A stretch of 63,250 nt of DNA, the filler included, from Reclinomonas americana ATCC 50394 (Eukaryota), in the NCBI GenBank assembly GCA_048213135.1. It is 8 parts of 3 records of this genome, joined end to end, with 100 filler letters (N's around TTAATTAATTAA, not from the genome) between each part and the next. Parts side by side here need not be neighbours in the genome. Positions count along the whole stretch, not along the records: positions 1 to 18,863 come from PS015809.1; positions 18,964 to 25,895 come from PS015811.1; positions 25,996 to 42,809 come from PS015811.1; positions 42,910 to 46,404 come from PS015811.1; positions 46,505 to 58,079 come from PS015812.1; positions 58,180 to 59,270 come from PS015812.1; positions 59,371 to 60,789 come from PS015812.1; 1 more part is not named here. The stretch is one strand, 5' to 3'. Both the position numbers and the translations under genes were made by a program. Positions 1 through 63,250 of this stretch are shown piece after piece; position 1 is the stretch's first letter, and each line of letters starts with the position of its first letter. The notes under the pieces were generated by a model. It saw only the letters and a list, made by a program, of their open reading frames with translations. It did not search any database and was not told the DNA's origin.

Positions 1-31
<31 letters not shown>

Positions 32-82
32 GTGTGTGTCCTTCTCTCTCTCTCTCATTGTGTTTTCTCTGTACTTTTTTAG

Positions 83-1773
83 GACCTGGAACATATGAGG
101 CCAAGCCGACAGTGGGAGCGCCGGGAAAGCCGCGGTACACGCTGTCGGGACGCACAAAGTTCATCAAGAGTGATAAGACAGTGGGCCCAGGCGCATATGA
201 AGGTGAGGAAATGGAGGAGGAGGAGAGAGGGGCGCCAAAGGAGGGAGTGATTGTAGTGTGAGAGAGGAGGCCGTCTCCTTCTGAGTGTCTTGTGATCTTC
301 TGATAAGTCATGCGAGGGTCCACTGTGAGAAGCCGCCTTCAGAGACTCTACTGATCTTCTGATAAGTCAGGCGGAGTATTACTTAATGAGGAGTCCATTG
401 CGAGAAGCCGTCTCTTTCTGAGTGTCTGCTGATCTTGAAAAGTGAGGCGGAGAATTGCTTCATGGAGGTCCACTGTTAGAGAGGAAGGAAACGAGTGTCT
501 GCTGATTGTGATAAGTGAGGCGGAGAATTGACTTTTTGTTGTCTCCTTCTGAGTGTCTGATGGGTCTTGGGAAGTGAGGCGGAGAATTGACGTCATGAGC
601 GTCCACTGTGCATTGTTAGAGTGGAAGCCGCTTCCTTATGAGAGAACTGATCTTGAAAGGTGGGGCGGAGAATTGTCGTCATGAGACCTGCACTGGTAGA
701 GAGAAGCCATCCCTCTTCTTCTTCTGCGTGTTACTGATCGTGATACAGGAGAGTGGACGTCCTTAGGCGCATTGCGTTGTTTAAGAGAGGATGCTGTCTC
801 CTTGGGTGTGAGCTAGCGAGGCGGAGATCTGAGGCTGAGAGAGGAGAATTAGGGTTTGAGAAGTCATTTTCTCCTTGCGATAAGTGCGACGGAGAATTGT
901 CATCAGGAGTGCATTATGTTAGAGAGAACGCTGTCTCCTGTTGCGTGTGAGCCGATACGTGAGGCGGAGAATCGACTTTCGTGGTGTCTCCAACAATCCT
1001 TTCAATCACACAATGTTGATGTCACACCTTTATCTGCAGTGAAATCTTTGACGTTCTTGGATCTCACCCTTGCTTTCCCGAACCCGCACAGCCAAGCCCA
1101 ACCAGACGGGACCCAAGTTCACCATGCGACCAAAGACCAAGGGCAACAAGTCCGACAACATACCTGGACCGGGAACGTATGATCAGAGTTGCGGCACTGG
1201 GCACAGCTGCTTCTCCTTCCTCTGCCTCTGCTTCCAACTTCCCCTCTCACCACGTCCCCCCCTCCCACTGCAGAGGTCACGGGTCACACGACACCCAAGT
1301 GGACGCTGGCGGCGCGAATCTCGATTGCCGACAAGGAGCGATCGCCGGGACCGGCCAAGTACGAGGCCGAGGCCAACAGGCTCAAGCCGCGCGATCCGGC
1401 CTACACCATGCGTGCCAAGTTCCCCATCAAGGGTGCGTGTGTGCGTTTTCTCGCATTGTCGGCAATGATGAGAGCGGAACTCACTCTCCTTTTTTGTTCG
1501 CACAGACATGCCGAATCCAACGGGTCCGGGTCAGTATGAGCCCAAGGCATACGTCGGCACCGACACTCCCAAGTACACCATGCGGTCTGTCTGTCAGTCT
1601 CACTCGTCACCTCTCCCATGTGACACGCGCACTGACACCCTCCTGCGTGTGCACGCAGACCACGAGTGGGCACGGAAAAGCCAAACACGATGCCGGCACC
1701 GGGAGCGTACACGCCACAACCTGCTGTGGTGCTCCCGAAGAGCCCTCAGTTCGGATTCGGAACTTCGACCTGA
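83..1773 (+). CDS. ODF3-like SHIPPO-repeat (PGP-repeat) axonemal protein, 5'-partial, multi-exon
   Basis: Repeated PGPG-x-Y motifs (GPGTYE, VGPGAYE, IPGPGTYD, SPGPAKYE, TGPGQYE, PAPGAY) separated by P-K-[YFW]-T-[ML] motifs. Exons join in frame across GT-AG introns such as 203-1091 and 1188-1273; TGA at 1771-1773. Confidence 0.85.
260..975. repeat. Degenerate intronic minisatellite, units of about 60-90 bp
   Basis: Recurring cores (A)AGTGAGGCGGAGAATTG, CTGAGTGTCTG and CTGATCTT inside the long intron of the ODF3-like gene. Confidence 0.75.
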
Positions 1774-1938
1774 GCGGAAACAGAGAGCCTCCCCGTCACC
1801 CTGTACATCGCCCGCGCGAAGTGCCAGTAGGGTTAATCCTCTGGTGCCGCCGATAAATTGAATGAAGTACACTGCGTGTGTGCGTGAAACGACCTGCCTT
1901 ATTCATTCGAGCAGATTTAAACAAGTTGTGCAAACAAA

Positions 1939-4656
1939 TCAATCGTCCGTCTCCCACTCTTGCATGCGACTCTCCACATCCACCGGCGACATCACCGTCA
2001 CCACCGGCACATGAATCTCGGCACTCATTCGCCGGCCAACGGGTGACGCTAGCGCTGCTACTGTAGCTGGAGTGGTCGCTGGTTTTGCGGAGGCCGGACG
2101 ACCCACTTGTGCCTGGGACGGTGGTCGACTGGCCGCGGGCGATCGCGGTGCAGTCGCCCGTGACGGAGGCCGCACCGTCGACGCTTGCGACGGCGACCGC
2201 GCCGTGTCCATGCGGAATCGCGGATCGACTACGTCATCCTCGCCATCCTCGCCACCACCAGCGGCGCGCTCATCCTCTTCTCCCTCCGTGGACTGCAGTC
2301 AAAAATACAGAGTGAGGGGGGACAGTATGCACGAACGAAACCGTCACACAAACGACGAACCCCATGCTCTGGATCCTCGAGAATCGTGGCCGTGCGCTTT
2401 ACCTCAGCGTCGTTGTTGTGCCGATAGTCTTCGGGTCGTCGCGCCACTGGGTCCATGAGCTTCTTGTGTGTCTCAATGAAACTCAGCACCTTTTTCGCAT
2501 CGTGCGCGCGATCCTTGGCCAGCATGTCGAGGATCACTTGCCGCCTCGTGTCCCGCGGTGCCGCTGGATCAATCAGTACGGCACGCGGTGGGGGCGGTGG
2601 TGGCTGCGGGGCGGTCGCCGACAGAGGTGATGGACCACGAGCTGCACACAAGCCATGAAAAAGTCAGCAGATGAGCTGACGATGTGAGAGAGAGTGTCAA
2701 CCAACCTGACTGCGACCCGGTCGGCAACGACGCCGACAAGCCTGTGCGGGATCGAGGGGTGTAGCGCGCCGTGAGAGGCGCCGCACGCATGGCATTGGCG
2801 GTGGTCCGTGGTGTCATGCGATCGGCGCTGGAGGCGGCCCCCGGAAGCGCCGGTGTGGCCGCGGCGGCAGGAATGAGGATCTCGGTCGCCGACGTCTTGC
2901 GCTGAGGAGAAACGGCGCGTGCGTCAGGTGGCGACGCGGAGCGCGAATGGTGGCTCTTGGGACTCATCAGCCCCATGGAACTCAGTTGGTCAGCGGTCTG
3001 CGACACACGCGGTGAGAGTCAACACAGGGCAATCGAAAAAACACAAGGCCNNNNNNNNNNNNNNNNNNNNNNNNNNNNNNNNNNNNNNNNNNNNNNNNNN
3101 NNNNNNNNNNNNNNNNNNNNNNNNNNNNNNNNNNNNNNNNNNNNNNNNNNNNNNNNNNNNNNNNNNNNNNNNNNNNNNNNNNNNNNNNNNNNNNNNNNNN
3201 NNNNNNNNNNNNNNNNNNNNNNNNNNNNNNNNNNNNNNNNNNNNNNNNNNNNNNNNNNNNNNNNNNNNNNNNNNNNNNNNNNNNNNNNNNNNNNNNNNNN
3301 NNNNNNNNNNNNNNNNNNNNNNNNNNNNNNNNNNNNNNNNNNNNNNNNNNNNNNNNNNNNNNNNNNNNNNNNNNNNNNNNNNNNNNNNNNNNNNNNNNNN
3401 NNNNNNNNNNNNNNNNNNNNNNNNNNNNNNNNNNNNNNNNNNNNNNNNNNNNNNNNNNNNNNNNNNNNNNNNNNNNNNNNNNNNNNNNNNNNNNNNNNNN
3501 NNNNNNNNNNNNNNNNNNNNNNNNNNNNNNNNNNNNNNNNNNNNNNNNNNNNNNNNNNNNNNNNNNNNNNNNNNNNNNNNNNNNNNNNNNNNNNNNNNNN
3601 NNNNNNNNNNNNNNNNNNNNNNNNNNNNNNNNNNNNNNNNNNNNNNNNNNNNNNNNNNNNNNNNNNNNNNNNNNNNNNNNNNNNNNNNNNNNNNNNNNNN
3701 NNNNNNNNNNNNNNNNNNNNNNNNNNNNNNNNNNNNNNNNNNNNNNNNNNNNNNNNNNNNNNNNNNNNNNNNNNNNNNNNNNNNNNNNNNNNNNNNNNNN
3801 NNNNNNNNNNNNTGTGTCACACAGCTCCTCCTCGCTTGAACCCCCCCTTGTTCCGTCGGCCACGTTTCCGCTGAATGGCAGATAGTTTGCGATATGTCAT
3901 CCACGACGATGCCCCTGCTGGGGGCTTGACGCGAGCGCGACAGATGGATCTGACAGCATTTGGTGGTGTTGGTGTTGGTGGGAGTGCAAGTTCGGCGGCA
4001 GCGGGTGTGCTACCGGCGGTGATGCTGACGGCGACAGTCAGCGAGGGATCGTCAGAGTCGGGCGGATCGGCGGGCTCTCCGGGATCGGCGGGATCGTCAT
4101 CGGTCGACTCGACATCGTCGATGTTGCCGGGTGTAGGCGGCGCAGTTGTCATGATATCAGCCGCCGGCAAGTTTGAGCCTGAGCACCAGGTACACACGCC
4201 ATGCTCACAGGCCGCAGTGTCGAAAGCACGTGTTAACACATTGTGTTTTTCTTCGCGTGCAGGGACACTATCTTTGCCAGGCGTGCACCGAGGACACCAT
4301 GGCCGTGTTGCTCCGAAAGGCACTGGAGAAACGCAGTCGACGTGTGCGATCGAAAGAGATGCAAGCGGCTGGGCAGTCAGCGACTGTGCAGCACGCACCG
4401 GGATTGCCGGTTCGTGTGGGGTCCGCATTTGACCCCCTCCCCTCATTGCATATGCTCACACGGAGCATTGTGCGCCCACAGATGGGTGCGAAGCCGCAAG
4501 GGATGCGCCGCATCGAGACGCCAGCGACGTCGTTTGTGGCGACTTGCTGAGCTGGTCGATGTGGATGTTGTCGTGGTGGTTGGCTTGCTGCTGCGGTGCT
4601 GGTGGTGGTGGTGGTGGTGGTGGTGGTGGCTGTGTTGTTGTGGAATCGGTTGTCAT
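1939..4656 (-). CDS. Hypothetical low-complexity S/P/A-rich protein, multi-exon, interrupted by an N gap
   Basis: Chain of GC-rich minus-strand exon-like segments (e.g. RRQVILDMLAKDRAHDAKKVLSFIETHKK; MDTARSPSQAST...TGA at 1939). No recognisable domain; start uncertain. Confidence 0.4.
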
Positions 4657-5298
4657 TGTTGTTGGTGCATATGCCAGGTCACGAGAGCGCGTCGGCGGTG
4701 GGGCGGCGAGGAGCAGCGCGTTGATTGTGCCTGCCTTTGCCGCTCCTGCTGCGTGTTCGCGCACACTTGTGGCGTTGGCGATCTGTGTGGACGGTCTCTG
4801 TTGCTGTGTTGTTCCTGTTTATTTTCCGTCCCGTTTGATCGCTCTCCGGCTGTGTGGTCGGTGCGCGTGAGAAGAAGAGAAAGCGCCTGTGTCTCTGTGT
4901 GTGCGAGCGAGTGCGCGTGTGTTTCACAGTGTCTGTGGAGTTTCCGAATTGGTTGCTGGACTTGCAGTTGGGCCTTTTTTGCTGTGCCCGGCTGCCGTCG
5001 CAGCACCGACTCTTGTCTCCGCACGCTCTCTGTTTCCACGCCACTCTCTCGTTCACCGCAGACGGGCGTCCTCAATGCGCTCACCGTCCCACTGTACCCT
5101 TCCCTCCTCATCCACTCACTCATTCATCCCCCTCCCCTCCCGCTCTACGGGCTAATACCATGTACACCCTCTCTTTCTCCTGCTCTCTCTCTCTACCTCC
5201 TCACTTGTTTGTTTGTTGGGCCCTCTGGCCGTGGCTTGTATCAAGTCTCTGCGCATCTTGTGGATATAAAGAAGTTTCCATTATTTTCGTTCAATCAG

Positions 5299-6992
5299 GA
5301 GAGCAACCAATGGTGGCGATTGTGTTTGCGCTCGGCCTCGCCGTGTACGGCTACTGGCGACGCAGTCTGTCGCTCTCTGGCGCCTTTGCGGCCTTCTTTG
5401 TTGCGCGCGCGCGTTTGTGTGTGCGTGTGTGAGAGAGAAGAGAAGACACTGAGAACGAGTTGTCAAACAGGTCGGCCTCATCACACTGGCCTCGGGTCTC
5501 GTCAAGGGCCTCATGCTGGCCCTCTTCTTCCTCTCCAGCTCGCAACTCACCAAGTTCAAGGCCAGCATCAAGAAGAAGCTGGAGCCCGAGTTCAAAGAAG
5601 GTCTCTCTCTCTCTCTCACCCATTCTCTTGCGCATCTCTCACTCTCACTGCAGGTGGTCAGCGCACATGGGTTCAAGTGGTCTCCAATGGCGGTTTCGCC
5701 ACACTCTTGTGCCTCGTGCACGCGTCGCTGTTTGCGGGGCGAGAGTTCTACTTGGACGCGGAGAGGAGACCTGTGCAGACGTTCCTCGCCTGTGCCTTCC
5801 TCGGGTCTGTCTCTCTGGTGTGTGTGTGTGTGAGTGAGTTGTTAGTGCTCATGTTGTGTGTCTCAGGCACTATGCATGCGCGTGTGCGGACACGTGGGCC
5901 AGTGAGATTGGCATTCTGTCAAAGAGCGATCCCGTGCTCGTCACCAACTTTGTGTCGGTGCCTGCGGGCACCAATGGTGCTGTGTCGCCACTGGGCACGT
6001 TGACTACTGCTGTGGGCGTTGCGTCTCTCATTCTATCAGGCGTGACTGCTTGACTTGCTTGATTGGTTCACGTTGCGTGGCGCTGTTGACAGGGTACCTT
6101 CCTCGGCTTCTTCTTCTATGTTGGCACGCTGTTGTTTTGCCAGTCGCAGGGCAATGAGCCGGCGCAGTGGCCCATTATCTTGTTTGCCACGGCGGCGGGC
6201 GTGCTGGGGTCGCTGGTACGTCTTTCTCTTCGTCTTCTCTTTCATGTCCTTCTTCTCTTTCCTGTTCTCCTTCTTGTTGGTGATATTGTTCTTCTTCTTC
6301 TCTTCCAGTTCCTCCTCCTTCTTGCTCTTGTTCTTCTTCTTCTTCTTCTTCTCTTCCTTCTCCTTCTTCTTCTCCCTTTCTTCTATTCCATCTCCTCTTT
6401 CTTCTTCTGCTCCTTGCTCTCCTTTTTGCTGTTCTCATCCTTCTCCCTGTCTTATACTCCATCTCCTTCTCCTTCTTTTCCTCCCTTTCTATTCCATCTC
6501 CTTCGCATCCTTCTTCTTCTCCTTGTCTTCCTCTAGTTCTTGCCTTTGTTCTCACCCTGCTCTTCTTCTTCTCCTCCTTCTCCCTCTTGGTCTCCTTCTT
6601 GTTGTTCCCTTTCATGTCCTTCTTCTCCTTCTAATCCTTCTCCTCCTCCTTGTCTTCCTTCTGCGTCACCCTCCTGTTCATGTTTTTGTTCTCACCCTGC
6701 TCTTCTCCCTCTTCTCCCTTCTTCGTTTGTTGGCAGATTGATTCGATCCTGGGAGCCACGGTGCAGTACAGCGGATGGGACGTGCACGCGGAACGCGTGG
6801 TGTACCGCCCGGCGCCGCACGTGCGCACTCTGTGTGGCATGGACTTGCTCGACAATCACCAAGTGCGATCTCGAACATGTCTGCTTCTTTCTTGTGCTGG
6901 TCACTCATGATCCTCGCTCTCTGTAGGTGAACTTTGTCGCCAACACCGTCACCTCGCTCCTCGCGGGTGTGGCGTCGCTGTGGATATTCTGA
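5299..6992 (+). CDS. TMEM19: TMEM19 / DUF92 family membrane protein
   Basis: Spliced motifs [71 protein letters not shown] and LLDNHQVN; TGA at 6990-6992. The true 5' end is uncertain. Confidence 0.92.
6216..6736 (+). repeat. Polypyrimidine (CTT/CT-rich) intron of TMEM19
   Basis: About 520 nt that are almost entirely C/T on the sense strand, bounded by GTACGT...CAG. Confidence 0.85.
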
Positions 6993-7097
6993 AGCGCCGG
7001 CAGCCACGGAAGTGAAAAGAGGATAATTTTATGCTGGCGCGTTGGCCTCTATACACACAATACGCAGCGTGACAGGTGGGAAAGCAAACACGCACTC

Positions 7098-8779
7098 TCA
7101 GCGATCCTCCAGCACCAGACGGTTGAAGGGATGATCGTCCTCGTGGTACTCCCTGTCGCGGGGACGAACCACGAGCACCGAGCAGGGACTGTGAAGGACA
7201 CGAGTGAGCAGCTGGCGGAAAAGAAAAGATACGTGTTTCGGCGCAACGAATGGTGAACGAGCCAGTCCGACGTGCTGTGCATGCGTTGAGCACTCTTATC
7301 GGGAGGAGACAACAAATAGAAGGCACACACACAAACCTGCCGGCTGTCAGCTTCTTCATTCCACTGTGCACGCAAAAGGTGAGATGGAGTGCGGCGATCG
7401 AAGGCACGGGTATTGAAAACACGCAACGTGACACCGCGAGCGCCAACCACAATAATGTCAACGCTGTCGTTCTCGGCAACTTGCGCCAGAGCCTCTCGCG
7501 GGTTCTTTGACGGAATGACCTGCCACAACAACCAGCAGCGTGAGGGCAGAGATGGCATACAAAGCCTTCTTCCAATACGAAGCCAACCTTCTTGCGCAGC
7601 TCAATCTCGAGACGCTTGCGACCCATCATACGCTGCGCATAAGGCGACAAGGTGTGAGTGTGACCACAAACATCGCGCTATCCAGAACAGTGAGGGTCGA
7701 CGCAACGTTCATGCGAAACTCGGCCATCATCAGCAGCCGTCCCATGTGTCTAATATCCTTGGTCGACGCCTGCCACACTCCCATCAGCACCGGCAATGCA
7801 CCACAGCGGACAGACAAAGACGCGCACCTGAAACTCGCGGCTCTCGCTCAGCCACAGCGGCGGCTCAATGGACACACGCGGACTGGCGGCCGGACTCGCC
7901 GCCGCACTCGACGATCGCGAACTCACTGCACCCGCACAGCCACGTCAGTCTCTTTACCAGAGTGAAAACCACAAGAAGACAAGTAAAAAAGACCTCGCGG
8001 TTCCGATGCCGATGCCGACACAGGCGACAAGAACGACGACGACGGCTGCGAGCGCACATCTGGCAACGACGCCGACGCCAGCTGCAGGTGCTCATCCAAG
8101 TCGGCCTCGATCGCCGCCAGATCCGCCTTGAAATCCGACAACTGTGCACATGGAGCGTAATAAACAACTCCGTCGCCGCCGCGCGCCTGTTTTCCGATCA
8201 GCACACTTGCCTCGATGAGCTTCACAAAGCCCGCGTCACTGGGACCAGCCTGCAGTCACCACACAGACGCATGAGACCAATGTGTGCGAAATACTTTCTT
8301 GCCTGATTGCGACAAACCACATGCGGTCGCTTTGGTGGTTTGCACACGCCCACCAGCTGCACAGTGTCGCCTGCGCGAGGAAAGAAGTATCAGTCAAACT
8401 TGCCTCTTATCTCTCTCTCTCTCTCTGTGTGTACTCAGTTGACGTGCCTGGCTGCACAATAGTCGCACATCGCTGCGTTGTTCGAAAAGGATGTGTTAGC
8501 AAGATTCTCGATGCGAGAAAGCGAACGTCTGAGAGTGAGTGAGTGAGCGAGAGAGTGACTTGCCTCTGCAGCGCGGTACTGTGCACCATTGCATAGACAG
8601 GGAGCACAGTGTGAGCGCAGAGAGAGAGAGAGCGTGAGAGAGAGCAAAAAACGAAACACTGTACGCGGATCCGTCGACGGCGACCCTGCGTGACAGCGTA
8701 TGAGTCACACACGCGCGCGCTCTCTCTCTCTCTCTCACAGACAGGGAGGCACTTGCAAACGCAACATGTAGTGCACCAT
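7098..8779 (-). CDS. Universal stress protein (USP/UspA domain) with an internal S/A-rich insertion
   Basis: Spliced product MVHYMVAVDGSAYSYRAAERCATIVQPGDTVQLVGVC...PREALAQVAENDSVDIIVVGARGVTGMKKLTAGSTSDWLVHHSPCSVLVVR carries the USP N- and C-terminal signatures, including G-x2-G-x9-G-S-T. Confidence 0.88.
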
Positions 8780-8893
8780 TCTCGTCGCGCAGAGAGTGAG
8801 GGGAAAAGGATGTGTCCTACCGTCCTCTCTGCGCATGATCCACCGACACCGACTGCAGTGAGTGTTGCTGTGAGCGCTGACCACTCGGCAACC

Positions 8894-11446
8894 ATGGAGA
8901 CCATTGCAATGAAGGAGGAGGAGGACGCGGTGCTGATGAAGCCGGAGAACGACTTCTCGTTGCGCAAACTTTTCCTCACTTACACTCTCATGCGTCTCTC
9001 TCTCTGTGCCACTCACACTGGTCGTGCTTGACCGGCTCACAGAGCAGAGACCACGGCACTGATCAGCGCACAGCGCGAGGCAGTCAAGTCTGTTGCGTTT
9101 GAACGAACTTGCACTCTTGTCGCACACAGAGAAGACAACAACCTCACACAAATGTGTGCGTTGTCCAGGGTGCCTCCATTGCATCGGCCATTGACACGCT
9201 GCTGGCGCAAGAGAAGAAGACGCGTTTGGTGAGTGTCACACACGGTGAAAGTNNNNNNNNNNNNNNNNNNNNNNNNNNNNNNNNNNNNNNNNNNNNNNNN
9301 NNNNNNNNNNNNNNNNNNNNNNNNNNNNNNNNNNNNNNNNNNNNNNNNNNNNNNNNNNNNNNNNNNNNNNNNNNNNNNNNNNNNNNNNNNNNNNNNNNNN
9401 NNNNNNNNNNNNNNNNNNNNNNNNNNNNNNNNNNNNNNNNNNNNNNNNNNNNNNNNNNNNNNNNNNNNNNNNNNNNNNNNNNNNNNNNNNNNNNNNNNNN
9501 NNNNNNNNNNNNNNNNNNNNNNNNNNNNNNNNNNNNNNNNNNNNNNNNNNNNNNNNNNNNNNNNNNNNNNNNNNNNNNNNNNNNNNNNNNNNNNNNNNNN
9601 NNNNNNNNNNNNNNNNNNNNNNNNNNNNNNNNNNNNNNNNNNNNNNNNNNNNNNNNNNNNNNNNNNNNNNNNNNNNNNNNNNNNNNNNNNNNNNNNNNNN
9701 NNNNNNNNNNNNNNNNNNNNNNNNNNNNNNNNNNNNNNNNNNNNNNNNNNNNNNNNNNNNNNNNNNNNNNNNNNNNNNNNNNNNNNNNNNNNNNNNNNNN
9801 NNNNNNNNNNNNNNNNNNNNNNNNNNNNNNNNNNNNNNNNNNNNNNNNNNNNNNNNNNNNNNNNNNNNNNNNNNNNNNNNNNNNNNNNNNNNNNNNNNNN
9901 NNNNNNNNNNNNNNNNNNNNNNNNNNNNNNNNNNNNNNNNNNNGATGCCGAGAGATGTGTGTCGGCTGCAGGTCTCATGTGCGTTTGCTTGTGTTGTTGT
10001 CGGGTAGGTGGAGACGTGCGGGTCGATGGAGCGTCGGGAGCGGTTCGAGTACATTCTGGAGCAGATGCGCATGTGTTTGGCGGCGCAGGAGTACGTGCGA
10101 GTGCAGCTGCTGTCGAAGAAGGTCGGCGCGCGTGCGCTGGGCGACAAGGAGTTCCAGGTGAGGGTGGGAGAGAGTGGAAGAGGGAGAGAGGGAGGGAGAG
10201 GAATACACGCACACACGCCCAACGACTGCGCATTCACACCCTCGTACATTCTTTCTCTCTCTTTCTCTCATTCTCCTTCTGACCATTTTTCGCACGTCTC
10301 GTGGCACGCAGGATCTGAAGGTCCGCTTCTACGAGCTGATGCTGCAGTACCACCTGCACCGCCGCTCGTTCCTCGACGTGTCGCGATCATACCAACACAT
10401 TTTCCACACGGACGTCGTGCAAGAGAACCAGGCTCAGTGGACCGAGGTATGTCGCGACGTGCACACGATCCCCACGAGTCGCGGGTATCTCACGTACATT
10501 TCGTTGGTGTGGTGCAGGCGTTGCGCAGCTGTGTGGTGTTTGCCATTCTGGCGCCGTTCGACTCGGAGCAGCTCGACTTGGTGTTGCGAATTCAGCAGGA
10601 GAAGAAGCTGCGCGAGCTGCCGTACTACCAGTTGCGCTCGCTTCTTTCCCCCCTTTGCTTGGTGCAGTCGTTTCCTCTTTTCTCACAACGGTGTGCAGGA
10701 ACATGCTGAAGAAGTACATTGATGACATTCTCGTGGACTTTGACACGGTGATGGCAGTGGATCCGGTCACTGGCGAGGGACCACACGCGGTGTTCTCGAG
10801 CATGGAGACCGGTGTCGAGTTCACTGACGAGCTGAGGAAACGCACCATTGAGCACGTGCGTGTGCGACCTGAAGCATTTTGGGGTTTCCCTGGTGATTTC
10901 TTCCTCCTAAATTCGGCGTGTCACACACAGAACGTCCGTGTGGTGGCCAAGTTCTATAAGCGCATACGAGTGGACCGACTGGCCTTCATCCTGGGCCTGA
11001 GCTCGGAAGCGACAGAGGAGTACGTGGCCAAGATGGTGTCTCTGAAGACCATCTACGCCAAGATCGACCGCATCGACGGCACCATCTCGTTTGTGCCGCC
11101 GACCACACCCGACCGTGTGCTCAGTTGCGTTTCCGTGTTGCAGCAAAGACCGTGTGGCGCAATGGTAGCGCAGCAGAGTTCTAATCTGTAGGCTGGGGGT
11201 TCGAGTCCCTCCATGGTCTCCTTCTTTTGTTGTCAGGGGGGTTTATGGTTGGGGGAGGTACAGTTGGACTCACTATTTTGATTTTTTGTGCCAAAAATAG
11301 ACGAGTGGAGCCGCAAGGTGTCGGATCTGCTGAGCTTGGTGGAGTCGAGCTGCCAGCTGATTAGCCGCGAGAACATGGTGTACAAGTTGGACGTGGACCC
11401 AGCCACCGCGGCAGCAGCAGCCGCCGCCGCCGCAGCCGCCGACTAG
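8894..11446 (+). CDS. RPN5: 26S proteasome lid subunit RPN5/PSMD12 (middle exons fall in an N gap)
   Basis: LLAQEKKTRL, VETCGSMERRERFEYILEQMR, ILAPFDSEQLDL, LRKRTIEHNVRVVAKFYKRI, IYAKIDRIDGTISF and VLNEWSRKVSDLL...QLISRENM; TAG at 11444-11446. Confidence 0.96.
11148..11219 (+). tRNA. tRNA-Arg (anticodon UCU) inside the last intron of RPN5
   Basis: Cloverleaf: acceptor GACCGTG/CATGGTC, D arm GCGC-AATGGTA-GCGC, anticodon arm GCAGA-GTTCTAA-TCTGT, T arm GGGGG-TTCGAGT-CCCTC. A and B boxes intact; TTTT just downstream. Confidence 0.85.
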
Positions 11447-11972
11447 AAAATTGTGCCCGATACTGACAAAAGGAGGAGGAGGCGGAGGCGGAGCGGAGAG
11501 GGTACGGGGGGTATCAACAAAAAGGGTGAAGAGTGAGGCGTGCTTGGATTAGTGAAGAGGGAATGGCGTGGAGAGGAAATGGTGTGGCGTCGCTTGACGA
11601 TCGAACTTCGGACGTCAGCGCCGAACATGCATGGTATGTTCGCTCGTTCGCTCCACGATGAAGGAGGCCGGCGAGACAGGGAATTGTGCAGGAGGAGGAT
11701 TCGTAGGTTTGGAGGGGCAGCCGATTCATCTCTTCCTTTTTCTCGCATGCATGGCGCGATGTGTGGAAGGACATACCGGCGTCGTTCCCGAATCGGCGAC
11801 GCACTATTGCCATCCCGCGGCGTACGCACACCCACGCAAAAGCAGCCATCTCAGAAAGCAACGAAAGAAAAAGGCAGAAAACAACACCCGCGGCCAAAAG
11901 AGCGTCGACATTACAAAGTCTGTCCGTTCCGTTTTAGGTGCGAAACTGCCATCACACCCACCAATCAGAAAA

Positions 11973-13991
11973 ATGCCGAGCGCAGTGTGGAGAACCTCCG
12001 CGCTCTTTGGCGTGTGCACAGTGTTATGCATCGCCGCCACTGCGACTCAGATTGTCGGTCTTGCCACCACACACTGGCTGTTGCGCACACGAACTCACAC
12101 CACACACACACACTCACTCTATTTCTTACTGCCTCTCACGATCACTCACACGCAGAGAGGAGTCCTGCTCCGATTCAAGCGCGTTCAATGCCGGCCTATT
12201 AGAACGGTACTCCAATGCACACACACACGCACACTGAGCGCAAGAGACTGACGCAGAATGCACACACAGAACGCTGTGTGTGATTACACTCAACGGATCG
12301 TTTCGTCACACTCTCTGCTCGCTCGCTCGCTCGCTCCTTCTCTCTCTTACACACACTGTGTGCATAGTCGCCTGTGCTCCTCATGTACGAACTGCGAGGG
12401 ACCAGGAGGGAGCACAGTCGGTCGCGATGTTGCGCACACACAAACAATCGAACAGGCTTTTCGATATCTGCGTTTTCCTTATCATTGTCGTCGCGGTGCT
12501 GCATTGCAGAGCTTCATTTTAGCGGTGATTGCCGGCGTTTGCACTGCTGTGGCGCTCATTGCAGCTGCCTGGGCGTGGGTGCTGGCGCCTCGGCGACATG
12601 TGGTGCTGTGGGCAACAGCACTGGTTTGCATGTCATTCCTCCTCCATTCCCTCGCGACTGTTGCGCTCATTCTGTTGTGTGCAGGTGGCCATCTTTTGTG
12701 GATGTGCGCTTAGCTTGGCGGCGGTGGCGTACTACTCGGCCGCGGTCGATCGCCGATCGGCGTGTCCGTCGCCTACGCGCACGTGGATCTCGTGGAGCTG
12801 GTCGTTCAAGGTGTACTGGTGAGTCGCTTGCGGCGATGGAACAACGCCCCTCTGCGTAGCACACTCATGTGTTGTCGCAGGAGTGGCGCCATGTTGGCCT
12901 GGTTGGCGTTTCTCGCTCTCTGCATGGCGTGCATTCCGCGTCTCTTCTGTGGCGATCGTGACGGTGGCGGCAAGCAGGCAGACAAGTACACGCCGACGTC
13001 GCCAGTTGGTCGACTGCCGCTGTTGCAGATGGACACGACCTCGTCACCGATGCAGTCGCCGACCAGGGCGTTTGAGCAGAGCGCACCGGAGACACCACCG
13101 GCGGTGAGCTCACGCGCTGCGGCGGCCGTGGCGCCCGCGACGCCCTACACGCCGACCACAATGGCGCTGCCGCACACGCCAGCCGGAATCATTCTCCTCA
13201 CGCCTCCGTCGCCGGCGAATGGCGCGGATTCGACGGAGCATGCCGACATGCTGCTGCTGCATCCGCCGCCGCGCCAGCAGGTGGTGGCTCCGCCGGAGCC
13301 CATTCGCCTTCCCGAGCGAGGGGGAGTGGAGCCCATTGACTGGCTCGCGCTGTCGGCCGCCCTACCGTGGCGCCGCACACCCGCCGACGCCGAGCGTCGC
13401 AAGGTGCTGTTTACGGAGATCGACGCCAACGGCAATGCAATGCTGTCGATTGGCGAACTGGATCGCGCCCTGCGCACGATCCCCGGCCTCGAGGTGCTGG
13501 CACGGGCTCGACCGGCACTCGACCGGGCGTTCGACGGAGCACGTGCGCTCAGCCGCCACAAGACGCCGCGCGATCAGCAGATTGCCGATCGTTTCGTCGA
13601 GGCCAACGAGTTCCGCACGTTCCTCGTGCTGCTGCTGCGCAACGTGGAGATGTGGGACCTGCTGTGCCGCGCCGATGTGGACGACGACCGCGCGCTCTCC
13701 TTTGCCGAATTCTACAGCCTCAAGCCGGAACTGACCACGCGATGGGGCCTGGTGCTCCCCGCACGGAGCGCCTCGGCCGCCGAGAGCGTGGAAGACGTCG
13801 AAGAGGACGACACAGACGACAGCGCCGCCGCCGACGACCCGGATCGTCGCGCGTGGCAGACCGTCTTCCGACGGGAGTCCGCCCCCAGACTGCCACCACG
13901 CATGGTGTTCAACGAGCTGGCAGGCTGGATGGAACGCCTGCAGTGCCGGCGACGCGACACCGAACAGCATCCGGACCTCGAGTGGGAGTAA
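11973..13991 (+). CDS. Claudin/PMP22-like four-TM protein fused to a C-terminal flagellar calcium-binding protein (FCaBP/calflagin)-like EF-hand domain
   Basis: TM1 then W...GLL...C...C loop, two further hydrophobic helices and WSWSFKVYW before TM4. A P/T-rich linker leads to IDWLALSAALPWRRTPADAERRKVLFTEIDANGNAMLSIGEL...FVEANEFR...DVDDDRALSFAEF. TM4 and the EF region lie in one exon. Confidence 0.75.
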
Positions 13992-14195
13992 CGCAGTGCC
14001 CAGTGGAAAAGCGGGTCAACAAGAAGCGGCGCCAGCATCACGCCGCTTTGCTGCGAAGACTACTCAACCGTCATCGCAGTCGCGCGCATCAGCTCGAGTC
14101 ACGAAAACACGTCGAGGCTCTCGACATTGACAAGGACATTAATGAAATTCCCACAGTCCGTCACCTTTGTTCCTCTCACACACACGCGCGCAGTC

Positions 14196-17100
14196 ATGAC
14201 GCGTGGTGTCGCACTCCTCTCGCTCCTCCTCGCGGTGGCACTGCTCACGCTCAGCGCACACGCAGCCGTGCTGACTGAGAATGGTCACTTCCTTCTCGCA
14301 CACATGTGTGACGCATCTCTTCTCACTCCTCCACACACACTCTCTCTTTCTCAGACGCCTCCGCCTCCAGTGAGCCGCACATGGCTGCGAGCTATGAGCA
14401 CCTGGGATACGACGACTATGGTGATGTCAGTGGCATCTCGGCTTCCGCCTCTCCGCACATGACTGCATCAGTGCGTGTTGGCTCTGTGATGCGTCAGGCC
14501 GACGGCACTTGGCGTGTGATCAGCACCATTGACATGAGCAGTGAGTTGAAATCATGATTGCCATGTAATGCAGTCAGCCAAGTCGCTCATTGTCTGTCAT
14601 TCGTTGGAAGACTCTGTCGCCTATGGTGTGTACAACAACACCAACTTGCAAGTCGGTTGGGGCGTGTTGCGCATGCAGGTGTCGGCGGCCACTGACGCCA
14701 ATGATGCCGACAAGGCGTATGCTCTCGGTGTGTATGTGTCGCGTGTTGCGCTTGGTGTCGCGTGACTGACGTGCGCAAAGGCTTGCTGGAGTCGTACCTC
14801 ACGTGGGATCTCATGTTCTACTACACGCAAAACTACATGCTGAATGAGGTGAGCTGCGCGTGCTGTGCGGTCTACCCTCCCCGACGTGAGCGTGCATGTG
14901 TGTGACCCGCGGGGGTCATCGCAGTTTGGTGCCATGCTGCCGAATGCTCCGGCTGGTGAGTTGACCGCCGCCGCAGTTGAGAGGAGTCATCAGTGGTAGT
15001 AATGGTGATTCGTCGCAGGCTACTGGGACTGGTTCAGCCAGCAGCAGCAGTTCATTCAGAGTCAGATTGCGTCGCGCCAGAACAATTCTCCCGAGTGTTG
15101 CGTGCCGGCGATCGACGGTGTCGTGTGTTTCCTGCTCACACCTGTGTCCGTACACAGTGATGCGCTACTGGCAGGCGCAGTACCTGCTGGATCAGCAGTT
15201 TTCTGGCATGGTCGCCGGCTACAATGCCTTCCGCCAGGCCCCTGCAGAGGTACGCGATTGCGCATTCTTGTTTTCTTTTTCGCTCTGCATTTCTGACGCG
15301 ACGACGATGATGTTCTTTTGTTTCTCTCTGTTTCCGCAGCCGCTGTCTCGCCTTCGTTTCGCACTGCTCCGCATTTGCTGTGATTACGACTCTGCCGTCT
15401 CACACATGTTGTGTGTCCACCGCAGAACTGTACTTGCTGCAGTCGGCTGGTGACCTTTACGAGCTGAACGACAAGGTGACGTACAGGGTAGTGTGTTGCA
15501 TGCGTTTCGTTCATCGGTGGTGTGATGCTCACGCAGAAGATTGTCTGCAGTTCAACGTCACCAAGGGCCCCGTGCACCACCTCAGCATGCGCCCCGGTCT
15601 CACCGAGTGCTCCGCCATTGTGCAGGTAACAGGAGGCCGCCCGTATTGCTCTTCTCTCCGTTTTTTTCTCACTCTGCGCGTGCTGGCTCACAGTTTTGCC
15701 CGGGTCAAGATCTCTACGCAGCGCATGTCACCTGGCGGTGAGTCGACGAGCACATGCACGCTGTGGCTTTCTGTTGCAAGAGAACTCACGAGATCATCGT
15801 CGCAGCCCGTGGTACTCTGGCGGACTGCGCATCTGGAAGGTTTCGTAGTGCTCTTGTGAGGTCAAAGTTCTCGAAATCGACAACAAACGTCATTCATGAA
15901 CCAGCTCGTCACCTACCGCTACACGAGCATTCCGAACGTGTCGTCGCCCTTCACAGTCGCCACGTCGAGCTCGCCGACGTTCCTCAGCTCCAAGGTTTGT
16001 TGCGAATCGTACCACCTTTGGCTGATGCACCGGCCGTAACTCTGTGTGCCATGCCTCGCGCAGGACGATTTCTTCATTACCGGCAACCGCCTCACCGTAA
16101 TGGTCAGTTGCTCTTCAGAGAGACGAGAGAATGCAAGTTCGTCCTCTCACATTCTGCACGCGGCGCGCAGGAGACGACAAACTCGGTATTCAACAAGTCG
16201 CTGCTTGACCTCATCATGCCGCACAGGTGACAGCAATTGTGTGTGCATCACATGCGCCCCGCGCCACGTCATGACCCTCTGCTTGCAGTGCTCTGTGCTG
16301 GCAGCGAGCCGTGGTCTCCAACCTTCTCTCTGCCAATGGCGATGAGTGGACGGTAAGTGCTGCACGCCTGAGATTGACATGTCCACATCGCAGCACGCTC
16401 ACTACTCTCTGTGCGTGTGTGTGTGTCTCTCTCTCTCCAGACCAACTTTGCGCGGTTCAATTCCGGCACGTTGCGTAGAGCAGTTGGCGTGGTCTCCTCC
16501 ACCCATTCTCGTCGTGCGCCTCCTCATTGGTTGTGTGATGCAGGTACAACAACTTCTGGCACGTGATTGACGGCAAGAACTTCAACAAGCAGTCGACAAC
16601 GCTGGTTGGCATTGCACGCATGTATGTATGTGTGTACGTGTAATGCGGGATGTACTGATTGACAACGGCACAGCCACCGGGCACTCTGTGGGCCGTCGAG
16701 CAACTGCCTGGCCAGACGCAGCGCGGGGATTTGACTGCACAGATCAACGCCAATGGCTACTTTGCCACCTACAATGTCGTGCGTGTCATCGTGCCGTTTT
16801 TGTCAAGAGTGCCGCTACTATGATCTCACTCACTTCCCTGATGCTGCTACGCACCCGTGACAGCCGTACTTCAAGGTGAATGCTCTCCTTGCCCTTGTGA
16901 AAGATGGTTGTTGCCGTGCTCACATGCGCGACAGGAAATCTATGATGCCTCCGGCTACGAGGACATGTTCAAGAAGAAGGGCGACGAGTACTCGTTCGAC
17001 AAGTGCCCGCGCGCCAACATCTTCCGCCGCTACGCACTCGGCAGCAGCGGCACCGCCAAGTATTCGGTGAGTGTGCATGCTGTGGTGCACACAAATTCTT

Positions 17101-17599
17101 TTATTCACCGTCTCGTTGCAGAATTGTGCGGCCGACACCAGCAAGGTGAAGCAGATCATTCAGTGGAACGACTTCCAACACGACCCGCTCTCGATGGGCG
17201 ATCCCATGAATGCAATCGCCTCGCGTGGCGACTTCCTCTCTGGCTCCCAGGGCAAGCCGGTGGCTTTCGGCGGCACCGACGGCAAGGTACGTGCAGCAAT
17301 GCACACACATCCTCCGCCGTCGCTCATTCTCGTGCACAGATTTCTGCTGCTTCTCGAGTCGATTTCCTCGCGGCCGATGCCATTGTGGGCCCGACCCACG
17401 AGTCTCTGCCGCCCTTCCGCTGGTCGGAGCACCCCGAGTTCGCCGGCGTGCACCATGCCGGCGCACCCGACCTCTTGTTGCGTCCCGCTCCCGCTCATTG
17501 CCTGCGTCTCCTGTTCTCTCTCACCTGTACGCCACGCGCAGCAACTTTGACTGGATGAACATCTCGTCCAAGTTCCCGACTGCGGAGGTGGACGAGTGA
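14196..17599 (+). CDS. Phospholipase B-like protein (PLBD family, secreted/lysosomal Ntn hydrolase), about 20 exons
   Basis: Signal peptide; GWGVL, ECSAIV (catalytic Cys), AHVTW, SSKDDFF, ETTN, NSGTYNN, EQLPG, YNVPYF, PRANIFRR, NAIASRGD, GGTDGK, GPT...PPFRWS and PDLFNFDW; TGA at 17597-17599. Confidence 0.95.
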
Positions 17600-17770
17600 C
17601 CTGCGAGTGGTGGAGAGTATGTGTGTTGTTTCCCCTGTTGATGGCCGCCCACCCATCTCTGTGAAGGAGGAGTGGCGAATGCACGCACGACGTTTGTTTT
17701 CAGAACACGATTCATTTTGATTTACAACAACAACAACAACAGTTAACTCGCACGCCCAGGTGACTATCAA

Positions 17771-18863
17771 TTACGCGGACACCATGAGCGGCTGCTCAGC
17801 GACCATAACTGGCATCTCGTGGAAGAGCGACAGGGTCTCCTCCGGCGTGATGGGTCTCAACAGGCATGCAATCGTTTTCTTCTTGCTCTTCTTGCTGGAG
17901 GACGCTGCGGTCGCTGTCGCAGGCGGCAAATCCTCAACAGCGGATCCACTGCATCCGACAGAGTCGGTGGAGCTCGACACTGTGGTGGCGGCGGCAGCGG
18001 CGGCCTTCACCGCGAGGTCACGACCGCGGTTCGACCAGATCTCGTCGACGTTTTCGACAATGGTGCATAGCACAATGGTGTTGCTGCGCAGCGAGCGCGG
18101 CAGGCGCCAATAGGTTCGGCGCAGCAGGCGCGCGGTCCGCTGAGGATTCTGGTCAGACGGGGGAACACAGAAGGAGGAGGAGGAGGAGGTGCTGTGTGCG
18201 TCGTTTCTCTCACCTTGTCGGGCGCCTGCACGTCCAGAATCTGCCGTGTCCACGTCACCTCGCCGGTCACGCCAGCTGCGTGTGCGGGACAGTGAGGGCG
18301 TGGCGACGGACAGCATGCACAGTGCGTCTCTCTTACCAGTGGACTTGTTGACTCCATCGAGCTTCTTGCGCAACAGGCGTTCGGCATCGTAGCGGGTGAA
18401 GCGGCCGACATGCTTGTACGCTCGAGTGACGGAGACTCCCATCGCTTCGTCTTCGATGCTGACACAGAAATCGGTGATCTTGCTGTACGGCACGTACTGA
18501 ATCTCGCACTGCGGACGGAGAACACAGTGAGTGTGCTGCTGCTGGCGTGGTGCTGACTGACGAGCGAAATACGCAACCTCTGTGGCGAGGAGCTCCGCGC
18601 GACAAAGTCGTGGGACCACCTCTATTGTAAAGCAGCAGAAACTAATGAGCCGCGTGAGAAGCAGTGCGCAGAGAAAAGGCGTTATCGTACCATACGAGAG
18701 AGCCTCGGATAGTTCGCTACTGCCTCCGGCGTTGTCTGCACGCAGGCCCACAAGTGTCAGGAGGGCGCGAAAACATGTTCCAGAAATAGACACCACCCCA
18801 CCGGATGTCAGGATCCGCCGCGCGCCACACGAAAGAATGAGGTCGCGGAAGCGCGGAACATGC
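17771..18863 (-). CDS. AAC4-like protein (Dictyostelium AAC-rich mRNA clone AAC4 family), 5'-partial
   Basis: Spliced DNAGGSSELSEALSYE...LLATECEIQY...ITDF...GVSVTRAYK...FTRYDAERLLRKKLDGV...WTRQILDV matches the family pattern as recalled. Confidence 0.75.
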
Positions 18864-18907
18864 NNNNNNNNNNNNNNNNNNNNNNNNNNNNNNNNNNNNN
18901 NNNNNNN

Positions 18908-18919
18908 TTAATTAATTAA
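18908..18919. other. Artificial scaffold-joining linker (six-frame stop TTAATTAATTAA flanked by N)
   Basis: The identical 12-mer sits between equal N runs here and at 25940, 42854, 46449, 58124, 59315 and 60834. Confidence 0.97.
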
Positions 18920-19138
18920 NNNNNNNNNNNNNNNNNNNNNNNNNNNNNNNNNNNNNNNNNNNNTCCGCCGCCGCCAGTGTGCACGAGCGACACGCAGTGC
19001 ATGGGCTACGGAGTGGGTCGTGCCGACAATGGTGGACTGTTTGTCGGCGGTCGCTGCGTGAGCAAGTTGCGTTGATGTGGACGAAGCATGTAGGCTTCAG
19101 GGAAAGAGAGGAGAACTGACGATTATGCATGTCGTGCA

Positions 19139-19326
19139 GTGCATGCTCGTGCACGTACCCGTACGCTCCGTTCAGCAGCACCGGTTCGATCGGCACGCAC
19201 TGCCAGTGCCGCATTGAGGGAGGCTGCCAGCTGCTGAACAAGGGTGCGACGCCGTACCAGGCGTTCAACTGGAGCACCGGTCAGCGCCTCGGCTGTGTGG
19301 CGGCGACGGACGCCAAGTGCGTGTGA
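19139..19326 (+). CDS. 3' terminal exon of a cysteine-rich, probably extracellular protein
   Basis: CSCTYPYAPFSSTGSIGTHCQCRIEGGCQLL...CVAATDAKCV* follows a TGCAG acceptor and precedes a T-rich 3' UTR. Confidence 0.5.
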
Positions 19327-19806
19327 TGAACGACTGACGACGATGCTATTCCTCCTTTTTTGTTTTTGATTTTCTCTTTTCTTCTACTCTTTGCCACTTC
19401 CCGCCCCTTATCGCACCCGTTGATGTTGTGTTATGGTATCGCTCGTCACCTGCTGACGATCGATAAATGAAAATGGGTGAGCGACTTTTCATTGACATTT
19501 CACATCGAGAATGGCAATCGATATTGCTGTTCTCACGTTCATCTGCTGTGGTACTTATCCTGCGCATCACAGCACCTCCCAGTGCAAGCGAGAGAAACAC
19601 GAAGAGGCACAAGCACGACGCACACCGCGGAAAAACTCCCATATTTGGAAAGAAAACTCCTACATTTTTTGCATTATTCTCGGTGAGCACAAGTCGCGAA
19701 CAATGCACTCTCTCACTCGCCCTCGCATCCCGTCGTGCTCACATGTGTGTGCCTGTGTGTGTTCGTGTGTGCAGCAGAGCGTGGACCTCGAACAAGCATC
19801 TCAACG

Positions 19807-22800
19807 ATGTTGGTTCGCAACCATTTCCCCGCCTTTGCTCTCACTGCACTGGTGCTTGTCACCGTTGCCGTTGCACTCCTCTCGTCGAGCGTCTCTGCTG
19901 TTCCCGCCTCTGTGCGCACGCAGTCGCAGTGGCCGTCGTCGGCGGTGAAGGTCTGTCTCTCACACGCGCAATGCATCGCGGCTCCATTTGCCATGATCAT
20001 TCACGAACAACGCGCACGCAGGTCAAGCCGCTGACTGCGACGTCTCCCCGCATTAACGTTGCCTACACTGGTCCCGCAATTGCCTCGCCCGCTGCTGCCT
20101 CTGAGGCGCTGGGAGAGCACGAGGTGCTGCCTGCGGAGGTGCGCACACCGGAAGATGCGGCGCTCTTCCACGCACGTCGCCTCCTGTCTGCCTCATCAGC
20201 AACCATGTCTGTCACTCGCACTCATGCGGCAACTCCCACTGGTTTGTGTGTGTGTGTGTGTACATGTGTGTGTGGCGCGCGAGCTCGAGTTCCATACAGT
20301 TTGTGTGTTTGTTGCTTGCCTTTGTTTTGTGTCTAAGTGCGAAATGTCCATGTACACCCGCACACACTCCTTCGCACGCTTCTCACACTGTGGCACCACC
20401 ACTCGTGCACGTAGTTTGTTTTCTGCGTGCGAAGCGAGTCGGGGTTTCGAACTCGAACATACCTGCGCGTGGGAATTTGCCTTCTTTGTCTCTTCCCGTC
20501 ACTCTTCCTCTCTCTCCTCCAGTTCTCTTTGTCTCTCTTTCTCGTGTAAGCACACTGGCATAGACACGCACAGACTCTGCACGACACCATATTTTTCCGA
20601 AGATGCACCACTTTTCCTGTTTTCCGAAAATTCATCTTCTCTTCACACACACAGCCGAGTCGGATGTGGNNNNNNNNNNNNNNNNNNNNNNNNNNNNNNN
20701 NNNNNNNNNNNNNNNNNNNNNNNNNNNNNNNNNNNNNNNNNNNNNNNNNNNNNNNNNNNNNNNNNNNNNNNNNNNNNNNNNNNNNNNNNNNNNNNNNNNN
20801 NNNNNNNNNNNNNNNNNNNNNNNNNNNNNNNNNNNNNNCGGGGAGGGAGAGAGAGGGAGAGAGGGAGAGAGGCTCTTTTCTCATGGAGTGTGACACGCAG
20901 GCGTTCTTCCCGGAGGCCGATGGATCGCTGACTGCCGCGTTCTTTGTGGAGTTCGATGCTACGGAGTCGAATGCGACCACGGCACTCAAGCGTCCGTCGA
21001 CATTCCGCTTTGTGGTGGCGAGCGAGTCGTGGCGCGTGCTGGAGTCGGCTAATTTGACGCAGAGCGAGTCTTACGACTACCGTGTGTGGGCGCGCGACAA
21101 CAACCTTCCCGCTGATTCCCCGACGGAGGACTGGACTCCGCATCCAACTGGCTCACCCGACGGCTTGTTCCCGGCCTTTGTGCCCCAGTCACTTATTTCG
21201 ATGGACTCATTCAACAAGTTCCACGACTCGTGGCTGCCGGTGAACGCGACAGAGACGCGCGGCAACAATGTGGATGCCTATGCCGACTTGGCGGCGCCGG
21301 ATGGCTTCAGTCTCGGCGATCTGCGTGCGACAGTGACGGCACCGAACACGTTTGATCGTGTGTTCAACACGACGCTGGACGCGCAAGAGTCGGATGATCA
21401 GATCATGGCAGACGTGACTCAGCTGTTCTACGCAACCAACTTCCTGCACGACTACTGGTACGACTCTGGCTTCGACGAGGCAGCTGGCAATGCGCAAGAC
21501 GACAACTTTGGTCGTGGCGGTGTCGGAGGCGACTCGATGCGGGCCGAGGCACAGGACTACTCTGGACACGACAACGCCGACATGACGACGCCGTCAGATG
21601 GCATGCGTCCGCGCATGCAGATGTATCTGTCAACCTCGAGCGTGACGACTAATTTGTTGCTGACACCACCGGGAACCACTTTCCCGCTTACTGGCTATGC
21701 TGGTTTTGGCCCGGTTACATACTCGGTGCGTTTCTCATGTGTGTGTGCGTGCGGTATATGCAGTCGTCGCAGCTGAAAACTGACAATTTCTTTTTTGTCG
21801 TGTTAAATTAGATGGATGGTCCATTGACTCTTGTAACATCCGACCCGTTGGCGTGCTCACCGCTGACTGAGGACCTGACTGGAACGATTGCTGTTATCCA
21901 GCGTGGTCTTTGCAGCGCTCAATCCAAGGCGTACCGTACGCAGCAGGCGGGTGCCGTTGGCGTCATCTTCATCAACTTGGACGACTATTTTTCCAATATG
22001 TCGTTTGATCCGACGGTGCCTCCGGTGACAATTCCCGCCTTGGCTGTGCAAAAGTCTACGGGCCAGGTCATCAAGGACAACCTCAAGCTCGGCCCCGTGA
22101 CCGCCAAGATCGACACGACGAAGTTTTACCGTGGAAGCAGCTTGGATTCTGTTGTGTTCCACGAGTGGGGTCACTTCCTGCACCTTCGCTTGGCGCCAAC
22201 GTGCAATACGGTCATGTGCGCTTCGATCAGCGAAGGAATTGCCGACTTCAACGCACTGCACACGATGCTGCAGAGCGGCGACAACCTGGACGGCACCTAC
22301 GCCATCTCCATTTACGAAGGCCGCGACGCGTACTTTGGTATTCGTCGACTGCCGTACAGCGTGGACAAGACGAAGAACCCGGCTACGCTCAAGAACATTT
22401 CCATTGCGGTGCCGTTCACCTTCGCCCCATCTGTTGCCATACACGTAAGCCCTGGTGACAATAATGAGCCGCACAACGCAGGCGAGGTGTGGGCTGCTGC
22501 GATGTTTGAGGTGTGTCGTGTCATCTTCTGAATCGAGGTGTTTGTGTTTGTGGAGAGACTCACCGTCGCTCGTGTCGCCAGGGTTACATTGGACTGCACA
22601 AGAACCCCAATGGCCGCACCTTCGCGGAGGTCAAGCGTGCAATGGCCGACTACGTGGTGGCTGGCCTGCTGACGGTGTCTGGACCTGGAAGCTACGTCGA
22701 CTACCGAGACTCGTTCCTGACAGCCGCGAATGCTGTAAATCCGGCCGATGCGGCGATCTTGGCTTCTGGATATGCCACCCGTGGACTCGGTTCGTTTCTT

Positions 22801-24107
22801 CCGTGCATGAGGGAGAGAGAATGAGAGAAAAGTGTGTGTGCGTTTCTGACGTCAGCGACTGTAGGAGCGTGCGCTGTGGCACCCCAGTTGCCAGACTACA
22901 CCGACGTCGTCGAGTCTCTCGACAATGATTGGTCCAAGTTTATCTTGTCACTGGATGATGTGGTTGTCGGCGAGGGCACCAAGAGCTGCAACCATGATGG
23001 CGTGGTGGTACGTCTGCTGCTCTATGTGGTTATTTCCGTGTCGCCGGTAGACTCTCATACTGTGCACACGATTGCAGCAAGCCGGCGAGGATGGTGTCGT
23101 GCGTGTGACGTTGCGCAACACCAGTCGCTACGTGACCGGCAGTACGGCTGGCAAGACGGTGACGGTGACATTGACGCTTGATGCCGATTCATCGGCCGCG
23201 GCGGTGTTTGTGGACAGCCTGAGCAAGACGATTGCACCACCGGCAGCCGGCCAATCCACGGTGGTCGAGTTCAACTTCAAGCTGCGATCGACGGCACGCG
23301 GCAGTGCACTCCTGGCGGGCCATGTGAAGGCGACATCTGCCACCGCCTGCAACTCAGCGGCGGGCTCGTTCTCGCGCACGATGAACGTCGAGTTCAATGC
23401 CGCGGCAACAGCCACAGAGACCGTGGAGGCGCCATTTGTGGAGCAAGTGTGGACGAATGGCGGCACCCCGCTGCACCAGTGGTCCCCGCAACACGTCCAA
23501 ATCCCTGGACAGCCTGCCACCAACCAAATGTGGTTTGGTGCGGACATTGGCAACGTCGCTGATCACTGGATCCAATCGCCTGCGCTCCACGTGTCGAGCG
23601 ATCCTGCGTCTCACTTCAAGATCGAGTTCGATCACGCATTTGCGTTTGAAGCTGATTTGAATCCCGACGGATCGATTGCGATTGCGTGGGACGGCGGTGT
23701 TGTGGAGATTTCCGATGACGACGGCGCGACGTGGACTGATGTATCGAACTGGGTGTCGGTGAGTGCTATTATTGTTGTTGTCGTCGTCGTCAGTGTGTTG
23801 ATCAGCTTACTCAAACGCTGGTGTTGCAGCCGTCGTACACTGGCATTCTCACCGACATTTCGGGCAATCCACTGTCGCTGCGACCAGCCTACTCCGCCCT
23901 TAACGCCAACTACCCCAATATTAATCACGAGTCATTCGATTTCGGCACTGCATTTGCCGGTGGGTATATTGTCATCTGTTGCTGCATTCACCGACGGTAG
24001 AGGTGATCTCACTCTTACTTGTCGCCCAGGCAAGACCGTGTCGATCCGTTTCCGCATCGGCTGTGACGGAGGCGGCACATTCCTTGGATGGCTGATTGAC
24101 AACATTG
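19807..24107 (+). CDS. Secreted M36 (fungalysin) family zinc metalloprotease with an inserted PA domain and a C-terminal beta-sandwich; bacterial-type; 3'-partial
   Basis: Signal peptide; ETRGNNVDAYAD, QLFYATNFLHDYWYDSGFDEAAGNAQDDNFGRGG, AEAQDYSG, PSDGMRPRMQMY; PA domain IAVIQRGLC...AGAVGVIFIN; zinc site VFHEWGH with SEGIADF; EPHNAGEVW; WDGGVVEISDDDGATWTD; IRFRIGCD...GWLIDNI. Confidence 0.93.
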
Positions 24108-24749
24108 NNNNNNNNNNNNNNNNNNNNNNNNNNNNNNNNNNNNNNNNNNNNNNNNNNNNNNNNNNNNNNNNNNNNNNNNNNNNNNNNNNNNNNNNNNNNN
24201 NNNNNNNNNNNNNNNNNNNNNNNNNNNNNNNNNNNNNNNNNNNNNNNNNNNNNNNNNNNNNNNNNNNNNNNNNNNNNNNNNNNNNNNNNNNNNNNNNNNN
24301 NNNNNNNNNNNNNNNNNNNNNNNNNNNNNNNNNNNNNNNNNNNNNNNNNNNNNNNNNNNNNNNNNNNNNNNNNNNNNNNNNNNNNNNNNNNNNNNNNNNN
24401 NNNNNNNNNNNNNNNNNNNNNNNNNNNNNNNNNNNNNNNNNNNNNNNNNNNNNNNNNNNNNNNNNNNNNNNNNNNNNNNNNNNNNNNNNNNNNNNNNNNN
24501 NNNNNNNNNNNNNNNNNNNNNNNNNNNNNNNNNNNNNNNNNNNNNNNNNNNNNNNNNNNNNNNNNNNNNNNNNNNNNNNNNNNNNNNNNNNNNNNNNNNN
24601 NNNNNNNNNNNNNNNNNNNNNNNNNNNNNNNNNNNNNNNNNNNNNNNNNNNNNNNNNNNNNNNNNNNNNNNNNNNNNNNNNNNNNNNNNNNNNNNNNNNN
24701 NNNNNNNNNNNNNNNNNNNNNNNNNNNNNNNNNNNNNNNNNNNNNNNNN

Positions 24750-25870
24750 GTGTGTGTGTGTGTACGTCAGCATCCGCTGCGTGCGAGACGAGGCAGAGAA
24801 AGCGGGCGCGACGAGGGGACCTTTTGATGAGAAGCACCCAGTCGGGTCGATTGGGGAGGAACTTGCAGGAGGAGAAGCCGCGACGGGGAACCACCGAGCC
24901 AATGTGCTGCACGTTGACCTTTTTGAAGCTTTCGTCGGTGGAGAGCACCACGTTGGAGCCCTGGTGACAATCGCTAATGAGAATCGTGACAACGAAATGA
25001 ATTGTTGTCTCCCTTGTGAAGCGCACCTTTTCCAGATCAGTCTCCTCGGTGTAGGGGTCGGTGGAGACTCGCCGAGGGAAAAAGTACCACTGCCGACGAT
25101 GTGGATTCCAGCATACTAACGCAAGAGGAATGAGGCACACGCGAGCGAGAAAAAGTCGACCAAGAGCAACGTGCGCGTTACCGGCTTCGTGAATCATGTA
25201 TCCCGGCCGACTGGTGCCGGTGGCCTCGCGTAGTCTGTCGTAGATGCTGATCCAGTTGTGGTGTTGCACGCGGCCGTGCGCGTTGACCGACTTGGTCCAC
25301 ATGAGACCGGTGGATGTCACCGCACCGGTCTTTGCGTCAATGTACTCCTTCCCTTGCGAGCCGACGATTAACTCGCCGTCTTTGACAGACGCCCATTCTA
25401 TCTTGAAACCCTGCGAACAAGCAATCTACACGTCAGCGACCATGCACGCACACTGTGCTCGCTTGACTATTTCGTCGCACCTTTGACTGATGGCCGTCAC
25501 CGTCGGCCAACACATACCGCGGCACGGCAACCACACTCTTGACGTGCCCATCCGTGGTGCGCTTCTGCACCAAGTCGAACAGAATACCCGTGCGATCGTC
25601 GCCGGCCAGCAGCTCTCCGCGATACCACGCCAACTCGGACAACTCCATGCCGCGCCCGGCCTCGTTGTGTTCACTCAAAACCGGCACCTTGCAGCACACA
25701 AAAGAGAACGTCAGCAAAGCGCAACATACACGGTGGGGAGTCGGGGCATGCGGCCGTACCTCGCCATCCTCATTCAGCGGCACCCATCGAATGGCAGGCG
25801 GCGATTGCGCCAGGTCCAAGAATCCGTACTTGAGCATTGATCGGAATCGTCTCCGTTTCTCATCCTGCAC
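24750..25870 (-). CDS. CANT1: Soluble calcium-activated nucleotidase / apyrase (CANT1 family), partial
   Basis: GRGMELSEL, DDRTGIL, LADGDG, GFKIEWASVKDGELIVGSQGKE, NWISIYDRLR, PGYMIHEA, WYFFPRRVS, GSN and RGFSSCKFLP. Confidence 0.93.
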
Positions 25871-26408
25871 ACACGCAACAGAACATGCATGAATTNNNNN
25901 NNNNNNNNNNNNNNNNNNNNNNNNNNNNNNNNNNNNNNNTTAATTAATTAANNNNNNNNNNNNNNNNNNNNNNNNNNNNNNNNNNNNNNNNNNNNCGTTT
26001 CGTGCGTGGCAGGTCTTGACGATGCGCGCGCGACCGATCTCAGGTATGTCAACTGGCAAGGGCTCGATTACATTTGCTACTTGCAACGAGCGCAGTTGCG
26101 TGGAGTGAGTGCATTGCAGTGTTCGGTTTTGCTGCAGGGGTGTCACACACGCCGTGCAGATGGAAAGTGTATCAGTTCTACAAGCACCTCGGCAGCTCGT
26201 TAATCTCGTTTGGCGTGTCGGTTGCCGCGTCACCAGGGACGATAGCTGCGGCATCGATTCCTGCCACACCGCTGACAGCAATGTCAGCGGCGGGGGCGAC
26301 AAGTGTGAATGGTGCGGGTTCCGGGTCCAGAATGTGATACTGTGCAGTGGATGATGGTGGCGATGCAGCGGATGGGGGCAAATGAATTAAACAATTATCC
26401 GTGTGCTT

Positions 26409-29400
26409 TTATGTGCTGCGCACCCAGGCTGCGTACTCGGCACTGGCGGTGAACCAGTCGAGCCAGTGTCGCCTCTCGATGGCGCTGCTCAGTTGGAAAT
26501 AGTAGATTTTTAGGCGACCGGTGTCCTCTTGGAACAGATCGACGGCGAGAGGCCACTGCAGGTTGCCCATGTCGGCGAATTCGCTGTCGTCCACCTGGCA
26601 CAACACGTTGAGGAGGCGATAAAAGAGACTTGCTTTCTCGCTCCACTCACCCGAACGCTCGTCTCTTCGGTTACCTCCACCGATCCACTAGGCTTGCCGC
26701 CAGTTTGCCAGCGCTCCTTGTCCTGCAAAAGCACACAATCACAGCGAGTCGATCGGTGTGCGGAGTCGAGGTGCAGAGCGACGGGCGGTGCGTACCTTGT
26801 AATATTTAAAGGAAGTTCCTTGGAGCACGGCAAAGCGGCGGCGCCAGGTTTTGAAACGGTGGCCTCGCTTCACCACCCACCCTGTCACACAATGGCTGAT
26901 CACGTACGCACGGTTCTCGTCCCACTCTGGCCCATAGATGAGATTCCACGCCGCACGCTCCCGCTTGCCGCCCTCGGACGGGTACGGTGAGATGTGTGGA
27001 TGCGGCAGTTCAAGTGCAATCGGCGTATCAGTCGCCACCATTCTGGCATCGCGTGAGTGAGCACGCTGCTATCGAAAGAGAGGGATGCACCGCACGCGTG
27101 ACGAAACTCCGACTGACGTGCCGCGAGCGATGCCTTGGCAATCTCTGCGGCGGTAACGGCGATACGAAACCGATTTCCGCACCCGGCAACCTCGAAGGCG
27201 TGCTCAAAGAAGCGGTGCTCCTCGATTCCACGCTCCGAGTTCCACGAGTCTATCAGTGGGAAGGGAGACGGTGTGAGGAGAGGGATATCTCACGTGCGTG
27301 ACAGCTTCACAAACAAACCGATGAGAGCAGCGTGATCATCGCAACACCACAGCACTTCGCCAGTGGTTCCGGCCGGACACCCTGTGGCGACTGGCATGAG
27401 GAACCATTCACCGCGCAACGAGGGAGGGCGAGCAGACGCTCACCTGGGCGCGCGATCAGCACTGGTCTGAGTCCCGCAATCGGTGCTCCGACATTGGCGG
27501 CCGACAGGCCGAGCGCATCGACCACGGCGGCGAGTGAGTCTCTGCAGCGGGAGGTTAGCTACGATATCTGCAACTTTGCAAGTGATGTCACGAAACGGCG
27601 GCAAGCGCTGCGGCTGTGCGGTGCTCGGCACCACAGAGACACTGTCCTCCACGGCCGCGTCCAGCACGTCAATGGGTGCCTCACCGCTGCCGCACGAGAA
27701 GGAAGGAGAGACATGAGACCAACGCTCAGTGGAGAGTTCCCACCCTCAGCAATGCACACCTCCGATTCAACACCGCTGCGTGGTGTGACTCGTCACGCGG
27801 ATCCACCGTGCCGACATCCACACCGCACTCTCCTGCCAGAGTCAAGTACGTCTCCGCAGCCAGATCCGCAATAAGCTCACTGTCCTCCGTGGGAAATCCA
27901 CACGAGCAGTGCCGAGCGCCAACCGCACATAATGTCTGCACGCACCACAACAGTCAATCTACGACGATGGTGATGAGGCTGTGGTATGCCAAAACGCATA
28001 CCCGCAGAGTTCCGTTGAACAGTGGTCTCAGTGTGCGCAGCTTGACGCTGTCCATGGCAACATCCAGTCCCTCGTGCGCAGTGGGATGCCACAGCGGCAC
28101 AATCAACTGCCCACAGCCGGTAAATCAACGATGCGCAATCGAGGCTGCGTCCCAGACACACAAAGACAAACCTCATCATCCACAGTGATACCAGCAAGGT
28201 CGGTGGGCCGAACCAGCGGTGGACTGTTCATGCCCCTCGGCAACTGCGCCAGCTGGAATTCGCACAAGAAATGCACACGCTGCACGGCCACGCGCATGAG
28301 TTACCAGAATGATGAGCGCCGAGGAAGGAGAATGCAATGACTGACCAAGCCCTGTGTGGAAACCAACGAGTTCTTTGGCCGATTGTACCACGTCGCACGA
28401 TCCGGCGGCAGCAGCAAACACAGCGACGGGAAGCATTGCGCTGCGGCGGCTGCCTGCAAGCTGAGAAATCGCAGTTCGTCGCGCAACGAGTCCGCCACCA
28501 CCGGACGCCGGCGGGGTCGACTCGGCGAGCTCACAGGCAGGCCACTTGCCGGTCGACTGCGCGCAGCACGGCGGTGAGATTACACGCAAGGCGACAGATG
28601 TGCAGGGGGGAGAGAAAACATACACAAGACGGGGAACTGGCGTGGGTCCGACATCTGTACGAGGAGGATAAGTGCATTGCAGTACATCTTGTTGTTTGAT
28701 CCGCAAGGGAACGGAACCTCGGAAAAAGGCCTCGGTGTCGCGTAATCTCTGCAATGGCTGCCGTTCTGCAGGATCAAAGCTGCACACCACCACAACAGTC
28801 ATGCATCAGCGGCAACACAAACAAGAGAGGCGGAAGGATGAAAGTCGCACCACAGCATTCTGGACAGAAGCGTCGATTCGTCCACAGTCAAGCCATAGCG
28901 AGTGCGCAGGTTGTTTTTCGAGAAGAGCTGCATGGAAGTAAGTGAGCGAGCAAGGCACCTGAGTCACTGCCAACTGCAGTAGCACACACGAACCGCGGCA
29001 ATGGAGTCACGATCACGCAGAACTGCGACAACGTCCACCTGCACGGTGCGCAAGCGGAGGTGAGCAAGCAGGCAGTGAGGCATGCAGTCGAATCGTGACA
29101 CAACTCGCGTCGCCGTCAGTGTACCACTCGAGAACCAGGAGGATCCACACAACACTTTCAGGGCGCACAGACCGAGGCTCCACACATCGGCCGACGGCGC
29201 CGCCATTCGGATGTCTTCAAGAGAAAGGACAGCGGAACGATTTCAGCTGTGGAAAGACGGCACGCAAACAACGCACAGCACGACGCACGAAAGGCACTGC
29301 TGCAGACGAGCTCGGGTGGAGTGCACTCGGAGACGCGCTCCGCCACAGGCAGCGCTTGCCCTGCGCCAGTGGAGTGAGTGAATGGCATCACCGCTGGACG

Positions 29401-30527
29401 ATCGTGGGAACACACACCGCGCTCAAGAGCCTGCTCAAAATTAATCATGCCGAGCCTCTCGCCGCCCTCCTCCACATCGGTGAAAAACGCAAAGCTATCG
29501 AGGTCACAGTGGAGCCACACAAACGGCGTCGTCTCATGCAGTTCCTACCGACCATCGACATCCATGAGCATCGCACCACCACTACCGCAGCGACATCGCC
29601 ACTCACCGCCACACAAGCAAACATGTCGGCGACCAGCGTGCGTCGTAATCTGTGCAGCTCCGGGCCCGAACTGCGCGCATCGACGTAAGAGCCTCGCTGC
29701 TCCGTCGCTCACTCGCTTCTCGTTGAGCTCACCTATTGGCGGCCAGTGTCTTTACGCGCTCGGCCAACGAACACACCGGTCTCGCCAGCACCAGCCCACT
29801 CGACGCCTGCCCAAGCGACGTCCGCGCCTCGTGCAATCGCTGCACTCACCTTCTTTTTCACAACAGTGCTTCCCCACAGAGCGACAGAATCAACAGCACG
29901 AACCACAACACGATGAGGAATGCGATCATTGAGCTCCAACAGCGCCCGATGCTCCTGCTCAAACATCGCGCGCTCGCTCTCCGCAAACACCTTGACCAAT
30001 AGATCCTAGAAGCTCCAACTGAGCAAAAGAGAACGATCGCGCGCACACAGAACGCGACCAACCGGTGCATGTCCCGATTCTGACTCGACAGAGGAGGCCA
30101 GCAAGTATCGCGACCACGCACTTAAAGGCGACGCAGGTGAGGCACTAACCGCAGCTGCAGCTGCCGCAGCCGCCGAAGCAGGCGAGTAATGCACAATGCG
30201 CTGGTCAGTGAATGTCAGTGAGCGATTGACTGCGGCGGAGGCGGAGGCGGATTTGAGAGTGGAGCGACGTGGACGCATAATGGTGGTTGTAGAGGAGGTT
30301 GAGGTGGAGGAGGAGACAGAGGAGGCGGAGAGAGAGCCGTGAATGAGGAGGCCGTCGATGACGTCGACGCGGCGTGCGCGTGTGCGAGGAGTGTGTGGAG
30401 TCGTGCGTGTGGCAGGGGGAGAGGCAGCGAGGATGCTGCGGCGACGAGGTGGCGAGGAGCGGCGTGGAGGTGCGTCGCTGCTGCCACCACCAGCACTGTC
30501 GCCTTCACCGTCGTCTCCCTCGTCCAT
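26409..30527 (-). CDS. Probable pseudokinase-domain protein with a C-terminal PH domain (may be two genes)
   Basis: Kinase-like LVKVF...FEQEHRAL, HCDLDSF, MINFEQA, CTPPEL and ADVWSLG; PH domain GWVVKRGHRFKTWRRRFAVLQGTSFKYYK...PSGSVEV...YYFQLSSAIERRHWLDWF. The exon chain between them was not fully resolved. Confidence 0.6.
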
Positions 30528-30643
30528 GGTCAGGGTCGCAGATTGGAGAACGGGAGGACAGCAATCATCGTTCGTTTATGACCAGTGTCATATCATGAGC
30601 TTCTTCTTCCTCCTCCTTCTTCGTCATATCGTTGTGTTGTGCG

Positions 30644-32111
30644 TTACTCGTCGGCTGGTGGCGCGGCCGGTGGCGGTGGAGGCGGCGGTGACGGCGGTGA
30701 GAGCGGACGTTGCGGGACGTGGATCCGTGCCAGCTCCTCCATCTCCTCGTCTTCCTCGCCGTCCATGTCGACATCGGCGGCGGTGGAGCCGGATGCAGCA
30801 GCAGCAGCAGCAGCTCCGTCGTCGTCGTCGTCGTCACCAAACGCGCCCGGGCTGTTGTCGCCGGGCATGGGCGTCGGCGGGAACTCCTCGACTGCAGAGG
30901 CGGCGGCCAGTGCGGCAGCCGCCGGCTCCACCGCGACCTCCTCGACGGGGATCACGGGGAAGTAGTAGGGAGCCCACTCGTGGTAGAGGCGCTCGTCGCT
31001 GGCGAGGAACGTGCAAAAGATAATGGACTCGAACTGCGCCGCTCGTGATTCGTCGGCGTCGAGCCACTCGCGCACCGTCCGCAGTGCGCAGTGCACGGCC
31101 AGGTCCGGTGGGTACCCTGCGCGGATTGTGAGACGGGGAGAGTACACGCAGGGAGGGAAGAGAAGAGAGAGAAGGGGAGAGAGAGGGAGAGGACAATAGC
31201 AGTGAAAGATTGCCAACAAGAGAGGAGTGCTGACCGTAGATGCCGGTGCTGATGCAGCAAAAGCACACCGAGTGCAGGTCGTTCTCCTTGGCCACCGCCA
31301 GGCATCGGCGATAGCACGACGCGAGATCGGCATAGTCCGATCCGCCCTCGACGCACCGTCGATTGCTTCCACGGCCTGCACACATCGCGTTCAGCAGAGA
31401 AGGCAAAGACACAAGAGCAGACAAGGGGACTCACAGATGGGTCCCACAGTGTGCAGCACATGCTTGGCCGGCAACGCATGCCCGCCCGTGATCTTGCAAT
31501 CGCCAGTCTCGCACCCTCCCAGACGACGACACTCGGCCACCAGTCCCGATCCCGCCGCACTGTCAGTCGCTCGCAGTCAGTCACACACTGTGTATGAGAG
31601 ACACAAGACACATGAGAAAGCGTGCGAAACGAGTGAATAGCTCCATCAATGCCTCCTCCGCCCAACAACGAGTGGTTCGCCGCATTGACAATGGCATCGA
31701 CTGCGAGACGAGTCATATCCCCCGACCAAATCTGCACACACAGACTGCTATTGTCAGTCACACATGCATGTGAAGAATGCTCACTGGTCCTCTCTGACAG
31801 GCCTTCACAATGCCATTGTGTCGCCTGTGATGCACGCCATGTGTGAGCACAATAAAAAAAAAAAGTCTTGTGTAAACACACACAGTCAAACGCAACTCGT
31901 TGACCGGGAAACGCACGAAACGCTTGAGTGGGTCCTGTAACACAGCGCAGAGAGTGTGTCAGCAAGGCACAGAGAGCACATGAGAGGCAGAGTGAGAGAC
32001 CTGTTTTGGCGGGAGCACTTGTCTGCCTCGCGCCACATCCAGCTCAGCAAAGAGCGTGCTCCACGAGGCAATGCTCGCGTGCTCAGTGACCGCTGCTCGA
32101 CGACGAAACAT
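30644..32111 (-). CDS. MacroD-type macrodomain protein (O-acetyl-ADP-ribose deacetylase / mono-ADP-ribosylhydrolase)
   Basis: [80 protein letters not shown] and IIFCTF; acidic, Pro-rich tail. Confidence 0.95.
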
Positions 32112-32197
32112 GCACACACAGAGAGAGAGACAAGAAGAAGAACGAAGGGTGTTGAGAGACCGATCAATCAACCAACTTGTCAATCTTATCTTATCAC

Positions 32198-32213
32198 ATG
32201 CAAAGAAAGCGGT

Positions 32214-32249
<36 letters not shown>

Positions 32250-33151
32250 ATCTCTTCTCTCTCTCTTCTCTCACTCTCTTTTGTGTGCATTAGTGTTGCT
32301 GCGTCTGCACCGGAAGACGAGGAGGAGGTGGCGCTTGCACGTGACAAGATCCGCTTTGAGATGGAGCTGGAGTTCCTGCAGTGGCTGGCCAATCCTGTGT
32401 ACTTGCATTGTTGAGTGTGCACACACACACGCACACACACACACACACACACACAGAGAGAAAGCATGCATTGCGCTCAACTTGTCTCCCTCTCGAGAGA
32501 AAGCATGCATTGCGCTCAACTTGTCTCCCTCTCTCTCACTGCACTCACTTTGCGTCTGTGCACAGGGCTCGCTGGGCAGGGATACTTTGAAAAGGAAGAG
32601 TTCCTCAACTATCTCGACTATCTGTTGTACTGGAAGGAGCCAGAGTATGCAAAGTTCATCATGTTGCGCACCACCATCGCAGCTGCTCTTTACAAGCATG
32701 CTCTCACTGTGTATGACGCCCCAGCTATCCGCACTCGTTGTTCTTTCTGGAGCTGTTGCAGGATGGGAACTTTAGGCGTGAGGTCAGCAATCCGCACTTT
32801 CGCGACTACTTGTACCAGCAGCAGGGCAACTTTTGGCAATTCTATCGTGCCAATCGTATGCGGGATGCCATGGAAGTGGCTGCGGCAGAGTCGGCGCTCG
32901 GTGGGACGGTGACGGATCAGCAGGTGACGGGTGTGCAGACGGCAGTGGGTGCAGCAGCAGGAACCGCGGCAGCAGCGCAGGCGGCTGGTGCGGCGGCGGC
33001 GGCGGAGGCGTCAGTGGCGAACTCGACGGCGTCGGGGTCGTCGGGTGCGACGACGGCGACGTCAGCGACAGGCAGTGGCAGGTCCTCTGGTGCACACACA
33101 ACAGCAGCAGCAGCCGCCGCTGCATCGGCACGTGCAAGAGGAGTTCCATGA
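32198..33151 (+). CDS. MED31: Mediator subunit 31 (SOH1)
   Basis: RFEMELEFLQWLANPVYLHWLAGQGYF...[33 protein letters not shown]...FRRE; Ala-rich tail. Confidence 0.96.
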
Positions 33152-33192
33152 ATGGCTTGAGACACCTTCGCGCAGCATGGGTCTTTCTTTTT

Positions 33193-36173
33193 TCAATCTC
33201 CTGTTCTGATGTCCATGTCACAGTCGCCGTCTCCGTCGCCACTATTGTCTTCGTCGCTGGGGAACAGGGAGGCGGGTGTCAGCGCCGTGCCAAACACCTG
33301 GAAGCGCTTGCAGTCGGGTTTGTTGCGCTCGTGCGTCTGTCCGGCGTCGGCGAGGCGCAAGTACGACTGGAGGCACACGTTGCACTTTTGCTTGGACTTG
33401 ACGACGCGTTGCAGCCGCTGCTCCAGTTTCTTCCGCAGAGGGCCGCCGTCGGCAGCCACCAGCGTCGACAGTGGCAGACCAAAGAAGCGTGCGGCCTCCT
33501 TGCCGGCCACGTACGCCCACACCCCTGACGAGCTGTCCTCTAATCTCAACTGCAGCACAAACTCGCGACACAGCTCCACCTCGCCGCATTCGCGGCAGCG
33601 CATGGTGCCACTCTCGCCTCCGGCCTCCAGCTCACTGCACAGAAGCACGCGCGTATGTCAACAAAAAAAGCGGCAGCAGAGGCGTGTCGACATGCGCAGT
33701 GCACGCAACTGCGCCAACGAGGCGGGGCATGCCGACAGAATGCACTCGTCGAGCGATCGCGGGTACCAGTCGACAATGAGGCAGTGACAGAGGAACTTGT
33801 TGGGTGTCTGTGCATTCCACAGCACCTCCCGCATAGTGCACGTGTGCGGCGTGGACGCGGATACGGCTGCGCACGGTATAAGGAAAGGTACGGCACAGCG
33901 GCACCAACAACATGGGATATGCGAAACTCGTCAGCGGGTTCTGGATGCGGCTCATCTCAAACGAGCCCGTCAGCGGCGGCAGAGGCATCACACGCGCTGG
34001 TGCGTCGGCCACTGGCGCCGCGGAAATGGGCGAGTCGACGGCGGCGGAGGCGGCTGCGGCAGGAGCTGGGGCGGGGACGGGGGCAGGGGCTTGCTGCTGA
34101 GCAATCTGCACACAACTTGGTGAGTGCCAGCACGAAATATGAGAGCGTCGGGTCACCCACCTCCTGTTGTCTCCTCGCACGCCACACTCGCACCTCGCTG
34201 GTGGATCCATATGAGTGAAAACGAGTAACAACAACGATGCGGGTGGCTTGCGCAACTCAAACACACGACGAGACTCCACGTGCCAGTCGGGCACGGGCAC
34301 AATCGAGGAGCGATCCTGAGCTCGCATGTGTGGCGACAGATCCGAGAACTTGACGTTGCGCACCTTGACCTGCACGCAAGACGACGGTCATCAACCAACA
34401 TTGCCAGTGTGCGAAAAATCATAGTCCCGTACCACTTGCTGCAGCTGCAACGACGCCGCGTACTCCTTCATTGGCGAATGATATACACTGCGCAAAAGAG
34501 ACAGAGGTGAGGCGGCGGGCAAGTACAGATTGCAAGCAGATGAGTACGCACGCCAAAACAAACGGCTGGCCACCTAGACGTGGATTGGCGGGCAGTTGCA
34601 GTTGTGAGACTCCCGGTTGCACCTTCTCGGTCCCGTCACACAGATACACGATCGTGCTTCCCGGTGAGCTGCTAATGTCGGCCACCAAGCCGATCACGTC
34701 GCCAAAGGACACCGTCTGCAGCATGTTCAGCGGCCGCAGGTACTGTCGATCCATGTCTGCGCGAAGGGTTGAGTGGCACGCGCACGGTAAAAGAGAGAAA
34801 GAGAGAGACACACAACATGGGTGGGCACTGAGAGCCTTGCGCCCCCACAGGGCCGTGGCCCGGAACTTCTCGCGATCCGACGCGGTCACGTTGCGGGCCT
34901 CGGGATACGTCATCGGATCCAGCTCTTCGTCTGACACGGCAAGCTCGTACGGCATGAAAACCCACTTGGTGACGGACGGAGAACCGTACGTCTTCAGCTG
35001 CACCGTCCCCCTGAAGCGACTCGCCTGCGAGAATGAGGTGAGAGTCACGGCAGTCACGGAAGGGTGGACAGCACACACCTCAGCTCGGCGCACGCGCAAG
35101 ACATCACCAACGCGGCAGAGAGGCTGTCGATTCTGAGCGAAAAACACAAACTCCACTCGCTTCATGGGTGCCGCCGAGTCGCAAGACGAGTCGACCAGGG
35201 TCACCGAGTTGAAAGACGCGCTGCCGGTGCTGGTGAGTCGCGGGAACACCACATCCGACACCACCGCATACAAATTGATCTCGGGAACAGAATGCGCGCG
35301 CTCCGTCTGCACCACGCATGAATAAGAGAGCATTCCCGGGAATCGCGGTTCTGCGTCACACTCACCACTCCACGAATGATGCGATCGACAGTCCACAAGT
35401 CGGAATCATCGGCGGGCGCCGTCGCCAGCTTTTGTCGCTTCCGCTTCCTTCCCTCGCCACTGGCCAGCTCCGATAGCGTGGCTACATGATGCAGTGAGCA
35501 GCAAAAAACACACACACAAGCACAATGCCTCACACACACACAGCACGCACCTTCCGTGGCATCGAGACGCCGCTTGCCAGTGGTGGTGACAACACTCGGC
35601 TCACTCAGCGACACCGAGCTGAGCACACTATTCGTGCTCCCATGCTGCAGCTTGACAAACACCGCTCGATTGCTGCTCTCCAGCACCAACTCAAACGCAC
35701 ACTCGTCAAAATCCGGTGCCCTGTCGCCCGACACGCGCACCGCAGCGCCCGTGATCTCCACAATGTCCTTTTTTTTGTTTCACATGTAGCATGTAAGGTT
35801 CTAGTTGATGACCATGCGGAAGAACAATAGCGAAACTTGAGTGGCAATCGCCGAGAGCTTGTCGGCCCACAAACCGCGCGCAAACACGTTGACTTGTGTG
35901 CGCATTCCGACCGCCACCAAGTCTATCATGAAACGCACAGAGCCATGAGAGAGAGGGAGAGGGAGAGGGAGGGAGAGGAGAAATCTGTGTGTTTAACATG
36001 ACAACTCACACACACACACACACACGCACGCTCACATACACATGCTTAATAGAGTGTGAGAGGGAAAGAGGAAAGGGAGAGAGAGTGAGTGAGAGAAGAG
36101 AGACAAACAACACATACAATGCACGCGCTCTCGCTCCCTCCTCTGTCTGTGTGCATGTGTCTCTCTTCTCTCA

Positions 36174-36232
<59 letters not shown>

Positions 36233-36501
36233 ACTCTCTCACACACTCTCTTGTCACTCTTTCTTTGTCTCCCCTCTCACTCCTCTCTCTTCTCTCTCTC
36301 TCTCTTGCACCTGTCATAGTGAATCGCAGTTGCTGTTGCACCTCGTCCATGGGCCACACCAGTGTGACTTCACCCTGTCAAGTGCAAAGAGTGAGAGAAG
36401 AGAGACACACTCTGTGCTCACACTCACACACTCACACGCAAAGTGCAATCGCACGCATCCTCCTCTCGCGTGAGCGCCTCAAACGACTCAACACGATGCA
36501 T
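33193..36501 (-). CDS. POT1: Protection of telomeres 1 (POT1)-like ssDNA-binding protein with an additional N-terminal OB-like domain
   Basis: OB1 INLYAVV...VTLVDSS...LCRVGDVLRVRR; OB2 FGDVIGLV...VYLCDGT; C-terminal RIRVHAAH, CxxC pairs and LQLRLEDSSSGVWAYVAGKEAARFF...FQVFGT. Confidence 0.85.
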
Positions 36502-37049
36502 GTGAAAGTGGTGTGTTTGCCTCACAAAGTGCGGGAGGAAATATTGATTGGGTAGAAAATCGAACGATCACTCAACGGCCATTTTGCGAACAGGTGTGTT
36601 GAGAAAGAGGTGCGCGTGCCTGTCTGTCTTTGAGTGTGTCTCTCTGTGTGTCGCTCTCTTCTCTCTCTGTGTGTGTGCGAGAGAGAGAGAGAGTGACAAG
36701 AGGCAAGAGAGAGAGAGTTGTCGATTACGGGCGCTGTTCGTGAACTGTCGTGCGAGAAAAGTGCATGTGTGTTGCTGTATGTGTGAAGAGAGAGATATGT
36801 GCTTGAGTGAGTGTGTGCTCTCTCTCTCTGTGCGAGATGTGAAGAGTGATCGCGCATGGTGTTTGGAAGAAGACACACGTTACTATCGTTGCGACTCATC
36901 AACCAATCGAGACGGGGAGAAGAAACGCTTGTCTGTGTGCACAGGAGAGAGCATGAGGCTGTCACAGAGAGAGCAAGAGTGTGACAGGAAGGGCAGTTCT
37001 TTTCCGCTTGGTGAATCTGCTCAACCTCATTGTCAACGATGCAGTTTAC

Positions 37050-40000
37050 ATGACCGATGCGGCTGCGCGTCGACAAAGCGTTGCTCGGGTTCGTTCCCAA
37101 CGCTTTTCCATCACTTTCTCTCTTTAAACGATCACGAGCGACTGACATGCGCGACAGGGATCGCTGGTCACCAATGAGGACTTCCGCTTGCAACTCGAAC
37201 TGTTGAACAAGACGCAGCAGCGATTGCCGACGCCGCCACCGCCGGGAGTCTCGGCCACTGTGCTGTCTGCGTACTCGCGGCCTCGCACAGCCGCCAACTC
37301 TGGTCGTGGAGCGTATGCGATTCATCAGTCGCCGTTGCCGTCGCCGCGGTGTACGAGTGCGCCAGGCACGTCGAGAACGCGAGGCCGATCGGCGTCGGCA
37401 GTGCATTCGCGGACGGCGAGTAACAGTACGGCAGGAAGCAGCAAGCCGATGCAGCCGTCGACGCATCATTTGTCGGCGCCATGGCACTTGCGTATTCCGA
37501 CGCAGGCCACTTCGCCGATTCCCGACTTGCGGTGTGTGCATGTGACGAGATATCGAAAGCAATAACAGCAGCAGCTGACTGTGCTTTTGTGTGCAGTCTG
37601 CAAGACGGCTTGTTGCATTCGACCAACGAGATGAAACCGAGAATGGAGCTACCGCTGGTGCGTGTGTGTGTGTTCTGTGGCATTGGTGTGTCGAGTCGCC
37701 ACAGCTCATCTTCTCGCCGCGCAGGACATGCTGGATGAGGATCGCCACTCGATGCTCTTTCGCAAGCCTCCAGCCGCTTCGTTCCGCATTCGCACGCCTC
37801 GTGTGGATCGCCCGATTCCCACTCCAGGTCCGCTGGTGGAGGATCTCAACGTTGCGCGCAGCTCACACACTTATCGGCCCTCCATGCTTGTTCTCATGCG
37901 GTGGATGTGCACTCGACAGGCGGTGATCCGCGCAGCTGGCTCACTGGACGACACCGATCTGGCCACGTTCGGTCGCTACAAGCCCGTGCAACCGCCACAG
38001 ACATCGTCACTGTCGCGACCACTGAGTGCCGCCGCAGCGTCAGCCAATCGGTGGGTGCCTCTGCTTGTCTCTCTTTTTTCAAGCTCACCACTGACTCGTG
38101 TATTGCATAGCCGCATTCACAAGGCTTTCTTCGACAACGATCTCTTTATCACAGCCTCGGGAAGTCTCTCCAGTCGCTCAGCCGCCACAGAACCGTATCC
38201 GCTGGCGCGCTCCAGTTCAGCAAGCGGTCGCAACGCCAGTTCACGGAACTTGTCATCAGGTGGCAATGCACGCGAGTCGTCCAAGAGTGCGCCGGTTTCC
38301 CCGCGAATGCGAATGAGCGAGGAGTGGAACAAGCACATGAAGAGTGGTGCGGCTGCGTGTGTGTCTCCGTGTTGTATTGGTGTGAACTGTTGGCTCACCG
38401 AAAAGCATGACATCAGGCCGTGGTCCGGCTCCGGGCGGTCTGTTTGACTCCGAGGTCACGCAGGTACTAGACATGGCCACACTGGATCCGGTGTCACAGG
38501 CCATGACGCAGATGGCCGAAGCCGCACAGGTACGAGCCATTTGAGAAACTACTGTGAGCATGTGTGTGACTGAAACTCACTGTTGCTCTCGTCATCAGCT
38601 GGCTCGCCGTGCAAAGCAAGCCGAGGCTGCCGAGCGCGAGGCGCCACGATCGACCAACAAGTCCTCCGACGAGATCTCCGCCATCAAGAATCGCATGCGC
38701 AAGGCGGCTGCCACCAGGCAAGAGCAGGTAATGTGACATGTCGTCTCCTGTACGCATGGTGTGCATGCTTCTCACGCATCATCGCAGGCGGCGGCGACTG
38801 CAAGCTTTTCGCACGACACAGTTCCCACGTTGCCCGAAGGAGCACAGCTCGAAGACAGTTGCGAGATGACAGTGCCGCACGTTGCACTCTTCTTGTCGCA
38901 CATGCTGATATCCATCGACGCGCAGATGTCGATGTCTTGCTGGCCTGGGCTCGACAAACACGGCGTCGTGGCTTGTCAGCGCCGGCAGTGACGCGCACGC
39001 AAACAAAACCAAAACCTGCGACAACCATTACCACTTCAGAGAAACTGCAGAGGCGATTGGCCGACATTTCGGCGCACCCAGAAGAGGTTGTGCAGCTGTT
39101 CCAGCGGTGCAGTTTCGTGGTCTCTTGTAGATGCTGCCGCCAGCATGCTCATGCAGCCACACTCATCATCACTACGCACAGAGACGTACGAGGAGGAACG
39201 AAAAGAGAAGCGTGAAAATCGCATTCGAGAGGGCAAGTGTTTTGTCAAGGAGAACAAATTCGAGGCGGTTCATCCAGAAGTCCGCGACGAACAACGTGAA
39301 CAGGCGGTGCGTGTTTGGAACGGGTGGGTTGGATGGTTTTCTGGGTCATCATCTCATGCACGCTGCTGCCGTTGAACAGCGCTTGATGGAGGAGGATCGC
39401 ATGGCCAAGGTGCTCGGCCGCCACACCCAACTGCAACAGGAGCGCGCGGAGAAGCAGGAACGCATGCGCCAGGAACTCGAGTACCGCATGTTGGAGGTAC
39501 ATGTTGTTTCCGAGCACCATCATCTCTCCGTCTCTCTGTGCTTATAAGCATCACCTCCCACAGGCGTCGGAACGCAAGGAGACCATCCAGACACAGAATG
39601 AGCGACAACGCCGGCAAATGTACTGGCTGTACTTTGCCGAGCTCTTTCCGCGAGTCCTGCACTGGGCGGGGCGATTACGGGTGCGTCATATTTCGAGATG
39701 CACGAGCAGAAGAACCGTGTACTTACAAAGAATTGTGCTGCAGATGTCACGGATTGCACTTGCGCGCCGTCGTCGCCTGGAGCATGCGGCTCTCGTCATC
39801 CAGAGGCTATTCTACCCTCGGGTACTCTTGCGTAGTCGGCTCCGTGGGCGCCGTCTTGCAGCCGTGCTGCACAGGTTATTCGCCAGTGGTTTCTTGCTTT
39901 CATCGTACGATTTTGTCATCGTTGCTCAAACACACAACTGTGTACAGGGCTGCATTGCAACTAGCCATCGGTCGCCGTGTGTTCCGCAAGCGTCGAATGG

Positions 40001-41639
40001 TTGCGCGCATCATTTCCTTCTTGCGAACGCTGTTTGCCGCCTCGGAGGTGCGGCATCGCATTCAGCAGTACATGCTGCACGGTGAGTGGAGAACAATGTC
40101 CGCACAAGGGCTTCTACGAAGGTAGGCTCACATCATAATTCGCCTGTCGTCGTGCAGTGTATCGCATCCAACGAAACATGCACGACCTGTCGGCCATCAC
40201 CAAGGCGCGCCGCGACCTCATGCTGTGCCAGTGGTCGTGGTACTTCCGACAGTACCTCACGGTCATGCTCAAGCCGCACAGTGCACTCATGCCGGTCTCT
40301 CGACCAGCTCGTTCACCGGTATGTGTGAAAAACACGATCTATGTGCAATACCACATGCCTCACGCTCTGACATGTGCATATGCAGGCGGAGGGACGATTT
40401 GCCTCGACCAACCACCGTGCCAGTGTTGTTTTCCAAGCATCACAGAGTGGCGAGCTGTTGCCGCAGGCCATTATCGGTCGTCGAGCAAGTACTGCAGCCG
40501 GTGCGTCTGGAGAACGGCGTGGACAGCGCGGCAGCACAGTGCTGGCCGAGGCTCCCGCCGTCGGAGAAAAGAAAGAGAAGCCTGCCAAATCGTGCGTCCC
40601 TTTAGTTGTTCCGGTGGATGACGACCGATTGCTGAAAACCCTTGGTGTCGCACGCACAGCTCCACGTCCAAACGGACGGTGCGAATCGCAGCGGAGGAGA
40701 TGCCGAGAAGAGCATCGCATGCAGCGCGCCGTATGAGCATGGCGGGTGGCGATCCGTGCCAGGATTTCGCGGCCCTCATTCCGTACATGCGTCCGATGCA
40801 CACTCGTGCGTTGGAGATGGTGGCCAACTTTGTTCGCGCTCACCGTGTCGAGTATCGCAAGGCTCGCGATGCGTACTTCCCCGCCATGGCGACGTGGCGT
40901 CGCACCTACGACGAGCGCTTCACCAGTGAGATGATGCGATATCAGATGGCGGTATGTGTCAGACCAGCAGGAGGGGAAGAAGGGGTGTGGATGCATCTGA
41001 CTGATCGCACTCGTCGCAGGTGCCAGCGATTGCACACGGACATGGTTCGCGTGGACACGGTCACGCGATGCAAGTCTCGCAGGTGCAAATGATGAAACTC
41101 GACAGGCCCGAGGTGCAGCAGCACATCCCCGAGGTCGTCAAGAACGAGTTGCTCAAGCTCGAGGCCACAAAACCGCGCATGCCGTTCCTCCGCCCCATTT
41201 TGACTCTTGGCGAGCTGCAGGAACTGTGGCAGGTGAGTGTGACCTGGAAAATAGAAGTACAAGATGCAAGAGAAGGTGGAGTAGAAGGGCGACAAGCACA
41301 AGGAGAAGACGAAGAACAGGGAGAAGAAGAAAGAAGTAGGCCCACGCTGTGCCTGTGGACACTGACCGTCGTGTGCAGGACACATTGTTCTGCGCCGTGA
41401 CTTGGCAAGCCTCGGAGATCAACGTGAAGCCGACCATTCTCATTCGTCGCTTCGCCGCCAAGGCCTCCGATGCCGCCGTGCTGGCGGCCGACATGGATCG
41501 ATGGCTGCATGGCGCCGGAGCCGACTACATTCGTGAACTCGGCGTCAAGATGGTGCCCGACAAGGAGAACATCTACGCCTCGGCGCACAGACCATCGATA
41601 GCGATGACACTCGACGATGCCAGCTCGTTTGTGGTATGA
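37050..41639 (+). CDS. Hypothetical large multi-exon coiled-coil protein with IQ-like basic segments
   Basis: In-frame exon chain with R/E-rich coiled-coil (EEDRMAKVLGRHTQLQQERAEKQERMRQELE) and IQ-like segments (AALVIQR; IQRNMH); ends TGA at 41637-41639. No family recognised. Confidence 0.55.
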
Positions 41640-41959
41640 AATAGAGGGAGGAGTTTTTTTCTTTCTGCTGTCTGTGTATATACTCAACCGATATGGCCAG
41701 GGTTCGTCTGTCACCGATGACGATCGGACGACGCTGACGATGGACGACGACGAGTACGACTTGGAGTCCGACTTCTAAGACTGTGTTTAACAACTAAAGG
41801 AATCAAGCTATTTGTTGGAAGAATGCCACGCTCGCTCATCTTTTTTTATAATTCTCTCGCCACGGGTGTGGTGTGGTCGAGGAGTGGTTGTTTTTGAGTG
41901 AGGTGTTATGAGTCTGAACCGAGTCTAGATCTAGGTGTGTGCGTGTCTCCCCCGCACGA

Positions 41960-42191
41960 TTAGAACTTGTACACCTGGCTCTGGTTGTAGCCGAGGCGCT
42001 TCAGTGCGCAGTCGAGGTCACCCTGGTCGGTGGGGCTCTTCTTCTCGCCGGAGATGGCCTGCGCATATACAAAAGTGAGATGATCGATGACTGGCAACGC
42101 TTGCGTTCGTTCACCCTCACTCACCTTCATCATGCCGGGCGGACCGCAGACGAACACCATGTTGTCGTCACTCGGCGCCGGCATGTACTTC
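41960..42191 (-). CDS. NADH-cytochrome b5 reductase, last two exons
   Basis: [52 protein letters not shown] is the typical C-terminus. Confidence 0.92.
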
Positions 42192-42344
42192 TGCGCAGGC
42201 AGAAGTGGATTGAGAGAAGAGGGGAGGGTAAGGGAGAGAGAGGAGGGGGGGGGAGGGAGAGGAGGGAGGGGGAGGGAGAGGGAAATGGAAAGGGAGAGAG
42301 TGGGGTAAGGTAGAGAGAGGGGTGAGAGAGAGGAGGATGTAGAG

Positions 42345-42733
42345 GCAAAAGCCCTTGTGACCGCTGAGAGAGAGAGGAGGAGGAGGAGGAGGAAGAAGAG
42401 AAGCCCTCATGACTGTTGGCGGTAATGCGAAACACAGGAGAGGAAAGAGTGAATGTGCGAGAGAGCGAGAGAGTGGGAATGAGGGAGAGTGACAGGAAGC
42501 AAAAGCCCTTGTGACCGCTGAGAAAGAGAGAGGAGGAGGAAGAAGAGAAGCCCTCATGACTGTTGGCGGTAGTGCGAAGCACGGGAAAGGAAAGAGTGAA
42601 TGTGCGAGAGAGAGCGAGAGAGTGGGAATGAGGGAGAGGGATAGGAAGGGGGAGGGATGAGGTAAGGGGGAGAGAGGGGTGAGAGAGAGAGAGGAGGAGG
42701 GAGAGGGACGAAGCAGAAGCCCTTGTGACCGCT

Positions 42734-42740
<7 letters not shown>
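42345..42740. repeat. Intronic tandem duplication (unit about 150 bp) in purine-rich DNA
   Basis: AAGCCCTTGTGACCGCTGAG occurs three times; AAGCCCTCATGACTGTTGGCGGTA and GGAAAGAGTGAATGTGCGAGAGAG each occur twice. Confidence 0.8.
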
Positions 42741-42793
<53 letters not shown>

Positions 42794-43271
42794 TGGTGGC
42801 GGAGGACAANNNNNNNNNNNNNNNNNNNNNNNNNNNNNNNNNNNNNNNNNNNNTTAATTAATTAANNNNNNNNNNNNNNNNNNNNNNNNNNNNNNNNNNN
42901 NNNNNNNNNCGGTCGTGACCACAAATATACCATTGCTGGTGGGACCCGGCGGACAAGAAGTTGTCATGGTGGTCAAGTCAAACAAGCTTGCAAAGCATAC
43001 AGACGAGCACCACTCGTGATGGTAGCAGCAGGGGTTTCCTGTTTTTGTGGCGCGTGATCGATTGTCGCGCGCAACACTTCGAACTGCATTACCCACGAAA
43101 TCCTTTCAAGGCCAACACGCGTTTGATTGGCTTTTCTGCGACGGAGAAGAGTAACTATGTGTTTTGTATATTGTTGGTGTGCCAAGGTCATTGTCGGTAA
43201 GGGATTTGTGGACATTTGTAGCATTATTGTAATTTGGTGTCATGGAATTGCTTTTCTGATGGAAATCCTCT

Positions 43272-46200
43272 TCATAGAATCTCCCTCGTGTAACCACCAC
43301 ACAAATCCCTCGCCCGCTGCATCACCGCGTACGCATCCATCGCCGACGGTCGCGAGTCAACAAACAGCGACATGCACCTGTCACCGACATGAGACCTCTC
43401 TCGTTCGCCCCCAACAACACCCTGCACACCCGCACAACAACGCAACGTGACGCCAAGCTCGAGCATGAGTCGCGCCACCTGCTCATCCCACACGCCCGCC
43501 GCCGCGTCCGCCTCGTCCTTGACATTGAGCGTGGCCAGCGCGCGTTCCCACCGCGGAGCAATATCGACGACTTCACGCGCACTGCGGCCGGTCAGCAGCT
43601 GCAGCAGAATGACGCCCAGCGCGTACATGTCGGTGGAGAAACGCACGCGACGCGTTTGCAGTGTCAGCGGATCCACGTAGAAGGGGGAGCCCAGTGAGGC
43701 GGTGGTGCGCGACTGCAGGGGTGCGATGTCAGCGCGAAACGAGGACTCTCTTTTTGGTGACCATCTTTTTTCTTCTCACCTCGCCCTCGTCAAAGATACG
43801 CGCAATACCAAAGTCGGCCAGGCACGGCTCCAGTCGGTCGTCGAGCAGCACATTGGAGGGCTTCAAATCGCGGTGCACCACGTCGTGCTGCAAGGGGGTA
43901 AGCTCACTGCTGATGTGGACTGCTGACTGGCAGTGTACTTCATACCTTGTGCAAAAAGAGCACGCCCTCCGTGATGCCCAGTGCGATTTGCACGCGCTGC
44001 AGCACCGTCAGTGGCTCACCTCCCGGTGGACAGCGCATCAGCCGGGCCTCTAGATCGAGACGACTGTGAATGGAGGGGTTTAGCGGTGGTGATCGGAAGG
44101 AGCGAGCGAGGGGAAGACTGAGTGCAAACGCACTTCATGGCCTTGTAAACGAGGCACTGTTCCGTTAGCGGCTCGGTGCGAATGGCGTACCCCAGCAGCG
44201 GCACGAGGCGGCGGTGTCGCAAATGACCAAGAGTTTTTATCTGCGTCACTCGGCGTGTCAGCGAGAAGACGACGGCGTAGAGGCAGAACACAGACGGACA
44301 GCTCAGCATAGGAAGACACAGCAACGCGAACGAAATGCCACTCCTCGCTGCCTTTGCAAGGATAGTGCAGAGCGAAGAAGAACGAACCGCAGATAGATCT
44401 AGAGGGACAGGCTTCAAGAGAAGGAGAAGTGCAAACGTGATGCTGGACACTTGCCTCACTCCACTCCCCGAGACAGCACAGACAGCACAGGGCAAAGAAG
44501 AACGAACCACGCACAGATAAAGAGGGACAGGCTTTGAAGAAGGAGAAGTGCGGACTTGACGCTGGACGCTTGCCTCACTCCACTCCCCGAGACACCAGCA
44601 GCATGGGTACAGCGAGGTGGAAACCGATCAAGAGAGAGAGAGAGACAGAGAGACAGGAAACAGGAGGATAGGAAGAGATGCAATGGGATGTTGGAGCCTC
44701 ACTTAGGAGAGACAGAACCAGAAGAGTCAGAGGGAGAGGCCAGAGAGGAGATGCAAAACTGAGAACGTTATGCTGATCACCAATCTCACTCCATTTTTCA
44801 ATGACAGAGTATGGTTGAGAGAGAAAGCAAACTGAGAACACGATGCTGTTCACCAGTCGCCCTCCATTCTCTTGAGACAGCGCACAGGAGTCAGAAACGC
44901 TGAATATCTGTCAGCCAAGTCGCTGTGAACACATCGTTGCTCTTGACACACTGTTTGTCTTCCCCTCCTTTCAAGCCTCTCCTCGGCCTTGGAGGCCCTC
45001 TAAATCTATTCTTATGACTTTAAGAAAGTGATCACGAAGACACTTGCTGGCTCGGAGACTGTTCTTCTCGAAACGGAAAGGAGTTGATTCCCAGACGAGA
45101 CAGGGTTGCGATCGCCTCCCTTCCCCCCTACCCTCCCCCCTTCCTCTTCTTCCTCCCCACCTCCGCCTCAAACGACCCCCTCGCCACCGCCGTGCTCGTA
45201 TCCAACACCTTGATGGCCACCTCGTCGTCCCCGAGAAGCGCAATGTACACCTTTCCCTGACCGCCCTCGCCAATCATGTACCGCGGCGAGAACGATTCGG
45301 TGACCGCCTGCAGCTCCTCCCACGAATACACACGCAGCTGGCTGGCATTGCCCCCTGCTCACTCACACACACGAAGTTAGCAGAAACCGACTCACTCTCT
45401 TCCATTGCTAGCAAGAGAACCTTGCAACTGGGCGACTTGCTGCTGCAACAAATCAATCTGCTGTTGCTGCACACGCATTCGCTCCTGCATGTGCTCGTTG
45501 ATCTCACGCGCCTGTTCCAGCGCACACCGCAGCTCGCTCATCTCCCGCAGCATCGGTTCTCGCTCGACCTCGACGGCGCTCAGCGCCTCACGCATCCTTC
45601 CCAGTGCCGTCTCCGCAAACAGCTCCGACATGCTCAGCTGCTCGCGAGCCTCCTCAAGCTGCCGCTGCGCGAGCTGCAGGCGCGACTCTGCCGTCTCAGC
45701 ACGCTGCTGCGTGGCCGTCAACTGCTGTCTCACCGAGGCGAGCTGCATGGTGGCCATGTTGGCCGCGTGCTGCGCCGCCAGTCGCGCCTTCTCCGACTCG
45801 GTTAGCTGCTGTGTAGTGGTGTCCAGCTGCTGCGACAGTGCCGCACGCTGCACGCGTTCGTCGTGCAGCTCCGCCGTCAGTGCCTCCACTTGCTGCTGCC
45901 AGCGCTTGTAGTCGGCCGAAGGGTGCGCCGGGACCACAGTGGCGCGACGCGGCATGCCACGCGCCGACATGGGTGGTGAGGGGGCTATGGCGGTGGTGGC
46001 TGATGTCTGCTGTGGTGCCGGTGGCGTCGCTAATCTTGCAAGAGACAGTGGCGGCAGCGAGGGCGGGGCGGCGGCGGTAACGGTGGTGGCTGCCATCGAA
46101 CCATCTTCTGGTGTTGCGCCGTCGGATGGAGGGTGCGGTGTGGCCGGCCACGACACTGTCAGCACGCTCGACTGTCGTTCCAACAGCGAGGCGGGAGCCG

Positions 46201-46280
46201 ATGCCATACGCTCGTGCGCGCCAAATATGGACGGTCGTCGAGCCGCGGCCGTGACCTCGGGTGGAACTTTGTTATTTTCA
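43272..46280 (-). CDS. RLK/Pelle (IRAK-like) Ser/Thr kinase with an N-terminal coiled coil, 5'-partial
   Basis: [14 protein letters not shown]...[10 protein letters not shown]...VAIKVL...[22 protein letters not shown]...CLVY...[21 protein letters not shown]...[12 protein letters not shown]...ADFGIAR...GSPFYVDP...[16 protein letters not shown]...RPS. Confidence 0.9.
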
Positions 46281-46505
46281 AGAGAGAAAGTGAGCGACAC
46301 CATGCGACGACGGTGGAGCAGGGGCAAACATACCAGGCTCCCACACGCGCACCGTGCGGTCCTCGGAACCACTCACAATGCGCCCATCATGCAAGAACGC
46401 GACCNNNNNNNNNNNNNNNNNNNNNNNNNNNNNNNNNNNNNNNNNNNNTTAATTAATTAANNNNNNNNNNNNNNNNNNNNNNNNNNNNNNNNNNNNNNNN
46501 NNNNA

Positions 46506-46696
46506 GTGCCTCCGTCGAGTGTGCTCACCAGGGCGCCTGTGTCGCTGGCGAACACGCGGACTTGCTTGTCGCCACACGCGGTCGCCACCAGTTGGTGTGG
46601 TGGCGCGTCAAAGTGTGGGGAGACGGCGAGTTGGTGCACGGCCGCAGTGTGGCCCGTGTACTGCTGCACTTCGTGCAGCTGTTGTTGTTGTGACAT
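46506..46696 (-). CDS. WD40-repeat protein, 5' fragment
   Basis: MSQQQQLHEVQQYTGHTAAVHQLAVSP...VATACGDKQVRVF...GALVSTL. Confidence 0.8.
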
Positions 46697-47182
46697 GCGT
46701 GCGCGCAAGAAAGAGGAAGGAAGTGAGTGAGGAGGGATGAATTGCGGTTCAACCGAAGTTAGTTGTCTTCTTCTCAAAGGCAACTGCAGTTGTACGAACT
46801 CGCTCCTCGCTCGTGGTGCTCTCTGCCTGCTGTGGTCGTGCGGCTGCTGCTGGGGGAACGCGACTTGACAGCAACAAAACACTTCGCGAAGTTGTCTCTG
46901 TTTTGCAGTCACTGGCGTCGCAGTGTAGCACACCCCTGCGATCTGCTAGCATCCACAGCTGCTGGCTGTCGAGTCCGTGGGCAAATGAACTGGCCTCGCC
47001 CTTCGCCTCGCTCTCACTCTCCTGCACCTATGCAGCGCAGCGGTCCACACGACCGGTCACAACCTGTCGCGCCTCACCATCATCCTCGAAGCTGCGGCCT
47101 GCATCGGTCCAGTCGCAGGGCGAAAGAAAAACAGCCTCCCCTTCGCCTCGCTCGTATTACCACCCATTGCTCCTTCGCTGTA

Positions 47183-50100
47183 CTACGTTCCCGCGGCCGC
47201 AGTCCGCGTGCTCACCACAATCTGTCGCGCACCACCGGGCCGAACAAAGCTGGCTTCGTCCTTGCCAAGACGGCTCGGCGACGATCGCCGGCCGTCGTCA
47301 CCATCACCGGCATCGTCGTCGTCGTCTCCGTCGTCATGCTCACGGTCTAACCTATCCATTTCGCGCAGTGCAAGTTCCTCGGTGAGTGCCGAGGCTGCAA
47401 AAGTCATGCTGGCGGCGTCTACGGGGTACCACACGTCGAGTCGAGGCAGCTGGCGGCTGCTGTTCGAGTACATGACTCGCAGCACCTGCGTTGCCACCAA
47501 AATGTATGTGAGAATTTAGCTCTTGCGCCCCCTTTCCACGTGAGCGATTGAACGCACCGCCGGCAGTGGCGGCACCTCGTCGGGGTACGCCTGCAGACGC
47601 ATACTGTCGAGCACGTGAATGAGGAAGCGCTGCAGCTCGCTGGGTGTCAGCGCGAACTCCTCGGTGGCGAGCAGGTGCCGTCCAGGTGGCAGAGGCTCTT
47701 GAATCTCTTTCCTGGATCCGGTGAGGTCGAAGAACGAGATCATGACATCCAGAAGCTGCAGAGAGAGGGTCAGTCATGCGTGTCTCCTTTTTGGGGGCGA
47801 GTACATGGGAGAAGAAACACGCGAGACGCACCAAAGACGTGTCCACCGTGGGCGAAATCAGCATGACGAGCAGCTTGATCTCCCACATGCGCAGCATGGC
47901 CGGGTCGGTGGAGGCCAGTGAGTCCACGGCACGCCTGGACGACGAGGCCGAGGAGGGGTTGTCTGGCGAGGTCGCAGTGGCCTCACGATGAAGCCGCTCC
48001 TGTGCAATGGTATGTGTCAACACAACATCTTTTCTCTCTTTCTCTCTTCTCTCCTGAAACAAACCTGCTCCAGCGCCATGTTTCGCATGCCGACAAACGC
48101 GCCAATCATGCGCGATACGNNNNNNNNNNNNNNNNNNNNNNNNNNNNNNNNNNNNNNNNNNNNNNNNNNNNNNNNNNNNNNNNNNNNNNNNNNNNNNNNN
48201 NNNNNNNNNNNNNNNNNNNNNNNNNNNNNNNNNNNNNNNNNNNNNNNNNNNNNNNNNNNNNNNNNNNNNNNNNNNNNNNNNNNNNNNNNNNNNNNNNNNN
48301 NNNNNNNNNNNNNNNNNNNNNNNNNNNNNNNNNNNNNNNNNNNNNNNNNNNNNNNNNNNNNNNNNNNNNNNNNNNNNNNNNNNNNNNNNNNNNNNNNNNN
48401 NNNNNNNNNNNNNNNNNNNNNNNNNNNNNNNNNNNNNNNNNNNNNNNNNNNNNNNNNNNNNNNNNNNNNNNNNNNNNNNNNNNNNNNNNNNNNNNNNNNN
48501 NNNNNNNNNNNNNNNNNNNNNNNNNNNNNNNNNNNNNNNNNNNNNNNNNNNNNNNNNNNNNNNNNNNNNNNNNNNNNNNNNNNNNNNNNNNNNNNNNNNN
48601 NNNNNNNNNNNNNNNNNNNNNNNNNNNNNNNNNNNNNNNNNNNNNNNNNNNNNNNNNNNNNNNNNNNNNNNNNNNNNNNNNNNNNNNNNNNNNNNNNNNN
48701 NNNNNNNNNNNNNNNNNNNNNNNNNNNNNNNNNNNNNNNNNNNNNNNNNNNNNNNNNNNNNNNNNNNNNNNNNNNNNNNNNNNNNNNNNNNNNNNNNNNN
48801 NNNNNNNNNNNNNNNNNNNNNNNNNNNNNNNNNNNNNNNNNNNNNNNNNNNNNNNNNNNNNNNNNNNNNNNNNNNNNNNNNNNNNNNNNNNNNNNNNNNN
48901 NNNNNNNNNNNNNNNNNNNNNNNNNNNNNNNNNNNNNNNNNNNNNNNNNNNNNNNNNNNNNNNNNNNNNNNNNNNNNNNNGCACGGGACGACCATATTAC
49001 GTACTGCACACACCGGCCCCAACAAACACAAACACACAGAGCAAGCAAACCTTCTTCGCCTCCTTTCGATGCTGCTGTGCAGCCGAGCTGGTGACGGTGC
49101 GCGCCATCAGCACCTGCGCCTGCACTTGCTGTGCGGATTTCTCTCTCTGTACAGTCGTCAGTCACCATTCTTCTCACCCCACCACCACTGCGCCCTCCAC
49201 TCACCTCCTGCTGCAAGGCGGCAATGATGGCCACTTGGCGCTGCCGACGTTCCTCCTCGTCGGCACCATCTTCCAGCACATCGTCCGAGTTGGATGGTGC
49301 GTCGGTGTGTGCCGAGGCCACCACCACCGGCGCCGGTCCGCGTTGTGGCACCGGAATCAGTGTCAGTGTCCACGCCGACTTGAAGGGCGGCTCGCCATTG
49401 TTTTCCGTCCATTCGGAGCGCGCGACGACACCGGCCGATGTCTGCGCTGCCGTGCTGGCCACCGACACCGAGGCCACCACGGCGTCGGCCTGAGCGCGCT
49501 GTTGCTGCAGCTGTGCCTCGAAAAGCGCCTGCTGTCGTGCCGTCGCCGCCTCTGCACACATCGGTGTTTCAGCACACACACACAGAGCACACTCTTGCAT
49601 CATGAGCACAACCGACCTGCAGCCTTCTTTTGCGCCACCAGCTCATTGTAGCGATCCTCGACGTCGTGCAGCTTGAGACGCAGTTGAACGACCTCGGCCT
49701 CGGCGCGCTTCTTGGCCTCCTCCGTCTCCTGGAACATCAGGTCGCCCTGGCGGACCAGCTCTTGCATGAGCGACACGAGCAGCGTTCGTGTGTTACTGGA
49801 GGGGGGAAAAGGAGGGTAAGTGAGTGTTCACTAAACGTGCATGCGAGTCCATGCACGCCTACAGACCTCGCCAGGAACATGAGATCGGCTGTGCCCTCTT
49901 CCTGCGTCCACTCAAAGGCCGCAGTCGGCGGAATGATCTTGCGACGGCCCTGACCGCCGAGTGCAGACTCGGCCGCCGAGCTCGGTCGTCGCGCACTCGG
50001 CGTCTGTGGAGCGGCCACCGAGAACGAACTACGCGCACCCGGCGTGGAGACTCTGGACATGAGCTCCTCGCTCACATACGACGCCGAGTCCTCGTCGTCG

Positions 50101-52803
50101 TCGACGACTTTGAGCACGGTCGGCCCATTCGGCAACGACGACTGTGCGACAACGAGACCGCCACTGGCCACAGTCGACGCACCACCAATGCCAAGACAGT
50201 GCTTCGCAGCCACCTCGCGCAGATTGGCGTAAATCAAGTGCGTCAACATGCGAGCGCGGTCACTGAGATTGGGTCGCTGGTCCAGGTGCTGCACCACCTC
50301 GAAAGCGGCACGGAAGATCTCCTGTGTGGCTTCCCCGCCCAGCGCCCGCCGTCCACCACCACCACCACCACCGGCACCACCGTCACGATCGCCGTCGCCG
50401 GCTTTCCCGGCCCCTCCCGATGCTCCCGACGCGCCGTCCCCTCCCGCGGCACCGTCGCCGTGTTCGAACGGACTGCGTCGATGCGAGTCAGCAACACGCG
50501 CGAAAGATGATGGCGAGTAAGGCATGGTAGACGCAACTCCATATCCGGTCGCCTCTTGACACGCAGTTCGAGCAGGTCCACGAGTTCCTCCAGTTGGCGG
50601 CTAGTCTTTAACAGGAGAGACGGCAGCTCGCTCTTGGTACTCGTGCGGTTGCGCACCATGACTTGCAAGTCTCGAATCTGTGTGCCCGGCGTGACGGTGA
50701 GAAACTCCGATCAACCATGACAAGGGGGGAGCCTCCAAACCTCGCCCGTCAGTGCTCGCATTTGACGCACAAGGCCGGCGTTGTTGCGCATGGTCTGCTC
50801 GCGCTCCCAGTTTGAGGTGCTGGCCAGCAGCTTGGCCAGGCTCGCCGTGAGTGACGCGGCACCAGCAGCCCCTTGGTTCTGCGGCAAATAACCAAAGGAA
50901 GTGTCAACCGAAGCCACAGCGATTGAATGAGAAAGATGTAGCACTCACTGCGCCATCGCCAGCACCGCCGCCGTCTCGAGTCGGCGACATGTTCGGGGTG
51001 CCGCCACTGAGTGGAGAGGCTCCAATCGACGACGGCAACTCCTCAATGGGCGTGGTGGTGCCGCTCTCGATCTTGAGATCGATGGAGGCTCGTAGACTGC
51101 CTTCAGCAATGTTCTCCTCCAAGTTGCGCACGGTCTTCTCCGCCGACTTGAGTTGGTTGTGTGCGGCGCGCCAGACCGAGGACAAGTCGGCCTGCACGGA
51201 AGAACCAACGTGAGATTGATGATGGGAGCAGGAAGAGCGCTGCTGCGTACCTGCACATCGCCAAATTCATGCACTTTCTTCATCAGCACATTGTTGCTGG
51301 CCATGTCGGCGGCGCGCGTCAGACGACTCCGGCGTATCTGTGACGTGTGAGAATGCGAGTTGCGGCTACAGAAACGCCTGTATGCACGGTGCACCAACCC
51401 TTGGCGCTGCTGCTGGGCTCTCGGACACTGTTCGCCGTGCGCCCGCTGTGCCACCAGCACGCGCTGTCTGTGGTCTCAGCTCGGCCAGCTTTCGCGAGCG
51501 CATGCGATTGGCAGCCTCCTCTGCATCACCGTGTAAGAGAGAGAGATACCAATCACACCCACTGAGAGAGACACTGACCGATGAGCGGCTGATCGGGTGG
51601 CGGCTCGTGTAGAATCGCGGTGAGTGGCGCATGACAGTCGACTCGATCCTTGCGCTTCAGCAGGTTCGCGTCAATGTCCCTGTGCAATCGATCGGGTCAG
51701 TCAACCGAAGCGATCCTGTGTAGAAAAGCGTGTGCGTAACTTGGCGATCAGGCGGCGATCCATCTGCGAGAGCACCGACTTGGCATCGCGCTCCGCCTTT
51801 TGTGCATCCTCCAACTGCTTTCGCAGCGTGCGAATGAGCGTGTTTTGCTGGTCGGCCACGTACGTCAATCGACGCATCTCCACCGGTTCGTGACCGCCTC
51901 CACCACCACCACCACCACCACTCATATCGCGTGCACTGACACTGGACGACGCACTCCGCGCCGATCGCGACGCGCTCATCGGCGCCGACAACGATCCCGG
52001 TGGCGGCATCTGTGGAGTCTCTGGCGCCACGTACGACGGGATCACAGCTGCAGCGCGGACCATGAGGGAGGAAGGGAGGGAATCGCACAACGCGTCGTTG
52101 CTGGGATGCACACCTTCCTCCATCATGCGTCGATAGGCGTCCTTGCGATCGCGCCAGAACTCGTCGACCGAATCGTCCTTGAACGGCATCGGCACCACAT
52201 CGGCCGGTCGCAGCCGACCTGCCATCACACGCGACGCAGAGGACGCCGGCTGCGTCGTCGCCGAGAACTTGACCTGTCGCTCCGGCGACGTCATGCCCAC
52301 CGGCGACGAAGGCAACAACGCACTGCGATGATGCGGTTCCAGATCCTGCAACAGCTTCGTGGCACTGCGCACTGCAAGTCAGCAGTGGGGGGACGGGGGA
52401 GCAGGGGGATCAGGAGCCGCACACCTCTTCACCACAGTCTCCTGAGCATACTTCTCCGCCTCCTCCACCGCCGTTGTCCTCCACGTGCTGGCCTTTCCGC
52501 GTTCCTCGCGCCCAACACGCTCCGCCGATCTGCACAAGCCAGTGAGCAGTGCGCGCGTACACAGTAATCGACAGCCTTTATCACAAACCGCCTGGCCAGC
52601 TCGTCTCGACGCTGAGTGGGCGACACAGAAGACGAGGCAGACACATCGGAGGACGTCGGCACAGCTGTCTCCACCGCGTACCAGAAGTTCCTGTGCGCGA
52701 GGAGGCTACAGTGTCAGCGAAAGCGCTTGTGTAAAGCGAGAAAAGGCCAAAGGAATACGCGCCCTGAGTACTTGAGCTCGATTTGTGGCGACTGTTCGCT
52801 CAT
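47183..52803 (-). CDS. Hypothetical large coiled-coil protein (one or two genes; contains an N gap)
   Basis: Exon-like segments with heptad character (IRTLRKQLEDAQKAERDAK; AHNQLKSAEKTVRNLEE; LVRQMRAL) separated by short GT/GC-AG introns. Confidence 0.5.
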
Positions 52804-52892
52804 TGCAGTCACAACGATCACGACGGTGTCCGTGTCGTCCATCGCGCCCATCATTGAGTGATTGAGCGAGTGACTGAGAGCAAGGAGAATCG

Positions 52893-53325
52893 ATGTCCGC
52901 AGCAGCTGATCCGCCTGTGCAAGGTCTTCCTGTGACACCTGAGGGGCGGTTGGAGTGGTGTGAGGCGTGCAAGGTGCGCGGGAATGAGCTGTTCCGCGCG
53001 GGTGAGTCGCGATTGGCGGTCATTGAGTACAAGAAGGTCTGTGCGTCTCTCTCTGTCTCTCTTCCTTGAGTGTGCGTGCTGATGTCATGTGACAGTGCCT
53101 GGGCTTCTTCCGGGACTCGCGGATGCCGACGGACTTGTTTGGTGGAGGTGGTGGAGGCTCAGTGCCTCCATCGCAACAGAAGCAGCCTTCGCCTGGTGTG
53201 TTTGCGTGCGAGTCTTTCTCACTTGTCTCTCTCGCACTCACACTGTGTGTGTGTCTCCAGCGGACGTGGAGGGCCCGCTGCAAGAGCGCTGGAAGCAAGT
53301 GATGATGGATGTGTACAATGTGAGT

Positions 53326-53362
<37 letters not shown>

Positions 53363-54977
53363 AGTAACTCGACTTGGGCGAAGAAGCGGCGTCGAGTTGC
53401 TCAGCAGCTGCACATGCATTAACGCACTGTCTGTCTCACTCGCTTACTCCCTCACTCCCTACTGCCCTTGCCCTCTCACTTGCTCACTCCCCAGTCTCTC
53501 TCTCTCTCTCTCACCAGGCTCTCTCGCTCACTTCTCCCTTCTCACTCACTCCTCACTTCCCTTATTATACGCAGAACATCGCCGCATGTTACACTCGTCT
53601 GCGCAAGTGGGACTACGTGGCCACCTACNNNNNNNNNNNNNNNNNNNNNNNNNNNNNNNNNNNNNNNNNNNNNNNNNNNNNNNNNNNNNNNNNNNNNNNN
53701 NNNNNNNNNNNNNNNNNNNNNNNNNNNNNNNNNNNNNNNNNNNNNNNNNNNNNNNNNNNNNNNNNNNNNNNNNNNNNNNNNNNNNNNNNNNNNNNNNNNN
53801 NNNNNNNNNNNNNNNNNNNNNNNNNNNNNNNNNNNNNNNNNNNNNNNNNNNNNNNNNNNNNNNNNNNNNNNNNNNNNNNNNNNNNNNNNNNNNNNNNNNN
53901 NNNNNNNNNNNNNNNNNNNNNNNNNNNNNNNNNNNNNNNNNNNNNNNNNNNNNNNNNNNNNNNNNNNNNNNNNNNNNNNNNNNNNNNNNNNNNNNNNNNN
54001 NNNNNNNNNNNNNNNNNNNNNNNNNNNNNNNNNNNNNNNNNNNNNNNNNNNNNNNNNNNNNNNNNNNNNNNNNNNNNNNNNNNNNNNNNNNNNNNNNNNN
54101 NNNNNNNNNNNNNNNNNNNNNNNNNNNNNNNNNNNNNNNNNNNNNNNNNNNNNNNNNNNNNNNNNNNNNNNNNNNNNNNNNNNNNNNNNNNNNNNNNNNN
54201 NNNNNNNNNNNNNNNNNNNNNNNNNNNNNNNNNNNNNNNNNNNNNNNNNNNNNNNNNNNNNNNNNNNNNNNNNNNNNNNNNNNNNNNNNNNNNNNNNNNN
54301 NNNNNNNNNNNNNNNNNNNNNNNNNNNNNNNNNNNNNNNNNNNNNNNNNNNNNNNNNNNNNNNNNNNNNNNNNNNNNNNNNNNNNNNNNNNNNNNNNNNN
54401 NNNNNNNNNNNNNNNNNNNNNNNNNNNNNNNNNNNNNNNNNNNNNNNNNNNNNNNNNNNNNNNNNNNNNNNNNNNNNNNNNNNNNNNNNNNNNNNNNNNN
54501 NNNNNNNNNNNNNNNNNNNNNNNNNNNNNNNNNNNNNNNNNNNNNNNNNNNNNNNNNNNNNNNNNNNNNNNNNNNNNNNNNNNNNNNNNNNNNNNNNNNN
54601 NNNNNNGGGAAGAAGGCACGTCCTTAGGTCTCTCCATGTGCAGTCGAGTCTTCATTCGACTCTGACAACGCGCACGAAACGCAGAGTCTGGAGGTGGCGC
54701 CGAACGCGAAAGCCTTTGTGCGTCTCTCGGAAGCTGCGATTGAGCATGGCGCGTGGGGCGAGGCACGTGAGAACCTGCTGGCACTGGCGGCCATGGATCC
54801 ATCGCATGCAGCACTGAGGTCTTTTGAGTTTTTTGCAAAGCCACTTGGGTGAGTGTCTGATCGCGTTCTGTGCGCAGCAAGCTGCCTGCTGTGGAGGAGA
54901 ACCTGCGGCAACGAGAGATGCGACAGGCGGCTCGACTGCGCAACATGTTTGATGCGGGTGATGAGGGCGACCAGTGA
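52893..54977 (+). CDS. TPR-repeat protein (co-chaperone-type TPR)
   Basis: CKVRGNELFRAGESRLAVIEYKK, VYNNIAACYTRLRKW, NAKAFVRLSEA and ARLRNMF; TGA at 54975-54977. Confidence 0.85.
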
Positions 54978-55030
54978 AGGTCGACAGACAGAAGAGGACA
55001 AGCAGGCAGGATCACAGTAAAACAATCTCA

Positions 55031-57461
55031 ATGTTGAGCGCAGAGTCTCGCCTGTTGTTTGGCACCACTGAAGTGCGTCTGAGTGTCGCCGGTTGCTCTC
55101 GCGGAGGCGGCGGAGGCGAGACGTTTGCCTATGTACCAGGCGCAGTGGCTGTTGCGTCTCTGCCGCACTCTCACTCCCCCAGTCAGTCACACGCACACAT
55201 TCTCGCGCGTGTGTCCATAGTATGACACTCGTGTGGAGAGTGGTCTGGCCAACTTGGAGCTGCGCGCGCGACCATTCTCCGTCTCTCGTGATGCGCATGC
55301 GGATCAATCACTCACCTTTGCACTGAATTGCATTCCGGCGGCCGATCCGCTGCGTGTCTTCCGACCCGACGATGGTAGTGAGAAAGCTCTGAGTGGTCCA
55401 TCTGTCTTACCAGTGAGAGACACTGACTGAGTGAGTGAGCTGCAGTGCTGCTTCTGCCTCCACTGTTGCGCCAGCCGCTGCTCAAGACCGCGGAGGGAGC
55501 TGTCCGCGGACTGCGATCGGGCGGGCGATCGGCCATTCTGCCTCTGTGCGATGATCACACTGGTGACTTGCCTCTTGCCACTGCGCGACTGGCGGGCACT
55601 GCCTCACCCTGTTGTGTGCAGGCGAGGTCGGCTTTTATCGTCTCAAGGGCTGCGGCAACTACGTGGATGCGCCGTTTCGTATCTTCTCCTCGCTTGCACA
55701 TACGTTGCTTCTCATGCTCTTCTCTGTCAAATGGCGGCAGCAACTTCCGCTTCCCGTACCCGGGCTTCCCCATTCGCGAGATCCAGGTGTTCTCCGAGCT
55801 GTTTGGCGGCGACACGGTGATGGAGTTGGACTGGGAGATTCGAGGATGCGCGCTGCTGCAGACGGCCTTTCGTGAGCTGCTCATGAGTGAGCAGATTGGC
55901 AAGCTGCTGCAGGCCGAGTACGGTCGTGTGTGTGGCAACGAGCCGGTGTGCGTGTGGCGCTACGACATTCACGATCTCAACATTTTCACGGGTGGCGAGG
56001 GCGAGAGCATGTGGACGGATGACGAGGTCAAACTGCCGGCGCCTGGACTGTGGGAGATTCAGGCGTGTATGCGTGTGCCCGTGTGCGTGTCACAGAGCGA
56101 GATGTGACAGTGTGCGACACGGTGCAGACGTACACGGACCGGCGACTCGACAAGTACTGCGTGGTGTTCAAGACGCACGGTGAGAAGCGTCTGGCCTCGC
56201 ACTTGCTGGCCGGCGCCGAGCTCGCCATTCCGCTGCTGGTGGCTGATGTTGCGTGCCTGGTTGTCTGTTCGTCAGAGGGAGTGTCGTCACTCATCATCGT
56301 CGTCGTCGTGGGCGTACAGATTGATCCGCAAGTTGACCAGCTGCTGGTGGCCAAGGACGCAGATCGCATCGACTCGGTGACGGGAGCCGCCAAGGAGACA
56401 TGGAGAGTGCGTCACACGTGAGAGAGTGTTCGTCGATTGCCAGTGACGCTCACGTATCCCCCCTCCAACGCACAGATGAAACCCGACGCACTGGTGGATT
56501 TGCTGGCCGCCCCGTGCCTGCTGCGTATGCACGCACCCGACGGTGGCTCACCGCCCGTCGATCTGCCCGCCGACATGCACCAGCTGTGGCGCGAAGCCTG
56601 TGAGACGCTGGTACGTCGCCTGTGCTGCTGTTTGTGTGACTGAGACACCGACTTTTTGACTCTCAGGCACACGCCGGCGGTTTTGACTTGCCCTATCTGT
56701 ACTGGCGCCTCGGTCGCGAGTGTGGCGAGTTCAAGATTCTGCTCGAGCGCAACGACATTTCGTGGGGCTACTTTGCCGATCACAACGAGGCCGAGCCGCA
56801 CTGCAACTCGCACGTCAACAATTTTGTCGTGCTGCCGCCGGTATGTGTGTGAACCCACTCATTTTACCGCTGCGTCTGCTTCCACTCACACCCCCTGTGC
56901 TGCCAGCAACCGAACAGCCAGCTGCTGGCCCCAGTCGGTGCGTGACTTGGCCTGCTCCACCGCTTGAGTGTTGCTGATTCCTCGACACATACGCGCAGAT
57001 TTTGACATGGCCTTCCACCGCTGCGAGTTCATCTCCAAGTACACGAACGAGCGCGACCATTCACTCTTTGACTCGTGGGTGCAGTCGGAGCGACGGGAGC
57101 TGCAGCGCGCGCTGGGCGGCGAGGTCTGTCTCTCACCCTTGCACACAAAAATCTCTCTCTCGCTCACGGCCACTCTGCTCGCAGGAGGTGAACACGGGGC
57201 TGTTTGCGCTGGACGCCGGCAGCGGCCTCACTGCGCAACAAATGAGACTGCGCTGGGCGCTTCGCGACACCATGGTCGCCGGCTTCATCTCCGGTACGCC
57301 GTCAACTTTGCTTTCCTTGTGCGGGATTTTTTCTCACTCACTGTGCAGGGTACGAGCAACGACCGGACGAGCACGCCGAAATGTCCACGCCGGCGCTCGA
57401 GGCCTCCATTCGCGCCCTCATCCAGCTCAGCCTGTGCATGTCCACGCAGCGCAACTCGTAG
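55031..57461 (+). CDS. Uncharacterised SelO/YdiU-like (atypical kinase fold) protein
   Basis: Ordered motifs SGGRSA, YRLKGCGN, IRGC...RELLMSE, SWGYF...HCNSHVNNF and APVDFDMAF parallel SelO GDGRA, LKG(A/S)G, RE-x2-SE, GFVHG-x-MNTDN and DYG; TAG at 57459-57461. Confidence 0.6.
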
Positions 57462-57821
57462 AACAGAAACAGTCCGATATCGAAACTTTTTTGTACATAT
57501 ATTCAGCGAATGTACCCGTGCCGGCAGTCACCATCATCCTTGTCGTCGTTCTCGCTGTCAGCCACGTTCTGCAGCCTCGCTGTGTGCACGACGACGAAAA
57601 AGGAGAAAGCATGGAGGGTATCGATTTTCCCGCGTTTTTTTGATTGCTTGTGGCGGCTCTCGTTGGTCGTGGAGGACAAACACTCGTTCTCTCACACACA
57701 CAGCACACCACACACGAATCGATCGCTCACACTCTCACTCTCTCACTCACTCACACACACACACACACCGATCGTTTATCGCTCTTCTCGTTTCGCGCGC
57801 GCGTGTGCGAATTGTAAGAAG

Positions 57822-58079
57822 ATGAGCGCTGACGAAGTGTGTGCAAAGGTCAGTCACACACACTCACACTCTCACACACACACACACAATCGCTCATTGT
57901 GTGAGTGTGTGCGCACAGTTGGGCGTGTCGGAGAACGCGCGACAGCGCACGATGGAGCTCGTTCAACAATCGACTTTCCCTGCGCAGAGCGATGTTTTGT
58001 CAGACACACAAACCTCTCTCACTCTTTCTCTCTCACACACACTCACTCTCTCTCTCTCTTACACACACAGGATCAACTT
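57822..58079 (+). CDS. Probable 5' end of the retinoblastoma-related gene
   Basis: MSADEVCAKLGVSENARQRTMELV resembles the first helices of Rb-family proteins and lies next to two other Rb fragments. Confidence 0.4.
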
Positions 58080-58216
58080 NNNNNNNNNNNNNNNNNNNNN
58101 NNNNNNNNNNNNNNNNNNNNNNNTTAATTAATTAANNNNNNNNNNNNNNNNNNNNNNNNNNNNNNNNNNNNNNNNNNNNGGGGGTTCAGCACGGGAGGTA
58201 CACGAGCGCAGGGAAA

Positions 58217-59010
58217 CTACACGCAACATTTCCGCCTCCTCGTCGGGTCCCGTAGCCCACGCCGCATCGGTGACCGACGGCAGCACGCCCTCGCGCACCA
58301 TCTGCCGCACTCGAGTGAGGAGGTTTCTCCATTCCTCGCGGATCTCGGCCGACAGCTGAGTGGGCGGCGACGGCGCCGACGACGACGACGACAAGCTGTC
58401 GCCGCCGCCGTACACGCACTGGCACAGCAAGTGAAACACCTCGCAGTTTCCATTGTCAACTGGGTCGTGCGCTGCACAATAATGGCCCGCATGGTGAGCT
58501 CAGGCCGCCAGCAACAAAAAACGAAATCATGCACACGCAACGATTGGCCAGGAAGTCGACGGGCGGCACACGCGACGCATCCGGCAAGTGTGTGTACACC
58601 AGGAAGAACGACAGCTCCAGCAGCGTGTTGATCGTGTGCATGTCGAACACGGGAATGTCGTCGAGCGTCACTGTGCGCAGTGTCAACACTCCTCGCATAT
58701 CCTCGACGACACGAGACGAGACGACGCACCGCAAGCATACACAAAGAGATCCCAGCCGAATGTGAACGGCGGCATCTTCTCAAAGTCACTGTGTTTGCCA
58801 GGAAGCGAGTGAGTGAGTGAGTGAGCGAGAGAGGGCGTTGAGAGAGAGAGAGAGAGAGACTGTACCTGTGCGAGGGAGCAACGATACGCTCAAACAGTCG
58901 CCGATACTTGCGCGACATGGAGAGCATCACAGTCCACCACGCCGCAAGCTTATCGTACGGATCGCCGTGTGTGCGACTCAGCGAGCGCAAAACGAACTTG
59001 GGGCTGCACG
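58217..59010 (-). CDS. Retinoblastoma-family N-terminal domain fragment
   Basis: LAAWWTVMLSMSRKYRRLFERI and FTFGWDLF match the RbN pattern (F-x-V-x3-FKKY-x2-IF; F-x-F-[CG]-W-x-LF). Confidence 0.6.
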
Positions 59011-59155
59011 AAGCGCGAATGGGAAGGGAAAGGGAGGGAGGGAGTGAGCAGAAGGGTCGATTATCCTCATTGTGAACGTGCGTGTGTGTGCGTGTGTGTG
59101 TGTGTGCGACTGACTCTGTCTATCGACTCAATCGCTTCTCTCCACTCTTCCCATC

Positions 59156-59270
<115 letters not shown>

Positions 59271-59437
59271 NNNNNNNNNNNNNNNNNNNNNNNNNNNNNN
59301 NNNNNNNNNNNNNNTTAATTAATTAANNNNNNNNNNNNNNNNNNNNNNNNNNNNNNNNNNNNNNNNNNNNTTCGTCAGTCCTCTTGCGCGCTTCCGTTTC
59401 TTCGTTGCTACTTACCGCCTTCTCTCTCTTGCATGTA

Positions 59438-60711
59438 GCTCGTGTGCGCTTCCCCACGTGCTCCGACGCCGAAGTCGAATCAAGGCGAACGATGATTCGC
59501 AGCCTCTACTACCGCGTCATTTTCAATCTAATTTCACACGAGCGGCAGAGCTCACGCGGAGTTGCGTCGCGGGTGTTGTTGACCGTCAGTGCCAACTCAA
59601 CTCACACGCCGTGCGCAGGAGGCCATTGAGAATTTGATGCAAGCTCGCCTCATTCACCAGTCGTTTATCATCTGTGCGGTGGAAATGACCCTGGTGGCCT
59701 ACCAAGTTGCGCACCGACGCGTCTCCATTCTTCCTCGTCTTCGTCTTACTCACGTTTGGCGCGGAGCAGGTGCACGAGGGTCGATTTCCGTTCCTGCTTG
59801 ACGATCTCGGCCTGAGTGGATACGAGTTTTCGAAGACCACCGAGTTCTTCGTCACACATTGTGCAATTCAAGAAATGGTTCGTCACTCGCTGCGCCTGCA
59901 TTCATGATGCCCCTCTCCTCACGCATTATGTGTGTGTGCTCTTTCTGCTGCGCAGGGTGGTGTTCCGATGGAGCTGTATGGGAGCATTCGTTCGGTGACG
60001 GAGCGATGCTTGCTGGAGATTGGTTGGCGTGCTGGCGCTGGTGTGCTGTCGGCCACGTTGAACCAGGAGGCCATTGTCAATGACATCAAGTCGGTTATCG
60101 AGGCGTACGCCTCATCCAACGGCTCGCAATCGACGCAACCGTCGCCAGCCCGTCCCGTCGGTACGCACCGTTGATGCATCTCCTGCGTGTCGATTGCCGT
60201 TTGGCTGACTGTCACATCCTCCCCCCCTCCTCTCTCTCTCCCTGCCCTGCAGTGTCGGGACGGCATGGCTCGGCCTTTAGTCCGCTGGTGTCTGGGCACG
60301 CACATGTTGCTTCGGCGCCACTTTTCCCGTCGTCGCCGCAGCGCTCCACCGACCGTACACATGCGGTGCCGAATGTTGCGTTTGTGCGGTGGTCGCTCTC
60401 TGTTGTTGTGGTGCACGGCGACGCTGACAGCCACTCGCCTCTGCTAGATGTCGGCGACCACGGCCACACTCCCTTCGCCGCTTCTCACATCCAAGCTCCC
60501 GTCGTCAACTGTGGCCAGTGGCTCTGTCGGCTCCGCCCCTGTTCCGTCATCCTCATCTTCGTCTTCGTCGTCGTCGTCATCGAATTCTGGTCCCGGCCGC
60601 CCAGCCTTCCTGTCACCTGCGCCAATCCAATCACCACTCCGCGGCCAGGCTGGGCGCTCTGCCTCTGGATCCGCCGCATCAGGGCATCCAGTGCGCTTCT
60701 CGTACGCCGAG
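59438..60711 (+). CDS. Retinoblastoma-related protein, pocket A domain and SP-rich spacer
   Basis: RSLYYRVIFNLISHE...LIHQSFIICAVEMTLVAY...FPFLLDDLGLSGYEFSKTTEFFV...IRSVTERCLLEIGW aligns with the Rb-A consensus (LYYRVME, FH-x-SLLAC-x-LE, FPWIL, FYKVIE, IMESLAW). Confidence 0.85.
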
Positions 60712-61313
60712 GTGAAACCGACACACTATGCTCCCTTTTCATCTCTTTCTCCTGTGTCACTTACGTTGCAATGTGTGTGTGTGTGTGTGNNNNNNNNNNN
60801 NNNNNNNNNNNNNNNNNNNNNNNNNNNNNNNNNTTAATTAATTAANNNNNNNNNNNNNNNNNNNNNNNNNNNNNNNNNNNNNNNNNNNNACTCATGGCAC
60901 CGCCGTCACGTGACGCACCTGAGCCACCGCGCAAGCGGAGAAAGAAGTAGTCTGTGTCTGTGTATGATAATCAGTGGTCTTTGTTTCCTTCCATCCCTCC
61001 TCCCTATGTGTGTGTGTGTGTTTTCCCGGTGCTGTGTTCTGCTTGCAATGACGCGCGCGCTCTTCTGTCTGTTCTGGTACTTTATCACTTGCTCTCTTCC
61101 TCCTTCTCCTACCCCCTCTGTCCTCTCACCAATCGTTGTCAATGAGCATGTACAGTGACTTCTTTTTATTCACACTGTTGATTGGATTCTTTACACTACT
61201 AATTGTCGCAGATTAATTAGTTAGATTGTAACACACACGTACACATATACACACATGCACACAATTGCACATTAAGCACAGTCAACGAGATTATTACTCG
61301 TTTGGCTGGATTT

Positions 61314-63013
61314 TCAAGAGAGCAGGGAGAACGGCGGCGAGAGGATGCCGTCGTGAGCTTGCAGGCGAAGAACGGCGTTTTCTGCGCTGGCAGTTGACTT
61401 TATGACGCACACCACCGAGTAGAATTCCTCGACGATGCACCCCTCCCGCTCGTGATGCCAAATATTCGGGCTCTGCTGCACACACACAAAGCGCTCGTCG
61501 ACCACAGGCTCCTTGAGGGTGTAGTACGACGGACCGGAGAAATGCCGACGCTGATAGACGACAAGTTGGCTCGTGCATGCGCAGCCGCTCTCCGCATCGA
61601 AACCCGGAGTCGCCGTGGACGTTCCCCACACATGAGGACAAAACTGCGGCAATACGCCGGCACACAGCAGCACGTGCGGCACCTCGCAAGGAGCACCTGC
61701 GGCAAAGACAATCGTCAGCAACACTGCAGCTAGTAACAAGCAGGGTGCGCGTGGCGAGTGTACCTCCGTCAGCAGTGCCCGTGTATGCGGGAGCATTGTA
61801 GGGGATGCGCACCCAGTCACCATCGCCACTCGCAGGGCTCGGTAGGCGGCCGACGCGATCGAGGCGCTGTCGCGCCGCCACAGTCACGCAGTCGCCGTTG
61901 GTAGTGCGAATGGCCTGCAGCGCGCGCATGTCGATCGTTAGCGGACGTATACAAAACGGGTGCAGTACCGGTTCATGTTGGGAGCTACGCAACAACCATA
62001 CTGCTGCGAAGATTCTTCGCTCCCTCTCCGGATAGCCACATGATGCGCACGGCGTAGCTGCCTTCCAGTCGGTAGACCAGAAAACGACGAGTCTGCGTAA
62101 TGGACGTAAACATGTCGTGTGGCAGAGGTCGCACGTGCGTGATTTCCACGAGTCGCCCGTCGCCGTGCCGAGCGTACAAGTCGACGAACCGGTAGCTCTG
62201 CGCGGAGGGAGGGCGACAGCAAGTTGTGAGTGCGCATGTCACAGACAGTGGAAGATATCGAGATAACGCTGCGCGCACCTGCTGATTGACTTGCATCTCG
62301 TTGTAGGCGACACCGCAGCCGCTTTCCACGATGCTGGCCTCCCTCCACGCCCAGCCGCGAGGATTGTCGGGCGAGCGATACAGAAGCTCAAGCCTGCGGT
62401 CGTCCCCAACGACATCTTCATCGTCGGCCGCTGGTGCAGACGCAGAGGCAGACGCTGACGACCGCGATGGATCATCGATTTCCATGCGATCGTGCGACTG
62501 ATCGTCATCGTCGTCATCGTCGTCGTCGCCGTCGTATGGTGTGCACGGTACCACCTCCGCGTCGCTACACTCAAACGGTGGAGGCGGTTGCTCCATGCGC
62601 AGCAGCTGCGGCGGTGACGGCATTGATGGTGCAGCTGGCTGCTCGATCGCCGGCGGCACAGGGGAAAGGTCAGCCCCGGGTGGATGCGGTGGCCAGGAAA
62701 GCAGTGATGGCGGCGGCGAGCTGTCGAAGGCCGTCAACGCACCGACAGGCAATTCATTTGCAGGCGCAATCTCTAGAAGCTCTGCCGGATAGGTCTCTGT
62801 CGTCAGCAGCGACTTGGCGGCCACGACGCCGGCGTACACTGTACACGAAAGAAACACAACAGTGCATGAGTTGCGATTGTACTCGCGCACACTGAAGTAC
62901 ATCAGCAAATACACACATGTATGATGGTGGAAAGGGGTCGCTAGGGTGTATGCGCTGGCCATGGATGGGCCGGAGGCAGGCAGCAATGCGTATGGCGAGT
63001 CATCGCTAATCAT
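61314..63013 (-). CDS. Hypothetical multi-exon protein (P/D-rich N-terminal region, globular beta-rich C-terminal region), 5' end uncertain
   Basis: Long open exons (RRLELLYRSPDNPRGWAWRE; SYRFVDLYARH; CIVEEFYSVVCVIKS...ILSPPFSLLS*) join in frame through short introns. Confidence 0.5.
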
Positions 63014-63250
63014 CCAGAGAATCTCTCACTGTGGCGCAAACGTTAGTCGGAGCGTTTCAGCTGGTGGGAGAAGTGCGCGCAGCATGGGTGAACAAATATG
63101 ACAGGAAGAAGGTGCTGGCGGAAACCATGTGTGCGGGTGTGAAGGGCTCTAATTTTAGCTTCTGCATGCATGCATGAAAAAAGACATGCATGCATGCCAA
63201 TGGAAGGCATGTGCACGTGCGTGTGCATGTGTGTGAGAGAGAGTGTGTAT

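Follow-up and report, generated by a model that had tools for sequence, protein, structure and literature searches.

How a spliceosome chooses its exact point of cleavage when so few bases of U1 and U6 are paired is still an open question, and to our knowledge noncanonical 5' splice site registers are known only as rare exceptions in humans. The compact and very intron-rich genome of Reclinomonas americana ATCC 50394 raises this question in an unusual form, since its donors had been predicted from the sequence of a single window (63,250 nucleotides including filler, joined from eight parts of three records of assembly GCA_048213135.1) to fall into two types, with a conserved G at +5 in one and at +6 in the other. 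If a fifth of the introns in a genome had a donor one base longer, that genome would be a natural experiment on register choice, on the hand-over from U1 to U6 and on the co-evolution of snRNAs with their targets. We asked whether the second type exists at such a frequency and how it might be read. All counts below come from this one window.

Introns were called with a purpose-built gene finder that ignores donor sequence (donor-blind) and with a version of it after self-training on donors (donor-trained). The called introns are short and of GT-AG type; their median length is near 68 nt, and a CTCAC-like branch motif lies some 17-18 nt before the terminal CAG. Two donor grammars were found among them, and the same genes contain both: an exon-terminal G followed by GTNNG[T/C] (class 1), and an exon-terminal H followed by GTT[G>T]CG[T>C] (class 2). 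Class 1 varies freely at +3 and +4 (at +4, A15 C15 G3 T21; n=54); its commonest hexamer is GTGAGT, at least as common as GTGCGT, and GTAAGT is almost absent, with 7 occurrences on both strands. Class 2, by contrast, has seven near-fixed donor positions, of which T+3, C+5 and G+6 are invariant, and conservation that ends at +7. The original prediction had described the second type as an ordinary donor with one T added, a description which fails on the freedom of class 1 at the very positions that class 2 fixes, and on the +7G preference of class 1 (28/54), which has no counterpart at +8 in class 2 (10/38). It had also counted GTTGAG as a core member. However, because GTTGAG has a single verified site, at 32410, we define the class as GTT[G>T]CG[T>C].

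GTT[G/T]CG donors open 23 of the 147 donor-blind introns and 38 of the 157 called once the model had trained itself on donors, or about 16-24% of called introns. Judged from these calls, roughly one fifth of introns begin with GTTGCG or GTTTCG rather than the usual GTnnGT, and lack the usual G at the exon end; these fractions are rough because some 40-50% of the model-called introns fit neither class, and many of those are probably mis-called. Under donor-blind calling GTTGCG was the most frequent donor hexamer (6/110 in one set of introns and 18/157 in another). In the set of 147, obtained from the 157 by removing 5 antisense genes and limiting length to 40-260 nt, it occurs 17 times against an expectation of 1.02 from independent positions. 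The same set is bimodal in the position of the G, with +5G only in 60 introns, +6G only in 41, both in 3 and neither in 43. GTTGCG is also in excess in the window as a whole (78 occurrences counting both strands, where Markov models predict 52-55), and within the 26 retained gene spans it favours the sense strand (43 sense, 22 antisense, P = 0.013), as does GTTTCG (16 sense, 4 antisense, P = 0.012). We conclude from the called introns that a second class of donors, in which the G stands at +6 and not at +5, is real and frequent.

The bluntest objection is that these sites are chance motifs or misplaced junctions whose true donors lie elsewhere. All 31 motifs of the original prediction are present where it placed them (on the minus strand the coordinate is the first G of the donor), and the donor-blind model called 16 of them as donors, the donor-trained one 22. 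Of the nine missed by the latter, 32410 and 31630 were recovered by Pfam profile continuity and 7247 is backed by a hand-read micro-exon, which leaves six (12080, 12300, 12429, 60375, 18577 and 31896) outside both the trained-model calls and the homology-fixed set. In addition, a local intron-likeness score applied to every GT proved too permissive, passing 23 of 77 GTTGCG sites against 12.7% of all GT. Such an origin for the class is nevertheless very improbable, given the donor-blind enrichment, the sense-strand excess and nine junctions (5400, 6018, 8959, 9092, 10631, 11124, 31630, 32410 and 32663) that are fixed to the base by homology, either through continuity of a Pfam profile across the junction or by having the best HMM score among frame-preserving GT-AG alternatives (Table 1). 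The models, moreover, supplied 17 further candidate class-2 sites that were not on the original list.

The evidence differs in kind from gene to gene. The flanks of the intron at 5400, which both models called, match the DUF92 profile with E-values of 0.094 and 8e-06. For RPN5, an HMM built from 28 full-length homologues was used to rank the alternatives at 8959; the spliced N-terminal part is collinear with profile positions 3-52, the exon downstream of the intron at 11124 begins at RPN5_C profile position 6, and residues 1-284 of the spliced product show 44.6% identity to residues 203-476 (of 477) of the best-scoring homologue. The 10631 donor was also called by the donor-blind model. Elsewhere the support is thinner. 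At 7247, in a gene for a universal-stress-protein-like (USP-like) product, a 27-nt micro-exon (7248-7274) lies directly upstream of the intron, and the frame stays open through the C-terminal strand after splicing of 7336..7275 and 7247..7189; the short flanks gave no profile match, and we regard this reading of the sequence as moderately supported. For the phospholipase-B-like intron at 16470, a profile search with the flanks gave no support, and a PDB search returned a chance dynein-light-chain match or nothing. Homologue searches with a phospholipase-B exon and with the RPN5 read-through ORF found nothing, and scans of metagenome contigs with an EF-hand exon and an apyrase exon for the orthologous introns of relatives found no relative. 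The ESM Atlas yielded generic EF-hand clusters only, and the named clusters of RPN5 homologues were distant ones: Acrasis kona, a Mayorella transcriptome and an RPN5 fragment that carries the label of a bacterial MAG. Many junctions in this lineage will be mis-called by gene finders trained on one donor matrix; our own gene model missed one micro-exon and one MED31 donor, which the Viterbi model wrongly put at 32397 rather than 32410.

Table 1. Class-2 introns and donors, class-1 introns used for comparison and an intronic tRNA gene, with positions counted along the window
Feature	Gene	Position	Strand	Length (nt)	Phase	Evidence or remark
Class 2, GTTGCG	TMEM19/DUF92	5400..5470	+	71	0	Absent from original prediction; last residue of upstream flank at DUF92 position 26, downstream residue 2 at position 28
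Class 2, GTTGCG	TMEM19/DUF92	6018..6092	+	75	0	Last residue of upstream exon at DUF92 position 166, downstream residue 3 at position 169
Class 2, GTTGCG	RPN5, N-terminal part	8959..9042	+	84	2	Rank 1/8, 22.4 bits, next 16.5
Class 2, GTTGCG	RPN5	9092..9168	+	77	0	Rank 1/12, 22.4 bits, next 18.7
Class 2, GTTGCG	RPN5	10631..10698	+	68	2	Rank 1/4, 340.7 bits, next 329.9
Class 2, GTTGCG	RPN5	11124..11300	+	177	1	Rank 1/24, 340.7 bits, next 336.9
tRNA-Arg(TCT)	Inside RPN5 intron 11124..11300	11148..11221	+			ARAGORN; Rfam tRNA 65.9 bits
Class 2, GTTTCG	Macro-domain gene	31560..31630	-	71	2	Upstream flank to Macro position 19, split codon 20, downstream from 21
Class 2, GTTGAG	MED31	32410..32565	+	156	1	Only verified GTTGAG donor; upstream flank to Med31 position 21, split codon 22, downstream from 23
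Class 2, GTTGCG	MED31	32663..32724	+	62	2	Upstream flank to Med31 position 53, split codon 54, downstream from 55
Class 2, GTTGCG	USP-like	7189..7247	-	59	2	Hand-read
Class 2, GTTGCG	USP-like	7364..7427	-	64	2	Both models; upstream flank residue 44/45 at Usp profile position 113
Class 2, GTTGCG	Phospholipase-B-like	15097..15157	+	61		Both models; downstream flank weakly matches Phospholip_B positions 92-119 (E 0.078)
Class 2, GTTGCG	Phospholipase-B-like	16470..16543	+	74	2	Both models
Class 2, GTTGCG	Phospholipase-B-like, last intron	17477..17541	+	65	2	Both models; upstream exon residue 44/45 at Phospholip_B position 478/487
Further class-2 donors (first donor base)		1188, 14745, 15356, 15840, 19066, 37851, 38858, 39112, 55151, 55674, 56248, 59561, 59706	+			Donor-trained model
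Further class-2 donors (first donor base)		61993, 58541, 50537, 43446, 35836, 34256, 33927, 33709, 27596, 27345, 27107, 8765, 8657, 7706	-			Donor-trained model
Class 1, GTATGT	RPN5	10447..10517	+			Exon -1 G; rank 1/8 in RPN5 HMM test
Class 1, GTGAGG	RPN5	10158-10311	+			RPN5 HMM test likewise
Class 1, GTGCGT	RPN5	10856-10930	+			RPN5 HMM test likewise

Another way to view the two classes is through the last base of the upstream exon. In the donor-blind set a G stands at -1 in 36 of 49 GTNNG[T/C] donors but in 1 of 23 class-2 donors (P = 1.6e-8), and in the trained set in 42 of 54 and 1 of 38, the 38 being made up of A14 C11 T12 G1. This contrast between the classes is robust. The second class had been predicted to be tied to a non-G exon end, with 29 of its 31 listed donors following A, C or T (the exceptions being 15840 and 18577), and we find the same base counts. 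The tie thus holds as a contrast with ordinary donors; as a depletion against the local background it is only marginal, because G precedes GTTG in just 14% of its occurrences in the window (binomial P = 0.15 for 1/23 and P = 0.023 for 1/38), and -1G at called GTTGCG donors (1/35) compares with 6/43 at other GTTGCG occurrences (P = 0.12). Among the 76 introns with a non-G at -1, GTTGCG (17) and GTTTCG (5) lead, and on these calls class 2 is the dominant donor after exons with any final base other than G. That -1G and the strength of the donor on its intron side depend on each other is known, for example from maximal-dependence donor models, and in other eukaryotes, as in class 2, sites that lack -1G compensate on the intron side. 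There, however, they do so by matching GTAAGT more closely without leaving the register, whereas class 2 uses a different motif that is one base longer.

Beyond the donor the two classes are alike. Median lengths are 66 nt (class 1) and 68 nt (class 2), CTCAC is present in 22/49 and 12/23, CAG ends 45/49 and 22/23, and the branch A lies a median of 18 and 17 nt from the 3' splice site; CTNAY was found in 45/54 and 33/38, the model rewarding this motif equally in both classes. In the list of acceptors, read by eye, no complementarity was seen between the class-2 core and the 3' ends of its own introns. By sequence, class-2 introns appear to be U2-type GT-AG introns, in that removal at the nine homology-fixed junctions restores frame and collinearity and a branch motif lies near the terminal YAG. 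U12-type introns combine a rigid donor box inside the intron with a branch box of their own near the 3' end, and lack an exon-side consensus; class 2 resembles them in its donor box and its exon side, which would fit a separate, minor-spliceosome-like system. We consider such a system highly improbable, since branch motif, branch distance, length and 3' end are common to both classes, and no known minor class comes near the frequency of class 2. The rigid 5' end shared by class-2 introns could also suggest copies of an introner that carries its own GTTGCG end, an origin that we find scarcely credible: when the 157 called introns were compared all against all by blastn, 25 pairs reached E <= 1e-3, each a match of microsatellite type and none between two class-2 introns, the conservation of class-2 introns does not extend past the donor, and the host genes (RPN5, MED31, TMEM19) are old and conserved.

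We used predicted duplex energies to examine how U1 might pair with each class. With the canonical U1 5' end the mean is -6.66 kcal/mol for class 1 and -1.32 kcal/mol for class 2, which shows no consistent register, and +1G pairs with C9 in 5 of 38 class-2 sites. A hypothetical U1 with the pairing region ACGCAC gives -8.2 (class 1) and -6.2 (class 2), with the +1G-C9 pair in 17/38 class-2 sites, and one with ACGCAAC gives -7.3 and -9.0, with this pair in 38/38. The shifted and bulged registers from which the original prediction reasoned thus yield appreciable pairing in neither case if the U1 5' end is canonical. Because canonical U1 would barely pair with class 2 in any register, an altered U1 that reads these donors one base out is a likely candidate, and on these models the U1 of the Reclinomonas lineage is probably altered. 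A search of the window for snRNAs, at the gathering threshold and at E <= 1, found none. The near-absence of GTAAGT, the donor that would compensate best under a canonical U1, points to an altered U1 as well.

Our preferred reading, which we hold tentatively and put somewhat short of an even chance, is that one U2-type spliceosome removes class 2 along with class 1, and that a co-evolved U1 reads class 2 one base out of the usual register. In class 2 the intron +1G would take the slot that exon -1G holds in class 1, +3U would replace +2U, and the GCG(U) core would pair one step further along U1. Bulk use of this register would be possible only through a co-evolved pairing region in the U1 of the lineage, predicted to carry G opposite the conserved C and to replace ACUUAC with roughly ACGCAC or, one base longer, ACGCAAC; an additional base separating GU from the paired G would have to be tolerated by U6 or the catalytic core. 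The splicing machinery, then, probably reads intron starts in two registers. A plain shift sits less easily with the invariance of C+5 where class-1 +4 is free, and with the rarity of GTTGAG where GTGAGT is the commonest class-1 hexamer. It would also set the -1 base opposite U10 and favour A, for which the observed composition shows only a weak preference.

A canonical U1 could instead accommodate class 2 with a bulged U at +2/+3, or bind it weakly and leave recognition to U1C, LUC7 or TIA1-like factors and to U6, U5 and Prp8 at activation; the mechanism would be that of the rare bulge-register sites in humans, put to frequent use. Experiments in human cells have established both the bulged (+2/+3) and the shifted register (PMC4856993), and several lineages are reported to have atypical donors with an unchanged U1 (bioRxiv 10.1101/2022.06.08.495308), but we judge this explanation improbable. 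A bulge keeps -1 opposite C9, so that -1G should stay favoured, where it was seen in 1/23 (donor-blind) and 1/38 (trained) class-2 sites; pairing averages only -1.3 kcal/mol; and the invariant C+5 has no partner in canonical U1. We favour the shift over the bulge because of the contrast in -1G (36/49 against 1/23), the lead of GTTGCG and GTTTCG among non-G exon ends and the invariant +3T. Two U1 snRNAs, an ordinary one and a dedicated paralogue fully complementary to GUUGCG(U), feeding the same downstream spliceosome, would suit the rigidity of a motif with no exon-side consensus and with near-zero affinity for canonical U1, and Physarum is reported to have standard and modified U1 variants (bioRxiv 10.1101/2022.06.08.495308). 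This arrangement seems to us unlikely, a second U1 gene being unnecessary if one altered U1 serves both classes, as it does in silico.

No description of a GTTGCG/GUUGCG donor class was found among the matches listed in the literature searches, where papers showing it only as a logo would have escaped us, and searches on CTCAC branch points with short introns, and on noncanonical or bulged U1 registers in protists, gave nothing relevant among the matches listed. The broader proposition is that a tolerant U6 or core, combined with either one altered U1 or two U1 paralogues, makes up a two-register code in which GUUGCG donors are read one base out of the universal register. On this view the code has become the standard means of splicing any intron whose upstream exon cannot have G as its last base, and is the first bulk, rule-governed class of noncanonical register. 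We treat this proposition as doubtful.

The closest human counterparts are the validated noncanonical registers reported at 3119 of 201,541 5' splice sites (1.5%), with a +2/+3 bulge predicted at 68 (work of Roca and Krainer, summarised in Tan et al. 2016, NAR, PMC4856993). As described there, these shifted or bulged sites resemble class 2 in having GU followed by an extra U and a conserved G one position deeper in the intron, and in the shifted register the intron +1G fills the U1 position of exon -1G, which fits the missing -1G of class 2. However, the human registers are rare exceptions, whereas class 2, at about 16-24% of called introns, is far commoner, as had been predicted, and is the main solution for exons that do not end in G. 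Human sites also use AAGUAU-type pairing to canonical U1, whereas the class-2 core is GCG, which canonical U1 pairs poorly.

Other protists offer likenesses of a different kind. Mamiellales (Ostreococcus, Micromonas) and Thecamonas share with Reclinomonas a GC-rich GTGCG core, short introns, strong branch signals and a compact genome, and are reported to have C-rich +4 donors with a standard U1, so that donor composition by itself is no predictor of a changed U1; they are described with a single +5G class and, as far as that source describes them, with neither a +6G class nor a dependence on -1 (bioRxiv 10.1101/2022.06.08.495308). In Archamoebae, on the other hand, lineage-specific donors that canonical U1 could not pair, as in Reclinomonas, are explained by changed U1 bases: an Entamoeba U1 reading ACAAAC matches GUUUGU donors (Roy and Bowser 2022, bioRxiv 10.1101/2022.06.08.495308), and Mastigamoeba balamuthi, a genome with introns of 137 nt, at 3.4 per gene, and spacers of 1.3 kb (PMC8136499), has a U1 candidate reading ACGUAC and GUGCGC donors (bioRxiv 10.1101/2022.06.08.495308). 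With these as precedent, the original suggestion of a variant U1 or U6, or of altered spliceosomal proteins, is by analogy a reasonable one. Among such changed U1 bases, a G opposite C+4 is exactly the one favoured by our in-silico U1 scan for the Reclinomonas donors. As far as those sources describe them, these lineages keep to a single donor consensus, in the normal register, whereas Reclinomonas would use two registers in the same genes, tied to the -1 base.

GTTGCG and its relatives, proposed from sequence alone as a second bulk class of 5' splice site, also emerged when introns were called by a model indifferent to donor sequence. The calls came from a Viterbi gene model whose codon log-odds were self-trained, which allowed GT..AG introns of 35-900 nt and gave the donor sequence a score of zero. 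GTTGCG was the top donor hexamer when only coding potential was scored (6/110, against 5 each for GTGAGT and GTGCGT). In a second run that added 3' features only (a length prior, a YAG end and, 8-45 nt before it, a CTCAC/CTNAY branch motif) it rose to 18/157, with GTGAGT at 8 and GTTTCG at 6. Five predicted genes were then discarded because an overlapping gene on the other strand scored higher, and restriction to introns of 40-260 nt left a donor-blind set of 147 introns. These comprised 23 class-2 donors (GTT[G/T]CG or GTTGAG, with G at +6), 49 ordinary class-1 donors (GTNNG[T/C], with G at +5) and 75 others, many of which are probably mis-placed donors. GTTGCG was observed 17 times among these 147 introns, when independence between positions would give 1.02, so the excess implied by the original prediction is borne out; all 31 of its GTTGCG, GTTGAG and GTTTCG motifs lie where it placed them, with A, C or T preceding 29. 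Training the donor table on the model's own calls raised class 2 to 38/157, an upper estimate since the procedure is circular. The class-2 share, 16% donor-blind and 24% donor-trained, is rough; the model-called introns are noisy and come from one window. Across the 26 retained gene spans, GTTGCG occurs 43 times in the sense and 22 times in the antisense orientation, and GTTTCG 16 and 4 times. GTTTGT, a frequent ordinary donor, occurs 29 times sense and 4 times antisense in genes.

Homology provided a second view of the junctions. We took Pfam profile coordinates for both flanks of a junction, each flank being an unchanged stretch of the window, and for the proteasome subunit gene RPN5 we built an HMM from 28 full-length homologues and used it to rank each junction against all the GT-AG alternatives within 45 nt that preserve the frame. 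Together, the flank coordinates and the HMM ranks fix nine class-2 junctions (see table). Two of the DUF92 flanks are individually weak (E 0.09 and 0.08) but collinear with the remainder of the gene, and the three ordinary RPN5 donors likewise rank first in the HMM test. The closest full-length RPN5 match came from a Mayorella transcriptome (44.6% identity), followed by Acrasis kona.

Class-2 junctions fixed by homology (donor, first base in the window; flanks and codons in profile coordinates)
Donor	Gene or domain	Upstream flank to	Split codon	Downstream flank	HMM rank
5400	DUF92	26	none	residue 2 at 28	
6018	DUF92	166	none	residue 3 at 169	
31630 (GTTTCG)	Macro	19	20	from 21	
32410 (GTTGAG)	Med31	21	22	from 23	
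32663	Med31	53	54	from 55	
8959	RPN5				1/8
9092	RPN5				1/12
10631	RPN5				1/4
11124	RPN5				1/24

Eight of these nine had been named in the original prediction, while its sites at 12080, 12300, 12429, 60375, 18577 and 31896 remain candidate donors. Junctions 17477 and 7427 agree with profile coordinates, and support for 7247 comes from a micro-exon read by hand. This exon (7248-7274, minus strand, 27 nt) belongs to a universal-stress-protein-like (USP-like) gene, has a GTTTGT intron on one side and a GTTGCG intron on the other, and was skipped by the gene model. The gene for an EF-hand (FCaBP-type) protein (11974-13988, plus strand) seems to open with several tiny hydrophobic exons, from 11974-12079 onward, linked by the candidates at 12080, 12300 and 12429; the gene model began this gene only at 12891.

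Apart from their donors, the introns of the two classes are similar. In the donor-blind set, median length was 66 nt for class 1 and 68 nt for class 2, CTCAC was present in 22/49 and 12/23, and the 3' end was CAG in 45/49 and 22/23. The median distance from branch A to the 3' splice site was 18 nt in class 1 and 17 nt in class 2. The branch-like motif of this window is CTCAC, not CTAAC. Both classes occur in the same genes, with four of the seven scored RPN5 introns in class 2. When the 157 introns were compared all against all by blastn, those of class 2 resembled one another in nothing beyond microsatellites, and they are not copies of a mobile element. At the donor itself, the picture of an ordinary site carrying one extra T proved too simple. 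Class 2 (n=38) is conserved from +1 to +7 as G, T, T, G (29) or T (9), C, G, and T (24) or C (11), with nothing conserved past +7, whereas class 1 tolerates variation at +3/+4 and favours G at +7 (28/54), a preference with no counterpart at +8 of class 2. Additionally, GTGAGT is the most frequent class-1 hexamer, yet GTTGAG was verified as a donor only once. An added T therefore does not by itself turn the class-1 pattern into that of class 2.

The proposed tie to non-G exon ends held in part. In the donor-blind set the last exon base (-1) was G in 36/49 class-1 but 1/23 class-2 donors (Fisher P = 1.6e-8), and in the donor-trained set in 42/54 and 1/38. Of the blind-set introns, 76 follow an exon that does not end in G, and their commonest donors were GTTGCG (17) and GTTTCG (5); the other 71, with G at -1, used a broad mix of GTNNGT hexamers. 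However, only 14% of the GTTG occurrences in the window have a G before them. Against that background 1/23 and 1/38 are no more than marginally low (P = 0.15 and 0.023), and the difference between called GTTGCG donors (G before 1/35) and other copies of the hexamer (6/43) was not significant (P = 0.12). Class 2 clearly lacks the -1G preference, but an active depletion of G is only marginally indicated.

Another way to view class 2 is through its pairing with U1. The 7-mer GTTGCGT differs from GGTGCGT, the extended class-1 consensus, at the second base, and cleavage falls one base further upstream. This is the same geometry as at rare human sites described in PMC4856993, where every pair between the 5' splice site and U1 is moved by one position. 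The missing -1G favours such a shift over a +2/+3 bulge, since a bulge keeps -1 opposite C9. One main rival is that U1 is canonical and that class 2 is recognised through proteins or U6. Against it, the mean predicted duplex energy with the canonical U1 5' end is -6.66 kcal/mol for class 1 but only -1.32 kcal/mol for class 2, which pairs in no consistent register; in addition, the window has hardly any GTAAGT (7 copies), the hexamer that would most obviously compensate if U1 were canonical.

We therefore scanned hypothetical U1 pairing regions in silico against donors of both classes. ACGCAC improved both, to -8.2 for class 1 and -6.2 for class 2, placing the +1G on C9 in 17/38 class-2 sites, and ACGCAAC, one base longer, gave -7.3 and -9.0. 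Altered U1 pairing regions matching atypical donors have been described in Entamoeba (ACAAAC) and, as a candidate, in Mastigamoeba (ACGUAC) (bioRxiv 10.1101/2022.06.08.495308). The same source says that standard and modified U1s coexist in Physarum, a precedent for the other main rival, that a dedicated second U1 serves class 2. On the basis of the missing -1G, the weak pairing with canonical U1, the ACGCAC/ACGCAAC scan and the altered-U1 precedents, we favour the reading of class 2 in a shifted register that a putative co-evolved U1 would make efficient, in which case U6 would need to accommodate the extra base. No snRNA was found within the window.

In human, the validated noncanonical registers together account for 1.5% of sites, with a +2/+3 bulge predicted for 68 sites (PMC4856993), compared with the rough 16-24% of called introns here. 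Among the matches listed, a full-text literature search returned nothing relevant on a GTTGCG donor class or on noncanonical registers in protists, though a depiction in a logo alone would escape it.

The window itself holds 63,250 bases (~58% G+C), including 4,719 N across 20 gaps. Ten joins (18864-18963 and nine more) consist of 44 N, TTAATTAATTAA and 44 N, a six-frame stop linker that marks artificially concatenated contigs, so that neighbouring stretches are not necessarily adjacent in the genome. Searching the 150 longest open frames against Pfam revealed, on each strand, genes typical of eukaryotes: TMEM19/DUF92, RPN5 (PSMD12_N, PCI, RPN5_C), the EF-hand protein, a phospholipase-B-like protein, an M36+PA metallopeptidase, an apyrase, a Macro-domain protein, MED31, POT1, a kinase and THOC3. 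Genes are tightly packed, with many small exons each. Spacing can be extremely tight: TMEM19 and the USP-like gene converge with ~106 nt between their ends (6992-7098), and the USP-like gene and RPN5 diverge from starts ~115 nt apart (8779-8894). Queries with an EF-hand exon and an apyrase exon found no relative in metagenome contigs. A low-complexity repeat at 36042-36249 drew many sub-threshold Rfam matches on both strands (plant miRNA families, snoRNAs, the Leishmania Hsp83 3' UTR), which are almost certainly compositional rather than RNA genes.

The M36+PA gene (20883-24106, plus strand) has its closest homologues in myxobacteria (Sorangium, Minicystis, Polyangia; 49-56% identity over a 277-aa exon), to which it aligns in six collinear blocks with short introns between them. 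The homologue search gave no match to the gene itself. From sequence comparison it looks like a bacterial gene gained by transfer that later acquired at least five introns; the model called no class-2 donor in it. Within RPN5, the intron at 11124-11300 contains a tRNA-Arg(TCT) (11148-11221, plus strand) on the same strand as its host gene, and at 177 nt is longer than the usual ~68 nt.
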